Shown: in pieces, positions 1-64,000 of the stretch
How the letters are laid out: every line of letters begins with the position of its first letter
How positions within the stretch are numbered: position 1 is the first letter of the stretch
Assembly: GCA_965246805.1 (NCBI GenBank)
Contig: CBDFFO010000010.1
Span: 181,409-245,408, forward strand
DNA: 64,000 nucleotides
DNA from: Caldimonas sp.
GTDB lineage: Bacteria; Pseudomonadota; Gammaproteobacteria; Burkholderiales; Burkholderiaceae_C
Reading direction: 5' to 3'
Position numbers and translations under genes: made by a program
The notes under the pieces: model-generated
Databases searched by the model: none
Seen by the model: the letters and a program-made list of their open reading frames with translations, nothing else
What the model was told of the DNA's origin: nothing

Positions 1-2829
<2,829 letters not shown>

Positions 2830-3034
2830 GCGTGACGGCACACGCAGCGGCGCCAGCGTGATTCGCGCAGCCTGAGCAGCGGGCCGTCGGTCGCGGCGAC
2901 ATGTGTTTCCATGTGGGCGCGATCTCCGGTGCTTATCGGGAGATCCAAGCCAGCGTCGGCGTGGCCCACTGCGGGCTGCTTCCATCCGCCTCTCGCGCGC
3001 CGCCCACTGCCGATATCGCTTCCCTCACGCCCGC

Positions 3035-4309
3035 ATGAAGCCGCCGACCCTGATCCGCGCTGCGCCGCCGCTCGGACCCGACGAGAAAGTGACGGGCCTC
3101 GTGCTCACGGGCGGGGGCGCGCGCGCGGCCTACCAGGTCGGCGTGCTGCGCGCGGTCGCGAAGATTCGCCGCCAGTGCGGCATCAAGGAAGGCAACCCGT
3201 TCCCGGTGATCGCCGGTACCTCAGCGGGCGCCATCAATGCCGCCGCGCTCGCGACCCGCTCCGACGATTTCGGCGGCGCCGTCGCCGGGCTTACCGAGGT
3301 GTGGCAAAACTTTCGCGCGGAGCAGGTCTATCGATCCGATTCCATCGGCGTGATTCGCACCGGCGCGCGCTGGTTGACGATGATGTCGATCGGCTGGGCG
3401 CTCGCCCGCTTTCGTCGCGCGAGGCCGCGGTCGCTGCTCGACAACTCGCCGCTCGAGGGACTGCTGAGCAAGCTGGTCGACTTCGATCGACTGCACCCAT
3501 TGATGCAGGCCGGCCACCTGCACGCGCTCGCGGTCACCGCGTCGAGCTACGGTTCGGGTCTTCACGTGACCTTCTACGACGCCATCGACGACATCGTGCC
3601 GTGGACGCGCTCGCAACGCATCGCGGTGCGCGACTCGATCGACACGCCGCACCTGCTCGCTTCGTCGGCGATCCCGTTCGTGTTCCCGGCCGTGGCGCTC
3701 GATGTCGGCGATGGCCGCATCGAGTATTGCGGCGACGGCTCGATGCGCCAGGCCGCGCCGATCTCGCCGGCCGTGCACCTCGGCGCTGAACGCATCCTGG
3801 TGATCGGCGCCGGCCGGATGCACGAGCCACCGGGAGAGCGCCCGTCGACGAGCGAATACCCGAACCTCGCGCAGATCGCCGGTCATGCGCTCGCCAACAT
3901 CTTTCTCGATGCGCTCGCGGTCGACGTCGAGCGCCTGCAGCGCATCAATGCCACGCTGTCGTTGCTGCCACCCGAGATCCGCGCGAAAACCGCGCTCAAG
4001 CCGATCGAGGTGCTGCTGATCGCGCCGAGCCAGCGCATCGACGACATCGCCGCCAAGCACCTGGGCAGCATGCCGCTGCCGATTCGTGCGCTGCTTCGAG
4101 GCCTGGGCGTGAAGGGCAAGGGCGACGACGCCCGCGGCGCCGCGCTCGCGAGCTACCTGCTGTTCGAAGCGCCGTACACCCGCGAACTCATCGCACTCGG
4201 CCAGCGCGACACGCTCGCGCGGCGCGACGAGGTGCTCGCCTTCTTCGATTGGGTGCCGGAAAAGGACAGGCCGCTGGAAACCGTGGCTGGTGATCTCAGC
4301 GGCCTGTGA
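3035..4309 (+). CDS. Patatin-like phospholipase family protein
   Basis: GGGARAAYQVG glycine-rich loop, GTSAG nucleophile motif, DGS motif. Start taken at MKPPTL (ATG 3035). Confidence 0.9.
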   Translation: MKPPTLIRAAPPLGPDEKVTGLVLTGGGARAAYQVGVLRAVAKIRRQCGIKEGNPFPVIAGTSAGAINAAALATRSDDFGGAVAGLTEVWQNFRAEQVYRSDSIGVIRTGARWLTMMSIGWALARFRRARPRSLLDNSPLEGLLSKLVDFDRLHPLMQAGHLHALAVTASSYGSGLHVTFYDAIDDIVPWTRSQRIAVRDSIDTPHLLASSAIPFVFPAVALDVGDGRIEYCGDGSMRQAAPISPAVHLGAERILVIGAGRMHEPPGERPSTSEYPNLAQIAGHALANIFLDALAVDVERLQRINATLSLLPPEIRAKTALKPIEVLLIAPSQRIDDIAAKHLGSMPLPIRALLRGLGVKGKGDDARGAALASYLLFEAPYTRELIALGQRDTLARRDEVLAFFDWVPEKDRPLETVAGDLSGL

Positions 4310-4352
4310 ACGAAGCGGGACGCGGCCTCGCTCCGTTGCGAGCGCAGCAGAC

Positions 4353-4910
4353 TTACTTGGTGTCCGAGGCGCTCTTCGCAGCCTTCTTGGCGGCCTTCTT
4401 CTCGGCGCGTTCCGCTTTCATCTCGTCTTTCTTTTCAACCGCGCCGTCCTTGATATCGCCGGCCTTGGTCTTGGTGGCCTTGACGGCCTTTTCAGAGCCC
4501 GTGGCGGTTGCCGAAGCGGCCTTCTTCACAGCCGAAGCGGTGGCCGAAGCACCCTTCTTCATGCTGTTTTCGGTTGAATCGACGGCCTTCGCCATGGTGG
4601 ACTTGGGCGTCTCGTTGGCAGCCGCCTTGGCGGGCTTGGCGGGAGCGCCCTTGTAGGCGGCCCCGTTCACAGTCATACCTTCGGTCGAGAACTTGGCCGC
4701 GCTGCCTTCGCCCACGCCCTTGACCCGAACCACCATGTCTTCCCAGTCCTTGAACGGCGCCTTCTTGCGCTCGTTGATGATGAGCGTGGAGATGACCGGG
4801 CCGATGCCCTTGACGGCTTCGAGTTCGGCCTGCGTGGCGGTGTTGGCCTCGACGGCGAACGCAGAGAACGCGATGAACGCGCACAGCGCCGCGATGAGTT
4901 TCTTGAACAT
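4353..4910 (-). CDS. ComEA-like helix-hairpin-helix DNA-binding protein with signal peptide and Lys/Ala-rich tail
   Basis: MFKKLIAALCAFIAFSAFA signal peptide; NTATQAELEAVKGIGPV and VKGVGE HhH motifs; usual position next to rfaD. Confidence 0.85.
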   Translation of the reverse strand: MFKKLIAALCAFIAFSAFAVEANTATQAELEAVKGIGPVISTLIINERKKAPFKDWEDMVVRVKGVGEGSAAKFSTEGMTVNGAAYKGAPAKPAKAAANETPKSTMAKAVDSTENSMKKGASATASAVKKAASATATGSEKAVKATKTKAGDIKDGAVEKKDEMKAERAEKKAAKKAAKSASDTK

Positions 4911-5034
4911 GTGGATTTCCCCTGTGTAGATGAGTCGGCGCGTCGAAATGCGTGCCGTCAACCCGTAACGGTCGGCCTCCCGGCCGGTTGACCCGTCGCG
5001 GCCGGATTTTGTCAGCCGGGCGATCGACGGTGAT

Positions 5035-6033
5035 TCAGACCGGCGGCTGGGCCGCCAGCCAATCGACGTAGCGCGCCACGCCGTTCTCGACCGAGACGAA
5101 GTCGTGCCCGCATCCCGCGGCGCGCAGCCGCGACAGATCGGCTTCGGTGAAGCTCTGGTACTTGCCGACCAGGGCAGCCGGGAACTCGATGTACTCGATC
5201 GCGCCGAGCCGGACCAGGTCGCCGAGCGACATCGCGTGCTCGCCGTCGAGCGCGCGTTGCGCGTTGACGACCGCGACGGCCACGTCGTTGAACGGCTGCG
5301 CGCGGCCGCTGCCGAGATTGAAGATGCCGCTCGCTTCCGGGTGCTCGAGGAACCAGAGGTTCACCGCGACGATGTCGTCGACGTGGATGAAGTCGCGCGA
5401 CTGCTGGCCTGCCTCGTAGCCGCCGTACGGGCCGAACAGCCTGACGTTGCCGCTGTCGCGCAGCTGATTGAAGTGGTGGAACGCGACCGACGCCATGCGG
5501 CCCTTGTGCTGCTCGTGTGGCCCGTACACATTGAAGTAGCGAAAGCCGGCGACCTGCGCGGTGCAGGCCGGCAGCATGCGGCGCACCACGTTGTCGAACA
5601 GCAGCTTCGAGTAGCCGTAGACGTTGAGTGGTTGCTCGAACGCCGGCTCTTCGCGAAAGGTCGAGCTGCCGCCATAGGTGGCTGCCGACGACGCGTAGAG
5701 CAGGCGTGTGCCGCGCGCTTGGGCCGCGTCGAGCAAGTCTTTCGAGCAGCGGTAGTTGGTGTCGAGCATGTAGCGACCGTCGTGCTCCATCGTGTCGGAG
5801 CACGCCCCCTCGTGAAAGACCGCGTCGACCCGGCCGAATTCGCCGCGCGCGAAGCGTCCGTAGAACTCGCTGCGGTCGAAGTAATCGACGAGGCGCGCGC
5901 CCACGAGGTTGCGGTATTTGGTGCCGTCGGTGAGGTCGTCGACCGCGATGATGTCGTCGATGCCGATCGCGTTCAGCCCGTGCACGAGGTTGCTGCCGAT
6001 CATGCCGGCCGCGCCGGTGACGACGACCTTCAC
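5035..6033 (-). CDS. rfaD: ADP-L-glycero-D-manno-heptose 6-epimerase
   Basis: [13 protein letters not shown]-binding motif, [28 protein letters not shown] start overlaps the rfaE1 stop. Confidence 0.96.
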
Positions 6034-7001
6034 GGCGTGCCCCTCATCGACGTGGCCAGCTCTTCGTAGCCCACACTCGCGGTGCCGAACTTGCCGACCA
6101 CGATGCCACCGGCGTGGTTGGCGATCGGCATCGCTGCGCGCAGTTCGAGGCCGCTCGCGAGCATCACCGCGAGCGTCGCGATCACGGTGTCGCCGGCGCC
6201 CGTCACGTCGAACACCTCGCGGGCCTGCGCCGGCACGTGAACCTGGCCACTGGCGTCGAAGATGGACATGCCTTCCTCGGCGCGCGTCAACACGATGGCG
6301 CCAATGGTGTTGGCATGGCGCAGCGTCGAGATGCGCTCGACCAGCTGTTCCGGCGAGCTCCACGCGCCGACCACCTGCGCCAGCTCGGCACGGTTCGGCG
6401 TGATGACGCTGGCGCCCGCGTAGCGCGAGTAGTCGCTGCCCTTCGGATCGACGAGCACCGGCTTGCCCGCCGCGAGCGCGAGTTCGATCATCCGCGGGAT
6501 GTGCGTCAGGCCGCCCTTGCCGTAATCGGAGAACAGCACCACATCGTGCTCGGGCAGCGCGCGTTCGTAGTCGGCGAGCATGCTGCTCAGCACCTCGTGG
6601 TCCGGCTGGTTCTCGAAGTCGACGCGGATCAGCTGCTGGGCGCGTCCGATCACGCGCAGCTTGACGATCGTGAACAGCTGCGGGTCGCTGCCCAGCAAGG
6701 CCGTGACGCCTTGCTGCTCGAGCAGCTCGCGCAGGCGCCGCGCGGCATCGTCGGCGCCCACCACCGTGAGCAGCGTCGCCTTCGCGCCGAGCGCCTTCAC
6801 GTTGAGCGCGACGTTGGCCGCGCCACCGAGGCGTTCTTCTTCGCGCTCGACCCGTACCACGGGCACCGGGGCTTCCGGCGAGATCCGGTCGACGGCGCCG
6901 AACCAGTAGCGGTCGAGCATCGCGTCGCCGACCACCAGCACGTTGGCCTCGGCGATGGTCTGGCGCGCGGGCAGCGTCGTGAGCGGCAGCGTCGGCAGCA
7001 T
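6030..7001 (-). CDS. rfaE1: D-glycero-beta-D-manno-heptose-7-phosphate kinase (PfkB family)
   Basis: [40 protein letters not shown] motifs. Confidence 0.95.
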
Positions 7002-8149
7002 CAAAGATCCTCTAGGCGTTGGGGCGGGTAGGTGTCCCAACCGAGGCAGCCGGGGCATTGCCAGAAGTAGTGTTCGGCTTCAAAGCCGCAGGCCGCGCAA
7101 CGATAGCGGTGCAGCGGCCTGGCGGCACGCCGAACGGCGTCGCGGATCGCGCCGGGCACGGCGTCGCAGGACGAGGTTTGGTCTTCGTCGAGCACCGCCC
7201 GCGCGGCGGCGAGGGTCGGGTGCTCGCGCAGGTGCGTCAGCAAGCGCGCGTGGCGCGCGACCGGCGCGGCGTCGAGCGCGGCCATCGCTTCGAGCAGATC
7301 GATGGTCGGCGTCTGCCGGTAGAGCGGCGCGAGGCGCGCCAGTGCCGCCGGTGCGGTGCCGAGGGCGAGCGCGCTGGCCGCGTAATCGCGGGCGACGAGG
7401 TTGAACGCGCCGGGCTGCGTTGTCATCAGCGTGTTCCATTGGCGGATCGCTTCGTCGTGCCGACCTTGCCCTGCGGCCCGCTGACCCGCGAGCACCGACG
7501 GTCGCGCGGCCTGCGGCGCGGCCTCGCGCGCTTCCCTGAGAAACGATTCGGCATCGTCGGGCTTGCCGGCGGCATCGGCCTCGAGCGCGAGCTCGCAGGC
7601 GTAGTGCGCGATCCGCGAGGAGAACGAGCCGGAGGCGCTCGCTTCGAGCTGGCGTGCGATGTCGACCGCGGCGCGCCAATCGCGCGAGCGCTCGTGCAAC
7701 ACCAGCAGCGCAAGGCGCGATTCGGTATCGAACGCGGTGCCCGAGAGCGTTTGGTACGAGGCCTCGGCACGATCGAAGATGCCAGCCTTCATGAAGTCCT
7801 GCGCCAGCTCGTGCTGCGCGCGTTCGCGTTCAGCCTTGGGCAGGTCGGCGCGATGGAGCAGGTGCTGATGGACGCGCACGGCGCGTTCGTACTCACCGCG
7901 GCGCCGGAACAGGTTGCCGAGCGCGAAGTGCAGCTCGGCGGTGTCAGGGTCTTGCCGGAGTGCCTCGATGAACGAGTCGATAGCCTTGTCGTGCTGTTCG
8001 TTCAGCAGGAAATTGAGACCGTTGTAGAGCACCTTCGGCGAAGCCTTGTGGTCGCGTTTCCACTGCCGCACATCGAAGCGCGATCCGATCCAGCCGAACG
8101 CGAAGGCAAGTGGCAGCGCCCACAGCAGCCACGGCAGCTCAAAGTCCAT
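7001..8149 (-). CDS. lapB: LPS assembly protein B (TPR repeats plus rubredoxin-like Zn site)
   Basis: N-terminal TM helix, [16 protein letters not shown]-terminal CAACG...CPGC. Confidence 0.95.
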
Positions 8150-8456
8150 CGTGGATCGTGAGCGGCCGGTCGACCAGCGGTGCGGACGCGCCGGTCGCCG
8201 CGTCGAGCGGGGTGGCTGCCGTCGCGGCGGCCACATTGCTGCGCGCGACGCGCCGGTGGCGCCACCAGCTCGGCACCATCGCGACGACCCCGAATGCGCA
8301 GCCGAGTGCAAACGCACCGAGCACGATGAAGACCATCGACGTGCGCCACTCGAAGCCGAAGAACCAGTTGATCTTCGCTTCCTGCAGGTTGTTGAGCGCG
8401 AACGCGAAGAGCGTGAAGAAGATGGCAGCTCGAAAGAGCCAGACGAGTGTTCGCAT
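8139..8456 (-). CDS. lapA: LPS assembly protein A (LapA/YciS)
   Basis: Two TM segments, FALNN motif, located between ihfB and lapB. Confidence 0.88.
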   Translation of the reverse strand: MRTLVWLFRAAIFFTLFAFALNNLQEAKINWFFGFEWRTSMVFIVLGAFALGCAFGVVAMVPSWWRHRRVARSNVAAATAATPLDAATGASAPLVDRPLTIHDGL

Positions 8457-8527
8457 CGGAAGTCCCGCGCGGATTCTAAGAGTGCAGCGTGCGCACCGAG
8501 GCAAGGACGCCGAGCGTGCGTATCGAC

Positions 8528-8851
8528 TCAGTGGCCGCTGGATGAGACCGCTTCGCCGGCCAGCGCCGCCGCTCGCGCATCAACCGCTTCACGCAAGGCC
8601 TTGCCCGGCTTGAAATGTGGCACCAGCTTTTCGGGGATGACGACCTTCGCGCCCGACCGCGGATTGCGGCCGATGCGCGGCGGGCGCCGGTTGATCGAGA
8701 AGCTGCCGAAGCCGCGAATCTCGATGCGGTGCCCCTTGGCCAAAGCCCCGGACATCGCATCGATGATTGTCTTCACCGCGAACTCGGTGTCGCGGTGCGT
8801 GAGCTGGCCGAATCGCTCGGCCAGCTGCAGGACCAGATCGGACCGCGTCAC
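8528..8851 (-). CDS. ihfB: Integration host factor beta
   Basis: [10 protein letters not shown]...GRNPRSG...HFKPGK; downstream of rpsA. Confidence 0.96.
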
Positions 8852-8878
8852 GCGATGAAGCCGCTGGGCTCTTCAACC

Positions 8879-10597
<1,719 letters not shown>

Positions 10598-10688
10598 ATC
10601 GGATTTCCGGTGCAGCGTGGGCTGCGGTTGGGGTTTGAAACCGGCGCCCTGGCGTGCAAGCAGCACTGAGGGAGAGCGACGGGGCTTT

Positions 10689-12707
10689 TCAATCGAAGGG
10701 CCGGCGCGCTTCCCAGGCATCGAGAACGATCTTCACCGACTGTTCGATGGAGAGGTTCGAGTTGTCGAGCATGAGCGCGTCGGCTGCCGGCCTCAACGGC
10801 GAGACCGCGCGGGTGGTGTCCCGCAGGTCGCGCGCCTCGAGGTCGGCTCGAAGAGCGACGATGTTAGCGGAAAGGCCGGCCGAGAGCAATTGCCGGTGCC
10901 GGCGTGCCGCCCGTTCCGCCGCCGTTGCACTGAGGTAGACCTTGAGCGCCGCGCCGGGGAAAACCACCGTGCCCATGTCGCGGCCATCGGCCACCAGACC
11001 GGGCAGGCGGTGGAACGACAGTTGAAGGTCGAGCAAGGCCTGGCGCACGCGCGGCAGCGATGCGATGCGCGACGCGTACAGGCCGACGTCTTCGGCACGC
11101 AACGAATCGGTGACGTTGTCGCCATTCAAGTACGCCTGGCCCTTGGCGAAACGCAGGTCGATCGATGCGGCGATCTCGACCAGGCTCGTTTCTTCGCTCG
11201 TCTGGATGCCGAGCCGCATCGCGGCCAGGGCGGTCGCGCGATAGACCGCGCCGGAATCGAGCAGCTGATAGCCCAGCGCGTCGGCGACCGCGCTGGCGAG
11301 CGTGCCTTTGCCCGATGCGGTGGGGCCGTCGATCGCGAGCACGGGGATGGCGGCGAGGTCGGTCGTGGCGACGCTGAACAGCGTCTCGAAATAATCCGGG
11401 AACGTTTTGCCGACGCAACGCGGATCGAGGATGCGAACGGGCAGCGCACTCGCACCCCGCACGACGGGGTTGAATGCGGCGAGCGAGAAACACATCGCCA
11501 CGCGATGGTCGTCGTAGGTGTGGATAGCCGCCGGCAACCAGGTCTCGCGCGCGGGCGGCGAGACTTCGATGAAGTCGGGCCCCTCGACCACGCCAGCGCC
11601 GAGCTTGCGCAGCTCGGTGGCCATCGCCGCGATCCGATCGGTTTCCTTCACGCGCCAGCTCGCGATATGCGTCAGGCGCGTCGTGCCCTCGGCGAAGAGC
11701 GCGAGCACCGCGAGCGTCATCGCGGCGTCGGGGATGTTGGTGCAGTCCAGCGTGATCGCTCGCAGCGGGAACGCGCCGCGTGTCACCTCGAGCCAGCCGT
11801 CACCACCGTCGACCACCGCGCCCATCGACCTTGCCGCATCGACGAAGCGAATGTCGCCTTGCATCGAATCGAGGCCGACGCCTTCGATGCGCAGCGGCGC
11901 ATCGATCGCCGCCAGGGCGCCTGCCGCGATGAAGTACGACGCCGACGACGCATCGCCTTCGACGCGGATCGACCCCGGCGAGCGATAGGCGCTGCCGGCC
12001 GCGATCGTGAAGCGCTGCCAGCCGTCGCGCGGGACCGTCACGCCGAAGCGCTCCAGCAACCTCAAGGTCAGCTCGACGTAGGGCTTGGAGATGAGTTCGC
12101 CCTGAACCTCGATCGTGACGGCCTGTTCCGCCGCGACGAGCGGCAGCGCGAGCAGCAGCGCGCTCAGGAACTGGCTCGACACATCGCCGCGCACCTGGAT
12201 CGGCGCGCCGAGTTGCAGCGTCGACACCTCGCCACCGATGCGCAGCGGCGGGTAGCCGGCTTGTCCGTCGTACCCGATCACGCAGCCGAGTGCGACGAGC
12301 GCGTCGACCAGATCGCGGATCGGCCGCTCGTGCATGCGTGCGACGCCGTGCACCCGGAAGCGCCCGCCCTGGCGCGCGGCCAGCAGCGCGAGCGCGGCGG
12401 CGAGCGGCCGCATCGCGGTTCCGGCGTTGCCGAGAAAGAGATCGGCCTGGCTGACCGGCAGCACGCCGGCGGTGCCGGTCACGTGCGTGGCGCTGCCATC
12501 GGACTCCACGCGGCAGCCCAGCGCCCGCAGCGCCTCGCGCATCACGACCGTGTCGTCGGAATCGAGCAGGCCTTCGATGGTCGTGATGCCCGCGCTCAGG
12601 CCGGCCAGCAGCAGCACGCGGTTCGAGATGCTCTTCGAACCCGGCAGGCGAACGGTGCCGGCCACGCGTTGCAGCGGCGGGATATCGATGAAGCGCGCGT
12701 GGTACAT
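10689..12707 (-). CDS. aroA-cmk: Bifunctional EPSP synthase / cytidylate kinase
   Basis: AroA motifs [25 protein letters not shown], followed in frame by the Cmk P-loop [12 protein letters not shown] and [11 protein letters not shown]. Confidence 0.95.
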
Positions 12708-12827
12708 GGGGTGTCGCGGCGCGACGCTCTCCTCGGGCTGACGACTCGACGCTGGATGGTCTGTTGACCTGTCACACTGAGATCGGAAGTCGCCGTCCGT
12801 CGACTCCCATTTCAATGTGACAGGCCA

Positions 12828-13712
12828 CTAGCGCTTGACGCTCGGTGCGGTGGCGCTCATCTGCCAGTTGGCGCGCGCATCCGACGCGCTGCGAATCAGC
12901 GATTCGAGCGCGTCATTGTTGCCGGTCTTGACGACGTGTTCCATCGCATCGAGCGCGTGGCGGAACGACTGCGTCTGCTTCAGGATCTCTTCGCGGTTCG
13001 CCATCAGGATGTCGCGCCACACCTCGGGATTGCTCGCAGCGATGCGGGTGAAGTCGCGAAAGCCCGGGCCGCCGAGCGAGAGGTAGTCGCGGCCAGCCGG
13101 CTGGCGCGCCACCGCGTTGAAGTAGGCGAACGCGAGGATGTGCGGCAGGTGGCTCACGGCGGCGAACGCGGCGTCGTGGTTCTCCGGCGTCATGCGGAGC
13201 ACCTGCGAGCCCAGCGCGGCCCAGGTGTCCGTCGCCTTCTGGATCAGCTCCGGCGACGTCTTCGCGAGCGGCGTCAGGATCACCTGGCGGCCCTGGTACA
13301 GCGTCGCGTCAGCGTTGCCGATGCCGGCCACCTCTTTGCCGGCGATCGGATGCGTCGGCACGAACGACCCGATGCGGTCTTTCAACGTGCGGCGCGCGGC
13401 GTCGACGACGTCGCGCTTGGTCGAGCCCACGTCCATCATCAACGCACCCGGATCGATCAGATGGCGGATCGCCTTGAAGGTGGCTTCGGTCGCCGCGACC
13501 GGCACGGCGATCAGGATGAGATCGCTGCCCGAGACCGCGAGCAGCGCCGACTCGGCCGCGATGTCGATCACGCCGAGCCGCTTCGCCTGCTCGGTCGTGG
13601 ACGGCGACTTGCTGTAGCCCACCACGCGCTTGACGATGCCGGCGCGCCGCGCGGCGAGCGCGAACGAACCCCCCATCAGTCCGCAGCCGATCACGCCGAG
13701 TTGGTTGAACAT
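12828..13712 (-). CDS. tyrA: Prephenate/arogenate dehydrogenase
   Basis: GVIGCGLMGGS, DVGSTK, HPIAGKE, SHLPH motifs. Confidence 0.93.
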   Translation of the reverse strand: MFNQLGVIGCGLMGGSFALAARRAGIVKRVVGYSKSPSTTEQAKRLGVIDIAAESALLAVSGSDLILIAVPVAATEATFKAIRHLIDPGALMMDVGSTKRDVVDAARRTLKDRIGSFVPTHPIAGKEVAGIGNADATLYQGRQVILTPLAKTSPELIQKATDTWAALGSQVLRMTPENHDAAFAAVSHLPHILAFAYFNAVARQPAGRDYLSLGGPGFRDFTRIAASNPEVWRDILMANREEILKQTQSFRHALDAMEHVVKTGNNDALESLIRSASDARANWQMSATAPSVKR

Positions 13713-13741
13713 CGCTTCGCCGGGCATCGGTGTCGACCGCG

Positions 13742-14848
13742 TCAACCGGCATCGGCCGGGTAGCTTCCGAAGACGCGGAAGAAGGCGCATTGCCGCTTCA
13801 GCTCGGCGAGCGCCGCGGCTACGGCGGGGTCCTCGCGGTGGCCGACGATGTCGATGAAGAAGAAGTACTCCCACTGGCTCGAGCGCGCGGGCCGCGATTC
13901 GAAGCGCGTCATCGAAACGCCATGCGTCTTCAGCGGAACCAGCATGTCGTGCACCGCGCCCGGCTTGTTCTCGACCGACAGCACCAGGCTCGTCGCGTCC
14001 TGGCCGGTGGGCTGCGAGGGCGTTTGCCGATCGGGGTCGCAGACGACCGCGAAGCGCGTTCGGTTGTGGATCTCGTCCTGGATCGCCGACGCGACAATGT
14101 GCAGGCTGTATTCGCTCGCCGCGCGCTCGCCGGCGATCGCGGCGAGCGAGCCGTCTAGCGACGCCAGCCGCGCGCCTTCGGCATTGCTTGCCACCGCGCG
14201 CCGTTCGGCGTGCGGCAGGTTCACGTCGAGCCAGTGCGCGCATTGCGCGAGCGCTTGCGGATGCGCACAGACGACCGCGACGCCTGGCGAGGTTGCGGTG
14301 AGCCGCATCAAGTGGTGGCGAATGTAGAGGCTCGTCATGCCGACGATCACGAGCGGGGACGCGAGCAGCAGATCGAGAGAGCGCGCGACCACGCCTTCGG
14401 TCGAGTTTTCGACCGGCACCACTCCGAAGTCGGCGATGCCTTCGCCGGTGGCGCGGAACACGTCGTCGAAACTCGCGCAGGCGACCTTGCCGATCGACGA
14501 GCCGAAGAAGGCCACGCTCGCCTGTTCGCTGAACGTGCCGGCAGGGCCGAGGTAGGCGACGCGTGTCGGCATCTCGAGCGAGCGGCACGCCGACATGATC
14601 TCGCGCCAGATTGGAGCGATGCTCGCGTCCGGCAGCGGCCCGGCGTTGCCCTGCCTGAGCGCCTCGATGACCGCGGCCTCGCGATCAGGTCTGAACGCCG
14701 CCGAACCTTCGCGCTTCTTGATCTCGCCGACCGATTGCGCGAGTGCCGCGCGCTGGTTCAGGCGGGCGAGAAGGTCGCGGTCGAGCGCATCGATCTGGGT
14801 GCGCAACGCCGACAAATCGGCGTCGGTGACGGTGGAAAGCTCGGCCAT
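13742..14848 (-). CDS. pheA: Chorismate mutase / prephenate dehydratase (P-protein)
   Basis: LRTQIDALDR chorismate mutase domain, YLGPAGTFSE, PVENSTEG, TRF, and ACT-domain ESRP. Confidence 0.96.
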   Translation of the reverse strand: MAELSTVTDADLSALRTQIDALDRDLLARLNQRAALAQSVGEIKKREGSAAFRPDREAAVIEALRQGNAGPLPDASIAPIWREIMSACRSLEMPTRVAYLGPAGTFSEQASVAFFGSSIGKVACASFDDVFRATGEGIADFGVVPVENSTEGVVARSLDLLLASPLVIVGMTSLYIRHHLMRLTATSPGVAVVCAHPQALAQCAHWLDVNLPHAERRAVASNAEGARLASLDGSLAAIAGERAASEYSLHIVASAIQDEIHNRTRFAVVCDPDRQTPSQPTGQDATSLVLSVENKPGAVHDMLVPLKTHGVSMTRFESRPARSSQWEYFFFIDIVGHREDPAVAAALAELKRQCAFFRVFGSYPADAG

Positions 14849-14943
14849 GTGAGGCGTGCATTCTCGCATGCGAGGAGGTGCACTCCGACCTCGCCGCGGC
14901 GCGCTACGCCCGGCAGCCGAGCGGCCTCGGCGCCAAGTGTTGC

Positions 14944-15572
14944 TTACTGCTTCGTCGCCTTGGCGGACGAGGCCGCTGGCCGGCTCGCACGAGGTGCGCT
15001 GGCACCGGCGGCGTCGGGCGCGGGCAGTTCGGGCGGCAGGCCGAGCGCGACCCGGATCTTGCCGTCGAGCGCCACCAAGCGGGGCCGTGTCAGCGGCTGC
15101 GATTCGGCGATGAGTTTCTGTACGAACGCGCTCTGCATCTCGGCGCCGACCTGCTGAAACTTGTGATTGGTGGGCGACGAGAACCACGCGATCAGCTCTT
15201 TCAGCTCGGCCTCGCTGAACTGCTCTTCGTAGATCGCGCCCATGGCAGCAGGCGCCATTTTCGTCGCGCGATCGCGCAACAGCGGCGTGACGTCGTCGAC
15301 GTATTTTTTGACGTCGGCCTCGATGCGCTTTTGCGCGGCGCCGCGCTGTTCAGGCGCCATCTTCACCTGCATGTATTCGGCTGCGGACTGCATCAGCTGC
15401 GTGGCGGGCCGCTCGGCCAGGCTGCGTGCCAGCTGGTCTATTTCAGGCTGCTGCAACTGGATCAACCTTTGCGCAAGATCTTTCTTCGATGCCGTCGGCG
15501 ACGACTGCGCATGCAGGCCGGTCGAGAGCATGGTGGCCGCAAACAGCGCGGCGATCGAAACGAGTGACTTCA

Positions 15573-15573
<1 letters not shown>
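14944..15573 (-). CDS. DUF2059-like exported protein
   Basis: Signal peptide; YEEQFSEAELKELIAWFSSP motif; usual position downstream of gyrA. Confidence 0.75.
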
Positions 15574-18269
<2,696 letters not shown>

Positions 18270-18568
18270 GGGTGCGTTCAGTGGTGCGTGGAGCAGCCCG
18301 GGTCTCGACGAGAGCACCGGGTCGCGCGCCAGCCTTCAACGAGGCTCGCAGCGAGGGTCGAATTCTAAGTGGCAGCACTTGTCGCAGCGACGCAACAATG
18401 GCTTCAGAAGGCGCGCCACGCCTCGGCAAAAGCCAGTGAAGAGAGTCCCCTATGGCACAATCCGGCCCGTCGCTGGTCAATATTCGGCTAGGAAGTGACC
18501 CGTACAGATCCGTTCAGGTTTGGACGTTTTTGCAGAACACTATTGCCCTTCCCTCGAGAGGAGAATCA

Positions 18569-19222
18569 ATGAAGAAACTAAACAAGGTGGCGTCGCTTTT
18601 TGCAACCGCTGCTCTCGCATCATCCATGTCGGGCGCGTTTGCGCAAACGGTCGACAACTGGGTCAGCGGCACCGGTTTGCCTTGGAAGAACGGCACCAAC
18701 GATCTGTGCTGGCGTGACGGCACGTGGACGCCTGCCACGGCGCTCGCCGGATGCGACGGCGCGTTGGCGCCGGCCGCTCCGATCGTTCCGCCGCCCGCCA
18801 AGACGCAGCCCGCCACTCCGCCAGCTGCCACGCCTGCTGCTCCGGTCGTGGTCCCGGTGCCGATCAGCGAAAAGGTGACTTTCGCTGCCGACGCCTTCTT
18901 CGACTTCGACAAGTCGGTGCTGAAGCCGGAAGGTCGCGCGAAGCTCGACGACCTGGTGAGCAAGATGAGCGGCCTCAACCTGGAAGTGATCATCGCCGTC
19001 GGCCACACCGACTCCGTGGGTAGCGATGCCTACAACCAGGCCTTGTCCGTGCGTCGTTCGGAAGCCGTCAAGGCGTATCTGGTGAGCAAGGGCGTCGAGA
19101 ATAACCGCGTCTACACCGAAGGCAAGGGCGAGAAGCAACCGGTCGCCGACAACAAGACGGCCGATGGTCGCGCCAAGAACCGTCGCGTCGAGATCGAGGT
19201 CGTGGGCACGCGCGGCAAGTAA
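18569..19222 (+). CDS. ompA: OmpA-family outer membrane/peptidoglycan-binding protein
   Basis: Signal peptide, Pro/Ala linker, GHTDSVGSDAYNQALSVRR...NRRVEIEV. Confidence 0.93.
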   Translation: MKKLNKVASLFATAALASSMSGAFAQTVDNWVSGTGLPWKNGTNDLCWRDGTWTPATALAGCDGALAPAAPIVPPPAKTQPATPPAATPAAPVVVPVPISEKVTFAADAFFDFDKSVLKPEGRAKLDDLVSKMSGLNLEVIIAVGHTDSVGSDAYNQALSVRRSEAVKAYLVSKGVENNRVYTEGKGEKQPVADNKTADGRAKNRRVEIEVVGTRGK

Positions 19223-19265
19223 GCGCCATGCCCCCGAGTGCGGCGCCCCGGCGCCGCGCTTGCCG

Positions 19266-19296
19266 ACAAACCCCGCCACGGCGGGGTTTGTTTTTT
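19266..19296 (+). terminator. Rho-independent terminator after ompA
   Basis: Perfect inverted repeat ACAAACCCCGCC / GGCGGGGTTTGT followed by a T run. Confidence 0.9.
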
Positions 19297-19337
19297 AGCG
19301 CGCCAAGCCCGAGTCGGCCCTTCATTAAGATCGATAC

Positions 19338-20039
19338 ATGACCAACGCCGACCCGCTCGAGCTTGCCAAGTTCAGTGACCTCGCCCACGTGTGGTGGGAC
19401 ACCGATGGCGACTTCCGACCGCTCCACCAGATCAACCCGCTGCGGCTCGACTGGATCGACGGTCTCGCGGTCTTGAAGGGCAAGGCGGTGCTCGATGTCG
19501 GCTGCGGGGGCGGGATCCTGGCCGACTCAATGGCACGGCGTGGCGCCGACGTTCTCGGTATCGACCTCGCTGGCAAGGCGTTGAAGGTCGCGCAGTTGCA
19601 CGCGATCGAAGCGGCTACCGAACGTGTTCGTTACCGCGAAGTCGAAGTCGAGGCGCTCGCCGTCGAATCGCCCCGATCGTTCGATGTCGTGACCTGCATG
19701 GAAATGCTCGAGCACGTGCCCGATCCATCGTCGGTTGTGGGCGCGTGCGCTGCGTTGCTGAAGCCTGGCGGCTGGGCGTTCTTCTCGACCATCAATCGCA
19801 ACGCGAAGGCGTTCGTGTTCGCGATCGTCGGCGCTGAGCACCTGCTGCGGCTGCTTCCGAAGGGCACGCACGAGTACGCGAAGTTCATTCGGCCGAGCGA
19901 ACTCGCGCACTGGTGTCGCGATGCGGGTCTCGAGCTTGTGTCGACGCGCGGCATGGAATACAACCCGTTCACGAAACGCTACAAGCTGTCGTCCGACACC
20001 GGTGTCAACTTCCTCTTCGCGTGCCGGAAAGCATCTTGA
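19338..20039 (+). CDS. ubiG: Ubiquinone biosynthesis O-methyltransferase
   Basis: LHQINPLRL, LDVGCGGG, EMLEHVP, GTHEYAKFIRPSE. Confidence 0.96.
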   Translation: MTNADPLELAKFSDLAHVWWDTDGDFRPLHQINPLRLDWIDGLAVLKGKAVLDVGCGGGILADSMARRGADVLGIDLAGKALKVAQLHAIEAATERVRYREVEVEALAVESPRSFDVVTCMEMLEHVPDPSSVVGACAALLKPGGWAFFSTINRNAKAFVFAIVGAEHLLRLLPKGTHEYAKFIRPSELAHWCRDAGLELVSTRGMEYNPFTKRYKLSSDTGVNFLFACRKAS

Positions 20040-20701
20040 TACCGCGCGTCGCGGCGGTGCTGTTCGATCTTGATGGCACCTTGATCGACAGTGCACCCGA
20101 CCTCGCCGGCGCTGCCAACGAGATGCGCGCGGCTCGGGGCTTGGCACCCATGCCGTATGCCGACTTGCGGCGGATGGTCGGCTCCGGCGCGCGCGGGATG
20201 GTGCGCGTCGCGATGAACGCAACGCCCGAAGGCGAGGGCTATCTCGCGTTGCGCGATGAATTTCTCGAGCGCTACCAGGCGCGCATGACACGAGAAACCG
20301 TGGTGTTCGACGACGTGAAGCATCTTCTCGATGACTTCGATGCGGCAGCGATTCGTTGGGGCATCGTCACCAACAAGGCCGCGCGCTACGCCGAGCCGGT
20401 GGTCCGAAGCGTCGGGCTCGATACGCGGGCCGCGACGCTCGTGTGCGGCGACACCATGGCGCATTCGAAGCCGCATCCTGCACCCTTGCTCGAGGCCGCG
20501 CGCCGCATGGGCGTCGACCCCGAGCATTGCGTCTATGTCGGCGACGACTTGCGCGACGTGCAGGCCGGCCGCGCAGCCGCCATGACCACGGTGGCCGTGC
20601 GCTGGGGCTACCTCGGCGACGGCCCGGCGGTCGACGCCTGGGGCGCCGAACACATCGTGGCGACGGCGGCCGAATTGGCCCACCTGCTGATCGGACCTTG
20701 A
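20036..20701 (+). CDS. gph: Phosphoglycolate phosphatase (HAD family)
   Basis: FDLDGTLIDS, KPHPAP, YVGDDLRD. Start is approximate (TTG overlapping the ubiG stop). Confidence 0.88.
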   Translation: MIPRVAAVLFDLDGTLIDSAPDLAGAANEMRAARGLAPMPYADLRRMVGSGARGMVRVAMNATPEGEGYLALRDEFLERYQARMTRETVVFDDVKHLLDDFDAAAIRWGIVTNKAARYAEPVVRSVGLDTRAATLVCGDTMAHSKPHPAPLLEAARRMGVDPEHCVYVGDDLRDVQAGRAAAMTTVAVRWGYLGDGPAVDAWGAEHIVATAAELAHLLIGP

Positions 20702-20771
20702 TCACGCACGAACGCACGGCGATGGCCAGCCGCGCCCGCACCTCGACGCGCTCGCGTAAACTCCGCCTCCT

Positions 20772-21145
20772 GGGGCTGACCTGGCTTCGACGAGGGTTCG
20801 GAGTTGGAACAGTGCACGCCGAGCACCAGTTCGCTCGTAAATCCACTGGAAACAAAGTAACTGCGAACGATCAAACGTACGCTCTCGCCGCTTAAAACCG
20901 GTGAGCTTCGCAACAGTTGGCCGATGGGCTGGGTCTGAGGGGTAAAACCCGAAAGACTGCGAAGTCATACACATGGGCTCGTCCGGCGTCGCGTCATTCG
21001 GCGTCGGATCAAATCAAGTGAATCGGGATGACGGTAGCGTGCTGCTGCGCGACCGGCCTCCTTAAAACCAAATCAGTCAGCTAAGCGTGTAGATCTGCCT
21101 GACGATGGCTTTCGGACGGGGGTTCGATTCCCCCCAGCTCCACCA
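20772..21145 (+). ncRNA. ssrA: tmRNA (ssrA), tag peptide ANDQTYALAA at 20863-20895
   Basis: 5' GGGGCTGACCTGGCTTCGAC, 3' GGTTCGATTCCCCCCAGCTCCACCA, internal tag ORF ending ALAA-TAA. Confidence 0.97.
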
Positions 21146-21176
21146 GACTAGGTTCCGAACGGGAGCGCAAGTGACC

Positions 21177-21212
21177 AAGGCCCTAAGCAAATCAACGGCT
21201 TAGGGCCTTTTT
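21177..21212 (+). terminator. Rho-independent terminator downstream of ssrA
   Basis: AAGGCCCTAAGC-N9-GCTTAGGGCCTT followed by TTT. Confidence 0.85.
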
Positions 21213-21227
21213 CACGTCCACATGCGA

Positions 21228-21317
21228 CCGGGTAACAGCGCTTGCATCTTGCTGCGGACCGGGTAACATACCGGGTAACTCATCTCATGCGGCCTTAGGC
21301 GGCAGAAAGTTACCCGG
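21228..21317. repeat. Left-end integrase arm-type repeats CCGGGTAAC
   Basis: Direct copies at 21228, 21259 and 21271; inverted copy GTTACCCGG at 21309-21317. Confidence 0.75.
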
Positions 21318-22615
21318 TGGCAGCGACAGACATCTTGAGCGACAAGGCAGTCAAGGCGGCGCTGAAAGCGGCCGTCGTGGGTGGCAAGACGCGCAAGATC
21401 AGCGACGGCGGCGGCCTCTATCTGGAAACCCGCCCGACCGGCGCGGGCTGGTGGCGCCTTCGGTACTGGATCGACAGCCGCGAGGGGATGCTCAGCCTGG
21501 GCACCTACCCGGCGGTCACGCTCGCCGAGGCCCGCGAGCGCCGTGACGAGGCGAAGCGCCTGATCGCCTCGGGCGTCAACCCGAGCGACGCACGGAAAGA
21601 CGACAAGGCTCGCCGCGATCACCAGCGCAAGACTTTCGCGATGGCCGAGGCAGGCTTGGCCGTCACCGGCTCATTCGAACAGGTCGCCCGCGATTGGCTC
21701 ACGACAGTTCATGAGTCGAAGGTGAGCGCGGGACATGCCGAGCGCACCCGGATCCGCTTGGAGCAAGACGTTTTCCCGTGGCTCGGCAAGCGACCCATCA
21801 ACGAGATCGAGGCGCCGGAGCTGCTGGCCTGCCTTCGCCGTGTAGAAGCTCGCGGCGCCATCGAGACTGCCCACCGCATCAAGGACGCCTGCGGCCAGGT
21901 GTTCCGCTACGGCATCGCGACTGGTGCGTGCCAGAGAAACCCCGCCGCCGACCTACGCGATGCGCTCCGCCCGGTGGAGACACGGCACCTCGCTGCGATC
22001 GTCGAGCCGGTGAAGGCGGGCGCATTGCTGCGCGACATGGTCGGCTACGAGGGCCACCCTGTAACGCGCGTGGCGCTGGCGCTGTCGGCGCTGCTGCTGC
22101 TGCGCCCGGGAGAGCTGCGGAACATGGAGTGGGCTTGGGTGAACTTCGACTCATCGACCCTGACCGTCCCTGCGGAGGTCATGAAGCGTTCGAAGGCCGA
22201 CAAGGCCGGCGGCCCGCCGCACCTCGTGCCCCTCGCACCGCAGGCCGTGGCGCTGCTGCGCGATCTCCAGCCGCTAACCGGGCATGGCCGGTACGTCTTC
22301 CCGTCGCTGCTCACCGGCGAGCGCTGCATGAGCGAGAACACGGTGAGGAGTGCTCTGCGCCGCATGGGTTACAGCAACGACGACATGACCGCACATGGCT
22401 TCCGCGCAATGGCCCGCACCATGATCGCGGAACGATTGAACGTGGGGCCTGAAGTCATCGAGGCGCAGCTAGCGCACACGGTATCTGACTCGCTTGGCCG
22501 GGCCTACAACCGCACGCAGTACCTCGACCAACGCCGCGAAATGATGTCGACCTGGGCTGACTATCTCGACCGCCTACGCGCTGGCGCGCAAGTGGTGCCG
22601 CTCATGGTCGCCTGA
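21317..22615 (+). CDS. int: P4-like tyrosine integrase with arm-DNA-binding domain
   Basis: N-terminal DGGGLYL...W.LRY...LSLGTYP.VTLAEAR; catalytic R (LLRPGE), HGFR, QLAH, AYN. Confidence 0.95.
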   Translation: MAATDILSDKAVKAALKAAVVGGKTRKISDGGGLYLETRPTGAGWWRLRYWIDSREGMLSLGTYPAVTLAEARERRDEAKRLIASGVNPSDARKDDKARRDHQRKTFAMAEAGLAVTGSFEQVARDWLTTVHESKVSAGHAERTRIRLEQDVFPWLGKRPINEIEAPELLACLRRVEARGAIETAHRIKDACGQVFRYGIATGACQRNPAADLRDALRPVETRHLAAIVEPVKAGALLRDMVGYEGHPVTRVALALSALLLLRPGELRNMEWAWVNFDSSTLTVPAEVMKRSKADKAGGPPHLVPLAPQAVALLRDLQPLTGHGRYVFPSLLTGERCMSENTVRSALRRMGYSNDDMTAHGFRAMARTMIAERLNVGPEVIEAQLAHTVSDSLGRAYNRTQYLDQRREMMSTWADYLDRLRAGAQVVPLMVA

Positions 22616-22716
22616 AGAACCCGCGCTGCCCGGTAGGCAGCAAGTCGGCCGAGCCAGGTGCAGTAACACCTGACCCGACCTAACCACAACGTGCAAACCT
22701 GAAAGGACCGCACACC

Positions 22717-22908
22717 ATGGCTACTTCTCACTTTAACTGCTGGGCCACCGTGCCCGGAGGCGCGATCAAGCGCTTGGATGTTTATGCGTGCTGCCAGCGC
22801 GACGCACTGCGGCTGGCTTTCGATGCCGTGCCAGGGGCGGTCTGCATGAGCTGTCGTGAAACCGAAGTCGATGCATTCGTGGGTCAACCTTCGAGGAGCG
22901 GCAAATGA
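22717..22908 (+). CDS. Small hypothetical protein (63 aa)
   Basis: Possible RBS (AGGA) upstream; stop overlaps the next start (ATGA). Confidence 0.5.
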   Translation: MATSHFNCWATVPGGAIKRLDVYACCQRDALRLAFDAVPGAVCMSCRETEVDAFVGQPSRSGK

Positions 22909-23231
22909 CTGCAACAACCAACGCGACTACGAAGAACTCTTTTGAAGTCGACATCGACAGTTGCTACTTGATCCGATCCGAGGCCGACATCGACAAGGCG
23001 CCGGCTTTGATCATCAATCCCGAAGCGTCCGACCTGCGGCTGATATCTGCTGCCATGCGTCGCGCAGACGGCATCCAGAAGATGCTCGACGCGTGGTCGC
23101 GGATGGAGGATGGGAACGTTCAAGTGCGCGAGGTGACATGTGTTCTGGAGCCGATCGCACAGGAGGTGATGCTTCTGTTGGACGCCGCCACCGATCGCAT
23201 GTTCAAGAAGGCTCAAGAGGCGAAGGCATGA
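22905..23231 (+). CDS. Hypothetical protein (108 aa)
   Basis: ATGA overlaps on both sides; plausible helical protein. Confidence 0.6.
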   Translation: MTATTNATTKNSFEVDIDSCYLIRSEADIDKAPALIINPEASDLRLISAAMRRADGIQKMLDAWSRMEDGNVQVREVTCVLEPIAQEVMLLLDAATDRMFKKAQEAKA

Positions 23232-23578
23232 GCGCCGTCATCGAGTACCCGGAAGGCACGGTGGCCGTCCTTTCGACCACACCGGTGAGCGGTATCCGCA
23301 TGTTGAGCGGCCGGACCTGCACCTACCCCCCTGCGATCGATGCCCGCGACCTCGTCGAGGTTGACTTTGACGTGCGCGGCGCGGGAACGGGGGGCGGCCT
23401 GTATCTGGTCGAGGTTCAAGGAGCCAAAGCAGGCATATGCCGGAGGTTCATCACCACCCCTCACGGCCTCGAAGTCGACCGTACGGGCAATGGCGATTGG
23501 CAGTTCATAGATCTCGACGCGGTGGGCTGGCGAATCGTCGGCTTGGTGCGGCAGGTCTACAAGCCTGCCGGCACGTAA
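23228..23578 (+). CDS. Stand-alone S24/CI C-terminal-like domain protein with no HTH
   Basis: Pattern AIDARDLVEVDF...GGLYLVEV...ICRRF...WRIVGLVRQV resembles the phage-repressor/LexA C-terminal domain. Confidence 0.55.
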   Translation: MSAVIEYPEGTVAVLSTTPVSGIRMLSGRTCTYPPAIDARDLVEVDFDVRGAGTGGGLYLVEVQGAKAGICRRFITTPHGLEVDRTGNGDWQFIDLDAVGWRIVGLVRQVYKPAGT

Positions 23579-23588
23579 CGCATCGTTT

Positions 23589-24377
23589 ATGAGCAGTCCA
23601 TCAAAGGCTCGCTGTGAGCTTTACGACATGGCTGGCTTCGCGCATAGATGCGTTGTCGATGCGGAAGTCACCTACGGTCAAAACGCCCTAAGAACAATTG
23701 CCTTCCCCACAGCGTTTACCCGGCCGTTCTCGCTTGCCGACCTTGTTGACGGAGCTGCCCCGTTCGAGAGCGGCGAGCGCCTAAACGGCACTCGCTCGGA
23801 GCGTTTTTTACAGCTGTACAAGTGGTTGCGTCAGTTCCCTGGTTACCAGGCCATAAGCGACCGGGCTTCGATTACATCGGCGTTGGGGTCGTTCCGAAGG
23901 GTTCAGCAAAAGCGTCGCGACGATCCCAAGTTCAGCGATGGGGCGGCTGATTTCCGTTTTTGGCGGTGCGCGGCTTTGGCTGTAGCAGCCGCCGATTTGA
24001 AATACATACGGCCACCAAATGCTGACCAGAGGAGGAAGGCGGTCAAGGCAATCGACGTATTGCTCAAGGTTGATTTGGAAGCAGCCGCTTTTGATGTTCT
24101 AGAGTCGGCAGGCGATGAAGATCGGCTCATCGCTCTCCTTCGAACTCTCAGAGGCTCACTGACATCAGTTGAACGACGGGATCGTTCGGACGACTTCAGT
24201 TCCGGTCGAGAGTTCGTCTTCAACCTCGCTTCGGTTTTAGATGACGCTTTCGGCTATGTCTCGCAAGCGATGGTGTGGCAGCTAGCCTCTCTGCACGATC
24301 GCATTCCAGATCAGAGCACGGTCGAAGACATCGTCAAGCGCATGAACCGGATGCATCGTTCTCGCAAAGAGGTCTAG
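23589..24377 (+). CDS. Hypothetical protein (262 aa), visibly lower GC
   Basis: Long ORF filling the gap before alpA; no recognisable motif. Confidence 0.65.
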   Translation: MSSPSKARCELYDMAGFAHRCVVDAEVTYGQNALRTIAFPTAFTRPFSLADLVDGAAPFESGERLNGTRSERFLQLYKWLRQFPGYQAISDRASITSALGSFRRVQQKRRDDPKFSDGAADFRFWRCAALAVAAADLKYIRPPNADQRRKAVKAIDVLLKVDLEAAAFDVLESAGDEDRLIALLRTLRGSLTSVERRDRSDDFSSGREFVFNLASVLDDAFGYVSQAMVWQLASLHDRIPDQSTVEDIVKRMNRMHRSRKEV

Positions 24378-24510
24378 CGGTAGCGGGGGGAGAAGCCGGG
24401 CGTAATTCGCGTGCGTTTGCCCCCCCGGTGAAAAGCATCGTTTATCGGCCGTGAAAGGTGACCCACCAGCGGCCACCCACCGGCCAAAGTCACTTCCATC
24501 GCAACTGCGC

Positions 24511-24849
24511 ATGGAGCCTCAAGTGAACCCAAGACGAGAACAGAACCCGGTCGTTCGGCCGGTGCCGACCCAGCTAGCAGACGTTGCGCTGCTCGACATC
24601 AACGACCTGCGAGCCGCGGTCAGGATGTCCGCAAGCTGGGTGCTGGAGGAAGTTCGGTCGGGTCGATTCCCGGCACCGGTGATTCGGCAGTCACGCTGCA
24701 CACGGTGGCGCGCCTCGGATGTCCGCGATTACCTGATCAAACGTGCGCAGACCGTCGACATAGCTGCGGCCGAGACGGTGACCGCTCGGGCGAAGAAGGC
24801 CAGCGCAGCGGCGCAGGTCAAGCGTGTCGCGGCAGCGGCCGAGCAGTGA
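24511..24849 (+). CDS. alpA: AlpA-family transcriptional regulator / excisionase
   Basis: DINDLRAAVRMSASWVLEEVRSGRFPAPV...RWRASDV. Start uncertain (24451 or 24511). Confidence 0.8.
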   Translation: MEPQVNPRREQNPVVRPVPTQLADVALLDINDLRAAVRMSASWVLEEVRSGRFPAPVIRQSRCTRWRASDVRDYLIKRAQTVDIAAAETVTARAKKASAAAQVKRVAAAAEQ

Positions 24850-24858
24850 AGGGGGCGA

Positions 24859-25030
24859 CATGCACCCCCAACTTCACGCCCGTCGGGCGGGCTCTATCAC
24901 GCCCCATAAAGACGAAAGGCCAGCCGTTTGCACCGGTGGCCCTTCGAGATTTCAACCAAAGACAAGTTCGAATTCTGGCCTTCAAGGCACCATCCGGCAA
25001 GTCTCCCTGCTGATAGGTGGTGCGGCATGA
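24859..25030 (+). CDS. Small phage-type hypothetical protein
   Basis: ORF ends ...IGGAA* with an ATGA overlap into the next ORF. Confidence 0.4.
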
Positions 25031-25194
25031 CGCCGGCCAAGCCGGCGGAGGCCTCGAAGCATCTGCATTCACTCCTGTTCGCACCCTGCACCTGTCGCTT
25101 GTCCGGTGGCGCCTTGTGCTTGGTGTGTCTGCGGTGGAGGCGGCACTATGGCCGCGTGCAGGTTCGCCGCCAGCTCTGGAGCATTGCCCGATGA
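25027..25194 (+). CDS. Small Cys-rich protein (CTC...CLVC), 55 aa
   Basis: ATGA overlaps at both ends; four Cys in a CxC/CxxC arrangement. Confidence 0.5.
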   Translation: MTPAKPAEASKHLHSLLFAPCTCRLSGGALCLVCLRWRRHYGRVQVRRQLWSIAR

Positions 25195-25622
25195 GCGGCG
25201 CAATCGATTTGCTGCTGTCAAGGCTGCCCGACCACAAGCCCACCGGCCGAGATCGCTGGCGTAGCGGATGCCCTGTCTGCGGCGGAAGCAGCAAGTCCGC
25301 GCTATCGATCGGCATCGGGGACACCGGAGCGGTCCTGGTCACTTGCTTCAAAGGGGGCTGCGGTCCGGACGAGATCGCGGGAGCGGTTGGACTTGTGATC
25401 GAGGATCTATTCCCGCCTCGTGAGGCCGCTGGTCGACCATTGGCCCGTCGCCGAATGATCAGCGACAGACAGGCGCTCGATCTGATGCACGAGGAATCCA
25501 ACTTGGTCTTCGTCGCCGCCGCCAACATCGGCAACGGTATCGAGCTCACCGATGTTGACCGTGCGCGCCTGCTGCAGGCCGCTGCGCGGATCGCTTACTT
25601 GCGCGAAGAGGTCATGTCTTGA
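25191..25622 (+). CDS. Primase-type zinc-binding domain protein
   Basis: WRSGCPVCGG...LSIG...VLVTCFKGGCG, typical of primase Zn-finger N-termini in satellites. Confidence 0.75.
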   Translation: MSGAIDLLLSRLPDHKPTGRDRWRSGCPVCGGSSKSALSIGIGDTGAVLVTCFKGGCGPDEIAGAVGLVIEDLFPPREAAGRPLARRRMISDRQALDLMHEESNLVFVAAANIGNGIELTDVDRARLLQAAARIAYLREEVMS

Positions 25623-26914
25623 GCCGCTACGCAAATGGTTCTGGCGCCGCTGCCGTTGATGGCGCGATCAAGGTCCGTGGTGGTGCGGCTCCGGTAGTTG
25701 CGCGACACCAAGGGGAGCCCACTGGGGAAGCGATCGCCGTTCGGCTGGTTCGAGGCGACACAGTGACGCTGGAGCCCGTGCGCTGGTTATGGCCGGGCTT
25801 CCTGCCCGCGGCCATGCTGACGATCTTGGGCGGCGCTCCGGGCTGTGGCAAGACCACCATCGCGCTGTCGCTCGCGGCCACCGTCAGCAGCGCCGGCACC
25901 TGGCCCGGTGGTGTGACTCGCGCAACGGCGGGCGACGTGCTCATCTGGAGCGGCGAGGATGCGCACCCGGTACTCGCCGCCCGTCTAGCAGCTATGGGCG
26001 CCGACATGAAGCGCGTTCATTTCATCGACGGCATTTCCGGCAGCGAGGGCGAGGCGTTCGACCCCGGCCGAGATATGCCCCTTCTTGAAGCGGCGGCTGT
26101 GCGGCTCGTGGCGCCACGGCTGCTGATCCTGGACCCCATCGTGTCGGCGGTCTCAGGCGACTCGCACAAAGGCGCCGAGGTGCGCAGATCGCTCCAGCCA
26201 GTGGTGGCCCTCGCCCAGCGGCTCGGGTGCGCCGTGGTGGGCGTTACGCACTTCAGCAAGGGCACAGCGGGCCGTGATCCAGCGGAACGCATCACCGGAA
26301 GCATCGCGTTCGCCGCCCTTGCGCGGCTGGTGCTCGTGGCCGCCAAGGTGCAAGCCGATGAGGGCGGAGAGCCGAAGCGCGTGCTGGTGCGGGCGAAGTC
26401 CAACATCGGGCCGGACGACGGCGGGTTCGCCTATTCGCTCGATCGGGTGATAGTGGCTCCCGAAGTCGAAGGGCAGCGAGTTCTGTGGCTGGAGGCGCTG
26501 GAGGGTTCGGCGCGTGATGTGCTCGCCGAAGCGGAAGCCAATCCCGAGGGCAACGAGGAATCGTCTGCGCTGGACGAGGCGATCGAGTTTCTCGAGTCCG
26601 AGCTGGCGTATGGGGCGAAGCCGGTGATGGAGATTTACCGGGAGGCGCGGAGGTCTGGGCACAGTGATCGAACTCTCAAGCGAGCCAAATTGCAGCTCAG
26701 CGTCGCATCACTCAAGGAAAAAGCGGGCTGGGTGTGGCATCTGCCGTCCAAGGGTGCCAAGGGTGCCAACAGTGCCAAGGAAACCAGGCATGAAGCACAC
26801 GGCCCCCTTGCCGAAAACTTCAAGGGTGCCAGCGAATCACCCCTTGGAACACTTGGCCCCCTTGGCCCCCTTGGCCCCCTTGGCCCCCTTGCCGATGATG
26901 GCGAGGTGTTCTGA
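25619..26914 (+). CDS. AAA_25/RepA-like RecA-fold replicative helicase
   Basis: EPVRWLWPG, Walker A GAPGCGKT, Walker B LLILDP, HFSKG, R..GSIAF..LAR, KSNIG. Confidence 0.88.
   Translation: MSRYANGSGAAAVDGAIKVRGGAAPVVARHQGEPTGEAIAVRLVRGDTVTLEPVRWLWPGFLPAAMLTILGGAPGCGKTTIALSLAATVSSAGTWPGGVTRATAGDVLIWSGEDAHPVLAARLAAMGADMKRVHFIDGISGSEGEAFDPGRDMPLLEAAAVRLVAPRLLILDPIVSAVSGDSHKGAEVRRSLQPVVALAQRLGCAVVGVTHFSKGTAGRDPAERITGSIAFAALARLVLVAAKVQADEGGEPKRVLVRAKSNIGPDDGGFAYSLDRVIVAPEVEGQRVLWLEALEGSARDVLAEAEANPEGNEESSALDEAIEFLESELAYGAKPVMEIYREARRSGHSDRTLKRAKLQLSVASLKEKAGWVWHLPSKGAKGANSAKETRHEAHGPLAENFKGASESPLGTLGPLGPLGPLGPLADDGEVF
26748..26893. repeat. Inverted arrays of 9-bp repeats (putative iterons/ori)
   Basis: About 4 copies of CCAAGGGTG on + (26748-26780) facing 6 copies of CCCCTTGGC (26840-26893; reverse complement GCCAAGGGG). 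Confidence 0.7.
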
Positions 26915-27387
26915 TGGGAGCGCCGGACCTGTTGACGTACCTACGCGATGCGGGGTTTGCGGTCGCGCTGGTCGGCGGAGGAATTCGAGTGGCGCCGGCC
27001 GCCGCACTGACCGACACCGATCGAGAGGCGATCAAGGCACACCGTGGTGAACTGCTGGCCCTGCTGGCGCCCGTCCGAAAGGAACCCATTGCGCTTTCAG
27101 AACCCTGGACGGACAGCGACGCCGCGAAATTTGTCGACCGACGCGACCGGCTGACCCGATGGGGGTGGCCGCTTGCCCAATCTGAGGCAATCGCTGATCG
27201 TCTTGTACGTCGCGATCAGGAAGGTGATGACCGCCGGATGTGTGTCGAGTGCAGCCATCTCGGCGAACGTGGGCGATGCCTGGCCGCAGCGGCGGGGCGT
27301 TTGAGCGGCACCGACCGACGACACGAACCCGTGCCCGACATCCTTCAGCGCTGCGAAGGCTTCGGCCTAAGGAAGGGACTCACATGA
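26914..27387 (+). CDS. Hypothetical protein typical of satellite replication modules
   Basis: TGATG coupling to the helicase; DRRMCVECSHL...RC Cys cluster. Confidence 0.65.
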   Translation: MGAPDLLTYLRDAGFAVALVGGGIRVAPAAALTDTDREAIKAHRGELLALLAPVRKEPIALSEPWTDSDAAKFVDRRDRLTRWGWPLAQSEAIADRLVRRDQEGDDRRMCVECSHLGERGRCLAAAAGRLSGTDRRHEPVPDILQRCEGFGLRKGLT

Positions 27388-27399
27388 CGCGACAGCCCC

Positions 27400-27681
27400 A
27401 TGCCTAGCGTCAACCGCCCCCGCATCGACTGGATGCCCGGCAAAGCCGCCCAAGCCGCCTTGCGAACGGCCGAACAGCGACGCCCGGATCTGCGTCAACA
27501 AGCGCTGATCGACTGGATCGTCATCGTCGGCGTGTCCGCGATCGAGCACCATCCCTGGTGTCCCCCCGCTCTGCATGGCCGCAACCGTGACACCTGGATC
27601 GCACGGCCCGCCGCACTCCCGGTAGACAGCTGCGCCACGCATACCGAAAAGCGAAAGGCACCGGGAACGGACACGAGCTGA
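27400..27681 (+). CDS. Hypothetical protein (93 aa)
   Basis: ORF in the same operon direction; no motif recognised. Confidence 0.45.
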   Translation: MPSVNRPRIDWMPGKAAQAALRTAEQRRPDLRQQALIDWIVIVGVSAIEHHPWCPPALHGRNRDTWIARPAALPVDSCATHTEKRKAPGTDTS

Positions 27682-27730
27682 AGGTCGCCCGTCGACATTG
27701 CTCCGCATTCACCCACGTTGCGGAGCGCAT

Positions 27731-27931
27731 ATGCAGACACACGAAGCCGAACCACTGCTCAAGCCCGAGCAGGTCGCGCAACGACTTGCGATCGCGGAGA
27801 GCACTCTGAACGTCTGGCGCTGTACCGGTCGTCAGCAACTTCCCTTCATCAAGCTCGGTTCGAGCGTCCGCTACCGCGCTTCGGACGTGGACGCATTTGT
27901 CGAGAGCCGTTTGCATGACGCCCGCGTCTGA
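27731..27931 (+). CDS. HTH_17/MerR-like excisionase-type DNA-binding protein
   Basis: LLKPEQVAQRLAIAESTLNVWR...LPFIKLGSSVRYRASDVDAF. Confidence 0.85.
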   Translation: MQTHEAEPLLKPEQVAQRLAIAESTLNVWRCTGRQQLPFIKLGSSVRYRASDVDAFVESRLHDARV

Positions 27932-28514
27932 GATTGGGCGCTCCGAAGACGGGCGTTCCAAAGTTGAACTCGTGACCGCTGGGGTGGACGTCGCTCCGGT
28001 CCTCTGGGCGTTGCGAGCGAATCCTGGTCTATGGACTCATGCCGAGACCGCCAAAGGTCGGGCCACTCCACGTTACGACGCGATCTGGGTCCGCTCCGCT
28101 GCCATGGGTTCGGATATCGGGACGCCAACAGAATCGAACTGGTACCCCACGGCTGACGCGGTGCCCCTGCGCGAACTGGTCTACCCCCTGATGGGCCTTG
28201 TCGGGGGCGTCCTGTTGGGGGGCGTCGTGATCCACAAGGTTCCTGCCCACACGACGACCAAGCCCCACATCGCAACAGGTCAGCAGGGCCGCTGCTTTGA
28301 CACGTTCGCGATCCAGATCGATTGCGCGCCCGGCCAGCTTCTCTGCTACGAGGACAGGCGACAGGAATCAAAGCCCGGTGACGCGTACTACTTCAACGAC
28401 TCGTATCGGCACTGGATAGAAAACCCGACGCCGTTTGACCGCATCACGGCGCTGGTCTCGATCCGGACCGAGCGCAAGGCCAACGCCGGACGACCGGCTC
28501 CGGTTTGTCACTGA
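27915..28514 (+). CDS. Aspartyl/asparaginyl beta-hydroxylase-like (2OG-Fe cupin) phage-type protein
   Basis: GVDVAPVLWAL, DAIWVR, LGGVVI.KVP...KPH, FAIQI, PGDAYYFN...HWIEN...DRIT. Confidence 0.7.
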   Translation: MTPASEIGRSEDGRSKVELVTAGVDVAPVLWALRANPGLWTHAETAKGRATPRYDAIWVRSAAMGSDIGTPTESNWYPTADAVPLRELVYPLMGLVGGVLLGGVVIHKVPAHTTTKPHIATGQQGRCFDTFAIQIDCAPGQLLCYEDRRQESKPGDAYYFNDSYRHWIENPTPFDRITALVSIRTERKANAGRPAPVCH

Positions 28515-28951
28515 TGAACATCGTGATCCACGAGAGCTTCGCCAAGCTCACGGGCATGAAGGCGACTCGGTTCGAGCGGCGCGAAAAGATCGCCCACGCT
28601 GAAACCGAGGCCAGAGCGCTGGCGGTGATGTTTCCCTTCGAGGAAACCGCCGAGCACCACTTCGCACCTGGCTTGTACGCACGCTCGCTCTTCATGCCAG
28701 CTGGCTCGACCGTCGTCGGGAAGATCCATCGGCACGCGCACATCTATGTCGTGTCGGGCCATTGCTGGATCTACAACGAGATCGACGAGCACGAGGTGAA
28801 AGGCTTTGAAGTTCGCACCGCCGTACCTGGCGAGAAGCGCTTCTGGCATGTGCTTGCTGACACATTCATCGTGGGCTTCCATCCCACGACCGAGACCGAT
28901 CTGGAAAAGATCGAAAACGACGTGATCGCTAAGACTTACGAGGTGATGTAA
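28514..28951 (+). CDS. Phage-type cupin-fold protein
   Basis: HHFAPGLYARSLFMPAGSTVVGKIHRHAH, a motif that I recall precedes ejection genes in podoviruses; TGATG coupling. Confidence 0.7.
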   Translation: MNIVIHESFAKLTGMKATRFERREKIAHAETEARALAVMFPFEETAEHHFAPGLYARSLFMPAGSTVVGKIHRHAHIYVVSGHCWIYNEIDEHEVKGFEVRTAVPGEKRFWHVLADTFIVGFHPTTETDLEKIENDVIAKTYEVM

Positions 28952-30115
28952 ATGTGGGTTGCCGTAGGAGTAGGGGCTGCCAGCACGGTGGCCGGCATGA
29001 TTGGCGCCAGCAAGGCCGCCAAAGGTCAACAGCAGGCCGCCAATCAGGCCATCGCGGCCCAGCAGGCCCAGTACCAGCAGAACCGCACCGACAACCTACC
29101 CGCGCTCGATGCCCGCAACAACTCACTGATGATGTTGCAGCAGAAGGCCGGCCAGTACAGCGCAGCCCCGACCGCCGACCAAGTGATGGCGACCCCGGGT
29201 TACCAGTTCGGGCTGAACCAGGGCAACAACAACATCGAGAACAGCGCCGCATCCCGAGGCGGCCTGTACTCGGGTGCGGCCGGCAAAGCACTGACCCGCT
29301 ATGGCACTGACTACGCAACGACGAAGTATCAGAACGCCTTCGACAACCTTCAGACCTCGCAGACCAACGACTTCAACCACTATCTGAACATCGGCAACCT
29401 GGGCCAAGCCGGCGCTAGCAGCATCGCCAACGCTGGCCAGAACATGGTCAACGCGAACAATCAGACCTTGATGAGCAATGCGAACTCTCAAGGCGCCGCC
29501 AACATCGCCCAGAGCAACCTCATTGCTGGCGGGCTGAACCAGTTCGGGAGCTGGGCCAAGTCCCCCAACGGGCAAGACGCACTTGGTGGTCTCGGCGATC
29601 GCATCGGCGGGTGGTTCGCACCTTCCAACAGCAACGGCAGCGTGATCTCCAACTCGCCGACCTACATCGACCCCAGTAGCAAGTACGCGCAGAACGGATC
29701 GGACTTCGGCTGGAATCCGATCAAGCGTGCCGATGGTGGACCCGTGCGAGCTGAGCCAGTAGTCGGATCGCGGTCCCCTGTCCGGACGGGTGGAGGCGGT
29801 GGCTTCTCCCCCAATGCCCTGCTCGCGCTGGTGATGGCTCATCAGCTCCCGCAAACTCAAACAGCACCAGGCGGCGACTACCTCATGAACCCCGGTCAGA
29901 TCGTTGATCAGCGGATGCGGCAGGCCGGTGCATACGCCATGGGCGGCGCAGTGCATGGCCCTGGCGGTCCTCGGGACGACCTCATCCCGGCGCAGTTGTC
30001 ATCGGGCGAACACGTTTTCGATACCGCGTCGGTCGACGCCGTCGGTGGTGGCGACAACGAGGTCGGGCAGAACAGGCTGAACAAGCTTCGCGAGATCCTC
30101 AAAAACCGCCGCTGA
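28952..30115 (+). CDS. Podovirus-type DNA ejection/pilot (P22 gp7-like DNA transfer) protein with C-terminal extension
   Basis: Hydrophobic Gly/Ala N-terminus, Gln/Asn-rich body, PGYQFGLNQG...SAASRGGLYSGAAGKAL.RYG.DYA, C-terminal GGAVHGPGGPRDD.IPA.LS.GE.V. Confidence 0.7.
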   Translation: MWVAVGVGAASTVAGMIGASKAAKGQQQAANQAIAAQQAQYQQNRTDNLPALDARNNSLMMLQQKAGQYSAAPTADQVMATPGYQFGLNQGNNNIENSAASRGGLYSGAAGKALTRYGTDYATTKYQNAFDNLQTSQTNDFNHYLNIGNLGQAGASSIANAGQNMVNANNQTLMSNANSQGAANIAQSNLIAGGLNQFGSWAKSPNGQDALGGLGDRIGGWFAPSNSNGSVISNSPTYIDPSSKYAQNGSDFGWNPIKRADGGPVRAEPVVGSRSPVRTGGGGGFSPNALLALVMAHQLPQTQTAPGGDYLMNPGQIVDQRMRQAGAYAMGGAVHGPGGPRDDLIPAQLSSGEHVFDTASVDAVGGGDNEVGQNRLNKLREILKNRR

Positions 30116-30117
30116 AC

Positions 30118-30291
30118 ATGCCGACGATCGAAACGAGGCTCGCCAGGCTGGAGGCGCCGCACATCCAAACCGGGCCGGTGTTGATCATGGTGAGCGACGA
30201 ACGCACTCCAGAGCAGGAGCAGGAGATCAGGTCCGCCCGGGAAGCAGGTAGACCGATCGTCTTCGTGACGGCCATCGATTGGGATCTGTGA
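30118..30291 (+). CDS. Microprotein 1 (57 aa, MPTIETRLARLE...)
   Basis: Translated by hand (below the ORF-track cutoff); starts 2 nt after the previous stop. Confidence 0.6.
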   Translation: MPTIETRLARLEAPHIQTGPVLIMVSDERTPEQEQEIRSAREAGRPIVFVTAIDWDL

Positions 30292-30360
30292 GTCCCGGCA
30301 TGCAGCCTCCCACGGTGCAATGAGTTATCAGGTCGCCCTGATCGAGCAGATGAGGAACAG

Positions 30361-30777
30361 ATGAAAGAAGCCGGTCGGTTTCAGCCAGGCCAGAGTGGCA
30401 ATCCCAAAGGGCGACCACCGGGCGCCGGTCAGCTGGGCACCTTGCGCGCGTCGATCGTGGCACACGTCCCCGAGATCGTGGCCAGGCTGGTTGACGCTGC
30501 GAAGGCCGGTGATGTTGGCGCTGCACGCCTGCTCCTAGAGCGCGTGTTGCCCGCTGTGAAGCCGATCGAGCAGGAAGTCGTGATCGCGTTGCCTACGGGC
30601 TCCCTGACCGATCAAGGTCGAGCCGTGCTCGCCGCCGCTGGCGCTGGCGAACTGGCAACGGGACAAGCCGCCCAGCTGCTGACCGGCCTGAGTTCGCTCG
30701 CCAAGCTGGTGGAGACGGACGAACTGGCAGCACGCATCAAGGCACTGGAGACCCGCGATGGCAACGTTAAGAGCTAG
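30361..30777 (+). CDS. DUF5681-type terminase-small-subunit-like protein
   Basis: GRFQPGQSGNPKGRP motif, AARLLLERVLP; RBS GAGGA upstream. Confidence 0.75.
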   Translation: MKEAGRFQPGQSGNPKGRPPGAGQLGTLRASIVAHVPEIVARLVDAAKAGDVGAARLLLERVLPAVKPIEQEVVIALPTGSLTDQGRAVLAAAGAGELATGQAAQLLTGLSSLAKLVETDELAARIKALETRDGNVKS

Positions 30778-30934
30778 GCTCGAAGAGCTGGAGCAGCAGC
30801 GCGTGTACGGTGACGTGCGGGACATGCCGACACACGAACTCGAACGACTCCTCGTGCTGCACTATGGGTACCTACCGGATGTGAGCGAGTTGCAGCGAAT
30901 CGTCGAGCAGGACAGAGCAAATGGCGACGCTTGA
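30758..30934 (+). CDS. Microprotein 2 (58 aa, MATLRARLEELE...)
   Basis: Translated by hand; overlaps both neighbouring genes. Confidence 0.55.
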   Translation: MATLRARLEELEQQRVYGDVRDMPTHELERLLVLHYGYLPDVSELQRIVEQDRANGDA

Positions 30935-31166
30935 CAAGCGGCTTCAGGAGCTGGAAAAGGCAACCTCGCCAGCCGTGCGGTTCACCATGATCGTTTGCAA
31001 GATCATCGACGTGGGGCGACTGGGCGAGGAGGGAACCCGGTGTGCCTTCGGCGACCGGGAATGGCGACGGGCTCATGACGAGTCTGAAGAGCAGTTCCTT
31101 GGCCGCGTGCAAGCGCAGATCGAATCGCCGAACCGCTTGCCGCGGGTCTTGCTTTACTCAAGCTGA
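30921..31166 (+). CDS. Microprotein 3 (81 aa, MATLDKRLQELE...)
   Basis: ORF track; N-terminus resembles those of microproteins 1 and 2. Confidence 0.6.
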   Translation: MATLDKRLQELEKATSPAVRFTMIVCKIIDVGRLGEEGTRCAFGDREWRRAHDESEEQFLGRVQAQIESPNRLPRVLLYSS

Positions 31167-31199
31167 AATGAGTGCCTGGCGGGTTCTTGCCGGATGCGC

Positions 31200-31818
31200 C
31201 TACTTTGTGATCAAACCTGTTTTTGGAAATTCCATAGGCCCAGTTTTCGGGTCGAAGATGCCGTAAGTGACTACCTTTGCTTTCTCGAACTGGTAGAAGG
31301 TGTTGTACTTGTCGAAGCTCAAGATTTTCTGCAGCCCGTCTTGCGTTGTCGAGACGTGCGATGGCTCACCAAGAACCTGGATTACGTACCCAATTTCCAT
31401 GTCCTTTTTAAAGTCCTGCAAATAGGGGTGAACCGTTTCTTCGTCGAGCGCCATATATTCGACGTACCTGACGTTGTCCCCTCTAAACCGAACAACGATG
31501 AAGGACTTGGTGTCGGCAGACCTATAGATCCATTCGTCCTTGTTATCTTCCGGAATTATCGACGGTTCGCCTTTGGCAAACCTCACGTCAGACCGGCTCG
31601 CGTGGAGCGGAACGTCGAAGAAAGTGATCTGAGGTCTGGGCCGCCCAGCGTACTGGACATACCCCCAAGTGCCAAGGCCTCCGAAAGCCGCGACTAAGAG
31701 CAGCGCGAGGATCATCCTTGCCAAGTCGGCTCCAGTTCCAACGATCCTTGGTCACCGCATACAGCATCACGATGGCCAAGACGACCGATGACATGAAGAT
31801 TCCAGAGCCTATGGTCAT
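31200..31818 (-). pseudogene. Membrane-anchored hypothetical protein split by a frameshift near 31722
   Basis: Frame A MTIGSGIFMSSVVLAIVMLYAVTKDRWNWSR continues naturally into frame B (L)ARMILALLLVAAFGGLGTWGYVQY...; one extra base at the junction. Confidence 0.6.
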
Positions 31819-31950
31819 TTGGGGATCCCGTTCACGATGGGCGAGCTACCTGTGCGCACGAATATCCGTTCGCCCCATACGTCGCGTTTGTGATTCAGAT
31901 GGCCGCCGACAACTCGCTCTTCCCCACTGCGCGTCGTCGTGCAGGGATCA

Positions 31951-32478
31951 CTAAGAAAACCTCTTAAACAACAGACACCCTAAGACAAAGACTACGGGGG
32001 ACAGCAATAGGGCGACGCGAACTAAGTTGATCGCCAAAGCCTTTTTCGCGATCCAGTCACTGCTGTCCTTCAGGCGGTCTGTAATGTTGAGTATTTCGCC
32101 ATAGCGCACTTCGTCGATTGACCGGTGCGGTTCATCTAGAAGGTTTGCAGCCTCTTGGTATGGCGCCGGGTACTCGCGAATGAAGAATGTCTTCCAGACC
32201 AGTAGTAGTCCGAGCAACACAAAGTACCCGCAGAGAACGATCGTGCCGAACAACAGCGTGTCTAGCGTGCGTTCAAGCCCAGGCAATATGTAGACGAACG
32301 TGCCTCCCATACCGGCCAAAACATAGGTCAACGTGGTTTGAGCTTCTTTGCCCATGTTGTCTGCCGTGGTGAACTTCTCCTGCAGGTTCTTGAGGCCGTT
32401 CTCTTCCGCCCACTTGAGTCTGTCCGGCCAGCTCTCATGCCGAGTCCTCACGGTTCGATAGCTTGTCCGCTGTGCCAT
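31951..32478 (-). CDS. 3-TM membrane protein, lower GC (candidate defence effector)
   Basis: Three hydrophobic segments; ADNMGKEAQTTLTY before TM1; acidic loop before TM3. Confidence 0.7.
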   Translation of the reverse strand: MAQRTSYRTVRTRHESWPDRLKWAEENGLKNLQEKFTTADNMGKEAQTTLTYVLAGMGGTFVYILPGLERTLDTLLFGTIVLCGYFVLLGLLLVWKTFFIREYPAPYQEAANLLDEPHRSIDEVRYGEILNITDRLKDSSDWIAKKALAINLVRVALLLSPVVFVLGCLLFKRFS

Positions 32479-32483
32479 AGCTG

Positions 32484-32612
32484 CTAAGCCTTTTTGATTG
32501 CCTTCTTCGTCTTCCCAGGTTGCTTGGGTCTGTAGACCCCTTCGGTCGACTTCTTTGCCGGTGCCTTTCTGGCCACCGACTTCTTGGCTGGCGCTTTCTT
32601 TGCGGGTGCCAT
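32484..32612 (-). CDS. 42-aa Lys-rich histone-H1-like microprotein (MAPAKKAPAKKSVARKAPAKK...)
   Basis: Translated by hand; AAGGAAG RBS upstream; stop lies 5 nt before the 3-TM gene start. Confidence 0.6.
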   Translation of the reverse strand: MAPAKKAPAKKSVARKAPAKKSTEGVYRPKQPGKTKKAIKKA

Positions 32613-32801
32613 CTAGGTCTTCCTTGTCGGAGTTTCGTGCTTCACTGTCCGCGCGGGCTGCCGCGGGCGAAAAGGCGCCGGAGGCGGGGATGATGGAGGG
32701 GTGGGGGCGGTCGCGGCACTGTGCATCTGTGTTCCTTTTAAGGCGTGGCTGATGTCATGCGCGCAAATACATCCACATGCGCACATCATGCAGAGAGACG
32801 A

Positions 32802-32819
32802 TACTGTATAAACGTCCAG
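32802..32819 (+). promoter_or_regulatory. Putative LexA (SOS) box
   Basis: TACTGTATAAACGTCCAG = CTG-N10-CAG with the canonical TACTGTATA half-site, directly before GTG 32820. Confidence 0.65.
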
Positions 32820-33263
32820 GTGGACTTCTTGGTTACGCGAGTTTTCGACGGAGGCAGGGTGATGCCCGGCCACATCCGGAATGCCACGACCGTACGCGGC
32901 CGACTGTCGGTCGCCCAGGAGGAAGATGCGCTGCGGCGCCGGACCGTCCTCGTGGCTCGCTTCACCCCGGCCAAAGGGAACGGAACGTTAATGCAGAGGC
33001 TGCCCCCGCTTTACGACGTGCAGTTGATCTCGCTGAATGGTGAGGTGATGACGCTCGCCGGATATGAGCGTGTCGTGGCTGGAGTGCTGCAGCAGGACTA
33101 CGTGCTCGGGCAGAGCTGGATCGTCACGCCCGGCCCCATTGAAGACCTGATGCACGCCGAGGCGCAGTGGCGCGATGCAGCTGAAAAGATCGTCGAGCTT
33201 CAAGCACAATTGCAGACAGGAGAGGCGGCCCGAACTGGTTCACGCGTCGAGCCGCTTGGGTAA
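32820..33263 (+). CDS. Hypothetical protein, putatively SOS-regulated
   Basis: VDFLVTRVFDGG...LPPLYDVQLI...LAGYER...QSWIV; start inferred at GTG 32820. Confidence 0.6.
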   Translation: MDFLVTRVFDGGRVMPGHIRNATTVRGRLSVAQEEDALRRRTVLVARFTPAKGNGTLMQRLPPLYDVQLISLNGEVMTLAGYERVVAGVLQQDYVLGQSWIVTPGPIEDLMHAEAQWRDAAEKIVELQAQLQTGEAARTGSRVEPLG

Positions 33264-33276
33264 CTTTCCGGGTAAC
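33256..33276 (+). repeat. Right-end arm-type repeats (TTGGGTAAC, CCGGGTAAC)
   Basis: Two copies with a 12-bp period, the same period as the left pair at 21259/21271. Confidence 0.75.
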
Positions 33277-33338
33277 TGGGAAGGTGGCAAACCAGCAGAG
33301 GTAGCATCCATGCGGGTTTGCGGCCGAACTTCAAGTGA

Positions 33339-33352
33339 CCCCAGCCCACCAG
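33339..33352 (+). repeat. attR: degenerate copy of the ssrA 3' end
   Basis: CCCCAGCCCACCAG versus CCCCAGCTCCACCAG, preceded by a T-loop-like TTCAAGT. Confidence 0.75.
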
Positions 33353-33644
33353 TATTAGTGCGACGTAGGTCACCGACGTCAGGTTTTGCAAGTCAAATCG
33401 CCGACTTCGCGGCTCTTGAATTTCAAAAAGCGCTGCGTCGGCATCGACCTGAAAGTTCAGGTTGTCCATCGCCGCGAGGGTACGAGGACGGGTTGCTTGC
33501 AACGCTTCCGCCTTGTAGACAATGGACCCGCTCCAGGGGTGCTTGGTCATCGGTGGCGCGCCGTCGGGCGGCGACTCGGCGGCTGCGGCCCAGTGCAGCC
33601 TCTCAAGATTGCCAGACCTGCCGCGACCAAGCCCGCATCCGCCG

Positions 33645-36600
33645 TCAAACTTGTCTGCATCGGCGCCGGTGCACGAGATACCAGACGGCCGGAATCACCA
33701 GCATGCTCAGCAGCGGTGCGGTCAGCATGCCGCCGACCATCGGCGCGGCGATTCGCGTCATCACTTCCGAGCCGGTTCCATGTCCGAACAGGATCGGCAG
33801 CAGGCCGGCCATCACGACGGCGACGGTCATCGCCTTCGGTCGGACGCGGAGCACGGCGCCTTCCCGGATGGCGGACAGCAGGGTGCTTTCATCGGCCGGC
33901 TCGCCGGCGGCGATGCGACGCGCGAGCGCATTCTTGAGATACACCAGCATCACGACACCGAACTCCGCGGCGACGCCCGCTAGCGCGATGAATCCGACGG
34001 CGGTGGCGACCGAGATGGAGTGTCCGAGGGACCAGACGAGCCAGCACCCGCCGATCAGTGAAAACGGCACTGCCGCCATCACCAGCGCTGCGTCGAGCGT
34101 CGACCCGAAGAGCACGAACAGCAGCACGAAGATCACTGCCAGCGTCACGGGCACCACGAGCTTGAGTCGCGCGGTCGCGCGCTCGAGATACTCGAATTGC
34201 CCCGACCAGCTGATCGCATACCCCGGCGGCAGCTTCACCGCCGAAGAAACTGCAGCCTGCATATCGGTCACGACGGAGCGCAGATCGCGCCCTCGCACGT
34301 CGACATAGACCCAGCCCGACAGCCTCGCGTTCTCGCTGCGCAACATCGGCGGCCCATCCTGCAATGTGATTCGCGCCACGTCGCGCAGCAGCACCTGCGC
34401 GCCCCGGGCGGTGACGAAGGGGAGTTCGCGAAGCCGCTCCAGCGAATCGCGGATCTCGCGCGGATAGCGAACGTTGATAGGGTAGCGTTCGCGACCCTGG
34501 ATCACTTCGCCCACGTTGTCGCCCCCGATGGCGGTGGCGACCACCGCCTGCACGTCGGCGACCGACAGGCCGCGGCGCGCCGCGGCGAGGCGGTCGACCT
34601 CCACGTCGACGTAGCGGCCGCCCGTGAGACGTTCGGCCAGTGCTGAACTCACGCCCGGAACGGCCCGGACGGCGGCTTCGATCTGGGTCGTCAGCCTGTC
34701 GATGGTGGCAAGGTCGGCGCCGCCGACCTTCACGCCCACCGGGCTCTTGATGCCCGTCGCCAGCATGTCGATCCGGTTGCGTATGGGCGGAACCCACACG
34801 TTGGTCAACCCGGGGACTTCGACCGCGCGGTCGAGTTCTTCGACGAGCTTGTCCGCTGTCATGCCGGCCCGCCATTCAGCGCGCGGCCTGAACTGGATCG
34901 TCGTCTCGAACATTTCCAGCGGTGCGGGGTCCGTGGCCGTGTCGGCGCGCCCTGCCTTGCCGAAAACGCGAGCCACTTCCGGCACCGTCTTGATGAGTCG
35001 ATCCGTCTGCTGCAGCAGCTGAGCGGCCTTCGCCACCGAGAGTCCCGGAAGCGCCGACGGCATGTAGAGCAGATCGCCTTCGTCCAGCGGGGGCATGAAC
35101 TCGCCGCCGAGGCGCGACGCGGGTATCACCGTCAACGCCAGCAGCAGCGCGGCCAGGCCGAGCGTCGCTTTAGGGAATCGCAGCACGGCGTTGAGCGCGG
35201 GCCGGTACACGGCCATCAGAAAGCGGTTGATCGGGTTCGACGCCTCGTGCGGAATTCGCCCGCGGATGAGGTAGCCCATGAGCACCGGCACGAGCGTCAC
35301 CGAAAGGCCGGCGGCGGAGGCCATGGCGTATGTCTTGGTGAACGCCAGCGGCGCGAAGAGGCGCCCCTCCTGCGCTTCGAGAGAAAACACCGGCACGAAC
35401 GACAGCGTGATGACCAGCAGCGAAAAGAAGAGCGCGGGCCCGACCTCGACACAGGCATCGGTCACGAGGTGCCAACGCTCGCTCGACGACGGCGGGCGTG
35501 CCGCTTTCGACTCGAATGCCTCGACATGCTTGTGCACGTTCTCGACCATCACGATCGAGGCGTCGACCATCGCGCCGATCGCGATCGCGATGCCGCCCAG
35601 CGACATGATGTTGGCGTTGACGCCCTGCCAGTGCATGACGGTGAATGCGGCCAGCACGCCGACCGGCAGCGCGACCACGGCGACCAGCGCGGAGCGGAGG
35701 TGAAAAAGAAACAACGCGCAGACCAGCGCCACCACGATGAATTCTTCCACCAGCTTGGAACGGAGGTTGTCGACAGCACGGTCGATCAGCAGCGAGCGGT
35801 CGTAGGTCGGCACGATCTCGACGCCCGCCGGCAGACTCGACTTCAACGCGTCGAGCTTGGCCTTGACGGCTTCGATCGTCGTGCGCGCGTTCTTGCCCGA
35901 GCGCATCACCACCACGCCACCCGCGACTTCGCCCTGGCCGTCGAGCTCCGCGACGCCACGTCTTGATTCCGGGCCGAGCTGGATCGTCGCCACATCGCGG
36001 AGCAAGACGGGTGTGGCGCCCGTGAGGGCCAGCGGAATGGCCCGAAAGTCATCGAGCGACTGCAGATAACCTCTGGAGCGCACCATGTATTCGGCCTCCG
36101 ACAGCTCGACCACCGATCCGCCCGCGGCCTGGTTGGCCTTCTGCAACGCATCGACCACCGTGGCCTGCGTGACACCCAGTCCACGCATCCGGTCCGGGTC
36201 GAGCACGACCTGGTACTGGCGCACCATGCCGCCGATGCTCGCCACCTCCGACACATCGGTGACGGTCTTCAGTTCGAACTTGAGAAACCAGTCGTTCAAG
36301 GCGCGCAGTTGTCCGAGGTCCTGATGTCCGGTGCGGTCGACGAGCGCGTATTCGTAGATCCATCCGACCCCCGTGGCGTCGGGCCCCAGCGCTGCGCTGG
36401 CACCGGGCGGTAGCCGGCCCTGAACCTGGTTCAGGTACTCCACGACGCGCGAGCGGGCCCAGTAGGGATCGGTCTTGTCGTCGAACAGCACATAGACGAA
36501 CGAGTCGCCGAAGAACGAGTAGCCGCGCACGGTCTTGACCCCCGGGACGCTCAACATCGTCGTCGTCAAGGGATAGGTGACGAGGTCCTCGACGAGTTGC

Positions 36601-36773
36601 GGCGCCTTGCCGGGATACGGCGTGCGCACGATGACCTGCACGTCGGAGAGATCGGGCAGCGCGTCGAGCGAGGTTCGCGACGCCGACCAAAGTCCGGCCG
36701 CTGCGATGAACGCCGTCGCCATCAGCACGAGCATCCGATTGCCTATCGACCAGCGGATCAACGCCGCGATCAC
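33645..36773 (-). CDS. cusA: CusA/SilA-family heavy-metal RND permease
   Basis: [51 protein letters not shown]. Confidence 0.95.
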
Positions 36774-38272
36774 CGGCCCGCTCCCGCGAGCTTCTCGACC
36801 TTGACCAGCTCGTACCCCGATGGACCGCCCGCTTTGAACTGGAAGCGAACCCGGTCACCCCGCTGGATGCCGGCGAAAGCGGCCGGGTTCGATTTCGCGA
36901 ACCCCATCGTCATCGCCGGCCATTGCAGCGAGGCGACGGGCCCATGCGAGATCGTGAGGGCTTCGCGCGTCGCTTGTTCGACGCTGCCTTCGGCGGTGTG
37001 GAGGGCCTCTGGCGCGGATGCCGCGGCCGACGAGGCCGCCGCAGCGAGGGGGGTGGCGAGGTTGCCGAGCGCCGAGCGGAGGCCGGCTTCCGAGTCGATC
37101 AGAAACTGACCGCTCGCCACGACCTGCTCACCTTCGCGCAGCCCGCTCGTGACCTCGATGTCGTCGCCGGCTTCGGCACCGATCGACACGTCGCGCGGCT
37201 CGAAGCCACCCTTGTCGTTCCTGACGATCACCACCGCGCGCGTGCCGGTGCGGATCACGGCTTCGCTCGCCACGACCAGTCGTGCACTGGCCGTGCCCTG
37301 CAAGCGCAGACGCAGCAGCATGCCCGGCGTCAGCTGGCCCTGCCGGTTGTCGACCACGATTCGCGCCTTGAGGGTTCTGGTCGAGGCATCGACCTGGGGG
37401 ATGATTTCCGCGAGCACCCCGTCGAACGTGCGGGCGGCATCGGCCTGCAGGGTCGCCGTGATCTTCTGGCGAGGTCTCAGGCGAAGCGCCTGCGCTTCGG
37501 GAACGTCTGCCACCGCCCAGACGGTGTCGAGCCCGGCGATCCGGAACAGCGTCATGCCCGGCGCGACCGCAACGCCTTCGCGAACTCCGAGCTCCGCCAC
37601 GACGCCGTTCATGGGCGACGAGAGGGTATATCGTGCCTGGGCGACACCGGCGGCCTCGCTCTGGCGCACCAGTTCACCGGGAATCGACATGGCTTTCAAG
37701 CGCTCGCGTGCCGCGGCGACCAGATCGGCGGAAACGCCGGCGCGTTGCAGTGCGAGGAGCTCGCTCAGCGGGCCGAGCCAGTCGGGCGCGAAAACGGTGG
37801 CCAGTGCCTGTCCCTTGTGCACGCGCTCCATCGGGGCACGCACCGCCAAGCGTTCCACGTAACCCGCTACCCGCGTCTGTACCGATGTGCTCAGCCGCTC
37901 GTTGAACTGTACGGTGCCGATCGCGTCGAACGACGCCGACACATCGGCCCGCCGCACCCGTGCGTAGCGGATCCCCAGGTTCTGCTGCACGCCCGGCGTG
38001 ATCGCCACGCCAGTCGAGGCGCTTTCGCTTTCCGCGTACACCGGCACGAGCTGCATGTCCATGAAAGGCGACTTGCCTGGCTTGTCGAACCGTTGGGCAG
38101 GAACCATCGGGTCGTGCCAGTAGAGAACTTTGCGGCTCGCTTCGGCGCTGGCAGGCGTCGGCGCGCGCACGTTGTCGGCGCTCACGGACCGGGATGCGCG
38201 CCCGGCATAGAACGACCCCGCCAGCAGCGCGAGCGCAACGACCAGTCCGGCTGCCCAAGGCACGCGCTTCAC
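36770..38272 (-). CDS. cusB: CusB-family periplasmic adaptor with fused C-terminal CusF domain
   Basis: LYWHDPMVP...[14 protein letters not shown]; C-terminal [18 protein letters not shown]. Confidence 0.9.
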
Positions 38273-39501
38273 GATGCGGCTCCAGGCTCTAGAGGCCGCA
38301 ATCGCAACTGGAGCGTGGCTTTGGCCAGTTCGCGTTGCAGCGACAGCAGCTTGCGCTGCGCTTCGATTTCCGCATGCCGGGCCTCGAAGAGCACGGCCAG
38401 CGTCGTCTGGTTCGCGGCGTAACCCGCCGTCGCCACGCCGATTCGTTGCGTGGCCGGCTCGACGACGCCGGTCCGAAAGCGCGCGATCCTGTCTTGCAGG
38501 CGTTGGCTGTCACTCGTCCATGCGCGGTATTGCGCAGCGGCTGCTCGCAAGGCCTCGGCGGCGTCGGCCTCTGCCATGTCGACCAAGGCAAGCTTGGCGG
38601 CCGTATCCCGGTCCTGCCGATCCTCGCGCGACAACGGGATCGGAATGCTCACGCCAAAAGACAGCATGTCCGAATAGCCGGCGCGCTGGCCGTAAGACAC
38701 GCCCCAGGTCCAGTTCGGATTGCGTTCGGCGGCGGTCACCGCGGCTTCTCGTCTGGCAACCTCGACCGCCTGCATCGATGCCAGAACGACCGGATGCGCC
38801 GCGACGAAGTCTTCCTCGGACGGCGGCATCGGCCCGACGGGCGAAGACAACGCGTCGACGTGGACGCCGACCCAGCGTTCCAGCAGAACCAGCGCGGCGC
38901 TTTGCTCTTGCCGCACCTGGGCCGATTCATCGTCGGCCGCACCGCGTGCGCCCGTCAATGCCAGGACCTCCTGGCTGCCGAGCGTCGACGCGGCAAACCG
39001 TGCCTTCGCCGCGTCGAGTTCTTCGTGGGCGTGGTGCGCCATGAGCTCCGTCAGTCGAAGTGCCTCGCCGGCGTAGAACGCATCGACGTAGGCCATCGCT
39101 GTTTGCAGCCGGGTGTCGCTGACCGCCATGCGTACCTGGATGGCCCCGCGCTGCACCGCTGCTTCGGCCGCGGCCGTGCGCGCCGCGCGTTTTTCACGCG
39201 AGAGCCATTCCTGGTTGATGCCGATGCGCTTCATCGTCATCGAGTCACGGGTCGTGCTCAGCCGATCCGGCCCGGTGATCGGCAGGTTCTCGACACCGGC
39301 GCTCAGTGTCGGATCGGGCAGCCGGGCCGCGCCGCGCGCGACCTCGGTGGCGCTCAGCCGCGCCGCTTCGCTCGATCGGACGGTCTGCGACCGGGCGACG
39401 GCGAGTTCAAGCGCCGCCTCGAGGCCAAGGGTCGCGCTGTGCGCCGAGATCGGAATGAACGCAGCAGCGCATAGAGCCGCGCGCAAAGAGGAGATGTCCA
39501 T
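38269..39501 (-). CDS. TolC/CusC-like outer membrane factor
   Basis: Signal peptide, LPDPTLSAGVENLP, MKRIGINQEW; in operon with cusBA. Confidence 0.85.
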   Translation of the reverse strand: MDISSLRAALCAAAFIPISAHSATLGLEAALELAVARSQTVRSSEAARLSATEVARGAARLPDPTLSAGVENLPITGPDRLSTTRDSMTMKRIGINQEWLSREKRAARTAAAEAAVQRGAIQVRMAVSDTRLQTAMAYVDAFYAGEALRLTELMAHHAHEELDAAKARFAASTLGSQEVLALTGARGAADDESAQVRQEQSAALVLLERWVGVHVDALSSPVGPMPPSEEDFVAAHPVVLASMQAVEVARREAAVTAAERNPNWTWGVSYGQRAGYSDMLSFGVSIPIPLSREDRQDRDTAAKLALVDMAEADAAEALRAAAAQYRAWTSDSQRLQDRIARFRTGVVEPATQRIGVATAGYAANQTTLAVLFEARHAEIEAQRKLLSLQRELAKATLQLRLRPLEPGAAS

Positions 39502-39573
39502 GAAGACTCCGCAGAAAAAACGATGACGTAAAGCGGGAGAAGCCGCTTCAGCACCTGTCGGTCAGCGGAGAAA

Positions 39574-39957
39574 TCAGACCCTGAGTCTGAGTGTGGACAA
39601 GAAAAGGGGATCGGGTGGCGGCTGCTGTTCCGCCTCCAGGCCGCGAGGGCGAACGGCGGCCGCGCGGATAGCCAAGGCCTTGGGTACGAGCAGAACCGGA
39701 ACGACGGCAGGCAACGGCGCCACGGCGTCGTGCTGCGCGACGATGTTCACCGCATCGACGACATGCTGGTAGCAAAGGGCAGGCTGCTGGAGATCGACGG
39801 CGTCGCAAGGAAGCGCGGTCATCTTCATGCCGTCCATCGCTCGAGTCTCGACTCGACTCGAGCAGACGTAGCTGGCAAGCGCCATCTGCGCAAAAAGCAA
39901 TGCCATGACCGCGATGAGAGCGGTCTTGAGGCGTCGCAGGCGAGGGCGGGCTGACAT
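39574..39957 (-). CDS. Small Cys/His-containing protein leading the cus operon (CopL/CzcI-like)
   Basis: LFAQMALASYVC, MDGMKM, PCD...LCYQH, C-terminal PLFLSTLRLRV. Confidence 0.65.
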   Translation of the reverse strand: MSARPRLRRLKTALIAVMALLFAQMALASYVCSSRVETRAMDGMKMTALPCDAVDLQQPALCYQHVVDAVNIVAQHDAVAPLPAVVPVLLVPKALAIRAAAVRPRGLEAEQQPPPDPLFLSTLRLRV

Positions 39958-40283
39958 GAAGACGCAGTGTAGTCGGAGGGGCCGATGGCGGTTGACACGA
40001 TGGCGCTTGACACCGTGGCGGATGGCAGGAATGGCCTCTTGGCATCCCCGAGCGCTGCCGATCGGCTGATCGCCGCCTTGCCGGGCGGCGACCTGCTGCC
40101 CGACGACATGCGGCAGCGCCTGATCACCTTCTTGCGCGACACGATCTAGAAAATCACACAGATCGGCCTGGCGGCGGTGGGCATCGTGCAGTCACAGGTC
40201 AACGCGTCGGGGGAACGTTCGAGCTGGTCTGCGACAAGGCCCCTAGCCCTTGGAGGGCCCGGATCTCCAATGCGCGATCAGGC

Positions 40284-43070
40284 TCACTTGAAGGTGTACG
40301 ACGCGGTGACGTACACGAACCGACCGCGCACATCGGTGTAGCTCAGGTCGTATCCGCCGACGAAGCCCGCACCGTAATTGGTGTACGGCGGATCCTTGTC
40401 GAACAGATTCTTGATGCCCAGGCTGAGGCGGGTCGAATCGAAACCGCTGTACGAGACCTGGGCATCGTAGGTCGAGTAGTCGCCAACCTTGCGCGGCCGG
40501 ACGGTGGCCGGCTGAAGGCTGGTCCGCAGGTCGTGGTATCCGACCTGGTAGTTTTGTGCCGCCGTCACGGCCCAGGGCCCGTTCGACCACGTGCCGTTCA
40601 ACGCATAGCGCCACCGCAGCACCACGCCGATGCCGATCGCGGCGGGCTGGTTGATCGCGGAGCTGAAGCTGCCATCGAGGTTCTGCTGGTCGTAACTCGA
40701 AATGTAGGTGCCGTTGAATTGCACGACGACGCGATCTTCCGGTGTCGCCTGGATACGCCCCTTCAAATCGACGTCGAATCCGCGCACATTCGTCTTGCCC
40801 AGGTTGGTCAACGACTGGTTGATGCCGATGATTGGACCGACGCCGCTCGGATTTCCGTCCGGCGCGCCGCGCACGATGTAATTGGCGTACGTGACCGGAT
40901 TGCCCAGGATCGTGGCCGTCGACAGCCCGGTCCTGATCACGTCCTTGACGGAGATGTGGAAGAAATCGACCCCCGCCGAATAATTCTTGATCGGCTCGAA
41001 CACCACGCCGAATGTCGTCGACTTCGATTTCTCGGGATGCAGCGCAGGATTACCGCCGCCGAGCGTCACGAACTGGGTGCTGCAATCGATCAGGCCCGAG
41101 GTGCCGATGGGGCAGCGCACGAGGTCGCGACTGCCGTTGCTCGTGATGCCGCGGGCCGCCGGCTGATAGAGGTCGACGAGCGTCGGTGCGCGAAAGCCGG
41201 TGCCGATCGATCCCCGCATCAGGACCGGTTCGATCGGTTGCCAACGCAGCGATGCTTTGGGATTGACCGTGTTGCCGACGTTCTGGTAATTGTCGTAGCG
41301 AACGGCGGCGTCGGCATCGAGGCCGTGCAAAATGGGAATGCCCAATTCCGCGTAGGTCGACCCGACGCGCCGCGTGGCGTTGACAGGGACCCCGGCCGCG
41401 CCGAAGCCCGACACCAGGAACTGCTTGTTGGCGTCGCTCGGGTTGATGTCGAGTTTCTCGCTGCGAAGCTCCGCGCCGACCGCCAGACTCATCATGCCGG
41501 CGGGCAGCTTGTAGACGTCTCGCGAGGCCTTGGCATCGATGCTGGTGATCGACGTGGTGGTGGTGTTGAAGAGGCCGTTGAAGTTGCTGTCCATCGCGGC
41601 GGCGAGGGCTGTCGGGTCGGTGGTCGGACCGAACGGATTGATCACGCCGGTGTTCAGCAGGTTCAGATACTTGTCGGTCTGCGCCCAACCCTGTTTCAGC
41701 GAGGTCGCGATTTTGTTGCGGCTGTAGAGAAGCCCGGTGTCGTAATCCCAGTCGAAAGCCGTGCCGCGAAGCCCGCCGACCGCGCGGATGTTGTCTGCCA
41801 CGTCCTCGGTCTTGCGCACGCCGGTCGGTATCGAACGGAACAGCAGGACGAGCGGCTGGCCGGTCAGGCCGTTCGCATTCGCGAACGTCGTCGGGTAATA
41901 CGGACTCGTCGGCGGCAGCAGCGCCCAGGCGCCGCCAATCAGATTTCTCAATTGAGGGAACTGCGGGTACTGCGTATTGATCAGGTTGGTGAGCGACGCG
42001 ATATAGGGACTGCCCGCGGGCAGCGCCGCTCCGTTGATGAGCACGTGCTGCTGCGTGTTGAGCGTCTTGTTGCGGGTGAAACTCGATTCGAGGTAGGCCT
42101 CGACCGAGCTCGACACCTTGAATCGAGCCGTCGCGGCGACATTGGCCAGCTTGTTCTCGGGCTCGAGCGCAATGTATGGCGCGTTGTCGTACCGGCAGAG
42201 CCCGGGGCTCAATGGCGAGACGAGCGAATAAGGCCCGCAATCCGGGTAATTGGGACTCCTCAAGGTGCCGTTGGGCAGTCTTACATTGGCGGGAAATGCC
42301 GTCGAGCTGGTCTTGTCGAGTTGTTCGGCGACGTCGATGTTCTTCGCGAAGGAACGACTCGATCCGAAGATCGGGCGCGTGCTCGAATAACTGCCGGTGA
42401 GCGTGACGCTGTAGCGGTCGGTGTCGATATTGCCGAAGCCGTTGATCACCGAAAGCCGAGCTTCGGTGCCGCCGCCACTGCGGGTCGGAACGCCCACCGT
42501 CGACGAGATTTCGGTTCCGGAAAACTCGCGACGCAGGATGAAATTGACGACGCCCGCGATGGCGTCGCTGCCGTAGATGGCCGATGAGCCGTCTTTCAGG
42601 ACCTCGACCCGTTCGATCGCCGCGATCGGAATGGTGCTGATGTCGACCGCCGACGTGCCGCCGGCCGGTGCGCTGCGCCGGCCGTTGATCAGCACGAGCG
42701 TGCGTGCCGTGCCCAAGCCGCGCAATGAAATCAGCGACACCGAATTGCCTCCGCCTTGCCCACCCCCCGCACCAGAGTTGGCCACGTTCGTGCTTCCCAG
42801 CGTGGACGATGCGGAAATGGTCTTGAGCAATTGCTCGGCGTTGGACACGCCGGTCCGTTGAATGTCCTGCCGCGTGAGGATCTGGACCGGGAGTGCCGTC
42901 TCTCCGGATATCTGCTTGATGGACGAGCCCGTGATCTCGACGCGCTCCAACTGCTGCGAATCGGCCGAGGACGTGCCTTGCGCATGCGCTGCTGCGGCCA
43001 TCGCGAAAACCGCGGGGAACGCCTGACGGGCGACGCGGATGGAATGACGGAGGTTCTTCGAGCGATGCAT
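40284..43070 (-). CDS. TonB-dependent receptor
   Basis: TonB box ERVEITGS, plug IERVEVLKDGSSAIYGSDAIAGVVNFI, C-terminal GRFVYVTASYTF. Confidence 0.95.
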   Translation of the reverse strand: MHRSKNLRHSIRVARQAFPAVFAMAAAAHAQGTSSADSQQLERVEITGSSIKQISGETALPVQILTRQDIQRTGVSNAEQLLKTISASSTLGSTNVANSGAGGGQGGGNSVSLISLRGLGTARTLVLINGRRSAPAGGTSAVDISTIPIAAIERVEVLKDGSSAIYGSDAIAGVVNFILRREFSGTEISSTVGVPTRSGGGTEARLSVINGFGNIDTDRYSVTLTGSYSSTRPIFGSSRSFAKNIDVAEQLDKTSSTAFPANVRLPNGTLRSPNYPDCGPYSLVSPLSPGLCRYDNAPYIALEPENKLANVAATARFKVSSSVEAYLESSFTRNKTLNTQQHVLINGAALPAGSPYIASLTNLINTQYPQFPQLRNLIGGAWALLPPTSPYYPTTFANANGLTGQPLVLLFRSIPTGVRKTEDVADNIRAVGGLRGTAFDWDYDTGLLYSRNKIATSLKQGWAQTDKYLNLLNTGVINPFGPTTDPTALAAAMDSNFNGLFNTTTTSITSIDAKASRDVYKLPAGMMSLAVGAELRSEKLDINPSDANKQFLVSGFGAAGVPVNATRRVGSTYAELGIPILHGLDADAAVRYDNYQNVGNTVNPKASLRWQPIEPVLMRGSIGTGFRAPTLVDLYQPAARGITSNGSRDLVRCPIGTSGLIDCSTQFVTLGGGNPALHPEKSKSTTFGVVFEPIKNYSAGVDFFHISVKDVIRTGLSTATILGNPVTYANYIVRGAPDGNPSGVGPIIGINQSLTNLGKTNVRGFDVDLKGRIQATPEDRVVVQFNGTYISSYDQQNLDGSFSSAINQPAAIGIGVVLRWRYALNGTWSNGPWAVTAAQNYQVGYHDLRTSLQPATVRPRKVGDYSTYDAQVSYSGFDSTRLSLGIKNLFDKDPPYTNYGAGFVGGYDLSYTDVRGRFVYVTASYTFK

Positions 43071-43120
43071 CTTTGCCCTTCGAGTAAGTGTCTGGTCCAA
43101 ATCGATTGGCGGTGCGATGG

Positions 43121-43135
43121 GCAATTAGAGTGCCA
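43121..43135 (-). promoter_or_regulatory. Sigma54 -24/-12 promoter for the TonB receptor
   Basis: Minus strand TGGCAC-TCTAA-TTGC, an exact consensus match about 50 nt upstream of the ATG. Confidence 0.75.
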
Positions 43136-43217
43136 GCTCAGACCGGCTTTGACGTCGCGCAGCGCTTTCACATGTTGCGGCAACTATGATGATCCGAAGC
43201 ATCGATAAGGACCTCAC

Positions 43218-44687
43218 ATGAACGAAATGAAACGGCCAGAAACCCATCGTGGTGTTGTTTTGATGTGCATGGTGTGGGCCGCAGTGGGCCTTGCCGGCTG
43301 CGCGGGATCGGACGTGTTGAATCGCGCGCCGCCGGCAGCGCTCGATCCCGACATCGAGTCGGCTGTGGCCGACATTTCTGCGCAGCGGATCGAGCGCAAC
43401 ATCCGCGGCCTGGTGCAGTTCGGGACGCGCCACACGCTGTCTGAGTCGGGTTCCGACACGCGTGGCATCGGCGCGGCAAGCCGTTGGATCGAAAGTGAAT
43501 TGAAGGCTTGTTCGGCCAGGACCGGGGGTCGGCTTCAGGTCGGCATGGACCGCCATGTCGTGGCGGCGGGGCCGCGGGTTCCGAGTGCCACCCCGCTGGT
43601 GAATGTGGTCGCGACGCTGCCTGGGGTCGATCCGCAGTCGGCGAAGCGGATCCTGGTCGTCAGTGGTCATTACGATTCGCGGGTCAGCGACATCATGAAT
43701 TCGACGGCCGACGCGCCGGGCGCCAACGACGACGCGTCGGGTGTCGCGGCGATGATGGAAATGGCGTGCGTGATGGCGTCGCATCGGTACGAGGCCACGC
43801 TGGTGTTCATGGCGGTGGCCGGCGAAGAGCAGGGCTTGCTCGGCGCCGAGCAGTGGGCCGAGGACGCGCGGCGGCACGGCCTGCAGGTGGAGGCAATGAT
43901 CACCAACGACATCATCGGCAGCCCGGTCGGCGATGCGGGGCAGCGCGACGCGCATCAGGTCCGGCTCTTCGCCGACGGTCTCGCGCCGCTGCTGCAGACG
44001 GCGCTGCGGCCGCGAGGTGCGGGTTTGCCGAGCGACGACGATTCGACGGTCGAGTCGCTGCGTGCCGACATCCTCTCTCGCGTCCGGACCGGGGGCGCGG
44101 CCGACTTCGCGACCAACCAGCTCGGTCGCCAACTGAAGGAGGTCGGCGAGCGCTATGTCCCGGGATTCACGGTCCATCTGATCCAGCGACCCGACCGTTA
44201 TCTGCGCGGCGGCGATCACATGGCGTTCCTGTCGCGGGGGTTCGCCGCGGTCCGTTTCACTGAGCCGTTCGAGAACTTCGCGCACCAGCACCAGGACCTT
44301 CGCACCGAGGGCGGTGTCCAGTACGGCGACCTGCCCGAGTTCGTCGATTTCCGCTACGTGGCCGACGTGGCGCGCATCAACCTCGCGGGCCTGGCCACGC
44401 TCGCGCACGCACCGAGCGCTCCGCTGCACGCGAGCATCGAAACGGTGGAGCTCGTCAACGACAGCACGCTGCACTGGGATGCAAGTCCGGAGGCACACGT
44501 CGCGGGCTACCGTGTGGTTTGGCGCGACACCGGTTCGCCGATCTGGCAAGGCCGGCGCGATGTGGGTCTCGTGACCCGCGCCACGTTGCCGATCTCGAAG
44601 GACAACGTGATCTTCGGCGTGCAGGCGCTGGACCGACGTGGCAACGCCAGCCTGGCGGCATACCCGCTGCCGGCGTCGCGACGGTGA
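43218..44687 (+). CDS. M28-family Zn metallopeptidase (lipoprotein-like signal, C-terminal Fn3-like domain)
   Basis: LAGC lipobox, SGHYDS, GANDDASG, GEEQGL, NDIIG, GGDH. Confidence 0.88.
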   Translation: MNEMKRPETHRGVVLMCMVWAAVGLAGCAGSDVLNRAPPAALDPDIESAVADISAQRIERNIRGLVQFGTRHTLSESGSDTRGIGAASRWIESELKACSARTGGRLQVGMDRHVVAAGPRVPSATPLVNVVATLPGVDPQSAKRILVVSGHYDSRVSDIMNSTADAPGANDDASGVAAMMEMACVMASHRYEATLVFMAVAGEEQGLLGAEQWAEDARRHGLQVEAMITNDIIGSPVGDAGQRDAHQVRLFADGLAPLLQTALRPRGAGLPSDDDSTVESLRADILSRVRTGGAADFATNQLGRQLKEVGERYVPGFTVHLIQRPDRYLRGGDHMAFLSRGFAAVRFTEPFENFAHQHQDLRTEGGVQYGDLPEFVDFRYVADVARINLAGLATLAHAPSAPLHASIETVELVNDSTLHWDASPEAHVAGYRVVWRDTGSPIWQGRRDVGLVTRATLPISKDNVIFGVQALDRRGNASLAAYPLPASRR

Positions 44688-44723
44688 GTCGCGCCCCCGA
44701 CACCGGATCGTGAAGCGATCCCG

Positions 44724-45752
44724 CTAAGCATGCAGATCCGCCGGCCGCGGGCTCTCGGGCAAGGCGAACGTGGTTGCTCCTGCCGGGGCCCGATTCTCGG
44801 GGTGCCAGCAGGCGAACGCGGCGCTGCCGTCGCGCTGCATCGGTGGTTGCTGCTCGCGGCAACGAGCCGAGGCCGACGCGCAACGCGGCGCGAACGCGCA
44901 GCCCGGTGGCAACGCGGCGAGGTCGGGCGGCGCGCCGGCGATGGTCGGCAACCGGTGGCCGCGATGGGCGGCCGTGACGGTCGATGCGAGCAGCCCGACG
45001 GTGTAGGGATGGCGCGGCGCCGTGAGGATGTCGGCCACTGCCTTCTCCTCGACGATGCGGCCGGCATACATCACCGCGATGCGGTCGGCCACCTCGACCG
45101 CGGCGCCGATGTCGTGCGTCACGAAGATCACCGACATGCCGAACTCGCGCTGCAGCTCGCGCAGCAGGAGCAGGATTTGGATCTGCACGGTGGCGTCGAG
45201 CGCGGTGGTCGGCTCGTCGGCAAGCAGCAGCCTGGGTCGGCAGGCGAGCGCGAGGGCGATCATCGCCCGCTGGCGCATGCCGCCGGAGAGCTCGTGCACG
45301 TAGGCATCAAGCCTTCGCTGCGCCTGAGGAATCTGCACCCGTTCGAGCATCTGCAACGCGCGAGCCCGCGCCGCCGCGTGGCCGATGCCCTCGTGCGCGC
45401 GCACGGCCTGCGCGATCTGGTCACCGATCGTGTAGACCGGATCGAACGCGAGGCCGGGCTCCTGGAACACCATCGAGACCGCGCCACCGCGGTACTGCTG
45501 CAGCTCGCGGCCGCGCAACGCCAGCACATCGCTGCCGCCGAGTTCGATGCGTCCGGTGATGAGCGTGCGCGTCGGCGCATGCAGGCGCAGCAGCGTGCGC
45601 AGCGTGACGCTCTTGCCGCAACCCGATTCGCCGAGCAGCGCCAGCACTTCGCCGTGGCCGACGTCGAAGCTGACGTCGGTCAGTGCCTGTGCAGTGCGCT
45701 CGCCGATGAACTGCACACCCAGGTTTCGGACTGAGAGCAGCGGCGGCGTCAT
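44724..45752 (-). CDS. Dpp/Opp ABC ATP-binding subunit
   Basis: [25 protein letters not shown]. Confidence 0.92.
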
Positions 45753-46837
45753 GCGCCGATCTCATGCAACGCCATCGCCAGTGCCATTCCGGGCGCGTTG
45801 CGCCCTGGGGCTTCGGGATGGAGCGAGCGCGGGTCGTCGAGATGGCACGCGGCCCAGTGCCCCTCGGTGGTCTCGCGCAGCATCGGTACCGCTTCGCACA
45901 CCGCGTGCGCATGCGCGCAGCGATCACGGAATCGGCAACCGCTCGGCGGGTCGATCGGGTTCGGTGGGTCGCCGGCGAGCGGCGAGCGGTCGGTGCGTCG
46001 TGCCGGGTCCATCGAGGGCACGGCCGATAAGAGCGCGCGCGTGTACGGGTGGCGTGGCTGCGCGTAGAGCTGCGTCACGGGGGCAACCTCGACCACCTGG
46101 CCGAGGTACATGACGAGCGCGCGGTCCGCGAGGTAGTGCACGACGTGGAGATCGTGCGAGATGAAAAGGTAGGTGAGGCCGCGTTCGGCCTTCAGCTCCT
46201 GCAGCAGGTTCAAGACCTGCGCCTGCACCGACTTGTCGAGCGCGGCCACGGCCTCGTCGAGGATCAGCAGGCGCGGTTCGAAAGCGAGCGCGCGCGCGAT
46301 GTTGACGCGCTGGCGCTGGCCGCCCGAAAGCTCGTGCGGGTAGCGGTCGCCGAACTGCGAAGGGGCGAGGCCGACGCGCTCGAGCAGCTGGGCCGCGCGC
46401 CCCCGTGCAGACGCCTTGCTCAGCCCGTGCACCTGCGGGCCGTACGCGATCGCGTCGAGCACGTTCATGCGAGGGTTCAGCGAGGCGAGCGAATCCTGGA
46501 ACACCATCTGCAGTTGGCGGCGGTAATCCTTCAGCGCGATGCCGCCGAACTGGCCGACGCCATCGCCGTCGAACACCATCTCGCCGCCATCGGCCGGCAG
46601 CAGCCGCGCGATCAGGCGCGCGGTGGTCGACTTGCCGCAGCCCGATTCGCCGACCACGCCCAGCGTCTCGCCCTTGGCGACGGTGAAGCTCACGCCGTCG
46701 ACGGCGCGCAGCTGCAGGCCGCCGCGCACCGCGAAGTGCTTGCGCAAGCCGGTCACGGTCAGCAGCGGCTGGGCCGGTCCGCCGCGATCGACGAGCGGCG
46801 GCAGGGCTGCCAGCGATTCGGCGATGGCGCGGCTCAT
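45749..46837 (-). CDS. Dpp/Opp ABC ATP-binding subunit
   Basis: [27 protein letters not shown]. Confidence 0.92.
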   Translation of the reverse strand: MSRAIAESLAALPPLVDRGGPAQPLLTVTGLRKHFAVRGGLQLRAVDGVSFTVAKGETLGVVGESGCGKSTTARLIARLLPADGGEMVFDGDGVGQFGGIALKDYRRQLQMVFQDSLASLNPRMNVLDAIAYGPQVHGLSKASARGRAAQLLERVGLAPSQFGDRYPHELSGGQRQRVNIARALAFEPRLLILDEAVAALDKSVQAQVLNLLQELKAERGLTYLFISHDLHVVHYLADRALVMYLGQVVEVAPVTQLYAQPRHPYTRALLSAVPSMDPARRTDRSPLAGDPPNPIDPPSGCRFRDRCAHAHAVCEAVPMLRETTEGHWAACHLDDPRSLHPEAPGRNAPGMALAMALHEIGA

Positions 46838-47724
46838 CGCCGGATGTCCATCGCCGAGCGCACGCCGTCGGCCAGCAGGTTGAAGGCCATCGAGGTGGCG
46901 AAGATCATCACGCCCGGCAACGCGGCCAGCGTCGGGTTGACGTAGATCGCCGAACGCAGCGTGTTCAGCATCAGCCCCCACTCGGCTTCGGGTGGCTTCA
47001 CGCCGAGGCCGAGAAACGACAAGCCCGACGCGAGGATCATGCTGACGCTGATGAGGCCGGTGGCGTAGACGAACACCGGCCCGATGACGTTGCCGAGCAC
47101 ATGCACGCGGATAATCGAGAGCGCACCCGCACCACTCATGCGCGCCGCGTTCACGTAATCGAGTCCGCGCAACTGCGTCGTCACGCTCTCCGCCACACGC
47201 ACCACCTGAGGCACGAAGACCAGCGTCAACGCGATCAGGCTGTTGCTGATGCCCGGCCCGAGCGCGCCGGCGACCGCGACCGCGAGCAGCACCGACGGAA
47301 ACGCGTAGAACACGTCGAACGTGCGCATCACGAGCATGTTGACCCAGCCGCCGAGGTAGCCCGCGACGACGCCGAGCGAGGTGCCGAGCACGAAAGCGAA
47401 CAGCACCGGAAGCACGCCCATCACGAGCGACAGACGGCCGCCGTAGATCAGGCGCGTCAGCATGTCGCGGCCGAGTTCGTCGGTGCCCAGCAGGTGGCCG
47501 TCGCTGCCGATCGCCAGCAGCCGTCGGATCATGCTGGCCTTGAAGGGATCGGCCGGTGCGACCCACGGCGCGAACACCGCGGCGAGCACGATCACCAGCA
47601 ACACCGCCGCGCTGGTCACCGCGACCGGGTCGCGCGCGAGCTGGCGCCCGACCCCGCTCCAGTAGCCGCGTCGCGGAGCCGACACAGGCAACGCGACGGG
47701 CGACGTGATGACCGCTGCCGACAT
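46834..47724 (-). CDS. Dpp/Opp ABC permease (DppC-like)
   Basis: LGTDELGRD, EAA-like motif, SFLGLG. Confidence 0.92.
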   Translation of the reverse strand: MSAAVITSPVALPVSAPRRGYWSGVGRQLARDPVAVTSAAVLLVIVLAAVFAPWVAPADPFKASMIRRLLAIGSDGHLLGTDELGRDMLTRLIYGGRLSLVMGVLPVLFAFVLGTSLGVVAGYLGGWVNMLVMRTFDVFYAFPSVLLAVAVAGALGPGISNSLIALTLVFVPQVVRVAESVTTQLRGLDYVNAARMSGAGALSIIRVHVLGNVIGPVFVYATGLISVSMILASGLSFLGLGVKPPEAEWGLMLNTLRSAIYVNPTLAALPGVMIFATSMAFNLLADGVRSAMDIRR

Positions 47725-47727
47725 CGG

Positions 47728-48681
47728 TCAGGCGCGGCGGATGCGCGGGTCGAGCAGCGGCTGCGCCAGGTCGACGAGCAGGTTCAGCGCGACGAAGAAC
47801 AGACACAGCACGAGGATGATCCCTTGCAGCAGCGGGATGTCGCGCTGGAAGATCGCGGTGTTCAAGAGGAAGCCGGTGCCCGGCCACGCGAACACGGTCT
47901 CGACCAGGATCGAGCCGCCCATCAGGTAGCCGATCTGCAGCCCGGCGACGGCGAGCACCGTCGGCGCGGCGTTCTTCGCGACGTGGCGGAACACCGCCGC
48001 ACTGGCAAGGCCGCGCGCCCGCAGCGCGACGACGAACTCCTGGTTCACGGTGTCGGCCACCAGCGCACGCACGGTGCGCGTGATGATGCCCATCGGGATC
48101 ACGCTCAGCGTCGCGGCCGGCAGCACGAGGTAGCCGAGGTGGTCGGCGTCCCATTGCCACTCGCCGGAGCCGCCGGGCCCGGCGCCCATCGCCGGCAGCC
48201 AGCCGAGCTTGACCGAGAACACGATGGTCAGAACCAGCCCGAGCCAGTAGTGCGGGACGCTGACGCCAACGACGGAGATCGCGCTCGCGATGCGGTCGAC
48301 CCAGCCACCGGCGCGGTAGCCGGCGAAGGCGCCGAGCACGCAGCCCACGCTGACGCCGACCCCGGCAGCCACGACCGCGAGCCGCAACGTGTTGCCGGCC
48401 GCGACCAGCACCTCGCGCGTGACCGAACGCCCGCTCGCGATCGATACGCCCAGGTCGCCCTGAAGCGCGCGCCCGAGCCAGAGTGCATAGCGCACCGGCA
48501 TCGGTCGGTCGAGCCCGTAGGTGGTGCGCAGCGCCTCGATCACATCCGCTGGCGCGTCGGCCGGCGCGATGGCATTCAGCGGGTCACCGGGCGCGAGGTA
48601 GACCAGCGTGAACGAGACGAGCGTGACGCCGAGCGCGATCGGCAACGCGTAGAGCAGGCGCTTGAAGAGATAGGCGAGCAC
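47728..48681 (-). CDS. Dpp/Opp ABC permease (DppB-like)
   Basis: APGDP, LQGDLGVS, ETVFAWPG.G. Confidence 0.92.
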   Translation of the reverse strand: MLAYLFKRLLYALPIALGVTLVSFTLVYLAPGDPLNAIAPADAPADVIEALRTTYGLDRPMPVRYALWLGRALQGDLGVSIASGRSVTREVLVAAGNTLRLAVVAAGVGVSVGCVLGAFAGYRAGGWVDRIASAISVVGVSVPHYWLGLVLTIVFSVKLGWLPAMGAGPGGSGEWQWDADHLGYLVLPAATLSVIPMGIITRTVRALVADTVNQEFVVALRARGLASAAVFRHVAKNAAPTVLAVAGLQIGYLMGGSILVETVFAWPGTGFLLNTAIFQRDIPLLQGIILVLCLFFVALNLLVDLAQPLLDPRIRRA

Positions 48682-48684
48682 CCC

Positions 48685-50295
48685 CTACATGCCGATGGTG
48701 GTCAGGTCCTGGAACCAGTGCTGCGCCTGCACGAACTGCTTCACCTTCGGCGACAGCGCGTGCGGGTTCGTGTCGTGCACCACCCACAGCATCAGCGCGT
48801 CGTTCACCATCTGCTCGTGCACGAAGGTGAGCAGCTTGTCCTGCTCCCGGGTGTCGAAGGTCGCGCCGATCTTGTCGATGGCGTCGTTGACCTTGGGGTT
48901 GTCGTAGCCGCCCCAGTTGACGCCGTTGGGCGCGATGTATTTCGCCGCGGCGAAACGCGTCAGCGCGTAGAACGGGTCGGCCGTGACGTAGCCGAGGTTG
49001 ATCGCGGTGATGCCCTTGCCGGCGTTCATCTCGGCCTTCGCGCCGCTGCGCCAGTGCAGGTAAAGGTTTTCGAGCTCGACGACCTCGAACTCGACGTTGA
49101 CGTCGATCTCGGCCAGGCTTTGCTGGATGAACTCGTTCATCGGCAACGAGAGCATCTGACCGGTGCCGCCCTGCGCGATGATGATCTTCGCCTTCAGCGG
49201 GTTCGCCTTGCTGAAGCCGGCCTGCGCCATCAGCGCGCGGGCCGCCGGCAGGTTGTATTGCAGGTCGAAGGCCGGCTTGCCGAACCACGGGCTCGACTTG
49301 TCGAGCTGGCCCTTGGCCGCGACCGCCTGGCCGCCGAGCAGCTTGACGATCGCGTCGCGGTCGATCGCGAGATTCACGGCCTTGCGCACGCGCACGTCGG
49401 TCCATGGCGAGCCGGGCTGGGTGCTGAAGTGATAGGGCCAGACGTGCGGCGTCACGTTCTGCACGATGCGGAACTTCTGCGCGAGCAGTTGCGGTGTCAC
49501 GTCGGGCGGCGGCGTCTCGATGAGGTCGACCTGGCCGTTCAGCAGCGCGTTCGCACGCGTCACCGCGTCGGGGATCGGGATCAGCACGATGCGATCGGTC
49601 TTCGCGAGGCGGGTCTTGTCCCAGTAGGTCGCGTTCCTGACCAGCTCGGCGCGCTCGCGCGGCACCAGCTTGTCGAGCTTGAACGGGCCGGTGCCCGACG
49701 GCTGCGTCGCGACCTTGGACCAGTCGCGGCCGAGCTTCTCCCACTGCGCCGGGCTGCCGATCAGGAACCACGGCATCTGGTACGGGAACAACGCGTCGAC
49801 GCTCTTGGTCGTGATCTCGACGGTGCCGTCGTCGATCTTTTTGTACGACGCGATCGACGGAATGCGCGATTTCACCTGCGCGGCCTGTTTCGCATCGAAC
49901 TGCGGCGACTTGTCGTTCAGCACCTTGTCGAGGTTCCAGACCACGGCATCGGCCGTGAACTCGGAGCCGTCGTGGAACTTCACGCCCTTGCGCAGCGTGA
50001 AGCGCCAGACCTTCTGGTCCTTGGCGTCTACCTTCCATTCGGTGGCCAGGCCCGGGATCAGCTTGCCGGGACGGTTGCCGATGTTGGCTTCCCACGCGAC
50101 GAGCGGGTCATAGATGGTGTGGCCGGTGAACTGGTAAGCGCCCGCGCCGCGGTCCGGCTGGCCGGTGGTGAGCGGGATGTCGGCCATCGAGATGCCGTAA
50201 CGCGCCACGGTCTCGGCCTGCACGGCGGCAGCCAAGCCGAGCGCCAGCGGCACGACGCTGAGCCAGCCCTGCAAACGATTCGTGAACGAGAACAT
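48685..50295 (-). CDS. Peptide/nickel ABC substrate-binding protein
   Basis: Signal peptide, LRKGVKFHDG, GTGPFK, VRKAVNLAIDR. Confidence 0.92.
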   Translation of the reverse strand: MFSFTNRLQGWLSVVPLALGLAAAVQAETVARYGISMADIPLTTGQPDRGAGAYQFTGHTIYDPLVAWEANIGNRPGKLIPGLATEWKVDAKDQKVWRFTLRKGVKFHDGSEFTADAVVWNLDKVLNDKSPQFDAKQAAQVKSRIPSIASYKKIDDGTVEITTKSVDALFPYQMPWFLIGSPAQWEKLGRDWSKVATQPSGTGPFKLDKLVPRERAELVRNATYWDKTRLAKTDRIVLIPIPDAVTRANALLNGQVDLIETPPPDVTPQLLAQKFRIVQNVTPHVWPYHFSTQPGSPWTDVRVRKAVNLAIDRDAIVKLLGGQAVAAKGQLDKSSPWFGKPAFDLQYNLPAARALMAQAGFSKANPLKAKIIIAQGGTGQMLSLPMNEFIQQSLAEIDVNVEFEVVELENLYLHWRSGAKAEMNAGKGITAINLGYVTADPFYALTRFAAAKYIAPNGVNWGGYDNPKVNDAIDKIGATFDTREQDKLLTFVHEQMVNDALMLWVVHDTNPHALSPKVKQFVQAQHWFQDLTTIGM

Positions 50296-50328
50296 CGCGA
50301 TGACTCCGGAGGGATGTGCATCGCGGAT

Positions 50329-50344
50329 TGCACGACACGTGCCA
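50329..50344 (-). promoter_or_regulatory. Sigma54 -24/-12 promoter for the minus-strand ABC operon
   Basis: Minus strand TGGCAC-GTGTC-GTGCA (GG-N10-GC), about 35 nt before the ATG, with a GGAG RBS. Confidence 0.6.
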
Positions 50345-50418
50345 GAGCGTCGCCAGGCCGTGCCGCGCAGGCCGGAGAATTGCGTGGGAGCCGAGGGCAT
50401 TCACGGCGCGGCCCGCCA

Positions 50419-50437
50419 ACGGTGCAGCAGGCACCGT
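50419..50437. promoter_or_regulatory. 7-5-7 inverted repeat, candidate operator
   Basis: ACGGTGC-AGCAG-GCACCGT in the divergent intergenic region upstream of the XRE regulator. Confidence 0.4.
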
Positions 50438-50477
50438 GCTTGTGCAGCGACTTGATTTCCGCTCAAATGACTTTCCC

Positions 50478-51122
50478 ATGAAGAAAACTCCGAAGAAGGG
50501 CGCCGCGGTCGGCGGCCCCGCACCGCGCCTGCGCCCGGCTGTGCCCGCTGCGCCCGCTCCGGCGCCGGTGGCGATCGGGGCTAGGCTGCGGCACGCGCGG
50601 CTGCTCAAGGGCCTGCTGATCAAGGACCTGGCGCAGCGCGTCGGCGTCTCCATCAGCCTGATCTCGAAGTACGAGAACGACAGGCTGTTGCCGCCGCTGA
50701 CAGTGCTGCACAGCGTGGTCACCGAGCTCGAGACCAACATCGGCGCGCTGTTCGAGCCCAACTGGACCGGCACCCAGCACGTCGCTCGCTCCGGCGCTCG
50801 TCCGCGCATTTCGGCGGGTGGCAGCAAGGCGGCGGCCGGCGTGATGCTCGAGCGCCTCGTGCCCAACGGCAAGGGCCACCTGCTGCAGGGCAACATCCAC
50901 ATCGTCGCGCCCGGGGGCGGCAGCATGGGGCCGATGCGCCACGAGGGTGACGAATTCGGCTACCTGCTCGACGGCCGGCTCGAGCTGAGCATCGACGACA
51001 AGCTGCACGAGCTCGGGCCGGGCGATTCGTTTGCGTTCCCGTCGCACCTGGCGCACGCCTATCGCAACCCGGGGCTCGACATCGCGCGGGTGCTCTGGAT
51101 CAACACCCCGCCGACGTTCTGA
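50478..51122 (+). CDS. XRE-family HTH plus cupin transcriptional regulator (PuuR-like)
   Basis: IGARLRHARL...DLAQRVGVSISLISKYE; C-terminal HEGDEFGYLLDG...FPS...H.YRN. Confidence 0.9.
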   Translation: MKKTPKKGAAVGGPAPRLRPAVPAAPAPAPVAIGARLRHARLLKGLLIKDLAQRVGVSISLISKYENDRLLPPLTVLHSVVTELETNIGALFEPNWTGTQHVARSGARPRISAGGSKAAAGVMLERLVPNGKGHLLQGNIHIVAPGGGSMGPMRHEGDEFGYLLDGRLELSIDDKLHELGPGDSFAFPSHLAHAYRNPGLDIARVLWINTPPTF

Positions 51123-51124
51123 CG

Positions 51125-51139
51125 TGGCACACGGCTTGC
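51125..51139 (+). promoter_or_regulatory. Sigma54 -24/-12 promoter for the plus-strand ABC/GGT operon
   Basis: TGGCAC-ACGGC-TTGC, an exact consensus match. Confidence 0.7.
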
Positions 51140-51205
51140 GGCACGAGTTGCAGTGAATTCAACCGAGGCGAACCCGATGACGCGCTGGGTGCAGAGGGTG
51201 GGGCG

Positions 51206-51322
51206 GTGAGCTGGTCGATCGTGGCACGCGATGCGGGCGGACGCTTCGGGGTCGTGGATCAGGCCGAGACCGAGGCACGCATCGCGGCCTTTCACGCCAG
51301 CCCGCCCGTCTCGACGCGATGA
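51206..51322 (+). pseudogene. DUF1028-family remnant with a large in-frame internal deletion (38 aa)
   Basis: [17 protein letters not shown] matches the DUF1028 N-terminus pattern, then jumps to [13 protein letters not shown]...; stop overlaps the next ATG. Confidence 0.6.
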
Positions 51323-52311
51323 CGGCTCTGCTCGAGGTGCGTGAATTGCGCACCCTGTTCGACACCGACGGCGGCGAGTTCGCCGCGGTCGATGGCGTGA
51401 GCTTCGCCGTCGAGGCCGGACGCACCCTCGCGATCGTCGGCGAGTCGGGCTGCGGCAAGAGCGTGACGGCGCTGTCGGTGATGGGCCTGGTGCCGAATCC
51501 GCCGGGGCGCATCGCGTGCGGCTCGATCCGGTTCGAAGGCACCGAGCTCGTCGGTGCGAAGAAGTCGCTGCTGCGGGACCTGCGCGGCAACGGCATCGCG
51601 ATGATCTTCCAGGAGCCGATGTCGTCGCTGAATCCGGTGTTCACGATCGGCGAGCAGATCGTCGAGGTCCTGCTGAGGCATCGCCGGATCAGCCGCGCCG
51701 AGGCCGTCGAACGCGCGATCGCGATGCTGGCGCGGGTGCGGATCCCGGCACCCGCGCAGCGCTTTCACGAGCACCCGCACAAGCTTTCGGGCGGTATGCG
51801 CCAGCGCGCGATGATCGCGATGGCGCTGGCTTGCGAGCCGCGCCTGCTGATTGCCGACGAGCCGACGACGGCGCTCGACGTCACCATCCAGGCGCAGATC
51901 CTCGACCTAATGCGCACGCTGCAGACCGAGAGCGGCACCGCCATCATCCTGATCACGCACGATCTCGGCGTCGTCGCCGAAGTGGCCGACGAGGTCGTCG
52001 TGATGTACGCGGGCCGTGTTGTCGAGCGGGCGCCGGTGCGGGCCTTGTTCGACGCGCCGCAGCACCCCTACACCGTCGGCCTGCTCGGCTCGGTGCCGCG
52101 GCTCGACGTGCAGCGGGCGCGCCTCACGGCCATCGAGGGCCAGGTGCCGAACCCGCTGCGGCGCGGCGCCGGTTGCGGCTTCGCCGATCGCTGCCCGTTC
52201 GCCGATGCGCGTTGCCGTGCCCAGTCGCCGCCCTTGCGCGAAATCGGCTTGCAGCAGCTGTCGGCTTGCTGGAAGGCCCCGCTCGACGCGAACGTGCTGG
52301 TGGCTGCATGA
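51319..52311 (+). CDS. Dpp/Opp ABC ATP-binding subunit
   Basis: [23 protein letters not shown]. Confidence 0.92.
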
Positions 52312-52547
52312 GCCTGCCCGGCCGCCCGGAAGGCGAGTACCGGAGCGCACCGCGCGAAGGTATTCCAATGAGCCTGCCCGGCCGCCCGAAAGGCGAGTAC
52401 CGGAGCGCACCGCGCGAAGGTACTCCAATGAGCCTGCCCGGCCGCCCGGAAGGCGAGTACCGGAGCGCACCGCGCGAAGGTATTCCAATGAGCCTGCCCG
52501 GCCCCCCGGAAGGCGAGTACCGGAGCGCACCGCGCGAAGGTACTTCA
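52308..52547 (+). repeat. Tandem array of 4 x 60 bp encoding [18 protein letters not shown](I/T)P
   Basis: Units start at 52308, 52368, 52428 and 52488, differing at only a few positions; degenerate fifth start at 52548. Confidence 0.95.
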
Positions 52548-52606
52548 GTAAGCCTGACGTTGCGCGCCACGGCGACTGCCGACTGCCGTCACGCAGGACA
52601 CCCGTC

Positions 52607-53701
52607 ATGAGCGACGACGCGCTGCTGCAGGTCGATGGGCTGGTAAAGCATTTCCCGGTGCGTCGCGGTGTGTTCGGTCGCGTGGTCGGGGCGGTGCGTG
52701 CGGTCGACGGCGTGAGCCTGCAGATCGGGGCCGGCCAAACGCTCGGCGTGGTCGGCGAATCGGGCTGCGGCAAGTCGACGCTGGGCCGGCTCGTGCTGCG
52801 GTTGATCGAACCGAGCGCCGGCCGCGTGCGCTTCGACGCGCGCGATCTCGGCGCGCTCGACGCGGCTGCGCTTCGGGCCCAGCGCCGCGCTATGCAGATC
52901 ATCTTCCAGGACCCGTACTCGTCGCTCAACCCGCGCATGACGGTGGGGCAGACGCTCGCGGAGCCGCTGATGCTGCACGGCCTTCACGCGGGCCGCTACC
53001 GCGAGCGCGTGGCCGAGCTGCTGCACACGGTCGGCCTCGCGCCGGAGCACGCGCGGCGCTACCCACACGAGTTTTCCGGCGGCCAACGCCAGCGCATCGG
53101 CATCGCACGGGCTCTCGCCGCAGAGCCGAAGCTGATCGTCTGCGACGAGGCCGTGTCTGCGCTCGACGTGTCGGTGCAGGCGCAGGTGGTGAACCTGCTG
53201 CACGACCTGCAGCGCCGCTTCGGCCTGGCCTACCTTTTCATCGCGCACGACCTCGCGGTGGTCAAGCACATCGCGACGCACGTGGCCGTGATGTACCTCG
53301 GCCGCATCGTCGAGACCGCGCCGAAGGACGCGCTCTTCACGACACCTCGGCACCCGTACACGCAGGCCCTGCTCGCTGCAATTCCGCTGCCCGAGCCGCA
53401 GCTGGCGCGTGAGCGCGTGCTGCTCGCCGGCGATGTGCCGAGCCCGATCAGCCCGCCTGCCGGCTGCCACTTCCACCCGCGATGCGTGCACGCACGCGAG
53501 CTGTGTTCACAGCGCACGCCGCTGCTCGAGCCGCACGACGGCCACGCGGTGGCCTGCCATTTCTGGCGCGAGATTCCGGCCCCGCGCGCGTTGCCCGATG
53601 CGTTGGCGATGACGCCGGCGCGACTGCGCCTGCAGCGCCTTCAGTCGGCGTTCGTCGCCGATGCCGCCCCGCTTTCAATGCCGTTGGAGACCGCTCGATG
53701 A
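52607..53701 (+). CDS. Dpp/Opp ABC ATP-binding subunit
   Basis: [27 protein letters not shown]. Confidence 0.92.
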
Positions 53702-55218
53702 ACCCGTTCCGCCGAACCCCTGGGCCCGCGCTGTGGCTCGCACTTCTGCTGGCGCCGCTCGCGGTGTCGGCGCAAACGCTGCGCATCGGCCTGGCCGAAG
53801 ACCCCGACGTGCTCGACCCGTCGCTCGCCCGCAGCTTCGTCGGCCGCGTCGTCTTCACCGCGCTGTGCGACAAGCTGCTCGACATCGACGAGAAGCTCGC
53901 GATCCAGCCGCAGCTTGCGACAGCCTACGAATGGTCGGCCGACAGCAAGGCGCTGACGTTGAAGCTGCGGCAAGGGGTCACCTTCCACGACGGTGAACGG
54001 TTCGACGCCGCCGCCGTCAAGTTCAACATCGAACGCCACAAGACGCTGCCGGGCTCGAACCGGCGCGGCGAACTCGCGCCCGTCTCGAGCGTCGACGTGA
54101 TCGATCCGATGACCGTGCGGCTCAACCTGTCGGCGCCGTTTTCGCCGCTGCTGGCCCAGCTTGCCGACCGCGCCGGCATGATGGTGTCGCCGAAAGCGGC
54201 GCAGGCCGAAGGCGACAAGTTCGGTACGAAGCCGGTGTGCTCGGGGCCGTTCAAGTTCGTCGAGCGCATCGCGCAGGACCGCATCGTGCTCGAGCGCTTT
54301 TCGTCTTACTGGAACAAGGAGGCGGTCCATTTCGACAAGGTGACCTACACACCGATCCCCGACGCCACCGTGCGGCTCGCCAACTTGAAATCGGGCCAGC
54401 TCGACTTCGCCGAACGCGTCGCTTCCAGCGACATGGCCAGGATCGAGGCCGACAAGAAATTCAAGGTCTCGCGCATCACCGAGATCGGCTACCAGGGGAT
54501 CACGATCAACATCGGCAAGAGCGAGCTGGCCAGGAAGAACCCGCTCGGTCGCGACGCCCGCGTGCGCGAAGCTTTCGAACTTTCGCTCGACCGGCAAGGC
54601 TTGGCGCAGGTCGTGATGGACAACGAGGCGACGGTCGGCAACCAGTGGGTCTCGCCGCGCAACCCGTACTACGCGAAGAACGTGCCACTGCCCAAGCGCG
54701 ACATCGCACGCGCGAAGGCGCTGCTGAAGGAGGCCGGCGTGCCCAACCCGAGCTTCACGCTGCTTACGCCGACCACGTCGGATGCGCAGCGGATCGCGCT
54801 CGTCGTGCAGGCGATGGCGCGCGAGTCCGGCTTCGACGTGAAGATCCAGGCCACCGAGTTCGCGACCTCGCTCAACATGGCCGACAAGGGCGACTACGAA
54901 GCGTACGTGCTGGCCTGGAGCGGCCGTGCCGATCCGGATGGCAACGTGTTCAGCTTCTACGGCTGCAAGCAGCCGCTGAACTACATCGGCTACTGCGACG
55001 CCGAGACCGATCGCCTCCTCGCGCAGTCGCGCGAGTTGCGCGAACCGGCGGCGCGCGCCAAGGTGTACGAGCAGATCGTGGCGCGCGTCAGTAAGGAACG
55101 ACCGCTGATCTACCTGTACCACCGCAACTGGCTATGGGCCTACACCGCGAGGCTCGGTGGCGTGCGCAACGTGCCCGACGGGCTGCTGCGAGTGGTGGGC
55201 CTGCAACTGGCGCCGTGA
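53698..55218 (+). CDS. Peptide ABC substrate-binding protein
   Basis: Signal peptide, [29 protein letters not shown]. Confidence 0.92.
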
Positions 55219-55274
55219 GCATCGAAGGACACCGATGACACGTTGGCACCTGCGGGCGAACGTCGGCCGTTGAC

Positions 55275-56216
55275 GTGTTCGAGTACCTTGTCAAGCGCCT
55301 CGTCACGCTCGCACCCACGCTGGTGCTGGTGTCGATCCTCATTTTCGGCCTGCAGCAACTGCTGCCTGGCGACCCGGCGAAGATCCTCGCCGGCGAAGAG
55401 CAGGATCCCACCGTCGTCGCCTATCTGCGCACTCGGCTCCACCTCGACGAGCCGCTGCCGATGCGTTACGCGTACTGGGCCGGTGGCGTGCTGCGCGGCG
55501 ACCTCGGCGAATCGGTCCGCAACCAGCAGCCGGTGCTCGATCTGGTCCTGCAAAAGCTGCCGGTGACGCTCGAGCTCGCGCTGCTCGCGTTCGCGATCGC
55601 GCTCGTGATCGGCATCCCGGCCGGCATCGTCTCGGCGGTCGGTCGCGGCTCGGCGTGGGACTACGCGGCCAACGGGTTCGCGCTGTGGGGCCTGTCGACG
55701 CCGAACTTCTGGCTCGGCATCTTGATGATCCTGCTGTTCTCGGTTCACCTCGGCTGGCTGCCGGCGTCGGGCTACGTGAGCCCGTTCGAAGACCTGCGTG
55801 CCAACCTCGCCGCGATGATCATGCCGGCCTTCGTGCTCGGCAACGCGATCGCCGCGGTGCTGATGCGCCACACGCGCAGCGCGATGCTGCAGGTGCTGTC
55901 GGCCGACTACGTGCGCACGGCGCGCGCCAAGGGGCTGGACGAACGCACCGTCGTCTTCAAGCATGCGCTGCGAAACGCACTGACGCCGATCATCACGCTC
56001 GGCGCGCTGGAGCTCGGAACGTTGCTGTCGGGCGCGGTGCTGACCGAACAGGTCTTCACCATTCCCGGCTTCGGCAAGCTCGTCGTCGATGCCGTGTTCA
56101 ACCGCGACTACGCGGTGGTGCAGGGCGTGGTGCTCGTCACCGCGAGCGCCTACATGCTGCTCAACCTGCTGGCCGACATGGCGCAGTTCGCGGTGAACCC
56201 GCGGCTGCGGCGCTGA
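55275..56216 (+). CDS. Dpp/Opp ABC permease (DppB-like)
   Basis: LPGDPA, GDLGES, DYVRTARAKG. Confidence 0.92.
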   Translation: MFEYLVKRLVTLAPTLVLVSILIFGLQQLLPGDPAKILAGEEQDPTVVAYLRTRLHLDEPLPMRYAYWAGGVLRGDLGESVRNQQPVLDLVLQKLPVTLELALLAFAIALVIGIPAGIVSAVGRGSAWDYAANGFALWGLSTPNFWLGILMILLFSVHLGWLPASGYVSPFEDLRANLAAMIMPAFVLGNAIAAVLMRHTRSAMLQVLSADYVRTARAKGLDERTVVFKHALRNALTPIITLGALELGTLLSGAVLTEQVFTIPGFGKLVVDAVFNRDYAVVQGVVLVTASAYMLLNLLADMAQFAVNPRLRR

Positions 56217-56220
56217 ACCG

Positions 56221-57105
56221 ATGAGCGCGGTACTTCCTGCGGTCGCTTCGCGGCCGGTCGACCTCGAGGCCGGTCCGTGGCAGCGCGCCTGGCGGCGTCT
56301 GCGTCGGCGGCGTGGCGCGCTCGTCGGTCTGGGGGTCGTGTCGATGTTCATCCTGCTCGCGTTGCTCGCGCCGTGGGCCGCGCTACAGGACCCGATCGCG
56401 ACGAACTGGGGCGCTATCCGCCAGGCACCGAGCGCCGCGCACTGGTTCGGCACCGACGAGATCGGCCGAGACGGCTTCGCGCGCGTGGTGTGGGGCACCC
56501 GCGCGTCGCTGCTCGCGGGCGTGGTGTCGGTCTCGATCTCGCTGCTGCTGGGCGTGCCCATCGGGTTGGCCGCCGGCTTTCTCGGCGGCTGGGTCGACAG
56601 CGTGGTCTCGCGTGTCACCGACGCCTTTCTCGCGTGCCCGTTCCTCATCCTCGCGATCGCCCTCGCCGCGTTTCTCGGGCCGAGCCTCACCAACGCGATG
56701 ATCGCGATCGGCGTCTCGGCCACGCCGATCTTCGTGCGGCTGACACGCGCGCAGGTGCAGGGCCTGATCGTCGAGGACTACATCGAGGCGGCGCGCGCCG
56801 TCGGCAACCCGCCGCTGAGCATCGCGCTGCGCCACGTGCTGCCCAACATCACCGCGCCCCTGATCGTCCAGGCGACACTCGCGATCGCGGCCGCGGTGAT
56901 CGCCGAGGCGAGCCTGTCGTTCCTCGGCCTCGGCCAGCAGCCACCGGCGCCGAGCTGGGGCAGCATGCTCAACACCGCGAAGAACTTCATCGACAGCGCG
57001 CCCTGGATGGCGATTTGGCCCGGCCTCTCGATCTTCCTGCTGGTGCTGTCCTTCAACCTGCTCGGCGACGGCCTGCGCGACGCACTCGACCCACGCCAAC
57101 GCTGA
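56221..57105 (+). CDS. Dpp/Opp ABC permease (DppC-like)
   Basis: FGTDEIGRD, YIEAARAVG, SFLGLG. Confidence 0.92.
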   Translation: MSAVLPAVASRPVDLEAGPWQRAWRRLRRRRGALVGLGVVSMFILLALLAPWAALQDPIATNWGAIRQAPSAAHWFGTDEIGRDGFARVVWGTRASLLAGVVSVSISLLLGVPIGLAAGFLGGWVDSVVSRVTDAFLACPFLILAIALAAFLGPSLTNAMIAIGVSATPIFVRLTRAQVQGLIVEDYIEAARAVGNPPLSIALRHVLPNITAPLIVQATLAIAAAVIAEASLSFLGLGQQPPAPSWGSMLNTAKNFIDSAPWMAIWPGLSIFLLVLSFNLLGDGLRDALDPRQR

Positions 57106-57134
57106 TTCATCATCTCAACCGATTCCACACCGCC

Positions 57135-58754
57135 ATGAACTTCGACTGGAACAACCCGTACCCGACGATCCGCAGCCCGTTGATGGCGCGCAACGTTGTC
57201 GCCACGTCGCAGGCGCTGGCCTCGCAGGCGGGGCTGCGCATGCTGCTGAAGGGCGGCAACGCCGTCGATGCCGCGATCGCCGCGGCCGCCGCGCTGACCA
57301 TCGTCGAGCCGGTCTCGAACGGCCTGGGCAGCGACAACTTCGCGATCCTCTGGGACGGCGAGCAGCTGCACGGCCTCAATTCGTCCGGCGTGGCACCGGC
57401 ATCATGGAACCCGGACTACTTTCGTCGCAAGCACGGCGCCACCATGCCGATGCGCGGTTGGGACACGGTCACCACCCCGGGCGCGGTGGCGGGCTGGGTC
57501 GCGTTGTCGGAACGTTTCGGCAAGCTGCCGTTCGCCGACCTGCTCGAGCCGGCCATCGAGCTGGCCGAGCGTGGCCACGGCGTCGGCCGCGTCGTCTCGG
57601 AAAAGTGGAGCCGCCAGGTGCCGGTGCTGAAAGACCTGCCGGGCTTTGCCGAAGCCTTCATGCCCCGAGGCCGAGCACCCGAGCCGGGCGAGCGATTCGT
57701 TTTCAAGGCAGCCGGCGCGACCTTGCGCCAGATCGCGCTGACCAAGGGCGAAGCCTTCTATCGCGGTGAGATCGCGGCGCAGCTGGTCGCGCATTCGACC
57801 GCGAACGGCGGCAGCATGCAGTCGGCCGACCTCGCGAACTACCGGCCCGAGTGGGTCACGCCGATCCGCAAGGTCTTCGCTGGCCACACCGTGCACGAGA
57901 TCCCGCCGAACGGGCAGGGGATCGCGGCGCTGATGGCGCTCGGCATGCTGGACCGGATCGACCTCGGCCGCTTGCCTATCGACAGCGCCGAGTCGCAGCA
58001 CCTGCAGATCGAGGCGATGAAGCTCGCCTTCGCCGACACCTATCGCTGGGTCGCCGACGAGCGCGCGATGACCGAGGTGACGGCGGCCGATCTGCTGAGC
58101 GACGGCTATCTCGCCGAGCGCGCGAAGCTGTTGACGACGACGAAGGCGACCGACTACGCGCACGGCAGGCCGCCGAGCGGCGGCACGATCTACCTGACCG
58201 CAGCCGACGAGCGCGGCATGATGGTGAGCCTGATCCAGTCGAACTACATGGGCTTCGGCAGCGGCGTGGTCGTGCCAGGCACCGGTGTGAGCCTGCAGAA
58301 CCGCGGCCAGGGCTTCACGCTTGACGACAAGCACCCGAACGTCGTCGCCGGCGGCAAGCGGCCTTTCCACACCATCATTCCCGGCTTCCTCACTCAGCAG
58401 GTGGACGGCAAGATGCAGCCGCGGATGAGCTTCGGCGTGATGGGCGGCAACATGCAGCCGCAAGGCCACCTGCAAACGCTGGTGCGCATGCTCGTGCACC
58501 GGCAGCAGCCGCAGACCGCATGCGATGCACCGCGCTGGAAGGTGGCCGAGGGGCTCGACGTCGACTTCGAGTCGACGATGGCGCCGTCGCTGGTCGCCGA
58601 CCTGATCGCCCTCGGGCATCGTTTCGAAGCCACCGCCGATCCCTACATGGACTACGGCAGCGGGCAGTTCATCTGGAAGCTTTCGAACGACCTGGACGAC
58701 GGCTACGTGGCCGCTAGCGATTCGCGTCGCGACGGGCAGGCCGTGGGCTTCTGA
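57135..58754 (+). CDS. Gamma-glutamyltransferase family (Ntn hydrolase)
   Basis: GGNAVDAA, GLGSDNF, autocleavage Thr in GGTIYL, SLIQSNYMGFGSG, FGVMGG. Confidence 0.92.
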   Translation: MNFDWNNPYPTIRSPLMARNVVATSQALASQAGLRMLLKGGNAVDAAIAAAAALTIVEPVSNGLGSDNFAILWDGEQLHGLNSSGVAPASWNPDYFRRKHGATMPMRGWDTVTTPGAVAGWVALSERFGKLPFADLLEPAIELAERGHGVGRVVSEKWSRQVPVLKDLPGFAEAFMPRGRAPEPGERFVFKAAGATLRQIALTKGEAFYRGEIAAQLVAHSTANGGSMQSADLANYRPEWVTPIRKVFAGHTVHEIPPNGQGIAALMALGMLDRIDLGRLPIDSAESQHLQIEAMKLAFADTYRWVADERAMTEVTAADLLSDGYLAERAKLLTTTKATDYAHGRPPSGGTIYLTAADERGMMVSLIQSNYMGFGSGVVVPGTGVSLQNRGQGFTLDDKHPNVVAGGKRPFHTIIPGFLTQQVDGKMQPRMSFGVMGGNMQPQGHLQTLVRMLVHRQQPQTACDAPRWKVAEGLDVDFESTMAPSLVADLIALGHRFEATADPYMDYGSGQFIWKLSNDLDDGYVAASDSRRDGQAVGF

Positions 58755-58756
58755 AC

Positions 58757-59638
58757 GTGGACACCCACGGTGACGCGCTCTATGGCGAGTTCACCACCGC
58801 GGCCGAGATCGATGCCCAGTACGACCCTGGCCATCTCGTCGCCGACGAAGGCGCGTTTCTTCGGCACTACATCGAGCGCGCCGCGCATGCGAGGTCGCGT
58901 CTGGCCTGCGTGCTCGACGTGCCGTACGGCGCATCGCCCGAAGAAACGCTCGACATCTTTCCGGCGGCACTCGCTCACGCCCCGGTGTTCGTGTTCCTCC
59001 ACGGCGGCTACTGGCGCGCGTTGTCGTCGAAGGAGTTGAGTGGCGTGGCGCTGGGCCTGCAACCCCTCGGCATCACGACGGTGGTGGTCAATTACGCGCT
59101 CTGCCCTCACGTGACGCTCGACGAGGTCACACGGCAGGCGCGCGAGTCGGTCGCGTGGACGCTGCGGAACATCGGCGCACATGGTGGCGATGCGGGACGC
59201 GTCGCGGTTGGCGGCCATTCGGCCGGCGGGCACCTGACGGCGATGTGCCTTGCGACCGACTGGCAGGGTGAATACGGCATCGACGCCGACCCGCTCGCCG
59301 CCGCGCTGCCGGTGAGCGGCATCTACGACATCGAGCCGCTGCGGCACAGTTATCTGCAACCGGTGATCCGGCTCGATGCCGGCCTCGTGGCCCGCAATTC
59401 GCCGCTCTTTCATGTGCGCCGCTCGACAACGCCAGTGCTCGTCACGTATGGTGGTGACGAAAGCGGGGAGTTCGCGCGCCAGGCCGAAAGCTTCGATGCG
59501 GCATGGCGCGGCGTGGGCAACACGTCGACGCTGCTGGCACAGCCCGGATGCAACCATTACACCGCGATCGCCGGCTTCGAGCATTCGCAGAGCGCGCTCT
59601 GTCGATGGCTGGCGCACACGCTTCACGCCGAAATCTGA
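58757..59638 (+). CDS. Alpha/beta hydrolase (arylformamidase-like)
   Basis: FLHGGYW, GHSAGG nucleophile elbow, NHY. Confidence 0.85.
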   Translation: MDTHGDALYGEFTTAAEIDAQYDPGHLVADEGAFLRHYIERAAHARSRLACVLDVPYGASPEETLDIFPAALAHAPVFVFLHGGYWRALSSKELSGVALGLQPLGITTVVVNYALCPHVTLDEVTRQARESVAWTLRNIGAHGGDAGRVAVGGHSAGGHLTAMCLATDWQGEYGIDADPLAAALPVSGIYDIEPLRHSYLQPVIRLDAGLVARNSPLFHVRRSTTPVLVTYGGDESGEFARQAESFDAAWRGVGNTSTLLAQPGCNHYTAIAGFEHSQSALCRWLAHTLHAEI

Positions 59639-59769
59639 ACGGTTCGCCAGCGAACCTCGCGCTCCTGCCGCGGCGGATGCATCGACGCTCCGAATGCCTC
59701 TCAAGCAAGTGGCGTGGCCACTTTGGTTGCTTCCCAGACGGGCGCCGCAGCGCGGCGTCCTTGGCGCGC

Positions 59770-60483
59770 TCAGTATCCCGAGAGCGACGAATCCATCGAG
59801 GTCGCGACCGTCGAGTCGCGCCACGACGCAGGTGCCGGTGTGGCCGTGATGTCGCTCGGCCCGAAGGTGCCGAAAAAATAGGGCGCGCGGCCGGGCGGGG
59901 TGTCGAGCCAGGCATCGAAATCTTCATCGGCGAGCAGCACCGGCGTGCGCTTTCCGTGCGGGTCGGTCTTGCCGGCGGTGCGCCGATTCGTGAAACGCTG
60001 CAGCAGCGGGTGCAGATCGCAGTTCACCGTGAGCATCGCGAAGCTCACGACCTCGCGGCCGTCGGCGCCGACCCAGCGATCCCAGACGCCAGCGATGCTG
60101 AGCGGCGTGCCGTCGGTGCGTTGAACGCTCCAGCGTTCTGCTTCGGTCGCGCCGGCTTCGAGGTAGGGCACGAAGAACGAGCGGGCCGGGACGATGCACC
60201 ACTGCCTCTCCGAGAACGCGGCCTTGGTGCCCGGTTTCGCGGCAGCCGCTTCGGAGCGCAGGTTGACGTTCGTGCCGGCCGACTTCTCGACCTTCGATGT
60301 CGACGACAACAACCCGAAGCGCGCCATCACGACTTCCCGCGGCCCCGCATAACCGGCGATCCGCCGACGAATGATCGGAACGTGGTCACCCGGATAGACC
60401 TCCGGCTGCCACTCGCCCGCGAACGACACGTTCCAGTTGCGAACGAGCTCGCTCGGGCTCGGTGCGAGGTAATTCATCGCCAT
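59770..60483 (-). CDS. SRAP/YedK-family protein lacking the N-terminal catalytic Cys
   Basis: ARFGL, N.RSE...KP, CIVPA.SF, FAMLTVN.D.HPL, KR.PVLL...WL; N-terminus is MAMNY. Confidence 0.8.
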   Translation of the reverse strand: MAMNYLAPSPSELVRNWNVSFAGEWQPEVYPGDHVPIIRRRIAGYAGPREVVMARFGLLSSTSKVEKSAGTNVNLRSEAAAAKPGTKAAFSERQWCIVPARSFFVPYLEAGATEAERWSVQRTDGTPLSIAGVWDRWVGADGREVVSFAMLTVNCDLHPLLQRFTNRRTAGKTDPHGKRTPVLLADEDFDAWLDTPPGRAPYFFGTFGPSDITATPAPASWRDSTVATSMDSSLSGY

Positions 60484-60603
60484 TCGCCCAATGTAGCGTC
60501 GGGCCACAGAACGTGCTGAATCCGATCGCGACCGACGAGTGACTTTGCGCACGCCCGGCCCGCGAATTCGATGCGCGGCCAGGCGCACGCGCATCCGCGC
60601 CTC

Positions 60604-61530
60604 TCAAACCGCGACCGGTGCCTTGATCGCAGCGTGGTGCTGGTAGTCGAGCACCGCGAAATCATCGCAGTCATAGTCGAACAAGGTCGGCGGCCGACGC
60701 GCGATGTCGAGTACCGGATACGCGAAGGGCGTGCGTGAGAGCTGCAGCAACACCTGTTCTTCGTGGTTCGAATAGATGTGGCAATCGCCGCCGGTCCAGA
60801 TGAAGTCGCCGACGTCGAGATCGCACTGCTGCGCGAGCATGTGCGTGAGCAGCGCATAGCTGGCGATGTTGAACGGCACACCGAGAAAGATGTCTGCACT
60901 GCGCTGGTACAGCTGGCAGCTCAGCTGGCCACGGCCGCCATCGTGCCGAGGCGGGGCGACGTAGAACTGGAACAGCGCGTGGCAAGGCTGCAGCGCCATC
61001 TTCGGCAGATCGGCCACGTTCCATGCGCTCACGATGATGCGGCGCGAATCGGGGTTGCCCTTCAATTGCTCGACGACCGCCGAGATCTGGTCGATGTGGG
61101 CGCCCCCGGGCGCGGGCCAGGAGCGCCACTGCACGCCGTAGACGGGACCGAGGTCGCCGTCGGGCGCGGCCCACTCGTTCCAGATCGTCACGTCGCGTTC
61201 CTGCAGCCAGCGCGCGTTGCCGTCGCCACGCAGGAACCACAGCAGCTCGAGGATGACCGAGCGCAGGTGCACCTTCTTGGTCGTGACGAGCGGAAAGCCC
61301 TCGCGCAGGTTGAAGCGCATCTGATGGCCGAACACGCTGCGCGTGCCGGTGCCGGTGCGGTCGGACTTGCGCACGCCGTGTTCGAACACGTGGCGCATGA
61401 AGTCTTCGTATTGCGAGCGAACCGGTCGTTCGGATCGTGCGCCGGCTGTGGGTATGTCGGCCACGTCGGGCGATTCGTGGGTGGCGGTGTGCGAAGTCGG
61501 CACGTCGGCTCCTGGGTGGGCGCCGATCAT
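60604..61530 (-). CDS. thyA: Thymidylate synthase (start uncertain)
   Basis: [30 protein letters not shown]. Confidence 0.97.
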
Positions 61531-63479
61531 GGTTCGACGCCGTCGACCGAAGCGGCCTGACGCCCGTCGGTCACGAATTGCAAGGCCGCGAGCCGCGCAT
61601 AGAGCCCGCCCGCCTGGACCAGCTCGGCATGCGTACCCACGGCAACGATGCGGCCCGACTCCATCACGACGATGCGATCGGCGCGTTGCACGGTCGCGAG
61701 CCGATGCGCGATCACGAGGGTGGTGCGGCCGGCCATCGCGGCTTCGAGTGCGGCCTGCACCATGCGTTCGCTTTCGGCGTCGAGCGCGCTGGTGGCCTCG
61801 TCGAGCAACAGCAGGGGGGGGTTCTTGAGGATCGCGCGCGCGATGCTGATGCGCTGTCGCTGTCCGCCCGACAGGCGCACACCGCGTTCACCGAGAAACG
61901 TTCGGTAGCCCTCGGGCAAGGCGCAGATGAAGTCGTGCGCGAACGCCGCCCGCGCAGCCGCGACGACCTCGTCGTCGCCTGCGCCTGGTCGGCCGTAGCG
62001 GATGTTCTCCATCGCATCGGCCGAGAAGATCACGCTGTCTTGCGGGACGATGCCGATGCGCGCGCGCAACTCGTCGAGCGCCGCGTCGGCGACCGGCACG
62101 CCATCGATCGCGACCTCGCCCTGCGCGACGTCGTAGAAGCGCATCAGCAGCTGCAGCACGGTGCTCTTGCCCGCGCCGCTCGGGCCGACCAGCGCCACCG
62201 TTTCGCCGGGCTTCACGTCGAGGTCGACGTTCAGCAGGGTTGGATGGTTCGGCCGTGACGGATAGCGGAACGTCACATCGTGCAGACGCACGCTCGCGCC
62301 GCCGACGCGTGCGGTGAGGGCGCGCGGGCGAGCGGGCGAGACGATCGGTGAACGCAGCGCGAGCAGTTCCATCAGCCGCTCGGTCGCGCCGGCAGCGCGC
62401 AGCAGGTCGCCGTACACCTCCGACAACGCGGCGACGCTGCTCACCAAGATGATCACGTAGACCACCGTCTCGCCGAGATGGCCGGCGCTGATCTCGCCGC
62501 GCACCACCGCCTGCGTGCCCTGGTAGAGCCCCCACAGCAACGCGCCGAAGGTCGCGCTGATGATGAAAGCGACCAGCAGCGCACGCAGGCGCGTGCGTTT
62601 GATCGCGGTGCCGAACGCGTTCTCGGTCGACGCGGCGAACCGGCTCGCTTCGCGATCTTCCTGCACGTAGCTCTGCACGACAGGGATCGCGTTCAGCACC
62701 TCGGCCGCGATGGCACTCGAGTCGGCGACCCGGTCCTGGCTCGCGCGCGAGAGCTTGCGAACCCGGCGCCCGAAGTAGAGCGACGGCAGCACCACCAGCA
62801 CCAGGATGCCGAGCACCTGCGTCATCACGCGCGGATTGGTGAAGATCAACATGCCCATCGCGCCGGCGCCCATCACCGCATTGCGCAAGCCCATCGACAG
62901 GCTCGTGCCGACGACGGTCTGCACCAGTGTCGTGTCGGTCGTCAGGCGCGACAACACCTCGCCGGTCTGCGCCCTTTCGAAGAACTCGGGGCTTTGTCGC
63001 ACGACGTGCGAGTAGACGGCGTTGCGCAAGTCGGCCGTCACGCGCTCGCCGAGCCAGCTCACCGTGTAGAAGCGCAGCGCCGAAAAGATGCCGAGCGCGA
63101 CGCCGACCGCGAACAACTGAAAGAAGTGATCGCGCAGGCCGAGCACCCGCGCGCCCGGGTCGGCGGCGATGAAGCCCTGGTCGATCAACGCGCGCAGCGC
63201 GATCGGAAAGAGCAAGGTGCTGGCGGCGGCGAGCACCAGAAACACGATGGCCAGCGCGATGCGCCACCGATACGGTCGCAGAAAGGGAACCAGGCCGCCC
63301 AACGACCGCACGGCGCGCTCCGGCGCCGGTGCGCTCGCCGGCGGCGCGACGATCGACGCGGTGTCGGTCGCGGTGGCGGCTGCGTTGGCGGCTGCGGTGG
63401 CGGCCCCAGGGTCGGCGCGCTGGCGGTCGCGAGCCGCGTCGTCGGCGGCTACAAGGGTTTGGGCAGCAGGGGTCATCAA
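61527..63479 (-). CDS. ABC exporter, fused TMD-NBD (MsbA-like)
   Basis: Six TM helices, [24 protein letters not shown]. Confidence 0.92.
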
Positions 63480-63557
63480 TCGATCTGAACGTTCTTCGAA
63501 GGACGCCGCGCGTCGGCGGCAGTGCGCAGTTTACGGCGAGCCGCGGCAATGATAGCC

Positions 63558-63586
63558 TTGACAATAAATGCCTAGGCATGTATATT
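63558..63586 (+). promoter_or_regulatory. Sigma70 promoter with palindromic operator in the spacer
   Basis: TTGACA (63558)-17 bp-TATATT (63581); ATGCCTAGGCAT palindrome at 63568-63579. Confidence 0.8.
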
Positions 63587-63592
63587 CCGTCG

Positions 63593-64000
63593 ATGGCGCG
63601 CAACATCAGCAATTTCTATCAGTCCGAGGGCTATTGCGCGGAAGAGAGTGTGGGCTTTTTGATGCGCCGCGTGCTGCTCGCGATCTCGCACGCCACCGAA
63701 CAGCGCCTCGAGCCGCACGGCCTCACGCATGCACAGTGGGCGCCGCTTTTCATCCTCTACAAAAGCCAGGCATCGACGGTGGCCGAACTCGCGCGCGAGC
63801 TGCAGAACGACCCGGGCGCGACGACGCGGCTGCTCGATCGGCTCGAAGCGAAAGGCTTGTGCAGGCGTGAGCGCTCGGTCGACGATCGGCGGGTCGTCAG
63901 GCTCGCACTCACCCCGGAGGGCGAGAAGGCCGCGGCCAAGATTCCGGTGGTACTCGCCGAGGTGTTGAACGAGCACCTTGAGGGGTTCACCAAGGCCGAG
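63593..64000 (+). CDS. MarR-family regulator (3' truncated; not in the ORF track because it has no stop in the window)
   Basis: Translated by hand: GLTHAQW...TVAELAREL..DPGATTRLLDRLEAKGL.RR.RS.DDRR...LALTPEG. Confidence 0.92.
   Translation, partial: MARNISNFYQSEGYCAEESVGFLMRRVLLAISHATEQRLEPHGLTHAQWAPLFILYKSQASTVAELARELQNDPGATTRLLDRLEAKGLCRRERSVDDRRVVRLALTPEGEKAAAKIPVVLAEVLNEHLEGFTKAE

What the first reader, a model, noticed from the sequence alone, without database searches (positions are those of the whole stretch)
21132..33352. Capsid-less phage satellite in tmRNA with a packaging/ejection module of unusual composition
Seen: att repeats and arm repeats delimit 12.2 kb carrying int, alpA, a primase Zn finger, an AAA helicase, HTH_17 and a DUF5681 TerS-like gene, all on one strand, with no capsid, portal, TerL, tail or lysis gene. 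Established: this backbone is typical of PICI/P4-like satellites that parasitise helper phages. Inference: the late module (hydroxylase-like, cupin, ejection protein, three microproteins, TerS-like) does not match the hijack kits I know (Sid/Psu, CpmAB, Ppi/Rpp, cf-PICI capsids). It may define a satellite family that exploits podoviruses at the packaging and DNA-injection steps.
Basis: partly seen in the sequence, partly recalled or inferred. Interest (0 to 1): 0.85.

Follow-up and report, generated by a model that had tools for sequence, protein, structure and literature searches.

The report
Phage satellite carrying DNA-ejection genes
A 12.2-kb island inserted at the end of the tmRNA gene looks like a phage satellite: it has no capsid, portal or large terminase, but carries a lone small-terminase-like gene plus three virion and DNA-ejection genes copied from P22-like short-tailed phages, a hijacking kit I found described in no paper, though nothing about its function has been tested.

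Summary
An island at 21132-33352 lies between ssrA and an AcrB gene. It is bounded by a 14/15-nt copy of the tmRNA 3' end. All six GGGTAAC heptamers in the 64-kb window sit at its two ends.

It encodes:
- an arm-binding tyrosine integrase;
- two HTH_17/AlpA-like proteins;
- a Zn-ribbon protein and an AAA_25 helicase with inverted iteron arrays;
- a DUF5681 protein.

No capsid, portal, TerL or lysis gene was found.

Three adjacent genes (Asp/Asn-hydroxylase-like, metal cupin, first ejection protein) have their closest relatives (38-54% identity) only inside the virion modules of P22-like podoviruses.

Close DUF5681 homologues (50-76%) mark at least 44 small tRNA/tmRNA islands, nearly all in Burkholderiales. 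These carry an integrase and primase/helicase but never a TerL. In 80 viral contigs the distant DUF5681 homologue sits just upstream of a large ORF in 64 cases, and most of those ORFs are TerL.

Eight of the 44 islands carry ejection-protein genes. One (Piscinibacter) has the same backbone and the same slot, filled with a different three-gene set.

Best reading: a PICI-like satellite family with an orphan TerS and an exchangeable ejection-protein module. Two details of the finding are wrong: two cargo genes lie on the minus strand, and no catalytic primase domain is detectable. Mobilisation is untested. Novelty: new variant of a known kind.

The parts
20772..21145 (+). tmRNA gene (ssrA), the integration target. 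Its last ~14 nt are the attL core (21132-21146).
   Evidence: ARAGORN; core alignment
21230..21315 (.). Left arm-type sites: GGGTAAC at 21230, 21261 and 21273, and an inverted copy GTTACCC at 21309.
   Evidence: same pattern in L023 beside a 59%-identical integrase
21317..22615 (+). Tyrosine integrase with an arm-binding domain.
   Evidence: Pfam Arm-DNA-bind_3 1e-23, Phage_int_M 1e-36, Phage_integrase 1e-11
22905..24377 (+). Three ORFs of unknown function (108, 116 and 262 aa) between the integrase and the regulator. This is the usual accessory position in satellites.
   Evidence: no Pfam, PHROG, PADLOC or NCBIfam hit; the 116-aa ORF has a homologue in L035
24451..24849 (+). AlpA-like / excisionase-like HTH_17 protein (weak match).
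   Evidence: HTH_17 E 0.0014, below threshold; phrog_66 'excisionase and transcriptional regulator' 5e-6
25017..25622 (+). Zn-ribbon protein resembling the N-terminus of a primase. No catalytic primase domain was found. It always lies upstream of the helicase in relatives.
   Evidence: phrog_47 / phrog_6088 DNA primase, residues 62-134 only; no Pfam hit; homologues in L017, L018, L029, L034, L041
25619..26914 (+). RepA/DnaB-like AAA_25 replicative helicase.
   Evidence: AAA_25 6.5e-37; 13 PHROG families, most of those with a named function being primase/helicase; 44-50% identical in L012, L017, L029, L041
26747..26891 (.). Putative replication origin: inverted arrays of 9-nt iterons inside the 3' end of the helicase gene. 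(T)GCCAAGGG about 4 copies forward at 26747-26780; CCCCTTGGC 5.8 copies at 26840-26891.
   Evidence: TRF; sequence; CCAAGGG occurs 16 times against 4.7 expected, 6 of them here; analogous inverted arrays at the helicase 3' end in L029 and L041
26914..27681 (+). Two conserved backbone ORFs (157 aa and 93 aa) of unknown function.
   Evidence: the 157-aa ORF is 41% identical in L012 and L013, with a partial match in L021; the 93-aa ORF matches L012
27698..27931 (+). HTH_17 DNA-binding protein directly upstream of the virion-gene module. Candidate late activator or excisionase.
   Evidence: HTH_17 6e-9; phrog_66 4e-7; 50% identical and in the same position in L012
27897..28514 (+). Asp/Asn beta-hydroxylase-like (2OG-oxygenase/cupin fold) protein. 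It is an orthologue of the gene just upstream of the first ejection-protein gene in P22-like phage contigs.
   Evidence: 38-39% identical to L003, L009, L010; L009 and L010 orthologues pass the Pfam Asp_Arg_Hydrox threshold, the window protein gives E 0.022
28505..28951 (+). Small metal-binding monocupin. Phage homologues lie next to ejection-protein genes. PHROGs labels the family 'short tail fiber'.
   Evidence: phrog_12032 2e-25; 44% identical to L004; invariant H48, H72, H123; AF2 pLDDT 87.7 and 159 cupin matches in PDB
28952..30115 (+). First ejection (E) protein, the positional and sequence analogue of P22 gp7 / T7 gp14, full length, with a hydrophobic N-terminus.
   Evidence: phrog_598 'DNA ejection' 3e-29; 260 homologues, the closest at 41-54% identity all in P22-like virion modules; hydropathy
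30118..30291 (+). 57-aa ORF conserved between the ejection module and the DUF5681 gene.
   Evidence: 46% identical and in the same position in L012
30361..30777 (+). DUF5681 protein, all-helical: putative orphan small terminase (or Rpp-like packaging redirector). It is the hallmark gene of the island family.
   Evidence: Pfam 1e-11; 2597 homologues, the top ones 60-76% identical; island contexts; TerL follows it in viral contigs and in no island; AF2 model
30758..31166 (+). Two small overlapping ORFs (58 and 81 aa).
   Evidence: the 81-aa ORF is weakly conserved after the DUF5681 gene in L020
31200..33263 (.). Low-GC cargo segment: two minus-strand membrane or secreted proteins (31200-31724, 31951-32478) and a plus-strand 172-aa ORF (32745-33263).
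   Evidence: GC 0.55-0.57; hydrophobic segments; no PADLOC, NCBIfam or Pfam assignment
33258..33352 (.). Right arm-type sites (GGGTAAC at 33258 and 33270) and the attR core (33339-33352).

Best explanation
The island is an intact member of an undescribed, PICI-like family of phage satellites, found here almost only in Burkholderiales.

Shown by sequence:
- It sits in the 3' end of ssrA, flanked by an att core and six arm-type repeats for a tyrosine integrase with an arm-binding domain.
- From 24451 to 31166 it is one tightly packed plus-strand gene array.
- It has its own replication module: a Zn-ribbon protein, an AAA_25 helicase and inverted iterons inside the helicase 3' end.
- It has no capsid, portal, large terminase, tail or lysis gene.

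Inferred life cycle:
1. A P22-like podovirus of about 38-40 kb acts as helper.
2. On helper infection or induction, the HTH_17/AlpA-like proteins switch on excision and the late genes.
3. The element replicates from its iteron origin.
4. The orphan DUF5681 protein acts as a small terminase, or as an Rpp-like partner of the helper's small terminase. It steers the helper's large terminase onto satellite DNA. Since no capsid-size gene is present, the DNA is probably packed as about three copies per headful (12.2 kb x 3 = 37 kb).
5. The satellite also makes its own first ejection protein (the outer-membrane pore component of the ejectosome) and two cupin-fold enzymes that phages encode beside it. 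These would be built into the particles. Either satellite-carrying virions then deliver DNA with the satellite's own entry specificity, or helper progeny are spoiled.

The ejection module occupies an exchangeable slot between the HTH_17 gene and the 57-aa ORF/DUF5681 pair.
For: Boundaries and arm sites.

Backbone and absence of morphogenesis or lysis genes.

Tight packing with overlapping stops and starts.

Iterons, with analogous arrays in relatives.

The three virion genes are full length. Their closest relatives are exclusively in P22-like modules with the order portal, coat, gp10, small ORFs, cupin and/or hydroxylase, E1, E2, E3.

Family:
- The listed DUF5681 homologues are 60-76% identical, the named ones from Burkholderiales, out of 2597 hits.
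- 44 island contexts sit at many different tRNA genes.
- Recurrent Pfam families near the gene are integrase, AAA_25, PriCT_2, DUF3987 and Toprim_3, with no terminase, portal or capsid family among those listed.

TerS position: in 64 of 80 viral contigs the DUF5681-like ORF is directly followed by a large ORF. Among those 64, Terminase_6N matches 32 and Terminase_3 matches 26. One such contig also carries a P22-type portal. No TerL is present in any island.

Same slot, different content: the Piscinibacter island L012 has the same backbone genes (helicase 50%, 157-aa ORF 41%, HTH_17 50%, 57-aa ORF 46%, DUF5681 72%), but the slot holds three ejection proteins of another lineage. Ejection-protein genes occur in 8 of 44 islands.

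No published description was found.
Against: - No direct evidence of excision, replication, packaging or a helper. The runs that hold the element are contigs only, island depth roughly equals flank depth, and no attB or attP joint was seen.
- The TerS assignment is positional only. The AF2 model matches no solved TerS. The PDB sequence search was empty. There was no tblastn hit in 50,697 phage genomes. Most phage relatives share only the N-terminal ~60 residues.
- No catalytic primase domain was found.
- The att core is short and imperfect.
- Only 8 of 44 family members have ejection-protein genes, so the module is not needed for the family's life cycle.
- The window holds no helper prophage.
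Confidence: 0.62

Rival explanations
1. The island is a real satellite, but the hydroxylase-cupin-E1 block is passenger DNA picked up by recombination with a helper. It plays no part in the satellite's transfer, or it acts only to interfere with phages.
For: Only 8 of 44 islands carry ejection-protein genes, and minimal members such as L013 (about 6.5 kb) lack them. The window has only one of the three ejection proteins a podovirus needs. The block is a mosaic of two phage lineages.
Against: All three genes are full length and translationally coupled within the operon. The same slot is filled by ejection-protein genes in an independent island (L012). Ejection-protein genes recur next to DUF5681 in six further islands of different genera. 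Repeated independent capture argues for selection.
Confidence: 0.2
2. It is not a satellite. It is an integrative genomic island that replicates or persists on its own. Its DUF5681 protein is a regulator, and its phage-derived genes serve host defence, for example decoy ejection proteins or superinfection exclusion.
For: The DUF5681 fold search gave no TerS match. The cargo segment holds membrane proteins, as exclusion systems do. In P22, an inner-membrane exclusion protein acts on the ejection-protein conduit (PMC10461980).
Against: DUF5681-domain genes sit in the TerS position in most viral contigs examined. The combination of int, AlpA-like regulator, helicase and an orphan TerS-like gene is the satellite signature (PMC10085698). 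No PADLOC hit. No conjugation or relaxase genes.
Confidence: 0.13
3. It is a decayed remnant of a P22-like prophage left by deletions.
For: Three genes are syntenic with P22-like virion modules. The att core is imperfect.
Against: - Only 2.2 of 12.2 kb is phage-syntenic.
- The block sits upstream of the TerS-like gene, which is not the phage order.
- Hydroxylase and cupin are in the reverse order and come from different phage lineages.
- No pseudogenes or fragments of portal, coat, gp10 or E2/E3 are present.
- The backbone is conserved in 44 islands, none with TerL, portal or capsid.
- The operon is tightly packed and intact.
- There is no nucleotide match to any phage record.
Confidence: 0.05

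Closest known systems
PICIs of Gram-negative bacteria (e.g. EcCICFT073), as modelled in SatelliteFinder (PMC10085698)
   Same: A 10-15 kb island at a specific att site with an integrase, an AlpA-type regulator, a replication module with its own origin, a small-terminase-type packaging gene near the far end, accessory genes after it, and no capsid, tail or lysis genes.
   Different: No capsid-morphogenesis gene. The packaging gene is a DUF5681 protein that is unrelated by sequence to known PICI TerS or Rpp. The helicase is AAA_25 with a separate Zn-ribbon protein rather than a Pri-Rep fusion. The island carries virion genes (ejection protein, cupins), which PICIs 'typically do not encode'. The hosts are Burkholderiales.
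PICMI (Vibrionaceae minimalist satellites, PMC10803314)
   Same: A small island with int, AlpA/HTH_17 and a primase or helicase, no capsid-remodelling genes, and likely packaging as concatemers into full-size helper capsids. Minimal family members such as L013 (int, AlpA, Toprim_3, DUF3987) look alike.
   Different: PICMIs are defined by integration next to fis and a fis copy, and they lack any terS. This family has an orphan TerS-like gene, uses tRNA/tmRNA sites, and sometimes carries ejection-protein genes.
P4-like satellites
   Same: A tyrosine integrase of the Arm-DNA-bind_3 (P4-type) class, an AlpA-like regulator, a replication protein with iterons, about 11-12 kb in size, and tRNA-type integration.
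   Different: No Sid, Psu, Delta or Epsilon. No alpha primase-helicase. The inferred helper is a podovirus, not a P2-like myovirus.
Ejection-protein operon of P22-like podoviruses (P22 gp7/gp20/gp16; relatives such as Rhodoferax phage P26218, phage DSL-LC05, Ralstonia RSK1)
   Same: The 28952-30115 protein is a homologue of the first gene of that operon. The two preceding cupin-fold genes have phage homologues in the same relative position.
   Different: Here the genes lie outside any virion module, without gp10 upstream or the two large ejection proteins downstream, on an element with no capsid genes.

Membership tests
PICI (five core components, PMC10085698) | Integrase at one end, specific att site | tested here: met
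PICI | Regulation module (alpA, merR or stl homologue) | tested here: inconclusive
   Two HTH_17 proteins. One passes the Pfam threshold (27698-27931). The one upstream of the replication genes is sub-threshold, with a phrog_66 match at 5e-6. There is no PF05930 AlpA hit.
PICI | Primase-replicase module with origin | tested here: inconclusive
   An AAA_25 helicase, a Zn-ribbon protein and iterons are present. No catalytic primase domain was found.
PICI | Capsid morphogenesis gene (Proteobacterial PICIs) | tested here: not met
   No Pfam or PHROG match in any ORF.
PICI | Small terminase that redirects packaging | tested here: inconclusive
   The DUF5681 protein has positional evidence only. No structural or sequence match to solved TerS.
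PICI | No other phage structural or lysis genes (tail and holin profiles are forbidden components) | tested here: not met
   An ejection protein (phrog_598) and a protein in PHROG tail-fibre families are present. No holin or lysin.
PICI | Helper-induced excision, replication and packaging | not testable with these tools
   Only assembled contigs of metagenomic runs were available.
P4-like | psu-delta-sid operon, epsilon, alpha primase-helicase | tested here: not met
   No hits.
cf-PICI | Own capsid, portal, protease, head-tail connectors, TerL | tested here: not met
PICMI | Integration beside fis with a fis copy; int + AlpA + DUF3987/DUF5906 primase; no terS (PMC10803314) | tested here: not met
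   Integration is at ssrA. No Fis, DUF3987 or DUF5906 hit in the window. A TerS-like gene is present.
P22-like prophage | TerL, P22 portal, scaffold, coat, gp4/gp10, three ejection proteins, tailspike, lysis genes | tested here: not met
   Only the first ejection protein and two neighbouring genes are present.
DUF5681 island family proposed here | Small tRNA/tmRNA island with tyrosine integrase, primase/helicase, a DUF5681 gene at least 50% identical near one end, and no TerL, portal or capsid | tested here: met

The most novel reading that the evidence does not exclude
Satellites of this family supply parts, or in some members all three components, of the podovirus ejectosome, so that particles carrying satellite DNA enter cells with the satellite's own DNA-delivery specificity. 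This could let them evade injection-blocking exclusion or reach other recipients. Alternatively they sabotage helper progeny with mismatched ejection proteins. Either would be a hijacking step at DNA delivery that I found described for no satellite. Together with a new small-terminase family (DUF5681), it would reveal an abundant, unrecognised satellite lineage in environmental Betaproteobacteria.
Probability: 0.3. Interest if true: 0.85.

Novelty: new variant of a known kind. Interest (0 to 1): 0.64.

Why it matters
Known satellites act on capsid size, packaging specificity or helper gene expression. SatelliteFinder even treats tail and other structural genes as grounds to reject a candidate, so elements like this one are likely to be missed or discarded by the current PICI model.

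If the reading is right, it would:
- add a large satellite family in Burkholderiales, a group with few described satellites (putative PICIs were reported in Burkholderia, PMC10085698);
- give DUF5681 a function, as a small terminase or packaging redirector;
- point to DNA ejection as a step that satellites manipulate.

Ejection proteins are the targets of injection-blocking exclusion (SieA, PMC10461980), so the idea bears on host range and on gene flow in freshwater and soil bacteria.

Related islands exist in cultured strains (Piscinibacter koreensis, Variovorax boronicumulans DE0202, Limnohabitans sp. Hippo3), so the idea is directly testable.

Tried and rejected
- DUF5681 structure: the AF2 model (pLDDT 83, all helical) gave no significant PDB match and only weak, unnamed or DUF5681-labelled BFVD matches. 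The PDB sequence-profile search gave noise only.
- Comparison of the DUF5681 profile with the TerS-position protein of Rhodoferax phage P26218 found nothing. Against the TerS-position ORF of IMG/VR contig L011 it found only a 31-residue motif.
- tblastn of the DUF5681 protein against 50,697 phage genomes: no match.
- Single-protein scans of viral contigs with the helicase (no hit) and the DUF5681 protein (one weak hit).
- PADLOC, NCBIfam and Pfam on the unknown and cargo ORFs: nothing usable.
- Profile comparison of the cupin family with the hydroxylase-like protein: no detectable relation.
- Megablast of the whole island against the phage and plasmid collections: no match.
- Public runs: X1 and X2 (the same study) and X3 hold the element or relatives, but only as contigs. 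No excision joint could be read and depth is uninformative.
It was redone with database homologues.
- The PHROG label 'short tail fiber' for the cupin was considered and rejected: the fold and the invariant His/Glu residues are those of small metal cupins.
- The second ARAGORN call (permuted tmRNA, 21052-21654) was taken as a false positive overlapping the real tmRNA end and the start of the integrase gene.

Full report
**1. Observation**

ARAGORN finds a tmRNA gene at 20772-21145. Its last 15 nt, CCCCAGCTCCACCAG (21132-21146), recur as CCCCAGC-CCACCAG at 33339-33352. This is the only match to the tmRNA 3' end in the 24 kb downstream, and 4 of 500 shuffles reach its score.

The heptamer GGGTAAC (or its complement) occurs six times in the whole 64-kb window. 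All six lie at the island ends. Three direct copies and one inverted copy sit between the tmRNA and the integrase gene (21230, 21261, 21273, 21309). Two direct copies lie 65-90 nt inside attR (33258, 33270).

A Rubrivivax genome (L023) has an integrase 59% identical to this one. It shows the same three-direct-plus-one-inverted GGGTAAC pattern between a tRNA-Phe gene and that integrase. These are therefore conserved arm-type sites of this integrase lineage.

The flanks are ordinary host genes: OmpA-family, methyltransferase, HAD hydrolase and ssrA on the left, an AcrB-family pump on the right. The boundaries given in the finding are therefore right.

**2. Gene content**

Pfam and PHROG scans give the following.
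- Integrase, 21317-22615: Arm-DNA-bind_3, Phage_int_M, Phage_integrase.
- Three unknown ORFs, 22905-24377.
- A weak HTH_17 / excisionase-like protein, 24451-24849.
- A Zn-ribbon protein matching only the N-terminal part of phage primases, 25017-25622.
- An AAA_25 helicase, 25619-26914 (E 6.5e-37).
- Two conserved unknown ORFs, 26914-27681.
- A clear HTH_17 protein, 27698-27931.
- Three virion-type genes, 27897-30115.
- A 57-aa ORF, 30118-30291.
- A DUF5681 protein, 30361-30777.
- Two small ORFs, 30758-31166.

From 24451 to 31166 the genes are tightly packed, with gaps of -35 to +167 nt and several stop/start overlaps.

The last 2 kb has low GC (0.55-0.57). It holds two minus-strand genes for membrane or secreted proteins and one plus-strand ORF, none assignable to a family. 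So 'all on one strand' is not correct.

No catalytic primase domain was found either. No capsid, portal, TerL, tail-tube or lysis family was detected in the island. A panel of 67 diverse TerL sequences also found nothing anywhere in the window.

Inside the 3' end of the helicase gene there are two arrays of 9-nt repeats in opposite orientation. (T)GCCAAGGG occurs about four times at 26747-26780, and CCCCTTGGC 5.8 times at 26840-26891. CCAAGGG is over-represented in the window (16 against 4.7 expected), and six copies are here. Relatives with homologous helicases (L029, L041) have analogous inverted arrays of different sequence at the same place. I read this as the replication origin (inference).

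**3. The 'late module' is podovirus virion DNA**

The 387-aa protein matches phrog_598 'DNA ejection' and has 260 database homologues. Every context I examined for the closest ones (41-54% identity) is a P22-like structural module. The order is TerL, P22-type portal, scaffold, P22-type coat, gp10 (Phage_stabilise), two or three small ORFs, a cupin and/or an Asp/Asn-hydroxylase-like protein, this protein, two further large ejection proteins, then tailspikes and lysis genes. Several of these lie on 38-40 kb contigs.

Weaker homologues lie in the same place in isolated phages: Rhodoferax P26218, DSL-LC05, Vibrio VvAW1. By position and size of the conserved N-terminal part, it is the analogue of P22 gp7 / T7 gp14, the outer-membrane component of the ejectosome (background: PMC8954989). 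Its N-terminus is hydrophobic.

The 205-aa protein is 38-39% identical to the phage gene just upstream of the ejection-protein gene in L003, L009 and L010. Two of those orthologues pass the Pfam threshold for Asp_Arg_Hydrox, while the window protein itself is sub-threshold.

The 148-aa protein is 44% identical to the corresponding gene in L004. PHROGs calls its family 'short tail fiber'. However, an alignment of 44 homologues has invariant His48, His72 and His123, and near-invariant His74, His76 and Glu89. The AF2 model (pLDDT 87.7) matches 159 PDB chains at E <= 0.001, and the listed top matches are nearly all small metal cupins such as KdgF, TcmJ-like proteins and TM1459. 'Cupin' is right and 'tail fibre' is not supported.

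All three genes are full length relative to their phage orthologues. The island has the order hydroxylase-cupin-E1, whereas the phages have cupin-hydroxylase-E1 or cupin-E1. The best matches of the two cupin-fold genes come from different phage lineages. The block is therefore a mosaic, not a simple deletion product.

**4. The island belongs to a large family marked by the DUF5681 gene**

The DUF5681 protein has 2597 homologues. The best are 60-76% identical and come from Burkholderiales such as Piscinibacter, Variovorax and Roseateles.

Contexts:
- Variovorax PBL-E5 has a 6.5-kb island at tRNA-Pro with int, AlpA, a Toprim_3 primase, a DUF3987 helicase, a homologue of the 157-aa ORF, DUF5681 and a 60-aa ORF.
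- Roseateles has int, DUF5681, AAA_25 and HNH genes at tRNA-Arg.
- Piscinibacter koreensis (L012) has the same backbone as the window: helicase 50%, 157-aa ORF 41%, HTH_17 50%, 57-aa ORF 46% and DUF5681 72% identical. The slot between HTH_17 and the 57-aa ORF holds three large proteins. The first shares the E1 domain, and the third is 54% identical to the third ejection protein of phage contig L004.

A scan of one genome per species returned 40 more loci. Almost all are from Burkholderiales and Nitrosomonadales, with two from Gammaproteobacteria. They sit next to many different tRNA genes.

Among 90 ORFs of at least 290 aa lying from 6 kb upstream to 2.6 kb downstream of these genes, the recurrent Pfam families are Phage_integrase (15), AAA_25 (12), Arm-DNA-bind_3 (12), Phage_int_M (8), PriCT_2 (5), DUF3987 (2) and Toprim_3 (2). 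No terminase, portal or capsid family is among those listed. No TerL was found by phmmer.

Ejection-protein homologues lie beside the DUF5681 gene in L012, L019, L020, L023, L025, L043 and L046. With the window, that makes 8 of 44.

**5. Is DUF5681 a small terminase?**

Direct tests failed. There was no PDB sequence or fold match, only weak BFVD matches, and no tblastn hit in 50,697 phage genomes.

Positional evidence is strong. A profile scan of IMG/VR gave 80 contigs with distant relatives at 27-46% identity, most sharing the N-terminal ~60 residues that make up the Pfam domain. In 64 of them an ORF of at least 300 aa follows directly. Pfam finds Terminase_6N in 32 of those ORFs and Terminase_3 in 26, with a few in other TerL families. 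Several of the best full-length matches lie next to TerL, and one contig also carries a P22-type portal.

So DUF5681-domain proteins occupy the TerS position in phages, while the island subfamily is always an orphan. That is the pattern of packaging-redirecting satellites: a TerS in SaPIs, or a TerS-like Rpp in E. coli PICIs (those two examples are from my own knowledge).

**6. Mechanism**

Shown by sequence: site-specific integration apparatus; an autonomous replication module; an orphan TerS-position gene; intact podovirus ejection and cupin genes in a conserved slot.

Inferred:
- Induction by a P22-like helper, acting through the HTH_17 proteins.
- Replication from the iteron origin.
- Redirection of the helper TerL by the DUF5681 protein.
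- Headful packaging of about three copies into full-size capsids. 12.2 kb is roughly one third of the 38-40 kb helper-type contigs, and no capsid-size gene is present; PICMI sets a precedent (PMC10803314).
- Incorporation of the satellite's ejection protein into particles.

Why carry ejection proteins? They are among the most variable virion proteins (PMC8954989). They are also the determinants of sensitivity to the injection-blocking exclusion protein SieA in P22 (PMC10461980). A satellite that brings its own could change entry specificity or spoil helper progeny. This last step is speculative.

**7. Rivals**

A decayed prophage is unlikely:
- Only 2.2 of 12.2 kb is phage-syntenic.
- The order is not collinear with the phages.
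- There are no gene fragments.
- The backbone is conserved in 44 islands.
- The operon is intact.
- There is no nucleotide match to any phage record.

A non-satellite defence island cannot be excluded, because the TerS function is not proven. The ejection block could also be non-functional passenger DNA in a real satellite, but its recurrence in eight islands, in the same slot in two of them, argues for selection.

**8. Comparison and novelty**

By the SatelliteFinder description (PMC10085698), PICIs have five core components and exclude tail and holin genes. Here the integrase is met. The regulator, the replication module and TerS are met only in a loose or inferred sense. The capsid-morphogenesis gene is absent, and structural genes are present.

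It is not P4-like, cf-PICI, PLE or PICMI. Full-text searches found no paper linking DUF5681 to terminases or satellites, and none describing satellites with ejection-protein genes. I therefore class it as a new variant of a known kind: a PICI-like satellite with a new packaging gene family and a new type of accessory hijack module.

**9. Limits**

Everything functional is inferred. The window comes from a metagenome-assembled contig. The public runs that hold it are stored as contigs and show neither attB nor attP. One other study (run X3) holds contigs 85-88% identical to the integrase, replication genes, HTH and cupin/E1 start, so close relatives exist, but I could not read them.

Noticed in passing
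window 26747-26891: Two inverted arrays of 9-nt repeats (GCCAAGGG motif) lie inside the coding 3' end of the helicase gene, where they encode a GPLGPLGPLGPL tail. This is a probable iteron origin. Relatives L029 and L041 have analogous arrays with different sequence.
   Followed up: partly
window 31200-33263: A low-GC (0.55-0.57) cargo segment holds two minus-strand membrane or secreted proteins (174 and 175 aa) and a 172-aa plus-strand ORF. No family or defence-system match. It could be an exclusion or defence cargo.
   Followed up: partly
window 21052-21654: ARAGORN reports a second, permuted 'tmRNA*' that overlaps the real tmRNA end and the start of the integrase gene. This is almost certainly a false call.
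   Followed up: no
window 33200-33550 (minus strand): A 116-aa ORF runs across attR from host DNA into the island. It has no family match. It may be a host gene whose end was replaced by the insertion, or it may be spurious.
   Followed up: no
window 28952-30115, residues ~318-369: The C-terminal ~50 residues of the ejection protein (GGPRDDLIPAQLSSGEHVF...) match short segments of several tape-measure-protein PHROGs (6090, 25241, 5448). This is a conserved motif of unknown role shared by proteins that leave the virion.
   Followed up: no
L138 (Polynucleobacter sp. UK-Kesae-W10) 7965-20522: The closest cupin homologue (57% identical) lies in a prophage-like region beside a 2OG-Fe(II) oxygenase, a glucosaminidase and a 3477-aa polyvalent protein (InPase, ART-PolyVal). 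Cupin and oxygenase genes therefore seem to accompany injected proteins in several phage types.
   Followed up: no
L023 (Rubrivivax sp. 5N023) 14907-19972: In this relative the three ejection-protein genes lie about 4.5 kb downstream of the DUF5681 gene rather than upstream, followed by a homologue of the 102-aa ORF of L012. It may be a rearranged or tandem (composite) island.
   Followed up: no
run X3, laid on window 21119-29945: A metagenome from a different study holds 6-13 kb contigs 85-88% identical to the integrase, Zn-ribbon/helicase, HTH and cupin/E1-start regions. These are close relatives of this island that are absent from the protein database searched.
   Followed up: partly
PHROG families 12032 and 24280: These families are labelled 'short tail fiber' and 'tail fiber adhesin', but the member studied here is a small metal-binding cupin by conserved residues and predicted fold. 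The labels look like propagated misannotation.
   Followed up: yes
window 40000-44000: A second stretch of lower GC (0.63-0.65) and strong positive GC skew lies outside the island. It was not examined.
   Followed up: no

What the first reader, a model, noticed from the sequence alone, without database searches (positions are those of the whole stretch)
28952..30115. Satellite encodes its own P22-gp7-like ejection/pilot protein with a tape-measure-like C-terminal extension
Seen: a Gln/Asn/Gly-rich protein with PGYQFGLNQG...SAASRGGLYSG...RYG.DYA, plus two C-terminal GG motifs (RADGGPV; AMGGAVHGPGGPRDDLIPAQLSSGEHV) resembling motifs I recall from tape-measure and other virion-injected proteins. 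Established: P22 gp7/gp16/gp20 are internal virion proteins needed for DNA delivery. Inference: an element with no other virion genes that keeps an intact ejection protein could load it into helper virions. That could alter host range, bypass injection-blocking exclusion, or poison helper particles.
Basis: partly seen in the sequence, partly recalled or inferred. Interest (0 to 1): 0.8.

Follow-up and report, generated by a model that had tools for sequence, protein, structure and literature searches.

The report
Phage satellite carrying an ejection-protein gene
A small parasitic island next to the tmRNA gene of a Burkholderiales bacterium carries an intact, selectively maintained copy of a P22-gp7-type gene, whose product builds the first part of a short-tailed phage's DNA-injection channel; this suggests satellites can tamper with their helper phage's DNA-delivery machinery, not only its capsid and packaging.

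Summary
The ORF is real (28952-30115, +, 387 aa) and every quoted motif is present. Residues ~9-213 belong to the P22 gp7 ejection-protein family: phrog_598 at 2.8e-29, and P22 gp7 hits the same family at 2e-95. Full-length homologues occupy the gp7 slot of P22-like podophages. AF2 gives the expected helical hairpin with a loop. The last ~90 aa share a motif with tape-measure proteins in 180 cultured-phage records.

The C-terminal extension is not a satellite invention. It is the normal form in a clade of ~38-kb environmental podophages.

The gene sits in a ~12.2-kb tmRNA-integrated, PICI-like island (int, HTH, AAA_25 rep, AlpA, DUF5681) with no capsid, portal or terminase gene. It is the last gene of a translationally coupled 3-gene block taken from a podophage virion module. 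The block is accessory: 18 sibling islands lack it. It is nevertheless under strong purifying selection (dN/dS 0.065).

It recurs in two other small islands (Methyloversatilis, Rubrivivax). The verified E. coli PICI EcCIMP1, whose helper is P22-like Kapi1, carries gp14/gp7/gp20/gp16 homologues that its authors did not interpret as ejection proteins.

The identity claims are supported. Loading into helper virions and any benefit remain untested.

The parts
20772..21145 (+). tmRNA (ssrA) gene, the integration target; its 3' end (core CCCCAGCTCCACCAG, 21132-21146) is attL
   Evidence: ARAGORN; Rfam RF00023 196 bits, full length
21228..21317 (.). four copies of CCGGGTAAC, putative integrase arm-type sites
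   Evidence: 5 matches in the window against 0.12 expected; the fifth is at the other island end, 33268-33276
21317..22615 (+). tyrosine integrase
   Evidence: Arm-DNA-bind_3, Phage_int_M and Phage_integrase domains
24451..24849 (+). HTH protein (o132), conserved in sibling islands
   Evidence: HTH_17 weak hit; found in 9 siblings
25619..26914 (+). AAA_25 (RepA/DnaB-like) replication protein, the island core gene; its 3' end holds 9-nt repeats at 26840-26891
   Evidence: PF13481 6.5e-37; 59-84% identical in 18 sibling islands
26914..27387 (+). o157, a conserved island gene of unknown function
   Evidence: present in 14 of 18 siblings
27698..27931 (+). AlpA-type (HTH_17) regulator/excisionase; first gene of the tightly coupled block
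   Evidence: PF12728 6.2e-9, phrog_66
27897..28514 (+). c205, a cupin-like protein; homologue of the gene directly upstream of gp7-like genes in some podophages (probable true start ATG 27915)
   Evidence: 38% identity, E 6e-40 to L003 9451-9996; weak Cupin_2 and Asp_Arg_Hydrox hits; overlaps the end of alpA
28505..28951 (+). c148, a cupin-like protein; the usual upstream partner of gp7-like genes in podophages and prophages (probable true start ATG 28514, sharing TGATG with the c205 stop)
   Evidence: phrog_12032 1.8e-25; E 1e-33 to L005 and hits in 8 phage or prophage loci just upstream of gp7-like genes; dN/dS 0.11; unrelated to P22 gp14
28952..30115 (+). gp7-like ejection protein, extended subtype (387 aa): the finding
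   Evidence: phrog_598 2.8e-29; P22 gp7 hits the same PHROG at 2e-95; hhalign to P22 gp7 E 6e-5; synteny; dN/dS 0.065
29000..29557 (+). helical-hairpin core (aa 17-202); the conserved loop PGYQFGL...GGLYSG...YGxDYATTKY (aa ~69-125, nt ~29156-29326) aligns with the P22 gp7 'fingertip' that docks into the gp10 tail hub
   Evidence: AF2 helices 17-68 and 108-202, pLDDT 75-93; hhalign register; gp7* structure described in bioRxiv 10.64898/2026.09.03.749273
29903..30112 (+). C-terminal motif shared with tape-measure proteins (GGxVxGPGGPRDDxIPAxLSxGEHV plus a terminal helix)
   Evidence: phrog_6090, phrog_25241 and phrog_5448 tape-measure hits; tblastn of the last 90 aa hits annotated tape-measure proteins in 180 phage records; pLDDT 86-90 for aa 355-387
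30118..30291 (+). o57, a small ORF 2 nt after the gp7-like stop; L012 has a comparably placed small ORF
30361..30777 (+). DUF5681 protein, a hallmark gene of a very large family of small integrative islands; function unknown
   Evidence: PF18932 9.6e-12; 316+ genome loci, mostly compact int-rep islands; 2597+ homologues; confident helical AF2 model with no PDB match
31200..32478 (-). two minus-strand, lower-GC cargo genes (174 aa lipoprotein-like; 175 aa membrane protein)
33268..33352 (.). right island end: fifth CCGGGTAAC arm site (33268-33276) and a decayed copy of the tmRNA 3' end (core CCCCAGCCCACCAG, 33339-33352), taken as attR

Best explanation
The ORF encodes a genuine member of the P22 gp7 / T7 gp14-type family of ejection proteins. 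It belongs to an extended (~370-390 aa) subtype that is the normal form in a clade of ~38-kb P22-like podophages of Betaproteobacteria. A ~12-kb tmRNA-integrated, PICI-like satellite captured the gene together with two small cupin-like genes that precede gp7 in those phages. The block landed in the satellite's accessory slot, between its replication genes and its DUF5681 gene, and now forms a translationally coupled operon that starts with alpA. Shown: family identity, phage origin, island context, accessory status, purifying selection, and recurrence in other satellites. Inferred mechanism: when a P22-like helper is induced or infects, the alpA-led operon is switched on. The satellite's gp7-like protein is then taken into helper-built procapsids; P22 ejection proteins enter at procapsid assembly in a scaffold-dependent way. 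It replaces or mixes with the helper's own gp7. On the next infection it leaves first, docks through its conserved loop into the helper's gp10-type tail hub, and forms the hub-proximal, outer-membrane part of the DNA channel, which the helper's gp20/gp16 analogues extend. The likely benefit is at the entry step, such as compatibility with recipient envelopes or escape from an entry block. That benefit is not shown.
For: Identity: phrog_598 2.8e-29 over 197 of 240 profile positions. P22 gp7 hits the same PHROG at 2e-95. A 45%-identical homologue hits Pfam P22_gp7 (PF25688) at 1.3e-5. hhalign of the family profile against P22 gp7 gives E 6e-5 over 143 columns. AF2 gives a helical hairpin plus loop at pLDDT 75-93, matching the published gp7* architecture. 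Phage origin: full-length homologues lie between Phage_stabilise (gp10) and two ~450-600-aa genes, one of them phrog_26400 'DNA ejection protein', on P22_portal/P22_CoatProtein contigs. Both upstream island genes match the phage gene directly upstream of gp7. Island: tmRNA, int, arm repeats at both ends, decayed attR, AAA_25 rep, AlpA, and no portal, coat or terminase anywhere in the 64 kb. 18 sibling islands share the core. One sibling has a small terminase without a large one. Function retained: tight gene coupling; all invariant family residues kept; dN/dS 0.065 for gp7L and 0.11 for c148 against a copy in another metagenome that is linked to the island's alpA. Recurrence: the Methyloversatilis island runs int-primase-...-gp7-like-small ORF-DUF5681. 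The Rubrivivax island has gp7-like, 483-aa and gp16-like genes. The verified PICI EcCIMP1 (helper: P22-like Kapi1) carries gp14, gp7 (55% identical to P22 gp7), gp20 and gp16 homologues after its primase. That junction is in 237 of 5426 complete E. coli genomes.
Against: There is no direct evidence of expression, of presence in particles, or of any helper. No P22-like prophage lies in the window, and the source metagenome holds no second close copy. The window protein itself does not reach Pfam's P22_gp7 model. Fold searches were uninformative. The module is rare in this island family: 0 of 18 AAA_25 siblings and 1 of 80 DUF5681 loci have it. It is therefore not needed for the satellite life cycle. 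A satellite-made gp7 would enter helper and satellite particles alike, so a satellite-specific advantage is not obvious. No satellite packaging function has been identified here; DUF5681 has no TerS-like fold match.
Confidence: 0.5

Rival explanations
1. The module is an interference or defence device. The satellite makes a gp7-like protein, with its cupin-like partners, either to co-assemble with and spoil the helper's ejection apparatus or to block channel formation by incoming P22-like phages. This would protect the host population and/or favour the satellite.
For: The gene sits in a variable accessory slot. In other satellites such slots often hold anti-phage genes; this is established knowledge for P4-like elements and PICIs. 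The Rubrivivax relative carries a BstA-like abortive-infection gene next to its ejection-protein cassette. EcCIMP1, which has the ejection-protein cassette, adds superinfection immunity against its helper by an unknown mechanism and has no known defence system. Purifying selection fits this reading as well.
Against: There are no PADLOC hits. The protein keeps every invariant residue of the phage family, including the hub-docking loop. That is what a working ejection protein would look like rather than a dominant-negative one. Poisoned particles would also carry the satellite. The gene is co-oriented and coupled with alpA, which in PICIs drives helper-induced rather than lysogenic expression; this last point is inferred from the family, not shown here.
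Confidence: 0.22
2. The block is a passenger. A fragment of a podophage virion operon was picked up by illegitimate or homologous recombination with a helper and has no role for the island.
For: It is accessory and rare in the island family. Only part of the ejection cassette is present, with no gp20 or gp16 analogues. GC content resembles the rest of the island, so the date of capture cannot be judged.
Against: dN/dS is 0.065 and 0.11 across roughly 30% synonymous divergence between two island-linked copies. The ORFs are intact and translationally coupled. Independent islands with different replication modules also carry gp7-like genes in the same relative position.
Confidence: 0.1
3. The element is not a satellite but a decayed P22-like prophage, and the gp7-like block is what remains of its virion genes.
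For: The element has an integrase at tmRNA and phage-derived genes. The attR copy of the tmRNA end is decayed, so the element could be old or immobile.
Against: All genes are intact. The int-HTH-AAA_25-o157 core is shared at 59-84% identity by 18 islands of similar size, none of which has virion genes. One sibling has a small terminase without a large one. The gp7 block lies in the middle of the island's operon rather than in a remnant late region. The podophages that carry the homologues show no similarity to the island's other genes.
Confidence: 0.08

Closest known systems
Bacteriophage P22 gp7 (ejection protein; PHROG 598, Pfam PF25688); functional analogue of T7 gp14
   Same: Same PHROG family. 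Same position in the virion operon of the phages that carry the homologues. Same predicted helical hairpin with a conserved loop, which in P22 docks into the gp10 hub.
   Different: 387 aa against 181-240 aa for the described gp7/gp14-type proteins (PMC8954989). It adds a ~170-aa Gly-rich, mostly disordered extension that ends in a motif shared with tape-measure proteins. It scores below Pfam's threshold. Here it is encoded by a small island rather than a phage.
EcCIMP1, a PICI of E. coli MP1 mobilised by the P22-like phage Kapi1 (Pick, Stadel and Raivio, ISME J 2025, PMC11773190)
   Same: A small integrase/AlpA/replication island without capsid or lysis genes that carries P22-type ejection-protein genes downstream of its replication gene. 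Its helper dependence was shown experimentally.
   Different: EcCIMP1 has the whole gp14-gp7-gp20-gp16 cassette in the classical short-gp7 form. The window island has only gp7 (extended form) plus two cupin-like partners unrelated to gp14. The islands share no backbone: TOPRIM/DUF927 primase and tRNA-Thr there, AAA_25, DUF5681 and tmRNA here. The authors regarded these genes as possible packaging factors, not ejection proteins.
PICI-type satellites of Proteobacteria (int, alpA, pri-rep, packaging-redirection genes)
   Same: Size (~12 kb), integration at a tRNA-like gene, integrase, AlpA-type regulator, replication gene, one-directional operon, and absence of structural and lysis genes. A sibling carries a small terminase.
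   Different: No recognised TerS, Rpp or capsid-size genes in this copy. It has DUF5681 instead, of unknown role. Helper and induction are unknown.
Tail tape-measure proteins of siphophages
   Same: They share a ~50-90-aa motif (GGxxxGPGGxxxDxIPAxLSxGExV). Both protein classes leave the virion ahead of the DNA.
   Different: Only the motif is shared. There is no long coiled-coil ruler, no tail-gene context, and the helper type is a podophage.

Membership tests
P22 gp7-type ejection protein (PHROG 598 / Pfam PF25688) | Profile match to the family model | tested here: met
   phrog_598 E 2.8e-29, residues 9-213 on profile positions 17-213 of 240. P22 gp7 hits the same model at 2e-95.
P22 gp7-type ejection protein (PHROG 598 / Pfam PF25688) | Reaches Pfam P22_gp7 gathering score (28 bits) | tested here: not met
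   No Pfam hit at E<=0.1 for the window protein. Homologue P0014 scores 25.6 bits, E 1.3e-5. hhalign of the family profile against P22 gp7 gives probability 65%, E 6e-5. It is a distant subfamily.
P22 gp7-type ejection protein (PHROG 598 / Pfam PF25688) | Gene position in phages: after the gp10-type hub gene and small genes, before gp20- and gp16-type genes | tested here: met
   Homologues on P22_portal/P22_CoatProtein/Phage_stabilise contigs and in Rhodoferax phage P26218. The second gene downstream (L003 12881-14623) hits phrog_26400 'DNA ejection protein'.
P22 gp7-type ejection protein (PHROG 598 / Pfam PF25688) | Two-helix hairpin with a hub-docking loop | tested here: met
   AF2 helices 17-68 and 108-202 with loop 69-107, pLDDT 75-93. 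This agrees with the description of gp7*. No solved gp7 chain was available for superposition.
P22 gp7-type ejection protein (PHROG 598 / Pfam PF25688) | Size about 180-240 aa | tested here: not met
   387 aa. The extension is conserved in 370-390-aa phage homologues; size range from PMC8954989.
P22 gp7-type ejection protein (PHROG 598 / Pfam PF25688) | Present in virions and ejected on infection | not testable with these tools
   Requires particle proteomics.
PICI-type phage satellite | Integrase next to an att site in a tRNA-like gene, with a bounded island of ~10-15 kb | tested here: met
   tmRNA, int, arm repeats at both ends and a decayed attR give ~12.2 kb.
PICI-type phage satellite | AlpA-type regulator and own replication gene | tested here: met
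   HTH_17 6.2e-9; AAA_25 6.5e-37.
PICI-type phage satellite | No capsid, portal, large terminase, tail or lysis genes | tested here: met
   Pfam and PHROG scans of the island genes. tblastn of podophage ORFs finds only the 3-gene block in the window.
PICI-type phage satellite | Gene that redirects helper packaging (TerS, Rpp or similar) | tested here: inconclusive
   None recognised in this copy. DUF5681 has no informative fold or family match. Sibling L028 has TerS, phrog_309 3.5e-44.
PICI-type phage satellite | Helper-dependent excision, replication and transfer | not testable with these tools
   No helper identified. Shown experimentally only for EcCIMP1.
Tail tape-measure protein | Long helical ruler encoded between tail chaperone and distal tail genes | tested here: not met
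   Only residues ~318-387 match tape-measure profiles. The context is a podophage ejection module.
P22 gp14 (PHROG 651 / DUF2824) for the upstream genes | Sequence or profile similarity to gp14 | tested here: not met
   BLASTP E 0.58. gp14 is phrog_651, whereas c148 is phrog_12032/24280. Only the gene position is shared.

The most novel reading that the evidence does not exclude
Satellites of P22-like podophages practise 'ejectosome piracy'. They supply their own ejection proteins, which replace the helper's in the particles that carry the satellite. This re-specifies the DNA-entry step, for example entry into helper lysogens or other cells that block injection, or entry through a different envelope. 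The window element, with gp7 alone plus two alternative partner genes, would be a minimal version tuned to the hub/outer-membrane step and possibly to two helper lineages.
Probability: 0.3. Interest if true: 0.8.

Novelty: new variant of a known kind. Interest (0 to 1): 0.62.

Why it matters
Known satellite tricks act on helper capsid size, packaging specificity, late transcription and, more recently, tails. Acting on the DNA-delivery channel would be a further layer. It bears on who can receive satellite-borne genes and on how injection-blocking exclusion systems are evaded. The data here show this is not a one-off. Ejection-protein genes sit in unrelated small islands of Burkholderiales and Rhodocyclales. 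They also sit in an experimentally verified E. coli PICI whose cassette junction occurs in ~4% of complete E. coli genomes, where they had been read as possible packaging genes. The extended gp7 subtype also links podophage ejection proteins and siphophage tape-measure proteins through a shared motif of unknown function.

Tried and rejected
- PDB sequence searches with the protein and with P22 gp7 found no relevant solved chain.
- Foldseek of the AF2 model gave only generic helical hairpins, best E 0.15.
- Foldseek of the DUF5681 model found nothing (best E 1.4), so a TerS-like fold is not supported.
- NCBIfam and PADLOC gave no hits for the module or other accessory genes.
- A single-protein scan of genome contigs found no relatives.
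- tblastn of DUF5681 against cultured phages gave no match.
- I considered the idea that c148 or c205 equals P22 gp14. It is rejected on sequence and PHROG family, and the two are not detectably related to each other by BLASTP.
- A search for a helper prophage in the window found none.
- A search for a second copy of the module in the source metagenomes found only 38-nt motif matches.
- I considered whether ejection-protein genes are a core feature of DUF5681 islands. This is rejected: 1 of 80 loci has them.
- The promoter and terminator scan of the island was no better than shuffled sequence.
- Literature searches for satellite-encoded ejection proteins found no explicit treatment. The EcCIMP1 paper gives only a passing remark.
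Full report
**Observation.** The translation contains every quoted motif. It is a real gene.
- It has 317 database homologues at E<=1e-3, many of them full-length proteins of 366-399 aa.
- It retains all 20 invariant columns of a 30-member family alignment.

**What the protein is.**
- Residues 9-213 match PHROG 598 ('DNA ejection') at 2.8e-29. Authentic P22 gp7, fetched from NC_002371, matches the same PHROG at 2e-95.
- The window protein does not reach Pfam's P22_gp7 model. A 45%-identical homologue does, weakly (PF25688, 25.6 bits, E 1.3e-5).
- A profile of the family aligns to P22 gp7 over 143 columns (hhalign E 6e-5, probability 65%).
- Gene order settles the question. In Rhodoferax phage P26218, in phage CBW1004C-Prop1, and on metagenomic contigs with P22_portal, P22_CoatProtein and Phage_stabilise (gp10) genes, the homologue lies after the hub gene and a few small genes. 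It lies before two genes of ~380-600 aa (the ~380-aa one is cut at its contig end), and where tested (L003) the second matches a 'DNA ejection protein' PHROG. This is the P22 order 10-26-14-7-20-16.
- AF2 with the family alignment predicts helix 17-68, loop 69-107 and helix 108-202 at pLDDT 75-93. A 2026 preprint describes gp7* as a dodecamer of helical hairpins whose 'fingertip' (residues 90-126) wedges into the gp10 tail hub.
- In the hhalign register, the family's most conserved block (PGYQFGLxQG...GGLYSGAAGKAL) falls on that fingertip.
- No gp7 chain is in the PDB copy, and Foldseek returned nothing significant.

**The C-terminal half.**
- Residues ~203-355 are Gly/Asn/Ser-rich and predicted disordered. 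The last ~35 residues are confident.
- Residues 318-368 hit three tape-measure PHROGs.
- The last 90 aa alone find annotated tape-measure proteins in 180 cultured-phage records: Arthrobacter, Mycobacterium, Gordonia, Burkholderia, Caulobacter and other phages.
- The extension is not special to this element. Homologues of 366-399 aa with the same ADGGPV and GPGGPRDDxIPAxLSxGEHV blocks are the gp7 of many podophage contigs of ~31-40 kb.
- A review puts gp7/gp14-type proteins at 181-240 aa. This is therefore an undescribed extended subtype of the family.

**The element.**
- A complete tmRNA gene (20772-21145) is followed by a tyrosine integrase.
- The motif CCGGGTAAC occurs four times next to int and once at 33268, against 0.12 expected.
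- A decayed ~45-nt copy of the tmRNA 3' end follows at ~33310-33355. The island is therefore ~12.2 kb.
- Its genes, all rightward, are: int, two unknowns, an HTH protein, o201, an AAA_25 replication protein, o157, o93, an AlpA-type HTH_17 protein, c205, c148, the gp7-like gene, o57, DUF5681 and two small ORFs. Then come two leftward lower-GC cargo genes and o172.
- No portal, coat, terminase or lysis gene occurs anywhere in the 64-kb window.
- Eighteen sibling islands found through the AAA_25 protein share the int/HTH/AAA_25/o157 core. They come from Ideonella, Rhizobacter, Roseateles, Rubrivivax, Inhella and other Burkholderiales, and sit at tmRNA or tRNA-Leu where a tRNA scan was run.
- One sibling has a small terminase subunit (phrog_309, 3.5e-44) right after o157. 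Others have a RuvC-like resolvase followed by DUF5681.
- DUF5681 marks a very large set of compact int-plus-replication islands. At least 316 genome loci and 2597+ proteins were found. Its function stays unknown.
- Together this is the architecture of a PICI-type satellite. Helper dependence cannot be tested here.

**The gene's place in the element.**
- It is the last gene of a three-gene block of podophage origin.
- c205 is 38% identical (E 6e-40) to the gene directly upstream of gp7 in one phage contig. c148 matches (E 1e-33, 4e-19 and weaker) the gene directly upstream of gp7 in eight other phage or prophage loci.
- Both are weakly cupin-like. Neither is related to P22 gp14, and they are not detectably related to each other. 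Phages carry one or the other at that position; the island has both.
- The genes are tightly coupled. The c205 start overlaps the end of alpA. The c205 stop and c148 start share TGATG. The c148 TAA is followed at once by the ATG of the gp7-like gene, and o57 starts 2 nt after its stop.
- The block is accessory. None of the 18 siblings has it, and in siblings DUF5681 follows o157 within 0.1-1.7 kb.
- Among the 80 best DUF5681 loci, only the Rubrivivax locus has a gp7-like gene.

**Is it maintained?**
- The island comes from a metagenome: run X1 holds it at 100%.
- A different study's run (X3) holds a relative at roughly 82-90% nucleotide identity. One contig links o93-alpA to c148 and the start of the gp7-like gene. 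Other contigs cover most of the rest.
- I applied the listed substitutions to the window sequence and counted by Nei-Gojobori. The gp7-like gene has 52 synonymous and 13 non-synonymous differences over 291 codons (dN/dS 0.065). c148 has dN/dS 0.11.
- Caveats: differences near contig ends are not listed; short compensated-indel stretches were excluded; and the middle and C-terminal contigs are not physically linked to the island in X3.

**Recurrence and precedent.**
- A Methyloversatilis isolate has a ~9-kb island: int, HTH, primase, a small gene, a gp7-like gene (phrog_598, 8e-29), a small ORF and DUF5681, followed by tRNA-Ser and a chromosomal symporter gene.
- A Rubrivivax MAG has a sibling island with DUF5681 (68% identical), a BstA-like gene, and then gp7-like, 483-aa and gp16-like genes. 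A second island follows in tandem.
- EcCIMP1 is a PICI shown experimentally to be excised and transferred only with the P22-like phage Kapi1. The literature search surfaced it because its authors noted genes 'similar to DNA transfer proteins' and to DUF2824/phrog_651 downstream of the primase, and proposed a packaging role.
- I fetched the element. It encodes homologues of P22 gp14 (E 7e-7), gp7 (55% identity, E 1.6e-51), gp20 (E 4e-14) and gp16 (E 1e-15), in that order.
- The primase-gp14-gp7 junction is present in 237 of 5426 complete E. coli genomes.
- I found no paper that interprets satellite genes as ejection proteins.

**Mechanism.**
- Established for P22: gp7, gp20 and gp16 enter the procapsid during assembly, in a scaffold-dependent and portal-independent way. 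On infection gp7* leaves first, docks on the gp10 hub and forms the channel's first segment. gp20 and gp16 then extend it.
- Inferred here: the satellite's protein is made from the alpA-led operon during helper growth. It is incorporated into helper-built procapsids in place of or beside the helper's gp7, and it does the same job in the next cell.
- The strict conservation of the hub-docking loop across the family would allow it to work with a range of helpers.
- Its advantage to the satellite is unknown. The anti-exclusion idea is attractive because helper lysogens are the recipients most useful to a satellite. However, P22 SieA escape maps to gp20 and gp16, and gp7 is thought to track the conserved hub rather than the host envelope.
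- The main rival is an interference or defence role. This is suggested by the accessory slot, by the BstA neighbour in Rubrivivax, and by EcCIMP1's unexplained superinfection immunity.
- Neutral hitch-hiking and 'decayed prophage' are made unlikely by the selection signal, by the recurrence, and by the shared virion-gene-free backbone.

**Verdict.**
- The extension is a phage-clade trait and not a satellite trait. The gene is accessory and arrives with partner genes.
- The functional consequences are open.
- The case is a new variant of something that exists, uninterpreted, in a published PICI. It points to an under-appreciated class of satellite cargo with a ready experimental system.

Noticed in passing
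window 26840-26891: A 9-nt tandem repeat (CCCCTTGGC, 4-5 copies) lies inside the 3' end of the AAA_25 replication gene, where it encodes (GPL)n. It could also serve as iterons or an origin for the island.
   Followed up: partly
window 21052-21654: ARAGORN's second, permuted 'tmRNA*' call overlaps the integrase gene. Rfam finds only the tmRNA at 20772-21145, so the second call is probably a false positive.
   Followed up: yes
window 31200-32478 (- strand): Two leftward genes with lower GC (0.59-0.60) than their surroundings: a 174-aa lipoprotein-like protein (weak BamE hit) and a 175-aa membrane protein. They have no family or defence-model hits and are probably island cargo.
   Followed up: partly
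window 27897-28951: The island carries both alternative types of the small cupin-like gene that precedes gp7 in podophages (c205 type and c148 type). The phages examined have one or the other directly upstream of gp7.
   Followed up: partly
L018 1-20594 (Rubrivivax MAG, also L050): Two related islands lie in tandem. The first has an exact duplication of a RusA/PDDEXK-like gene (2103-2543 = 3306-3746), a BstA-like KilA-N gene (5763-6581), and a gp7-like / 483-aa / gp16-like cassette upstream of the second island's integrase.
   Followed up: partly
L028 4417-4995: A sibling island (AAA_25 60% identical) carries a small terminase subunit (phrog_309, 3.5e-44) right after o157, with no large terminase nearby. 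In L025 and L029 a RuvC-like resolvase occupies that position before DUF5681.
   Followed up: partly
L123 (E. coli MP1, NZ_CP139039 3570480-3575648): The published PICI EcCIMP1 encodes a complete gp14/gp7/gp20/gp16-type cassette, although it was described as lacking structural genes. The primase-gp14-gp7 junction occurs in 237 of 5426 complete E. coli genomes.
   Followed up: yes
window 30033-30070: The 38 nt that encode IPAQLSSGEHV attract unrelated, much deeper contigs (up to ~90x) in the source metagenomes. The motif is therefore conserved even at DNA level among other phages of that community.
   Followed up: no
L043-L122: DUF5681 genes mark at least 316 genome loci across Beta-, Gamma- and Alphaproteobacteria, including Pseudomonas and methanotrophs. 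They mostly lie in compact integrase-plus-replication islands. This looks like a very large, apparently unnamed family of satellite-like elements.
   Followed up: partly

Follow-up and report, generated by a model that had tools for sequence, protein, structure and literature searches.

We found that three short genes in a 64-kb window of a Caldimonas sp. contig (the window being the whole stretch of DNA analysed) belong to the terminal module of an island of the PICI/P4 type that is integrated at a tmRNA gene, and that such modules hold a large, fast-turning-over set of microproteins in which one N-terminal tag is joined to many unrelated small domains. All three genes lie on the forward strand and begin with ATG: ORF57 (57 aa; 30118-30291) opens with MPTIETRLARLE (30118-30153), ORF58 (58 aa; 30758-30934) with MATLRARLEELE and ORF81 (81 aa; 30921-31166) with MATLDKRLQELE. 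These are the N-termini that a first-pass annotation of the DNA had quoted, and it had also correctly noted that two of the three are under the ORF cutoff; with a cutoff of 60 aa, these are ORF57 and ORF58. The pattern MxT[LI]xxRLxxLE describes the starts of all three. When the six-frame translation of the window was searched for xT[LI]xxRLxxLE, four matches were obtained, three of which are these starts; because the motif is so rare there, their agreement is not due to chance. Further, the GC2 (0.34-0.47) and GC3 (0.68-0.79) values of the three ORFs display the same coding pattern as those of the neighbouring genes. We conclude that ORF57, ORF58 and ORF81 are genuine, translated-looking genes.

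The integration site of the island is a tmRNA gene (20772-21145, forward strand), which was located with ARAGORN and matched Rfam RF00023 with 196 bits. Downstream on the same strand lie a P4-type tyrosine integrase with Arm-DNA-bind_3, Phage_int_M and Phage_integrase domains (21317-22615), an AlpA-like HTH_17 regulator recognised by domain match, relatives of which match Phage_AlpA (24451-24849), an AAA_25 (RepA/DnaB-like) replicative helicase conserved in related loci (25619-26914) and a conserved 157-aa ORF that directly precedes the DUF5681 gene in canonical relatives (26914-27387); a second HTH_17 protein was identified by domain match at 27698-27931. An inserted virion-like module follows (28505-30115, forward), consisting of a short-tail-fibre-like gene (28505-28951; phrog_12032) and a DNA-ejection-like gene (28952-30115; phrog_598), and gave tblastn matches to ejection proteins of small podoviruses. 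Ejection-protein-like genes were also seen just upstream in several relatives. In common with PICIs, the island has a site-specific integrase at one end beside a tRNA/tmRNA gene (relatives adjoin tRNA-Pro, Leu, Arg, Phe or tmRNA), a regulator of the AlpA/MerR/Stl type, represented by the HTH_17 proteins, and a primase-replicase module, for which relatives pair a Toprim_3/DUF7146 primase with an AAA_25, DUF3987 or DUF927 helicase; the gene order (integrase, AlpA-type regulator, primase/helicase, small-terminase-position gene, accessory genes) is likewise that of PICIs. In contrast to PICIs, no capsid-morphogenesis (size-redirection) gene was found by Pfam or PHROG match among the island ORFs, and tail-fibre-like and ejection-like genes are present; other phage structural or lysis genes are absent from the canonical relatives, not from the window element. 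No attR copy of the tmRNA 3' end in direct orientation was found, which leaves the right-hand boundary undefined. Only one close relative was detected among IMG/VR viral contigs.

The first-pass annotation had suggested a motif search near DUF5681 genes and a check of conservation in related elements, and both turned up tagged ORFs in abundance: 75 of 82 related betaproteobacterial loci encode 1-5 small tagged ORFs after the DUF5681 gene. In 1.24 Mb of sequence from these 82 loci, 163 ORF starts match a relaxed form of the motif, and 146 of them are on the DUF5681 strand and no more than 1.5 kb downstream of that gene. The microprotein genes are coupled to DUF5681 by overlap in dozens of species. 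In the window, the last 20 nt of DUF5681 are also the first 20 nt of ORF58 (30758-30777, forward), an arrangement suited to translational coupling, and ORF58 ends and ORF81 begins in the stereotyped 14 nt ATGGCGACGCTTGA (30921-30934, forward). Among the related loci, a 14-nt ATG...TGA overlap of this kind was seen at 45 of the 67 first junctions and at 33 of the 66 later ones. A GGAG Shine-Dalgarno sequence stands 8-11 nt 5' of the ATG in related loci, and at 8 nt for ORF58. Across 152 tagged ORFs, conservation is high over the first 12 residues and collapses after the tag, and the bodies that follow fall into ~59 unrelated C-terminal clusters. We therefore regard the ORFs as bearing a common tag and not as full-length paralogues, so that the paralogy proposed earlier for the three window ORFs holds for their first 12 residues and fails downstream, where they represent three different families. 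The arrays also change quickly, their Jaccard similarity being only 0.38 between loci with 80-90% DUF5681 identity. Tandem paralogues within one locus occur.

The three bodies in the window illustrate this diversity. The portion of ORF57 after the tag has a strand-helix-strand-like pattern as read from its sequence. The gene starts 2 nt past the stop of a 387-aa gene upstream and is coupled to the end of the virion-like module. Homologues with the same N-terminus and a length of 57-58 aa were found in a search of 1.84e9 representatives, and the family has 25 members in related loci; two giant Calx-beta proteins that also matched ORF57 were judged spurious, the similarity being of a repeat/compositional kind. 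In ORF58, the tag precedes a segment of the form M[PST]D.EL...G..P..EL, which appears helical, and its weak relatives occupy the first place after DUF5681 in four loci (L003, L004, L007 and L061). In ORF81, a flexible linker connects the tag to a small domain of predicted beta-beta-beta-alpha-beta topology with a conserved signature, W..R..[GD]E[ST]E..F..R, in the family alignment from 25 loci. A homologue search with the single ORF81 sequence returned only itself, so a profile from the related loci was required; this gave 173 homologues, of which the 120 listed are 71-97 aa long and have no Pfam domain. The neighbourhoods of two members of this family, four places in all, show the gene immediately downstream of DUF5681 once more, and the 14-nt overlap with it. 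The AF2 model of ORF81 (mean pLDDT 84.6) places a helix at residues 2-14, followed by a low-confidence linker and a separate domain, and a Foldseek comparison of the model with the PDB gave no neighbour at E <= 0.001. Scans against Pfam, PHROG (150 microproteins for both), PADLOC and NCBIfam revealed no family shared by the microproteins. When 50,697 phage records were searched by tblastn with two members of the microprotein families other than the window sequences, no real match resulted.

The consensus of the tag across the array proteins spans 12 residues, M-x-[TSN]-[LI]-x-x-R-[LIV]-x-x-L-E, with an extra hydrophobic residue three positions ahead of the Arg. The core R-[LIV]-x-x-L-E exactly matches a motif published as directing short parallel coiled coils to trimerise, Arg(g)-h(a)-x-x-h(d)-Glu(e), where h(a) is I, L, V or M and h(d) is L, I or V, and which is exemplified by coronin-1, ccbeta and GCN4p-M3 (PMC3653964). 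The window contains four copies: RLARLE (ORF57), RLEELE and RLQELE in the microproteins and RIKALE in the DUF5681 protein. In the 152 ORFs, h(a) is L in 45%, I in 39% and V in 16%, and h(d) is L in 94%; the invariance of the Arg and the Glu in this set is preset, as the search pattern demanded both. In the PDB, the tag sequence had no significant match, and its best-scoring ones were mostly three-stranded coiled coils, designed or natural. The helix predicted by AF2 at residues 2-14 of ORF81 bears out the earlier view that the common N-terminus is a real conserved helix. Like the known R-hxxhE coiled coils, the tag thus combines an Arg, an Ile, Leu or Val, two free residues, a Leu and a Glu in a segment predicted to be helical; unlike them, it spans only ~12-15 residues and stands at the N-terminus of many unrelated microproteins as well as at the C-terminus of one putative partner.

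That partner is the DUF5681 protein (138 aa; 30361-30777, forward; Pfam PF18932, E 9.6e-12), which occupies the small-terminase position of the island. As noted in the first-pass annotation, it contains ELAARIKALE, which we located at residues 121-130 (30721-30750) ahead of an 8-residue tail; its nine residues LAARIKALE (30724-30750, forward) have the pattern L-x-x-R-h-x-x-h-E, which also occurs in the microprotein tags. The C-terminal motif is present in 76 of 76 loci, mostly 6-7 residues ahead of the stop, and among 26 homologues D120, L122, R125, L129 and E130 are invariant. The AF2 model (mean pLDDT 83) consists of helices only, the C-terminal one being long (residues 100-132). A homologue search gave 2597 proteins, and no longer DUF5681 homologue is a C-terminal fusion. 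We also considered whether a +1 frameshift could fuse DUF5681 to the first microprotein and rejected this, since the Arg-to-Arg spacing would be 14 or 15 residues depending on the locus, with no consistent heptad phase, and no fused homologues exist.

Whether the DUF5681 protein is a small terminase, as the first-pass annotation had proposed in calling it TerS-like, is a separate matter. The protein resembles phage TerS in its slot in the island, its size of ~140 aa, its predicted helical content and its predicted long C-terminal helix of an oligomerisation type, and TerL and portal are immediately preceded by a DUF5681-domain gene in a single lineage of uncultured podoviruses. It differs from TerS in that no PDB TerS was matched by fold (Foldseek, E <= 0.001) or by sequence, in that its PHROG matches are families of unknown function and in that the DUF5681 gene of Felixounaviruses is not adjacent to TerL. 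Against BFVD, the model gave only weak matches, to unnamed proteins, DUF5681 proteins and phBC6A51-type homeodomain proteins, and a tblastn search of 50,697 phage records with the window protein turned up no real match. The designation has island position and synteny in one podovirus lineage in its favour, while no TerS family, fold or PDB match was found and the synteny is contradicted in Felixounaviruses, and we consider a small-terminase identity only partly supported, the case for it being one of position.

Taken together, the conserved helix, the trimerisation motif, the copy of this motif at the C-terminus of DUF5681 and the translational coupling make it reasonable to read the tag as a docking or oligomerisation helix, a reading made at the level of sequence. 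We propose that the tag would serve both purposes, most likely by packing in parallel with the DUF5681 C-terminal helix into mixed three-stranded coiled coils. Such packing would place the variable domain of each microprotein at the end of the DUF5681 chain, where it could serve as a replaceable C-terminal module, attached non-covalently to a core that would bind DNA and resemble a small terminase. The modules might contact packaging or virion proteins of the helper phage, for example TerL, TerS or portal, and the contact may redirect packaging to the island, block packaging of the helper, or both; the fast turnover of modules would then represent adaptation to different helpers. We hold only tentatively, and at somewhat short of even confidence, that exchangeable microproteins dock onto DUF5681 to exploit or block helper phages. 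Against this reading stand the uncertain TerS role of DUF5681 and further observations. First, a helix of 12-15 residues is short for an autonomous coiled coil. Second, no covariation was found at the 'a' position between the DUF5681 motif and the motif of the first microprotein. Third, ORF57 and its relatives in loci L001 and L032 lie upstream of DUF5681, not downstream. A more specific version, to which we give rather little weight, is a split modular small terminase, in which DUF5681 would supply the DNA-recognition core and a trimerisation helix and the microproteins, a quickly exchanging library plugged in through R-hxxhE, would each supply a different helper-binding module (for example, for TerL).

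The docking reading invites comparison with the PICI packaging redirectors Rpp and Ppi, to which a functional analogy had been drawn. Rpp forms a heterocomplex with the helper TerS (Fillol-Salom 2019, PMC6739421), and the proposal made here would be the same in kind, with small proteins acting on a packaging complex. As to similarity, none to Rpp or Ppi emerged: the DUF5681 profile and those for the three families of microproteins retrieved no significant natural PDB protein (E <= 0.001), and no Rpp entry was among the PDB matches listed for these profiles. Neither the PICI literature consulted (PMC6739421 and PMC10085698) nor our searches yielded a polymorphic microprotein array that shares a coiled-coil tag with the protein in the TerS position.

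Alternatively, the microproteins may be stand-alone homotrimeric accessory effectors (anti-defence, helper-interference or host-benefit cargo) in which the tag serves self-trimerisation only and there is no physical link to DUF5681. This is a possible explanation, on the unlikely side in our estimation. Their place after a terS-like gene is the usual accessory slot, as PICI accessory genes are commonly found after terS in the SatelliteFinder survey (PMC10085698), so that position alone is no proof of a packaging role. Further, R-hxxhE by itself specifies homotrimers in model peptides (PMC3653964), and the extreme C-terminal diversity (59 clusters), the fast turnover and the tandem paralogues in one locus are typical of arms-race cargo. 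However, stand-alone effectors do not account for R-hxxhE being invariant at the far C-terminus of DUF5681 as well, for the stereotyped overlap coupling to that gene or for the fact that almost all elements have one or more tagged ORFs, with no regard to the kind of body; one N-terminus would not be expected among unrelated cargo, and neither the three window microproteins nor the window DUF5681 protein had a PADLOC match.

By analogy with the internal proteins of phage T4, the tag could instead be a delivery signal with which microproteins are loaded into helper capsids and injected with the island DNA. In T4, the capsid-targeting sequence is a short conserved N-terminal peptide on polymorphic, fast-evolving, tandem-encoded small proteins; it is a protease-processed leader, and T4 builds its own prohead. 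The arrays are alike in having a single conserved N-terminus of ~12 residues on many polymorphic, tandem-encoded small proteins, and the coupling of ORF57 to the DNA-ejection-like gene and the similar genes upstream in several relatives would fit delivery. They differ in that the island has no prohead protease, scaffold or capsid gene, and in that the tag, held in common with a putative DNA-binding protein, is a textbook coiled-coil determinant and not a protease site; a leader would also be senseless at the C-terminus of DUF5681. We thus judge capsid delivery improbable.

We give still less credence to the notion that the N-terminus is a by-product of DNA-level constraint (overlapping frames, re-initiation signals or a cassette-exchange recombination site) and has no function in the protein. 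The 14-nt overlap does partly fix residues 1-5, with codon 4 ending in T and codon 5 starting with GA, AA or AG, and it also dictates upstream C-termini such as HGNA and HAKP. R-hxxhE, however, lies beyond the overlap, at nt 19-36, where third-codon positions in the related loci are nearly random (~0.1-0.2 bits), and it is kept where there is no overlap, in ORF57 and at junctions spaced by +9 to +57 nt. The free third-codon positions largely refute this explanation and rule out a recombination site conserved at the DNA level. That the ORFs are unexpressed chance frames in GC-rich DNA, for which their shortness (57-81 aa), the lack of database names for the window sequences and a search for RNA-seq runs that found none might speak, is scarcely credible and is refuted by conservation, since 75 of the 82 species-level loci have homologous ORFs in this place, and is at odds with the codon periodicity, the Shine-Dalgarno sequences, the 173 homologues of the ORF81 profile and the confidently predicted fold of ORF81.

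The elements described here make up a large PICI/P4-like island family in Betaproteobacteria for which we found no description, with 80 species-level genomes and with DUF5681 homologues that number in the thousands in metagenomes, and its signature is a polymorphic microprotein array with one coiled-coil tag in common with the protein in the terminase position. If the tag docks, it would provide a satellite with a new and simple plug-in way to diversify its helper-phage interface and would represent a naturally occurring hetero-oligomerisation tag of minimal size (12 residues); if, further, the split-terminase version is true, swapping cassettes could enable one satellite to hijack or jam several helpers. 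As regards annotation, many array genes are short, two of the three in the window falling below a 60-aa cutoff, and the family members retrieved have neither a name nor a Pfam domain; the tag together with the fixed 14-nt overlap is an easy rule by which such genes can be found.

Three small ORFs around a putative terminase gene, named here by their length in amino acids, had been described in the first-pass annotation as paralogues with a common N-terminal pattern. These are ORF57 (30118-30291, + strand; N-terminus MPTIETRLARLE), ORF58 (30758-30934, + strand; N-terminus MATLRARLEELE), and ORF81 (30921-31166, + strand; N-terminus MATLDKRLQELE), and the gene between them encodes a 138-aa DUF5681 protein (30361-30777, + strand; Pfam DUF5681, E 9.6e-12) with the sequence ELAARIKALE eight residues ahead of its stop. 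The common pattern was borne out: xT[LI]xxRLxxLE has four matches in the six-frame translation of the 64-kb window, three of which are the starts of these ORFs. The term "paralogous" fits this N-terminal tag but not the bodies, which differ among ORF57, ORF58, and ORF81. The GC1/GC2/GC3 profile of each ORF is that of the adjoining genes. An upstream 387-aa gene ends 2 nt ahead of the ORF57 start. ORF58 shares its first 20 nt with the end of the DUF5681 gene and has a GGAG 8 nt 5' of its ATG, and ORF81 in turn shares its first 14 nt (ATGGCGACGCTTGA) with the end of ORF58.

For the DUF5681 protein, 2597 homologues were retrieved at E <= 0.001 (60-76% identity among the matches listed), and scanning a single genome per species with a profile yielded 80 loci, mostly labelled Betaproteobacteria. 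We scanned 82 loci (1.24 Mb) in six frames for ORFs of 40-140 aa with h-x-x-R-h-x-x-h-E within six codons of the start. This gave 163 matches, of which 146 share the strand of DUF5681 and lie no more than 1.5 kb past the stop of that gene and 6 lie just upstream; most of the other 11 lie in second copies of such elements. At least one downstream tagged ORF was present in 75 of the 82 loci, and, where enough downstream sequence was available, the arrays had one to five members, with a single locus having none. In a reverse search with two ORF81-family members (P0242 and P0151), every neighbourhood retrieved placed the gene directly after DUF5681 with a 14-nt overlap. We conclude that the tag is a family-wide feature of these loci.

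In short coiled coils, the motif Arg(g)-h(a)-x-x-h(d)-Glu(e) directs a parallel arrangement of three strands by way of a bifurcated Arg-Glu' salt bridge (PMC3653964). Judged by its sequence, the invariant tag core, Arg-[L/I/V]-x-x-Leu-Glu, is an exact instance of this trimerisation motif, and a conserved Leu/Ile three residues ahead of the Arg occupies the preceding d position. An AF2 model of ORF81 (46-sequence alignment; mean pLDDT 84.6) has a helix at residues 2-14 joined by a low-confidence linker to a separate beta-beta-beta-alpha-beta domain. The top-ranking PDB sequence matches to the tag are for the most part three-stranded coiled coils, but no match was significant. The C-terminus of the DUF5681 family carries the same nine-residue motif; it was seen in every one of 76 loci, most often 6-7 residues ahead of the stop. 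Residues D120, L122, R125, L129, and E130 are invariant among 26 homologues, and the motif ends a long helix (residues 100-132) in the predicted model (mean pLDDT 83). In the longer DUF5681 homologues examined, the extension is N-terminal, never C-terminal. The interpretation in the first-pass annotation gains partial support: a coiled-coil docking helix is likely, and the partner interaction and Rpp-like function that it proposes are candidates.

Past the tag Glu, conservation drops sharply; Pro and Gly are commonest 4-5 positions on, at only ~15% each. When 158 proteins were clustered without the tag, they fell into 59 clusters. The ORF57 family (n=25) has the tag followed by "lvl.v.D.pTpEQ…I..A…Gr.vivf", and the ORF81 family (n=29) has the signature W..R..[GD]E[ST]E..F..R. 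A profile of the latter retrieved 173 homologues, and the 120 listed are 71-97 aa long, with no Pfam domain or informative name among them. ORF58 has weak relatives only, 28-36% identical, which take the first position past DUF5681 in four loci (L003, L004, L007, and L061). Where DUF5681 proteins are 80-90% identical, the mean Jaccard index of array family content was 0.38, and where they are 70-80% identical it was 0.21; array turnover is much faster than that of DUF5681. No Pfam or PHROG family was common to the 150 microproteins scanned, family representatives had no homologue in 50,697 phage records, and no related solved structure was found for the microproteins. Two giant Calx-beta repeat proteins (P0123 and P0124) match the ORF57 body (residues 14-54; E 9e-7 and 7e-6), each of them over four stretches, which we judged a probable repeat or compositional artefact.

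Conserved among these loci is an array of polymorphic microproteins whose genes are in translational coupling with one another and with DUF5681, and what reads as a trimerisation motif stands at the extreme N-terminus of all microproteins and at the extreme C-terminus of DUF5681. We tentatively favour a reading in which the tag would be a helix for oligomerisation and docking. If it packed in parallel with the C-terminal helix of DUF5681, the variable domain would project from precisely the point at which the DUF5681 chain stops, and the microproteins would be exchangeable, non-covalent C-terminal modules on a DNA-binding DUF5681 core. Such modules may, further, engage helper packaging or virion proteins, with turnover tracking helper diversity. 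The main alternative, which we consider somewhat doubtful, is that the microproteins are self-trimerising accessory effectors merely occupying the usual cargo slot after terS; against it stand the tag common to the microproteins, its match in the DUF5681 C-terminus, and the presence of one or more tagged genes in nearly every element. The remaining explanations are less likely or already refuted. Capsid delivery by the tag, in the manner of the T4 internal proteins, is a reading that we consider improbable.

Gene junctions follow a stereotyped layout. At 45 of 67 junctions between DUF5681 and the first ORF, and at 33 of 66 later ones, the overlap is 14 nt (ATG n8 TGA/TAA/TAG). This overlap accounts for tag residues 4-5 (codon 4 ends in T; codon 5 starts with GA, AA, or AG) and for C-termini that recur among the upstream proteins (…HGNA, …HAKP, and …NGND). 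However, the R-hxxhE core lies beyond the overlap and is kept also where the overlap is absent; an overlap constraint or a DNA recombination site is therefore insufficient for the motif, and we regard a DNA-level origin as very improbable. When 152 distinct gene starts were aligned on the tag Arg codon, codon positions 1 and 2 were conserved and position 3 carried ~0.1-0.2 bits, with a GGAG peak 8-11 nt 5' of the ATG. We conclude that the tagged ORFs are coding and constrained at the protein level; that they are non-coding chance ORFs is scarcely credible.

The description of DUF5681 as TerS-like is plausible but not established. In its favour, the gene stands at the terS position of a PICI-like island, its weak BFVD matches include DUF5681 and phBC6A51-type homeodomain proteins, and one lineage of uncultured podoviruses (nine IMG/VR contigs) has a DUF5681-domain gene directly upstream of TerL (Terminase_6N and T7 RNaseH-like domains) and portal genes. 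No homologue of the TerL or portal of this lineage (L083-L091) was detected in any related island locus. Against a TerS identity, no TerS match was found in the PDB by fold or by sequence, and the PHROG matches are families of unknown function. In Felixounaviruses, the DUF5681 gene adjoins a DUF2828/DUF7788 gene, annotated "RNA-binding protein" in FelixO1-like myoviruses, and not TerL (Salmonella phage BPS17L1, L101 3998-5866, and 76 other Felixounavirus-type records), so that adjacency to a terminase gene is not a constant feature of DUF5681.

The island in the window begins directly after a tmRNA gene (20772-21145). A second ARAGORN "tmRNA*" call (21052-21654), which overlaps the integrase start and lacks Rfam support, is probably a false positive. 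The gene order is P4-type integrase, several ORFs of unknown function, AlpA-like HTH_17, AAA_25 helicase, a conserved 157-aa ORF, a second HTH_17 protein, a short-tail-fibre-like gene (phrog_12032), a DNA-ejection-like gene (phrog_598), ORF57, DUF5681, ORF58, and ORF81. Strand and GC content shift past 31166, and the right border is undefined because a search for an attR repeat of the tmRNA 3' end gave no copy. GC falls to 0.55-0.57 at 31000-33000, where two minus-strand ORFs, one with a weak sub-threshold BamE match (31200-31724) and one resembling a membrane protein by eye (31951-32478), have no homologues in related loci. ORF57, ORF58, ORF81, and DUF5681 had no PADLOC match, and the sole NCBIfam match among the window proteins scanned was a far sub-threshold DnaB for the AAA_25 helicase. 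The C-terminus of this helicase (26840-26891) contains a 9-nt tandem repeat (x4) encoding (GPL)n, …GPLGPLGPLGPL…, which may be a slippage-prone linker ahead of the overlapping start of the 157-aa ORF. The latter (26914-27387) has a weak TubC_N docking-domain match and a Cys-rich C-terminus.

PICI-type satellite architecture has been described (PMC10085698), and the related elements match it, without a capsid-morphogenesis gene. In called-gene neighbourhoods, the canonical element starts at a tRNA or tmRNA gene and continues with integrase, AlpA, primase (Toprim_3/DUF7146), helicase (AAA_25, DUF3987, or DUF927), a ~150-aa ORF, DUF5681, and small ORFs. In the canonical relatives shown, the ~150-aa ORF is directly upstream of DUF5681, and homologues of the 157-aa ORF are detectable in five loci; in the window, a ~3-kb insertion (27400-30291) with ORF57 at its end separates the two. 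The window island is PICI/P4-like in kind and shows four of five core PICI features if DUF5681 is accepted as the small terminase; it, too, has no capsid-morphogenesis gene by Pfam or PHROG, and it breaks the "no structural genes" rule. The role proposed for the microproteins would be Rpp-like in kind, Rpp acting on the packaging complex (PMC6739421); profiles of DUF5681 and of the microprotein families gave no significant match (E <= 0.001) to a natural PDB protein, with no Rpp entry among the matches listed, and we do not assign the microproteins to that group. Neither a tagged microprotein array nor a match between such a tag and the DUF5681 C-terminus was found in the literature searched.

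The short-tail-fibre-like and DNA-ejection-like genes of this satellite-type island (28505-30115), the latter with a C-terminus resembling a tape-measure protein, have their closest relatives in small podoviruses of ~36-38 kb (Rhodoferax phage P26218 and Vibrio phage VvAW1). They may point to the type of helper, or such satellites may provide their own ejection proteins. Ejection-protein-like genes upstream of DUF5681 are carried by the window element and a few relatives (L001 4277-5740; L027 about 15850-16450; L046 about 5400-6030); three other loci (L013, L082, and L097) have large ORFs at this position with no detected ejection-protein similarity. In Piscinibacter koreensis (L001 9460-9978), a 172-aa ORF that looks restriction-endonuclease-like by eye lies between the ORF57-like gene and DUF5681, and a 292-aa ORF of PAPS-reductase/DndC-type appearance, also by eye, is directly 3' of a tagged ORF in L017 (10666-11544). 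Further cargo past the arrays includes DUF3800 and Sel1-repeat proteins (L093 and L098).

What the first reader, a model, noticed from the sequence alone, without database searches (positions are those of the whole stretch)
31951..32612. Low-GC cargo operon: 42-aa histone-H1-like peptide coupled to a 3-TM protein, a candidate anti-phage system
Seen: an unannotated 42-aa ORF (32484-32612, AAGGAAG RBS, PAKK repeats, about one third Lys) ends 5 nt before a 175-aa 3-TM gene. Both are antisense to the satellite backbone and visibly more AT-rich than the host. Established: satellites carry defence hotspots, and small multi-TM proteins are common abortive-infection effectors; the AD..K..TL-TM-TM-loop-TM layout recalls Pycsar-type effectors. 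Inference: this is a two-component defence or toxin-antitoxin module in which the basic peptide acts as nucleic-acid sensor or antitoxin. No cyclase is present, so it is not a canonical Pycsar/CBASS.
Basis: partly seen in the sequence, partly recalled or inferred. Interest (0 to 1): 0.68.

Follow-up and report, generated by a model that had tools for sequence, protein, structure and literature searches.

The report
Three-gene mobile membrane-protein cassette
The lysine-rich mini-gene and the membrane-protein gene are real and belong to a conserved, undescribed three-gene cassette, which has a second, proline-rich mini-gene and travels on phage satellites, transposons and integrons, so it is a good candidate for a new anti-phage or toxin-antitoxin-like system, though its function is untested.

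Summary
A 42-aa ORF with 31% Lys (32484-32612, -) ends 5 nt before a 175-aa helical membrane-protein gene (31951-32478, -). Both lie in low-GC cargo, about 600 nt from the attR end of a 12.2-kb integrase/primase island at the tmRNA gene.

A 37-aa Pro-rich ORF (32613-32726, -) has its stop codon directly next to the ATG of the Lys-rich ORF.

Of 23 distinct related loci, 20 have the Lys-rich partner, 16 also have the Pro-rich ORF, and one has the two fused. Both peptides carry the same short motif, [FY]RPxQPxxTxK. Synonymous codons vary freely at its invariant residues. When the motif changes, it changes in both peptides of a locus, which suggests one co-evolving partner, probably the membrane protein.

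In two loci the trio is exactly one integron cassette. Elsewhere it is Tn7-like cargo or sits beside Shedu, HEPN/AbiU2, type I R-M, nSTAND3 and TA genes.

The membrane protein belongs to an unannotated family of about 400 clusters. It has no Pfam, NCBIfam or PDB match, and only weak PycTM/2TM similarity. It is not Pycsar or CBASS.

Best reading: a peptide-regulated membrane effector for defence, exclusion or addiction. The function is inferred, not shown.

The parts
32613..32726 (-). smORF-A: a 37-aa Pro-rich microprotein, MHSAATAPTPPSSPPPAPFRPRQPARTVKHETPTRKT. It has 10 Pro and pI 12, and carries the motif FRPRQPARTVK. An AAGGA ribosome-binding site lies at 32737-32733. The stop TAG (32615-32613) directly abuts the ATG of smORF-B.
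   Evidence: Sequence. Homologous Pro-rich ORFs with the same motif occur upstream of B in 16 loci. Invariant R, P, Q, P and T are encoded by varied synonymous codons.
It has 13 Lys and pI 11, and carries the motif YRPKQPGKTKK. Its AAGGAAG ribosome-binding site (32625-32619) lies inside the last codons of smORF-A.
   Evidence: A B-like partner is present in 20 of 23 distinct loci. No Pfam, PHROG or PADLOC hit.
31951..32478 (-). 175-aa all-helical membrane protein. A cytoplasmic N-terminal helix runs into TM1 (about 49-69). TM2 is about 74-98. A conserved extended loop FPxPYQEPxNL (99-120) follows. A second stalk helix (121-150) runs into TM3 (about 152-174, kinked at the invariant S160-P161). 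Predicted topology is N-terminus in, C-terminus out.
   Evidence: AlphaFold2 mean pLDDT 91.7. Hydropathy and charge distribution give 16 K+R inside and 3 outside. There are 58 close homologues and 397 clusters in the profile search. No Pfam, NCBIfam, PDB or BFVD match.
21132..33352 (.). Host element: a 12.2-kb integrative island at the tmRNA gene. attL is CCCCAGCTCCACCAG (21132-21146) and attR is CCCCAGCCCACCAG (33339-33352). GGGTAAC arm-type repeats occur only at 21230-21315 and 33258-33276. The island carries an integrase (21317-22615), a primase and AAA_25 helicase (25017-26914), a DNA-ejection/tape-measure-like protein (28952-30115) and a DUF5681 protein (30361-30777).
31200..31724 (-). 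A neighbouring low-GC cargo ORF (174 aa, N-terminal membrane anchor, weak BamE-like hit), downstream on the same strand. It is not conserved with the trio in any other locus, so it is probably separate cargo.
   Evidence: It is absent next to the trio in L001-L033.

Best explanation
This is a self-contained, horizontally mobile three-gene operon: smORF-A (Pro-rich), smORF-B (Lys-rich) and a small helical inner-membrane protein. The membrane protein is the effector. The two intrinsically disordered microproteins are its cytoplasmic regulators.

**Proposed mechanism**
- Both peptides carry the same short linear motif ([FY]RPxQPxxTxK here). They probably dock through it onto one site on the cytoplasmic two-helix stalk of the membrane protein.
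- B adds a polycationic, H1-like tail that can bind nucleic acid or another polyanion. A adds a rigid polyproline tail.
- Loss, titration or displacement of the peptides during phage infection or loss of the element would release or activate the membrane protein. Possible triggers are foreign DNA or RNA binding the Lys tail, host shut-off, or proteolysis of the labile peptides.
- The activated protein would then oligomerise and permeabilise or depolarise the membrane, or block DNA entry. The outcome would be abortive infection, exclusion or post-segregational killing.

**Shown**
- The three ORFs are real, linked and conserved.
- The motif is shared and changes in concert in both peptides of a locus.
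- The trio moves as one unit on mobile elements.
- The membrane protein belongs to a large unannotated family that also occurs in phages.

**Inferred**
- That the peptides bind the membrane protein.
- That the membrane protein is a pore or toxic effector.
- What the trigger is.
- That the module protects against phage.
For: 1. **Tight operon.** The A stop abuts the B start. B ends 5 nt before the membrane gene. Across loci, A-B gaps are -14 to +11 nt and B-membrane gaps are -4 to +43 nt.
2. **Co-occurrence.** Of 23 distinct loci, 20 have B, 16 have A, and one has an A-B fusion. This holds down to 35-40% identity of the membrane protein.
3. **Protein-level selection.** Invariant R, P, Q, P and T of the motif use 4-6 different codons each across loci.
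4. **Concerted motif variants in A and B of the same locus.**
   - RPxQP in 7 loci.
   - YEVxQP in both peptides of L033.
   - F.M.SPxxTxK in both peptides of L028.
   - PQPxxTxK in both peptides of L032.
   - PxVxQPxx[DE]VR in both peptides of L014, L016, L019 and L031.
   - In the window, A and B differ at synonymous sites, so this is not recent gene conversion. A lineage-specific shared partner is the simplest explanation, and the only other gene always present is the membrane protein.
5. **The trio is the mobile unit.** In L014 and L031 it sits alone between two attC sites (GCCTAAC...GTTAGGC, 113-129 nt). One attC bottom strand folds at -52.9 kcal/mol, z = -7.5. An attC site also lies on one side of the module in L012 and L016.
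6. **Mobile, defence and toxin-antitoxin (TA) contexts.**
   - The attR end of the satellite-like island in the window.
   - Tn7-like cargo.
   - HEPN_AbiU2 with an integrase.
   - Type I R-M with Fic.
   - nSTAND3.
   - Shedu.
   - PrlF/YhaV.
   - PIN.
   - Mor of a Mu-like phage.
   - A variable hotspot in which L004 and L005 keep the same flanks but carry different cargo.
7. **Topology.** The stalk is cytoplasmic, where the signal-less peptides are.
8. **Family links.** 58 of 137 relatives hit phrog_11870. There are weak hits to PycTM, CBASS 2TM, SAVED-TM and RT-SLATT membrane effectors.
9. **Background.** Integron cassettes of unknown function often encode phage defence, and about a third of those contain TM helices (bioRxiv 10.1101/2024.07.02.601719).
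Against: - There is no experimental or transcript evidence; only metagenomic DNA runs hold the sequence.
- The trio itself gives no PADLOC, Pfam, PHROG or NCBIfam hit.
- No structural neighbour supports a pore.
- Relatives without peptides exist directly after phage tail genes (L018, L027) and in L020. So the membrane protein need not be toxic on its own, and the peptides are dispensable in some lineages.
- The defence-island association is qualitative, based on about 12 informative contexts, and was not tested statistically.
- The PycTM hits are weak and may reflect hydrophobic helices only.
Confidence: 0.4

Rival explanations
1. Addiction (toxin-antitoxin) module whose main role is to stabilise the cassette or island, not to stop phage. 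The membrane protein is the toxin. B, A or both are labile, disordered antitoxins. B's Lys tail might also auto-repress the operon by binding DNA.
For: - It has a compact, coupled operon layout.
- It occurs as a single integron cassette, and cassettes that hold multi-gene units are classically TA pairs (general knowledge).
- Its neighbours are often TA genes.
- The disordered, basic small partners resemble minimal antitoxins.
Against: - Relatives without peptides in prophage tail regions argue that the membrane protein is not intrinsically lethal.
- Two antitoxin-like peptides with one shared motif is unusual.
- No sequence-specific DNA-binding fold is present.
- This reading overlaps the best explanation, because TA modules often double as abortive-infection systems.
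Confidence: 0.22
2. The roles are reversed. The cationic peptides are the active agents: intracellular toxins or a leaderless two-peptide bacteriocin-like pair acting on nucleic acid or the ribosome, as Pro-rich antimicrobial peptides do. The membrane protein is the immunity or sequestering factor that binds their common motif.
For: - Two small cationic peptide genes followed by a small multi-TM gene is the canonical layout of class IIb bacteriocin-immunity operons (general knowledge).
- The shared motif would explain one immunity protein recognising both peptides.
- The [FY]RPxQP motif faintly recalls the PYxPRP cores of Pro-rich antimicrobial peptides (from memory, not tested).
Against: - There is no double-glycine leader or signal peptide.
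- The integron cassette that delimits the unit holds no transporter or processing gene.
- The peptides lack any amphipathic or hydrophobic segment.
- B is 156 aa with a folded insert in L033, and A and B are fused into a 164-aa protein in L007.
- Membrane-protein relatives occur without peptides.
Confidence: 0.1
3. A and B are regulatory upstream ORFs, not functional proteins. Translation through polyproline (dependent on EF-P) and Lys-rich runs, coupled to the downstream start codon, sets expression of the membrane protein.
For: - Stop and start codons abut or overlap.
- Pro runs are extreme, with about 24 consecutive Pro in L004 and 8+8 in L033.
- A's C-terminal RK(K/T) codons double as B's Shine-Dalgarno sequence.
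Against: - The motif is conserved at the amino-acid level while synonymous sites are scrambled.
- The motif lies at the C-terminus of B in one lineage and at the N-terminus in another.
- A and B change their motif in concert within a locus.
- B has a globular insert in L033.
- Pro-run length is not conserved.
- These features fit functional peptides. A regulatory side-effect of the Pro run is still possible.
Confidence: 0.08
4. The membrane protein is a prophage 'moron' that acts constitutively at the envelope, for example in superinfection exclusion or blocking DNA injection. The peptides are accessory adaptors, for example tethering it to the nucleoid or to polyphosphate, rather than switches.
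For: - The family is represented in phages: 58 of 137 members hit phrog_11870.
- It lies directly after tail genes in L018 (Mu GpP-like hub, minor tail Z) and after a Phage_GPD remnant in L027.
- An integron membrane cassette has been reported to interfere with genome injection (Deva; bioRxiv 10.1101/2024.07.02.601719).
Against: - It does not explain why two peptides with one co-evolving motif are kept.
- No similarity was found to any named family in Pfam, NCBIfam, PHROGs or PADLOC, so none to a known exclusion protein.
Confidence: 0.15

Closest known systems
Pycsar PycTM, CBASS 2TM and SLATT-type membrane effectors
   Same: Small helical membrane proteins on defence islands that are thought to permeabilise the membrane. 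13 of 137 family members give weak PADLOC PycTM hits (best E 2e-5). A few hit CBASS 2TM, SAVED-TM or RT-SLATT models.
   Different: - No cyclase, CD-NTase or reverse transcriptase is nearby, and the integron cassette holds only the three ORFs.
- There is no cyclic-nucleotide-binding domain.
- The window protein itself gives no PADLOC hit.
- No Pfam SLATT hit appears in 137 members.
- The partners are two disordered microproteins, not an enzyme.
Lambda RexA/RexB-type and other two-component abortive-infection systems with a membrane channel
   Same: Conceptually, a cytoplasmic sensor that responds to nucleic-acid complexes activates a small multi-TM protein encoded on a prophage (general knowledge).
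   Different: - No sequence or fold similarity was detected.
- The partners here are 37-58 aa disordered peptides with a shared linear motif, not a folded RexA-like protein.
Toxin-antitoxin pairs with membrane toxins and disordered antitoxins (for example PanA-PanT-type pairs)
   Same: Coupled small genes on mobile elements, a membrane-spanning candidate toxin, and disordered, probably labile partners encoded upstream.
   Different: - No PanA or other antitoxin domain is present.
- There are two partner peptides instead of one.
- Toxicity has not been shown.
- Relatives without peptides exist.
Bacterial histone-H1-like Lys/Ala/Pro-repeat proteins (AlgP, Hc1, BpH1-type)
   Same: B's PAKK/AKKA repeats and pI of 11 resemble their DNA- or polyanion-binding tails (the comparison is from general knowledge).
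   Different: - B is only 42 aa and gives no Pfam hit.
- It carries a specific non-repeat motif.
- It is strictly linked to a membrane-protein gene, so it is not a nucleoid housekeeping protein.
Integron-borne phage-resistance cassettes (BRiCs)
   Same: In L014 and L031 the trio is a single attC-bounded cassette. About a third of reported BRiCs contain TM helices and many have no known domain.
   Different: - No match to a described BRiC was established.
- In the window the module sits in a tmRNA-integrated island, not an integron.

Membership tests
Pycsar | An adjacent pyrimidine cyclase (PycC) | tested here: not met
   No cyclase appears among the window neighbours or in any related locus. 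The attC-bounded cassette contains only A, B and the membrane protein.
Pycsar | An effector that carries a cyclic-nucleotide-binding domain fused to TM helices (PycTM) or TIR | tested here: not met
   The 175-aa protein is entirely a helical stalk plus TM segments. It has no Pfam domain and no PADLOC hit. Only 13 of 137 relatives give weak PycTM hits.
CBASS | A CD-NTase plus an effector that senses a cyclic oligonucleotide | tested here: not met
   No CD-NTase or SAVED domain is in the module or cassette. There are four weak hits to '2TM effector' models among 137 relatives.
SLATT domain effectors | A match to the Pfam SLATT_1-6 models | tested here: not met
   No SLATT family appears among the hits of 137 members at E <= 0.01. 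One weak PADLOC RT-SLATT hit at E 0.009. No profile-profile test was possible.
Type II-like toxin-antitoxin | Adjacent co-transcribed small genes | tested here: met
   The genes are tightly spaced or overlapping on one strand in all loci. Transcription itself was not observed.
Type II-like toxin-antitoxin | A toxic product that is neutralised by direct binding of the partner | not testable with these tools
   This needs expression and interaction assays.
Phage holin / lysis cassette | A small TM protein next to an endolysin or spanin, or a match to a holin family | tested here: not met
   No lysozyme or spanin neighbour is present. 1 of 137 members has a marginal Phage_holin_2 hit at E 0.008.
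Class IIb two-peptide bacteriocin with immunity protein | Peptides with a double-glycine leader or amphipathic/hydrophobic mature parts, and a dedicated transporter | tested here: not met
   The peptides are hydrophilic and rich in Pro or Lys, without a leader. No transporter is in the cassette.
Integron gene cassette | Bounded by attC sites with RYYYAAC and GTTRRRY cores and a folded bottom strand | tested here: met
   This is met for the homologous trios in L014 and L031, and attC lies on one side in L012 and L016. The sites read GCCTAAC...GTTAGGC over 113-129 nt. One folds at -52.9 kcal/mol, z = -7.5. It is not met in the window, where no attC was found.
Phage satellite (P4- or PICI-like) as host element | About 10-15 kb, with an integrase and primase-replicase, lacking its own virion genes, with defined att sites | tested here: inconclusive
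   The island is 12.2 kb, has att repeats at the tmRNA gene, an integrase, a primase and an AAA_25 helicase. No capsid, portal or large terminase was seen among the ORFs tested. No hallmark satellite gene (Psu/Sid/Delta, AlpA, capsid-size redirection) was identified, and no helper phage is known.

The most novel reading that the evidence does not exclude
This may be a new kind of minimal immune or addiction switch. Two intrinsically disordered microproteins share one co-evolving linear motif and compete for a single docking site on a small membrane effector. One has a polyproline tail. The other has a polylysine tail that binds nucleic acid or another polyanion. The ratio or availability of the two peptides would then gate membrane permeabilisation. 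Incoming foreign nucleic acid could pull away the Lys-rich peptide, or a translation insult could selectively stall the polyproline ORF. The module is packaged as a cassette of about 1.2 kb that moves between integrons, Tn7-like transposons, prophages and satellites.
Probability: 0.2. Interest if true: 0.85.

Novelty: new variant of a known kind. Interest (0 to 1): 0.68.

Why it matters
If this is confirmed, three things follow.

1. **A new compact system.** It would add a very small (about 1.2 kb) three-gene system to the catalogue of defence or addiction modules. Current detectors miss it: PADLOC, Pfam and NCBIfam all give nothing.
2. **Gene calling.** Two of its three genes are 37-58 aa ORFs. 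Gene callers usually skip them or call them in the wrong frame, as in P0040 and L026.
3. **A natural example of motif co-evolution.** Two disordered microproteins keep one short linear motif that changes in concert with its likely receptor. That makes a tractable model for motif-receptor co-evolution in bacteria.

It would also give a first functional handle on a membrane-protein family of about 400 clusters at 50% identity, found in Betaproteobacteria and their phages (phrog_11870). The module is easy to test, because it is small enough to synthesise and clone with and without each peptide.

Tried and rejected
**Searches that found nothing**
- Pfam, PHROGs and PADLOC on the window's three proteins gave no hit.
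- NCBIfam on 80 relatives gave no family.
- Foldseek of the high-confidence model against the PDB and BFVD found nothing with E <= 0.001.
- A profile search against PDB sequences found nothing.
- tblastn against GenBank phages found nothing with the window protein or with P0095. Plasmids gave one Burkholderia hit, a relative without peptides.
- Three IMG/VR scans found no confirmed locus, and one alignment was too diverse to use.
- The scan of GTDB species representatives found one locus only, a Hydrogenophaga MAG. The close subfamily is therefore rare in sequenced genomes.
- A protein-database search with an alignment of the A peptides found nothing at E <= 10; the query is too short for a database of that size.
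- A literature search for similar systems and for phrog_11870 found nothing relevant.

**Steps that could not be run or gave no information**
- No RNA runs hold the sequence; the two runs that do are metagenomic assemblies and gave no information on expression or an empty site.
- The promoter and terminator scan gave nothing above the shuffle background near the module.
- No conserved non-coding 12-mer lies upstream of A across loci.

**Interpretations rejected**
- Canonical Pycsar or CBASS.
- A holin.
- A housekeeping H1-like nucleoid protein.
- A type I TA system: no Rfam RNA was found in 20000-34500 other than the tmRNA.
- Chance ORFs.
Full report
**1. Observation.** On the minus strand, a 42-aa ORF runs from 32612 to 32484 (MAPAKKAPAKKSVARKAPAKKSTEGVYRPKQPGKTKKAIKKA). 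It is preceded by AAGGAAG (32625-32619) and ends with TAG. Five nt later, the ATG at 32478 opens a 175-aa ORF that ends at 31951. The peptide has 13 Lys in 42 residues and a pI of 11. GC is 0.55 for the peptide gene and 0.53 for the membrane-protein gene. That compares with 0.633 for the island backbone and 0.665-0.675 for the host flanks. GC3 is 0.68, against 0.83-0.85 for the integrase and czcA. The stated facts are therefore correct.

**2. Setting in the window.** A tmRNA gene lies at 20772-21145. It is followed by a P4-type integrase (21317-22615), a primase and AAA_25 helicase (25017-26914), a DNA-ejection/tape-measure-like protein (28952-30115) and a DUF5681 protein (30361-30777), all on the + strand.
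- The tmRNA 3' end, CCCCAGCTCCACCAG (21132-21146), recurs as CCCCAGCCCACCAG at 33339-33352.
- The heptamer GGGTAAC occurs only six times in 64 kb. All six lie just inside the two ends, at 21230-21315 and 33258-33276.
- The module is therefore cargo at the attR end of a 12.2-kb integrative island, and a CzcA-type efflux gene begins at 33645.
- 'Satellite' fits the island's size and its integrase/primase content. No hallmark satellite gene was identified, so I treat the label as plausible rather than shown.

**3. A third gene.** Immediately upstream, in the same orientation, ATG 32726 (AAGGA at 32737-32733) opens a 37-aa Pro-rich ORF, MHSAATAPTPPSSPPPAPFRPRQPARTVKHETPTRKT. Its TAG (32615-32613) abuts the ATG of the Lys-rich ORF. 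I call these A (Pro-rich) and B (Lys-rich).

**4. Conservation of the trio.**
- The membrane protein has 58 close homologues (38-79% identity), all unannotated and nearly all from metagenomes.
- I recovered DNA for 23 distinct loci and read the upstream regions.
- A Lys-rich B partner is present in 20 loci. A Pro-rich A is present in 16. In L007 the two are fused into one 164-aa protein. Three relatives (L018, L020, L027) have neither.
- A-B gaps are -14 to +11 nt, and B-to-membrane-gene gaps are -4 to +43 nt.

**5. The small ORFs encode proteins.** A and B both contain [FY]RPxQPxxTxK. Across loci, the invariant residues are written with many synonymous codons:
- Arg: CGC, AGA, CGT, CGA, AGG, CGG.
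- Pro: all four codons.
- Gln: CAG and CAA.
- Thr: all four codons.

This is the signature of selection on the peptide sequence, not on the RNA.

**6. Concerted motif change.** Each locus keeps one motif flavour in both peptides:

| Loci | Motif in A | Motif in B |
|---|---|---|
| window, L001, L004, L021, L022, L024, L026 | [FY]RPxQP | [FY]RPxQP |
| L033 | PYEVQQP | GYEVKQP |
| L028 | PFSMPSPHHTQK | DFEMDSPTDTVK |
| L032 | PFVPQPVPTRK | DFEIPQPKKTAK |
| L014, L016, L019, L031 (distant lineage) | P[ST]VPQPxR[DE]VR | KxVxxQPxKDxR |

- In the distant lineage, the motif lies at the N-terminus of B and the AKK tail at the C-terminus.
- Within the window, the A and B motifs differ at synonymous sites, so recent gene conversion does not explain the likeness.
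- The simplest reading is that both peptides bind one partner that co-evolves lineage by lineage. The only other constant gene is the membrane protein. This is an inference.

**7. The membrane protein.**
- AlphaFold2 with a 31-sequence alignment gives mean pLDDT 91.7. The model has one long helix at 17-69 (cytoplasmic part plus TM1), a helix at 74-98 (TM2), an extended conserved loop at 99-120 (FPxPYQEPxNL), and a helix at 121-158 continuing to 160-174 (stalk plus TM3, kinked at the invariant S160-P161).
- K+R counts are 9 in the N-terminal region and 7 in the large loop, against 1 and 2 on the other side. This predicts N-terminus in and C-terminus out, with a two-helix cytoplasmic stalk.
- TM1 is only moderately hydrophobic (mean Kyte-Doolittle value 1.44, worked out by hand from the sequence; it does not pass the 1.6 threshold). 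It is Gly-rich and polar-faced (KEAQTTLTY), as pore-lining helices often are. That last point is inference.
- A profile search of 1.84 billion representative proteins finds 397 clusters at E <= 1e-3, and 257 at E <= 1e-10. Nearly all of the 150 best hits listed are 150-230 aa.
- None of 137 sampled members has a consistent Pfam family, and none of 80 has an NCBIfam family. Source names are all 'hypothetical protein', from Achromobacter, Burkholderia cenocepacia and Gallionella.
- 58 of 137 members hit phrog_11870, which has no known function.
- PADLOC gives only weak hits in a minority: PycTM in 13 members (best E 2e-5), CBASS 2TM in 4, SAVED-TM in 1 and RT-SLATT in 1.
- Foldseek (PDB, BFVD) and a PDB profile search find nothing meaningful.

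**8. Relatives without peptides.**
- L018 lies 10 nt after a minor-tail-protein-Z gene, downstream of a Mu GpP-like baseplate hub.
- L027, on a Burkholderia megaplasmid, lies after a Phage_GPD remnant among IS elements and a T6SS Tae4/PAAR pair.
- The wider family is therefore a prophage 'moron'-type gene. The A/B peptides are an add-on in a large sub-lineage.

**9. Mobility and neighbours.**
- In L014 and L031 the trio sits alone between two attC sites (GCCTAAC...113-129 nt...GTTAGGC). The same attC lies on one side of the module in L012 and L016.
- One attC bottom strand folds at -52.9 kcal/mol, z = -7.5.
- A + B + membrane protein is therefore a single integron cassette of about 1.17 kb. 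That delimits the functional unit independently of gene calling.
- Elsewhere the trio has these neighbours:
  - Tn7-like cargo, with TnsA/TnsB/TniB/TniQ and S8 and trypsin-like peptidases.
  - HEPN_AbiU2, an integrase and H-NS.
  - Type I R-M and Fic.
  - nSTAND3.
  - Shedu SduA_C.
  - PrlF/YhaV.
  - PIN.
  - IS66.
  - Mor of a Mu-like phage.
- L004 and L005 share flanks but differ in neighbouring cargo, which is hotspot behaviour.
- As background, a recent preprint reports that at least a third of mobile-integron cassettes of unknown function confer phage resistance, and that about a third of those contain TM helices (bioRxiv 10.1101/2024.07.02.601719).

**10. Mechanism.** I commit to a peptide-regulated membrane effector. 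A and B dock through their shared motif onto the cytoplasmic stalk. B's H1-like tail senses or binds a polyanion, and A's polyproline tail acts as a non-binding competitor or spacer. Removing or displacing the peptides switches the membrane protein to an oligomeric, membrane-damaging or entry-blocking state.
- The steps that are shown are the linkage of the genes, selection on the coding sequence, motif sharing and concerted change, mobility as a unit, topology, and the mobile and defence-rich contexts.
- Everything about binding, toxicity, trigger and phage protection is inferred.
- One side observation is only a lead. The membrane protein's own conserved loop, FPSPYQEP, resembles the peptide motif (P-x-Q-x-P against P-x-Q-P). 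The peptides might mimic and displace that loop.

**11. Rivals.**
- A pure addiction module.
- Reversed roles: toxic or bacteriocin-like peptides with a membrane immunity protein.
- Regulatory upstream ORFs that exploit polyproline stalling. L004 has about 24 consecutive Pro.
- A constitutive exclusion protein with adaptor peptides.

The upstream-ORF reading is weakened by points 5 and 6. It is also weakened by the 156-aa B with a folded insert in L033. The bacteriocin reading is weakened by the lack of a leader, a transporter or hydrophobic segments, and by the three-gene cassette limit.

**12. Comparison with known systems.**
- It is not Pycsar or CBASS: there is no cyclase and no nucleotide-binding domain.
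- It is not a Pfam SLATT protein, not a holin, and not a class IIb bacteriocin operon.
- In concept it works most like a toxin-antitoxin or abortive-infection pair with a membrane effector (RexAB-like or PanT-like). The regulator architecture appears to be undescribed.

**13. Verdict.**
- The module is real, conserved, mobile and unannotated, and its function is unproven.
- I rate it a new variant of a known kind, with interest 0.68.

Noticed in passing
window 21132-21146, 33339-33352, 21230-21315, 33258-33276: The island has clear ends. The tmRNA 3' end is duplicated at 33339-33352 (14 of 15 bases). GGGTAAC heptamers occur only at the two island ends in the whole 64 kb, and are probably integrase arm-type sites.
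   Followed up: partly
window 22961-24377: A second lower-GC patch (0.584) lies right after the integrase. It holds two ORFs (205 and 262 aa) with no Pfam, PHROG or PADLOC hit. It may be a second cargo or hotspot position in the island.
   Followed up: partly
window 31200-31818 (-): A low-GC (0.51) ORF of 174 aa lies downstream of the trio. It has an N-terminal membrane anchor and a weak BamE-like hit (E 0.002). A 76-aa ORF with a TM-like N-terminus overlaps it in another frame (31588-31818). It is not linked to the trio in other loci.
   Followed up: partly
window 26840-26895: A 9-nt tandem repeat (CCCCTTGGC, about 5 copies) lies at the 3' end of the AAA_25 helicase ORF. It would encode a short PLG repeat.
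   Followed up: no
window 21052-21654: ARAGORN's second call, 'tmRNA*', overlaps the real tmRNA and the integrase start. Rfam does not support it, so it looks spurious.
   Followed up: partly
L014 3474-7060; L031 904-3004; L016 887-1015; L012 1-55: These are chromosomal-integron-like arrays of near-identical 126-129-nt attC sites (GCCTAAC...GTTAGGC). The neighbouring cassettes in L014 encode unknown proteins. One of them (3543-4061) has an RNGLVH motif that looks like the HEPN Rx4H motif by eye, but Pfam gave no hit.
   Followed up: partly
L011 122-180; L005 about 9830-9990: B is disrupted in two loci. In L011 an in-frame TAG replaces the invariant Gln codon of the motif. In L005 B is frameshifted relative to L004. 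These are either pseudogenisation or assembly errors; L005 has other split genes.
   Followed up: no
L004 9676-9828; L033 335-502: The A peptides contain extreme polyproline runs, about 24 consecutive Pro in L004 and 8+8 in L033. These should depend strongly on EF-P, so translation stalling may play a regulatory part.
   Followed up: no
window 32166-32198 (membrane-protein residues 94-104) and family consensus FPxPYQEPxNL: The membrane protein's own conserved extended loop resembles the peptides' P-x-Q-P motif. The peptides might mimic an intramolecular segment.
   Followed up: no
P0068 (454 aa) and P0204 (394 aa): Two family members carry N-terminal fusions. P0068 has an unknown domain of about 240 aa. 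P0204 has a MobA-like NTP transferase domain. These could be sensor fusions or gene-call artefacts.
   Followed up: partly
L022 11419-14432; L027 2109-3761: S8-family peptidase genes lie within a few kb of the membrane-protein gene in two unrelated loci. In L022 a trypsin-like peptidase gene is next to the S8 gene. This may be coincidence or a recurring neighbour.
   Followed up: no
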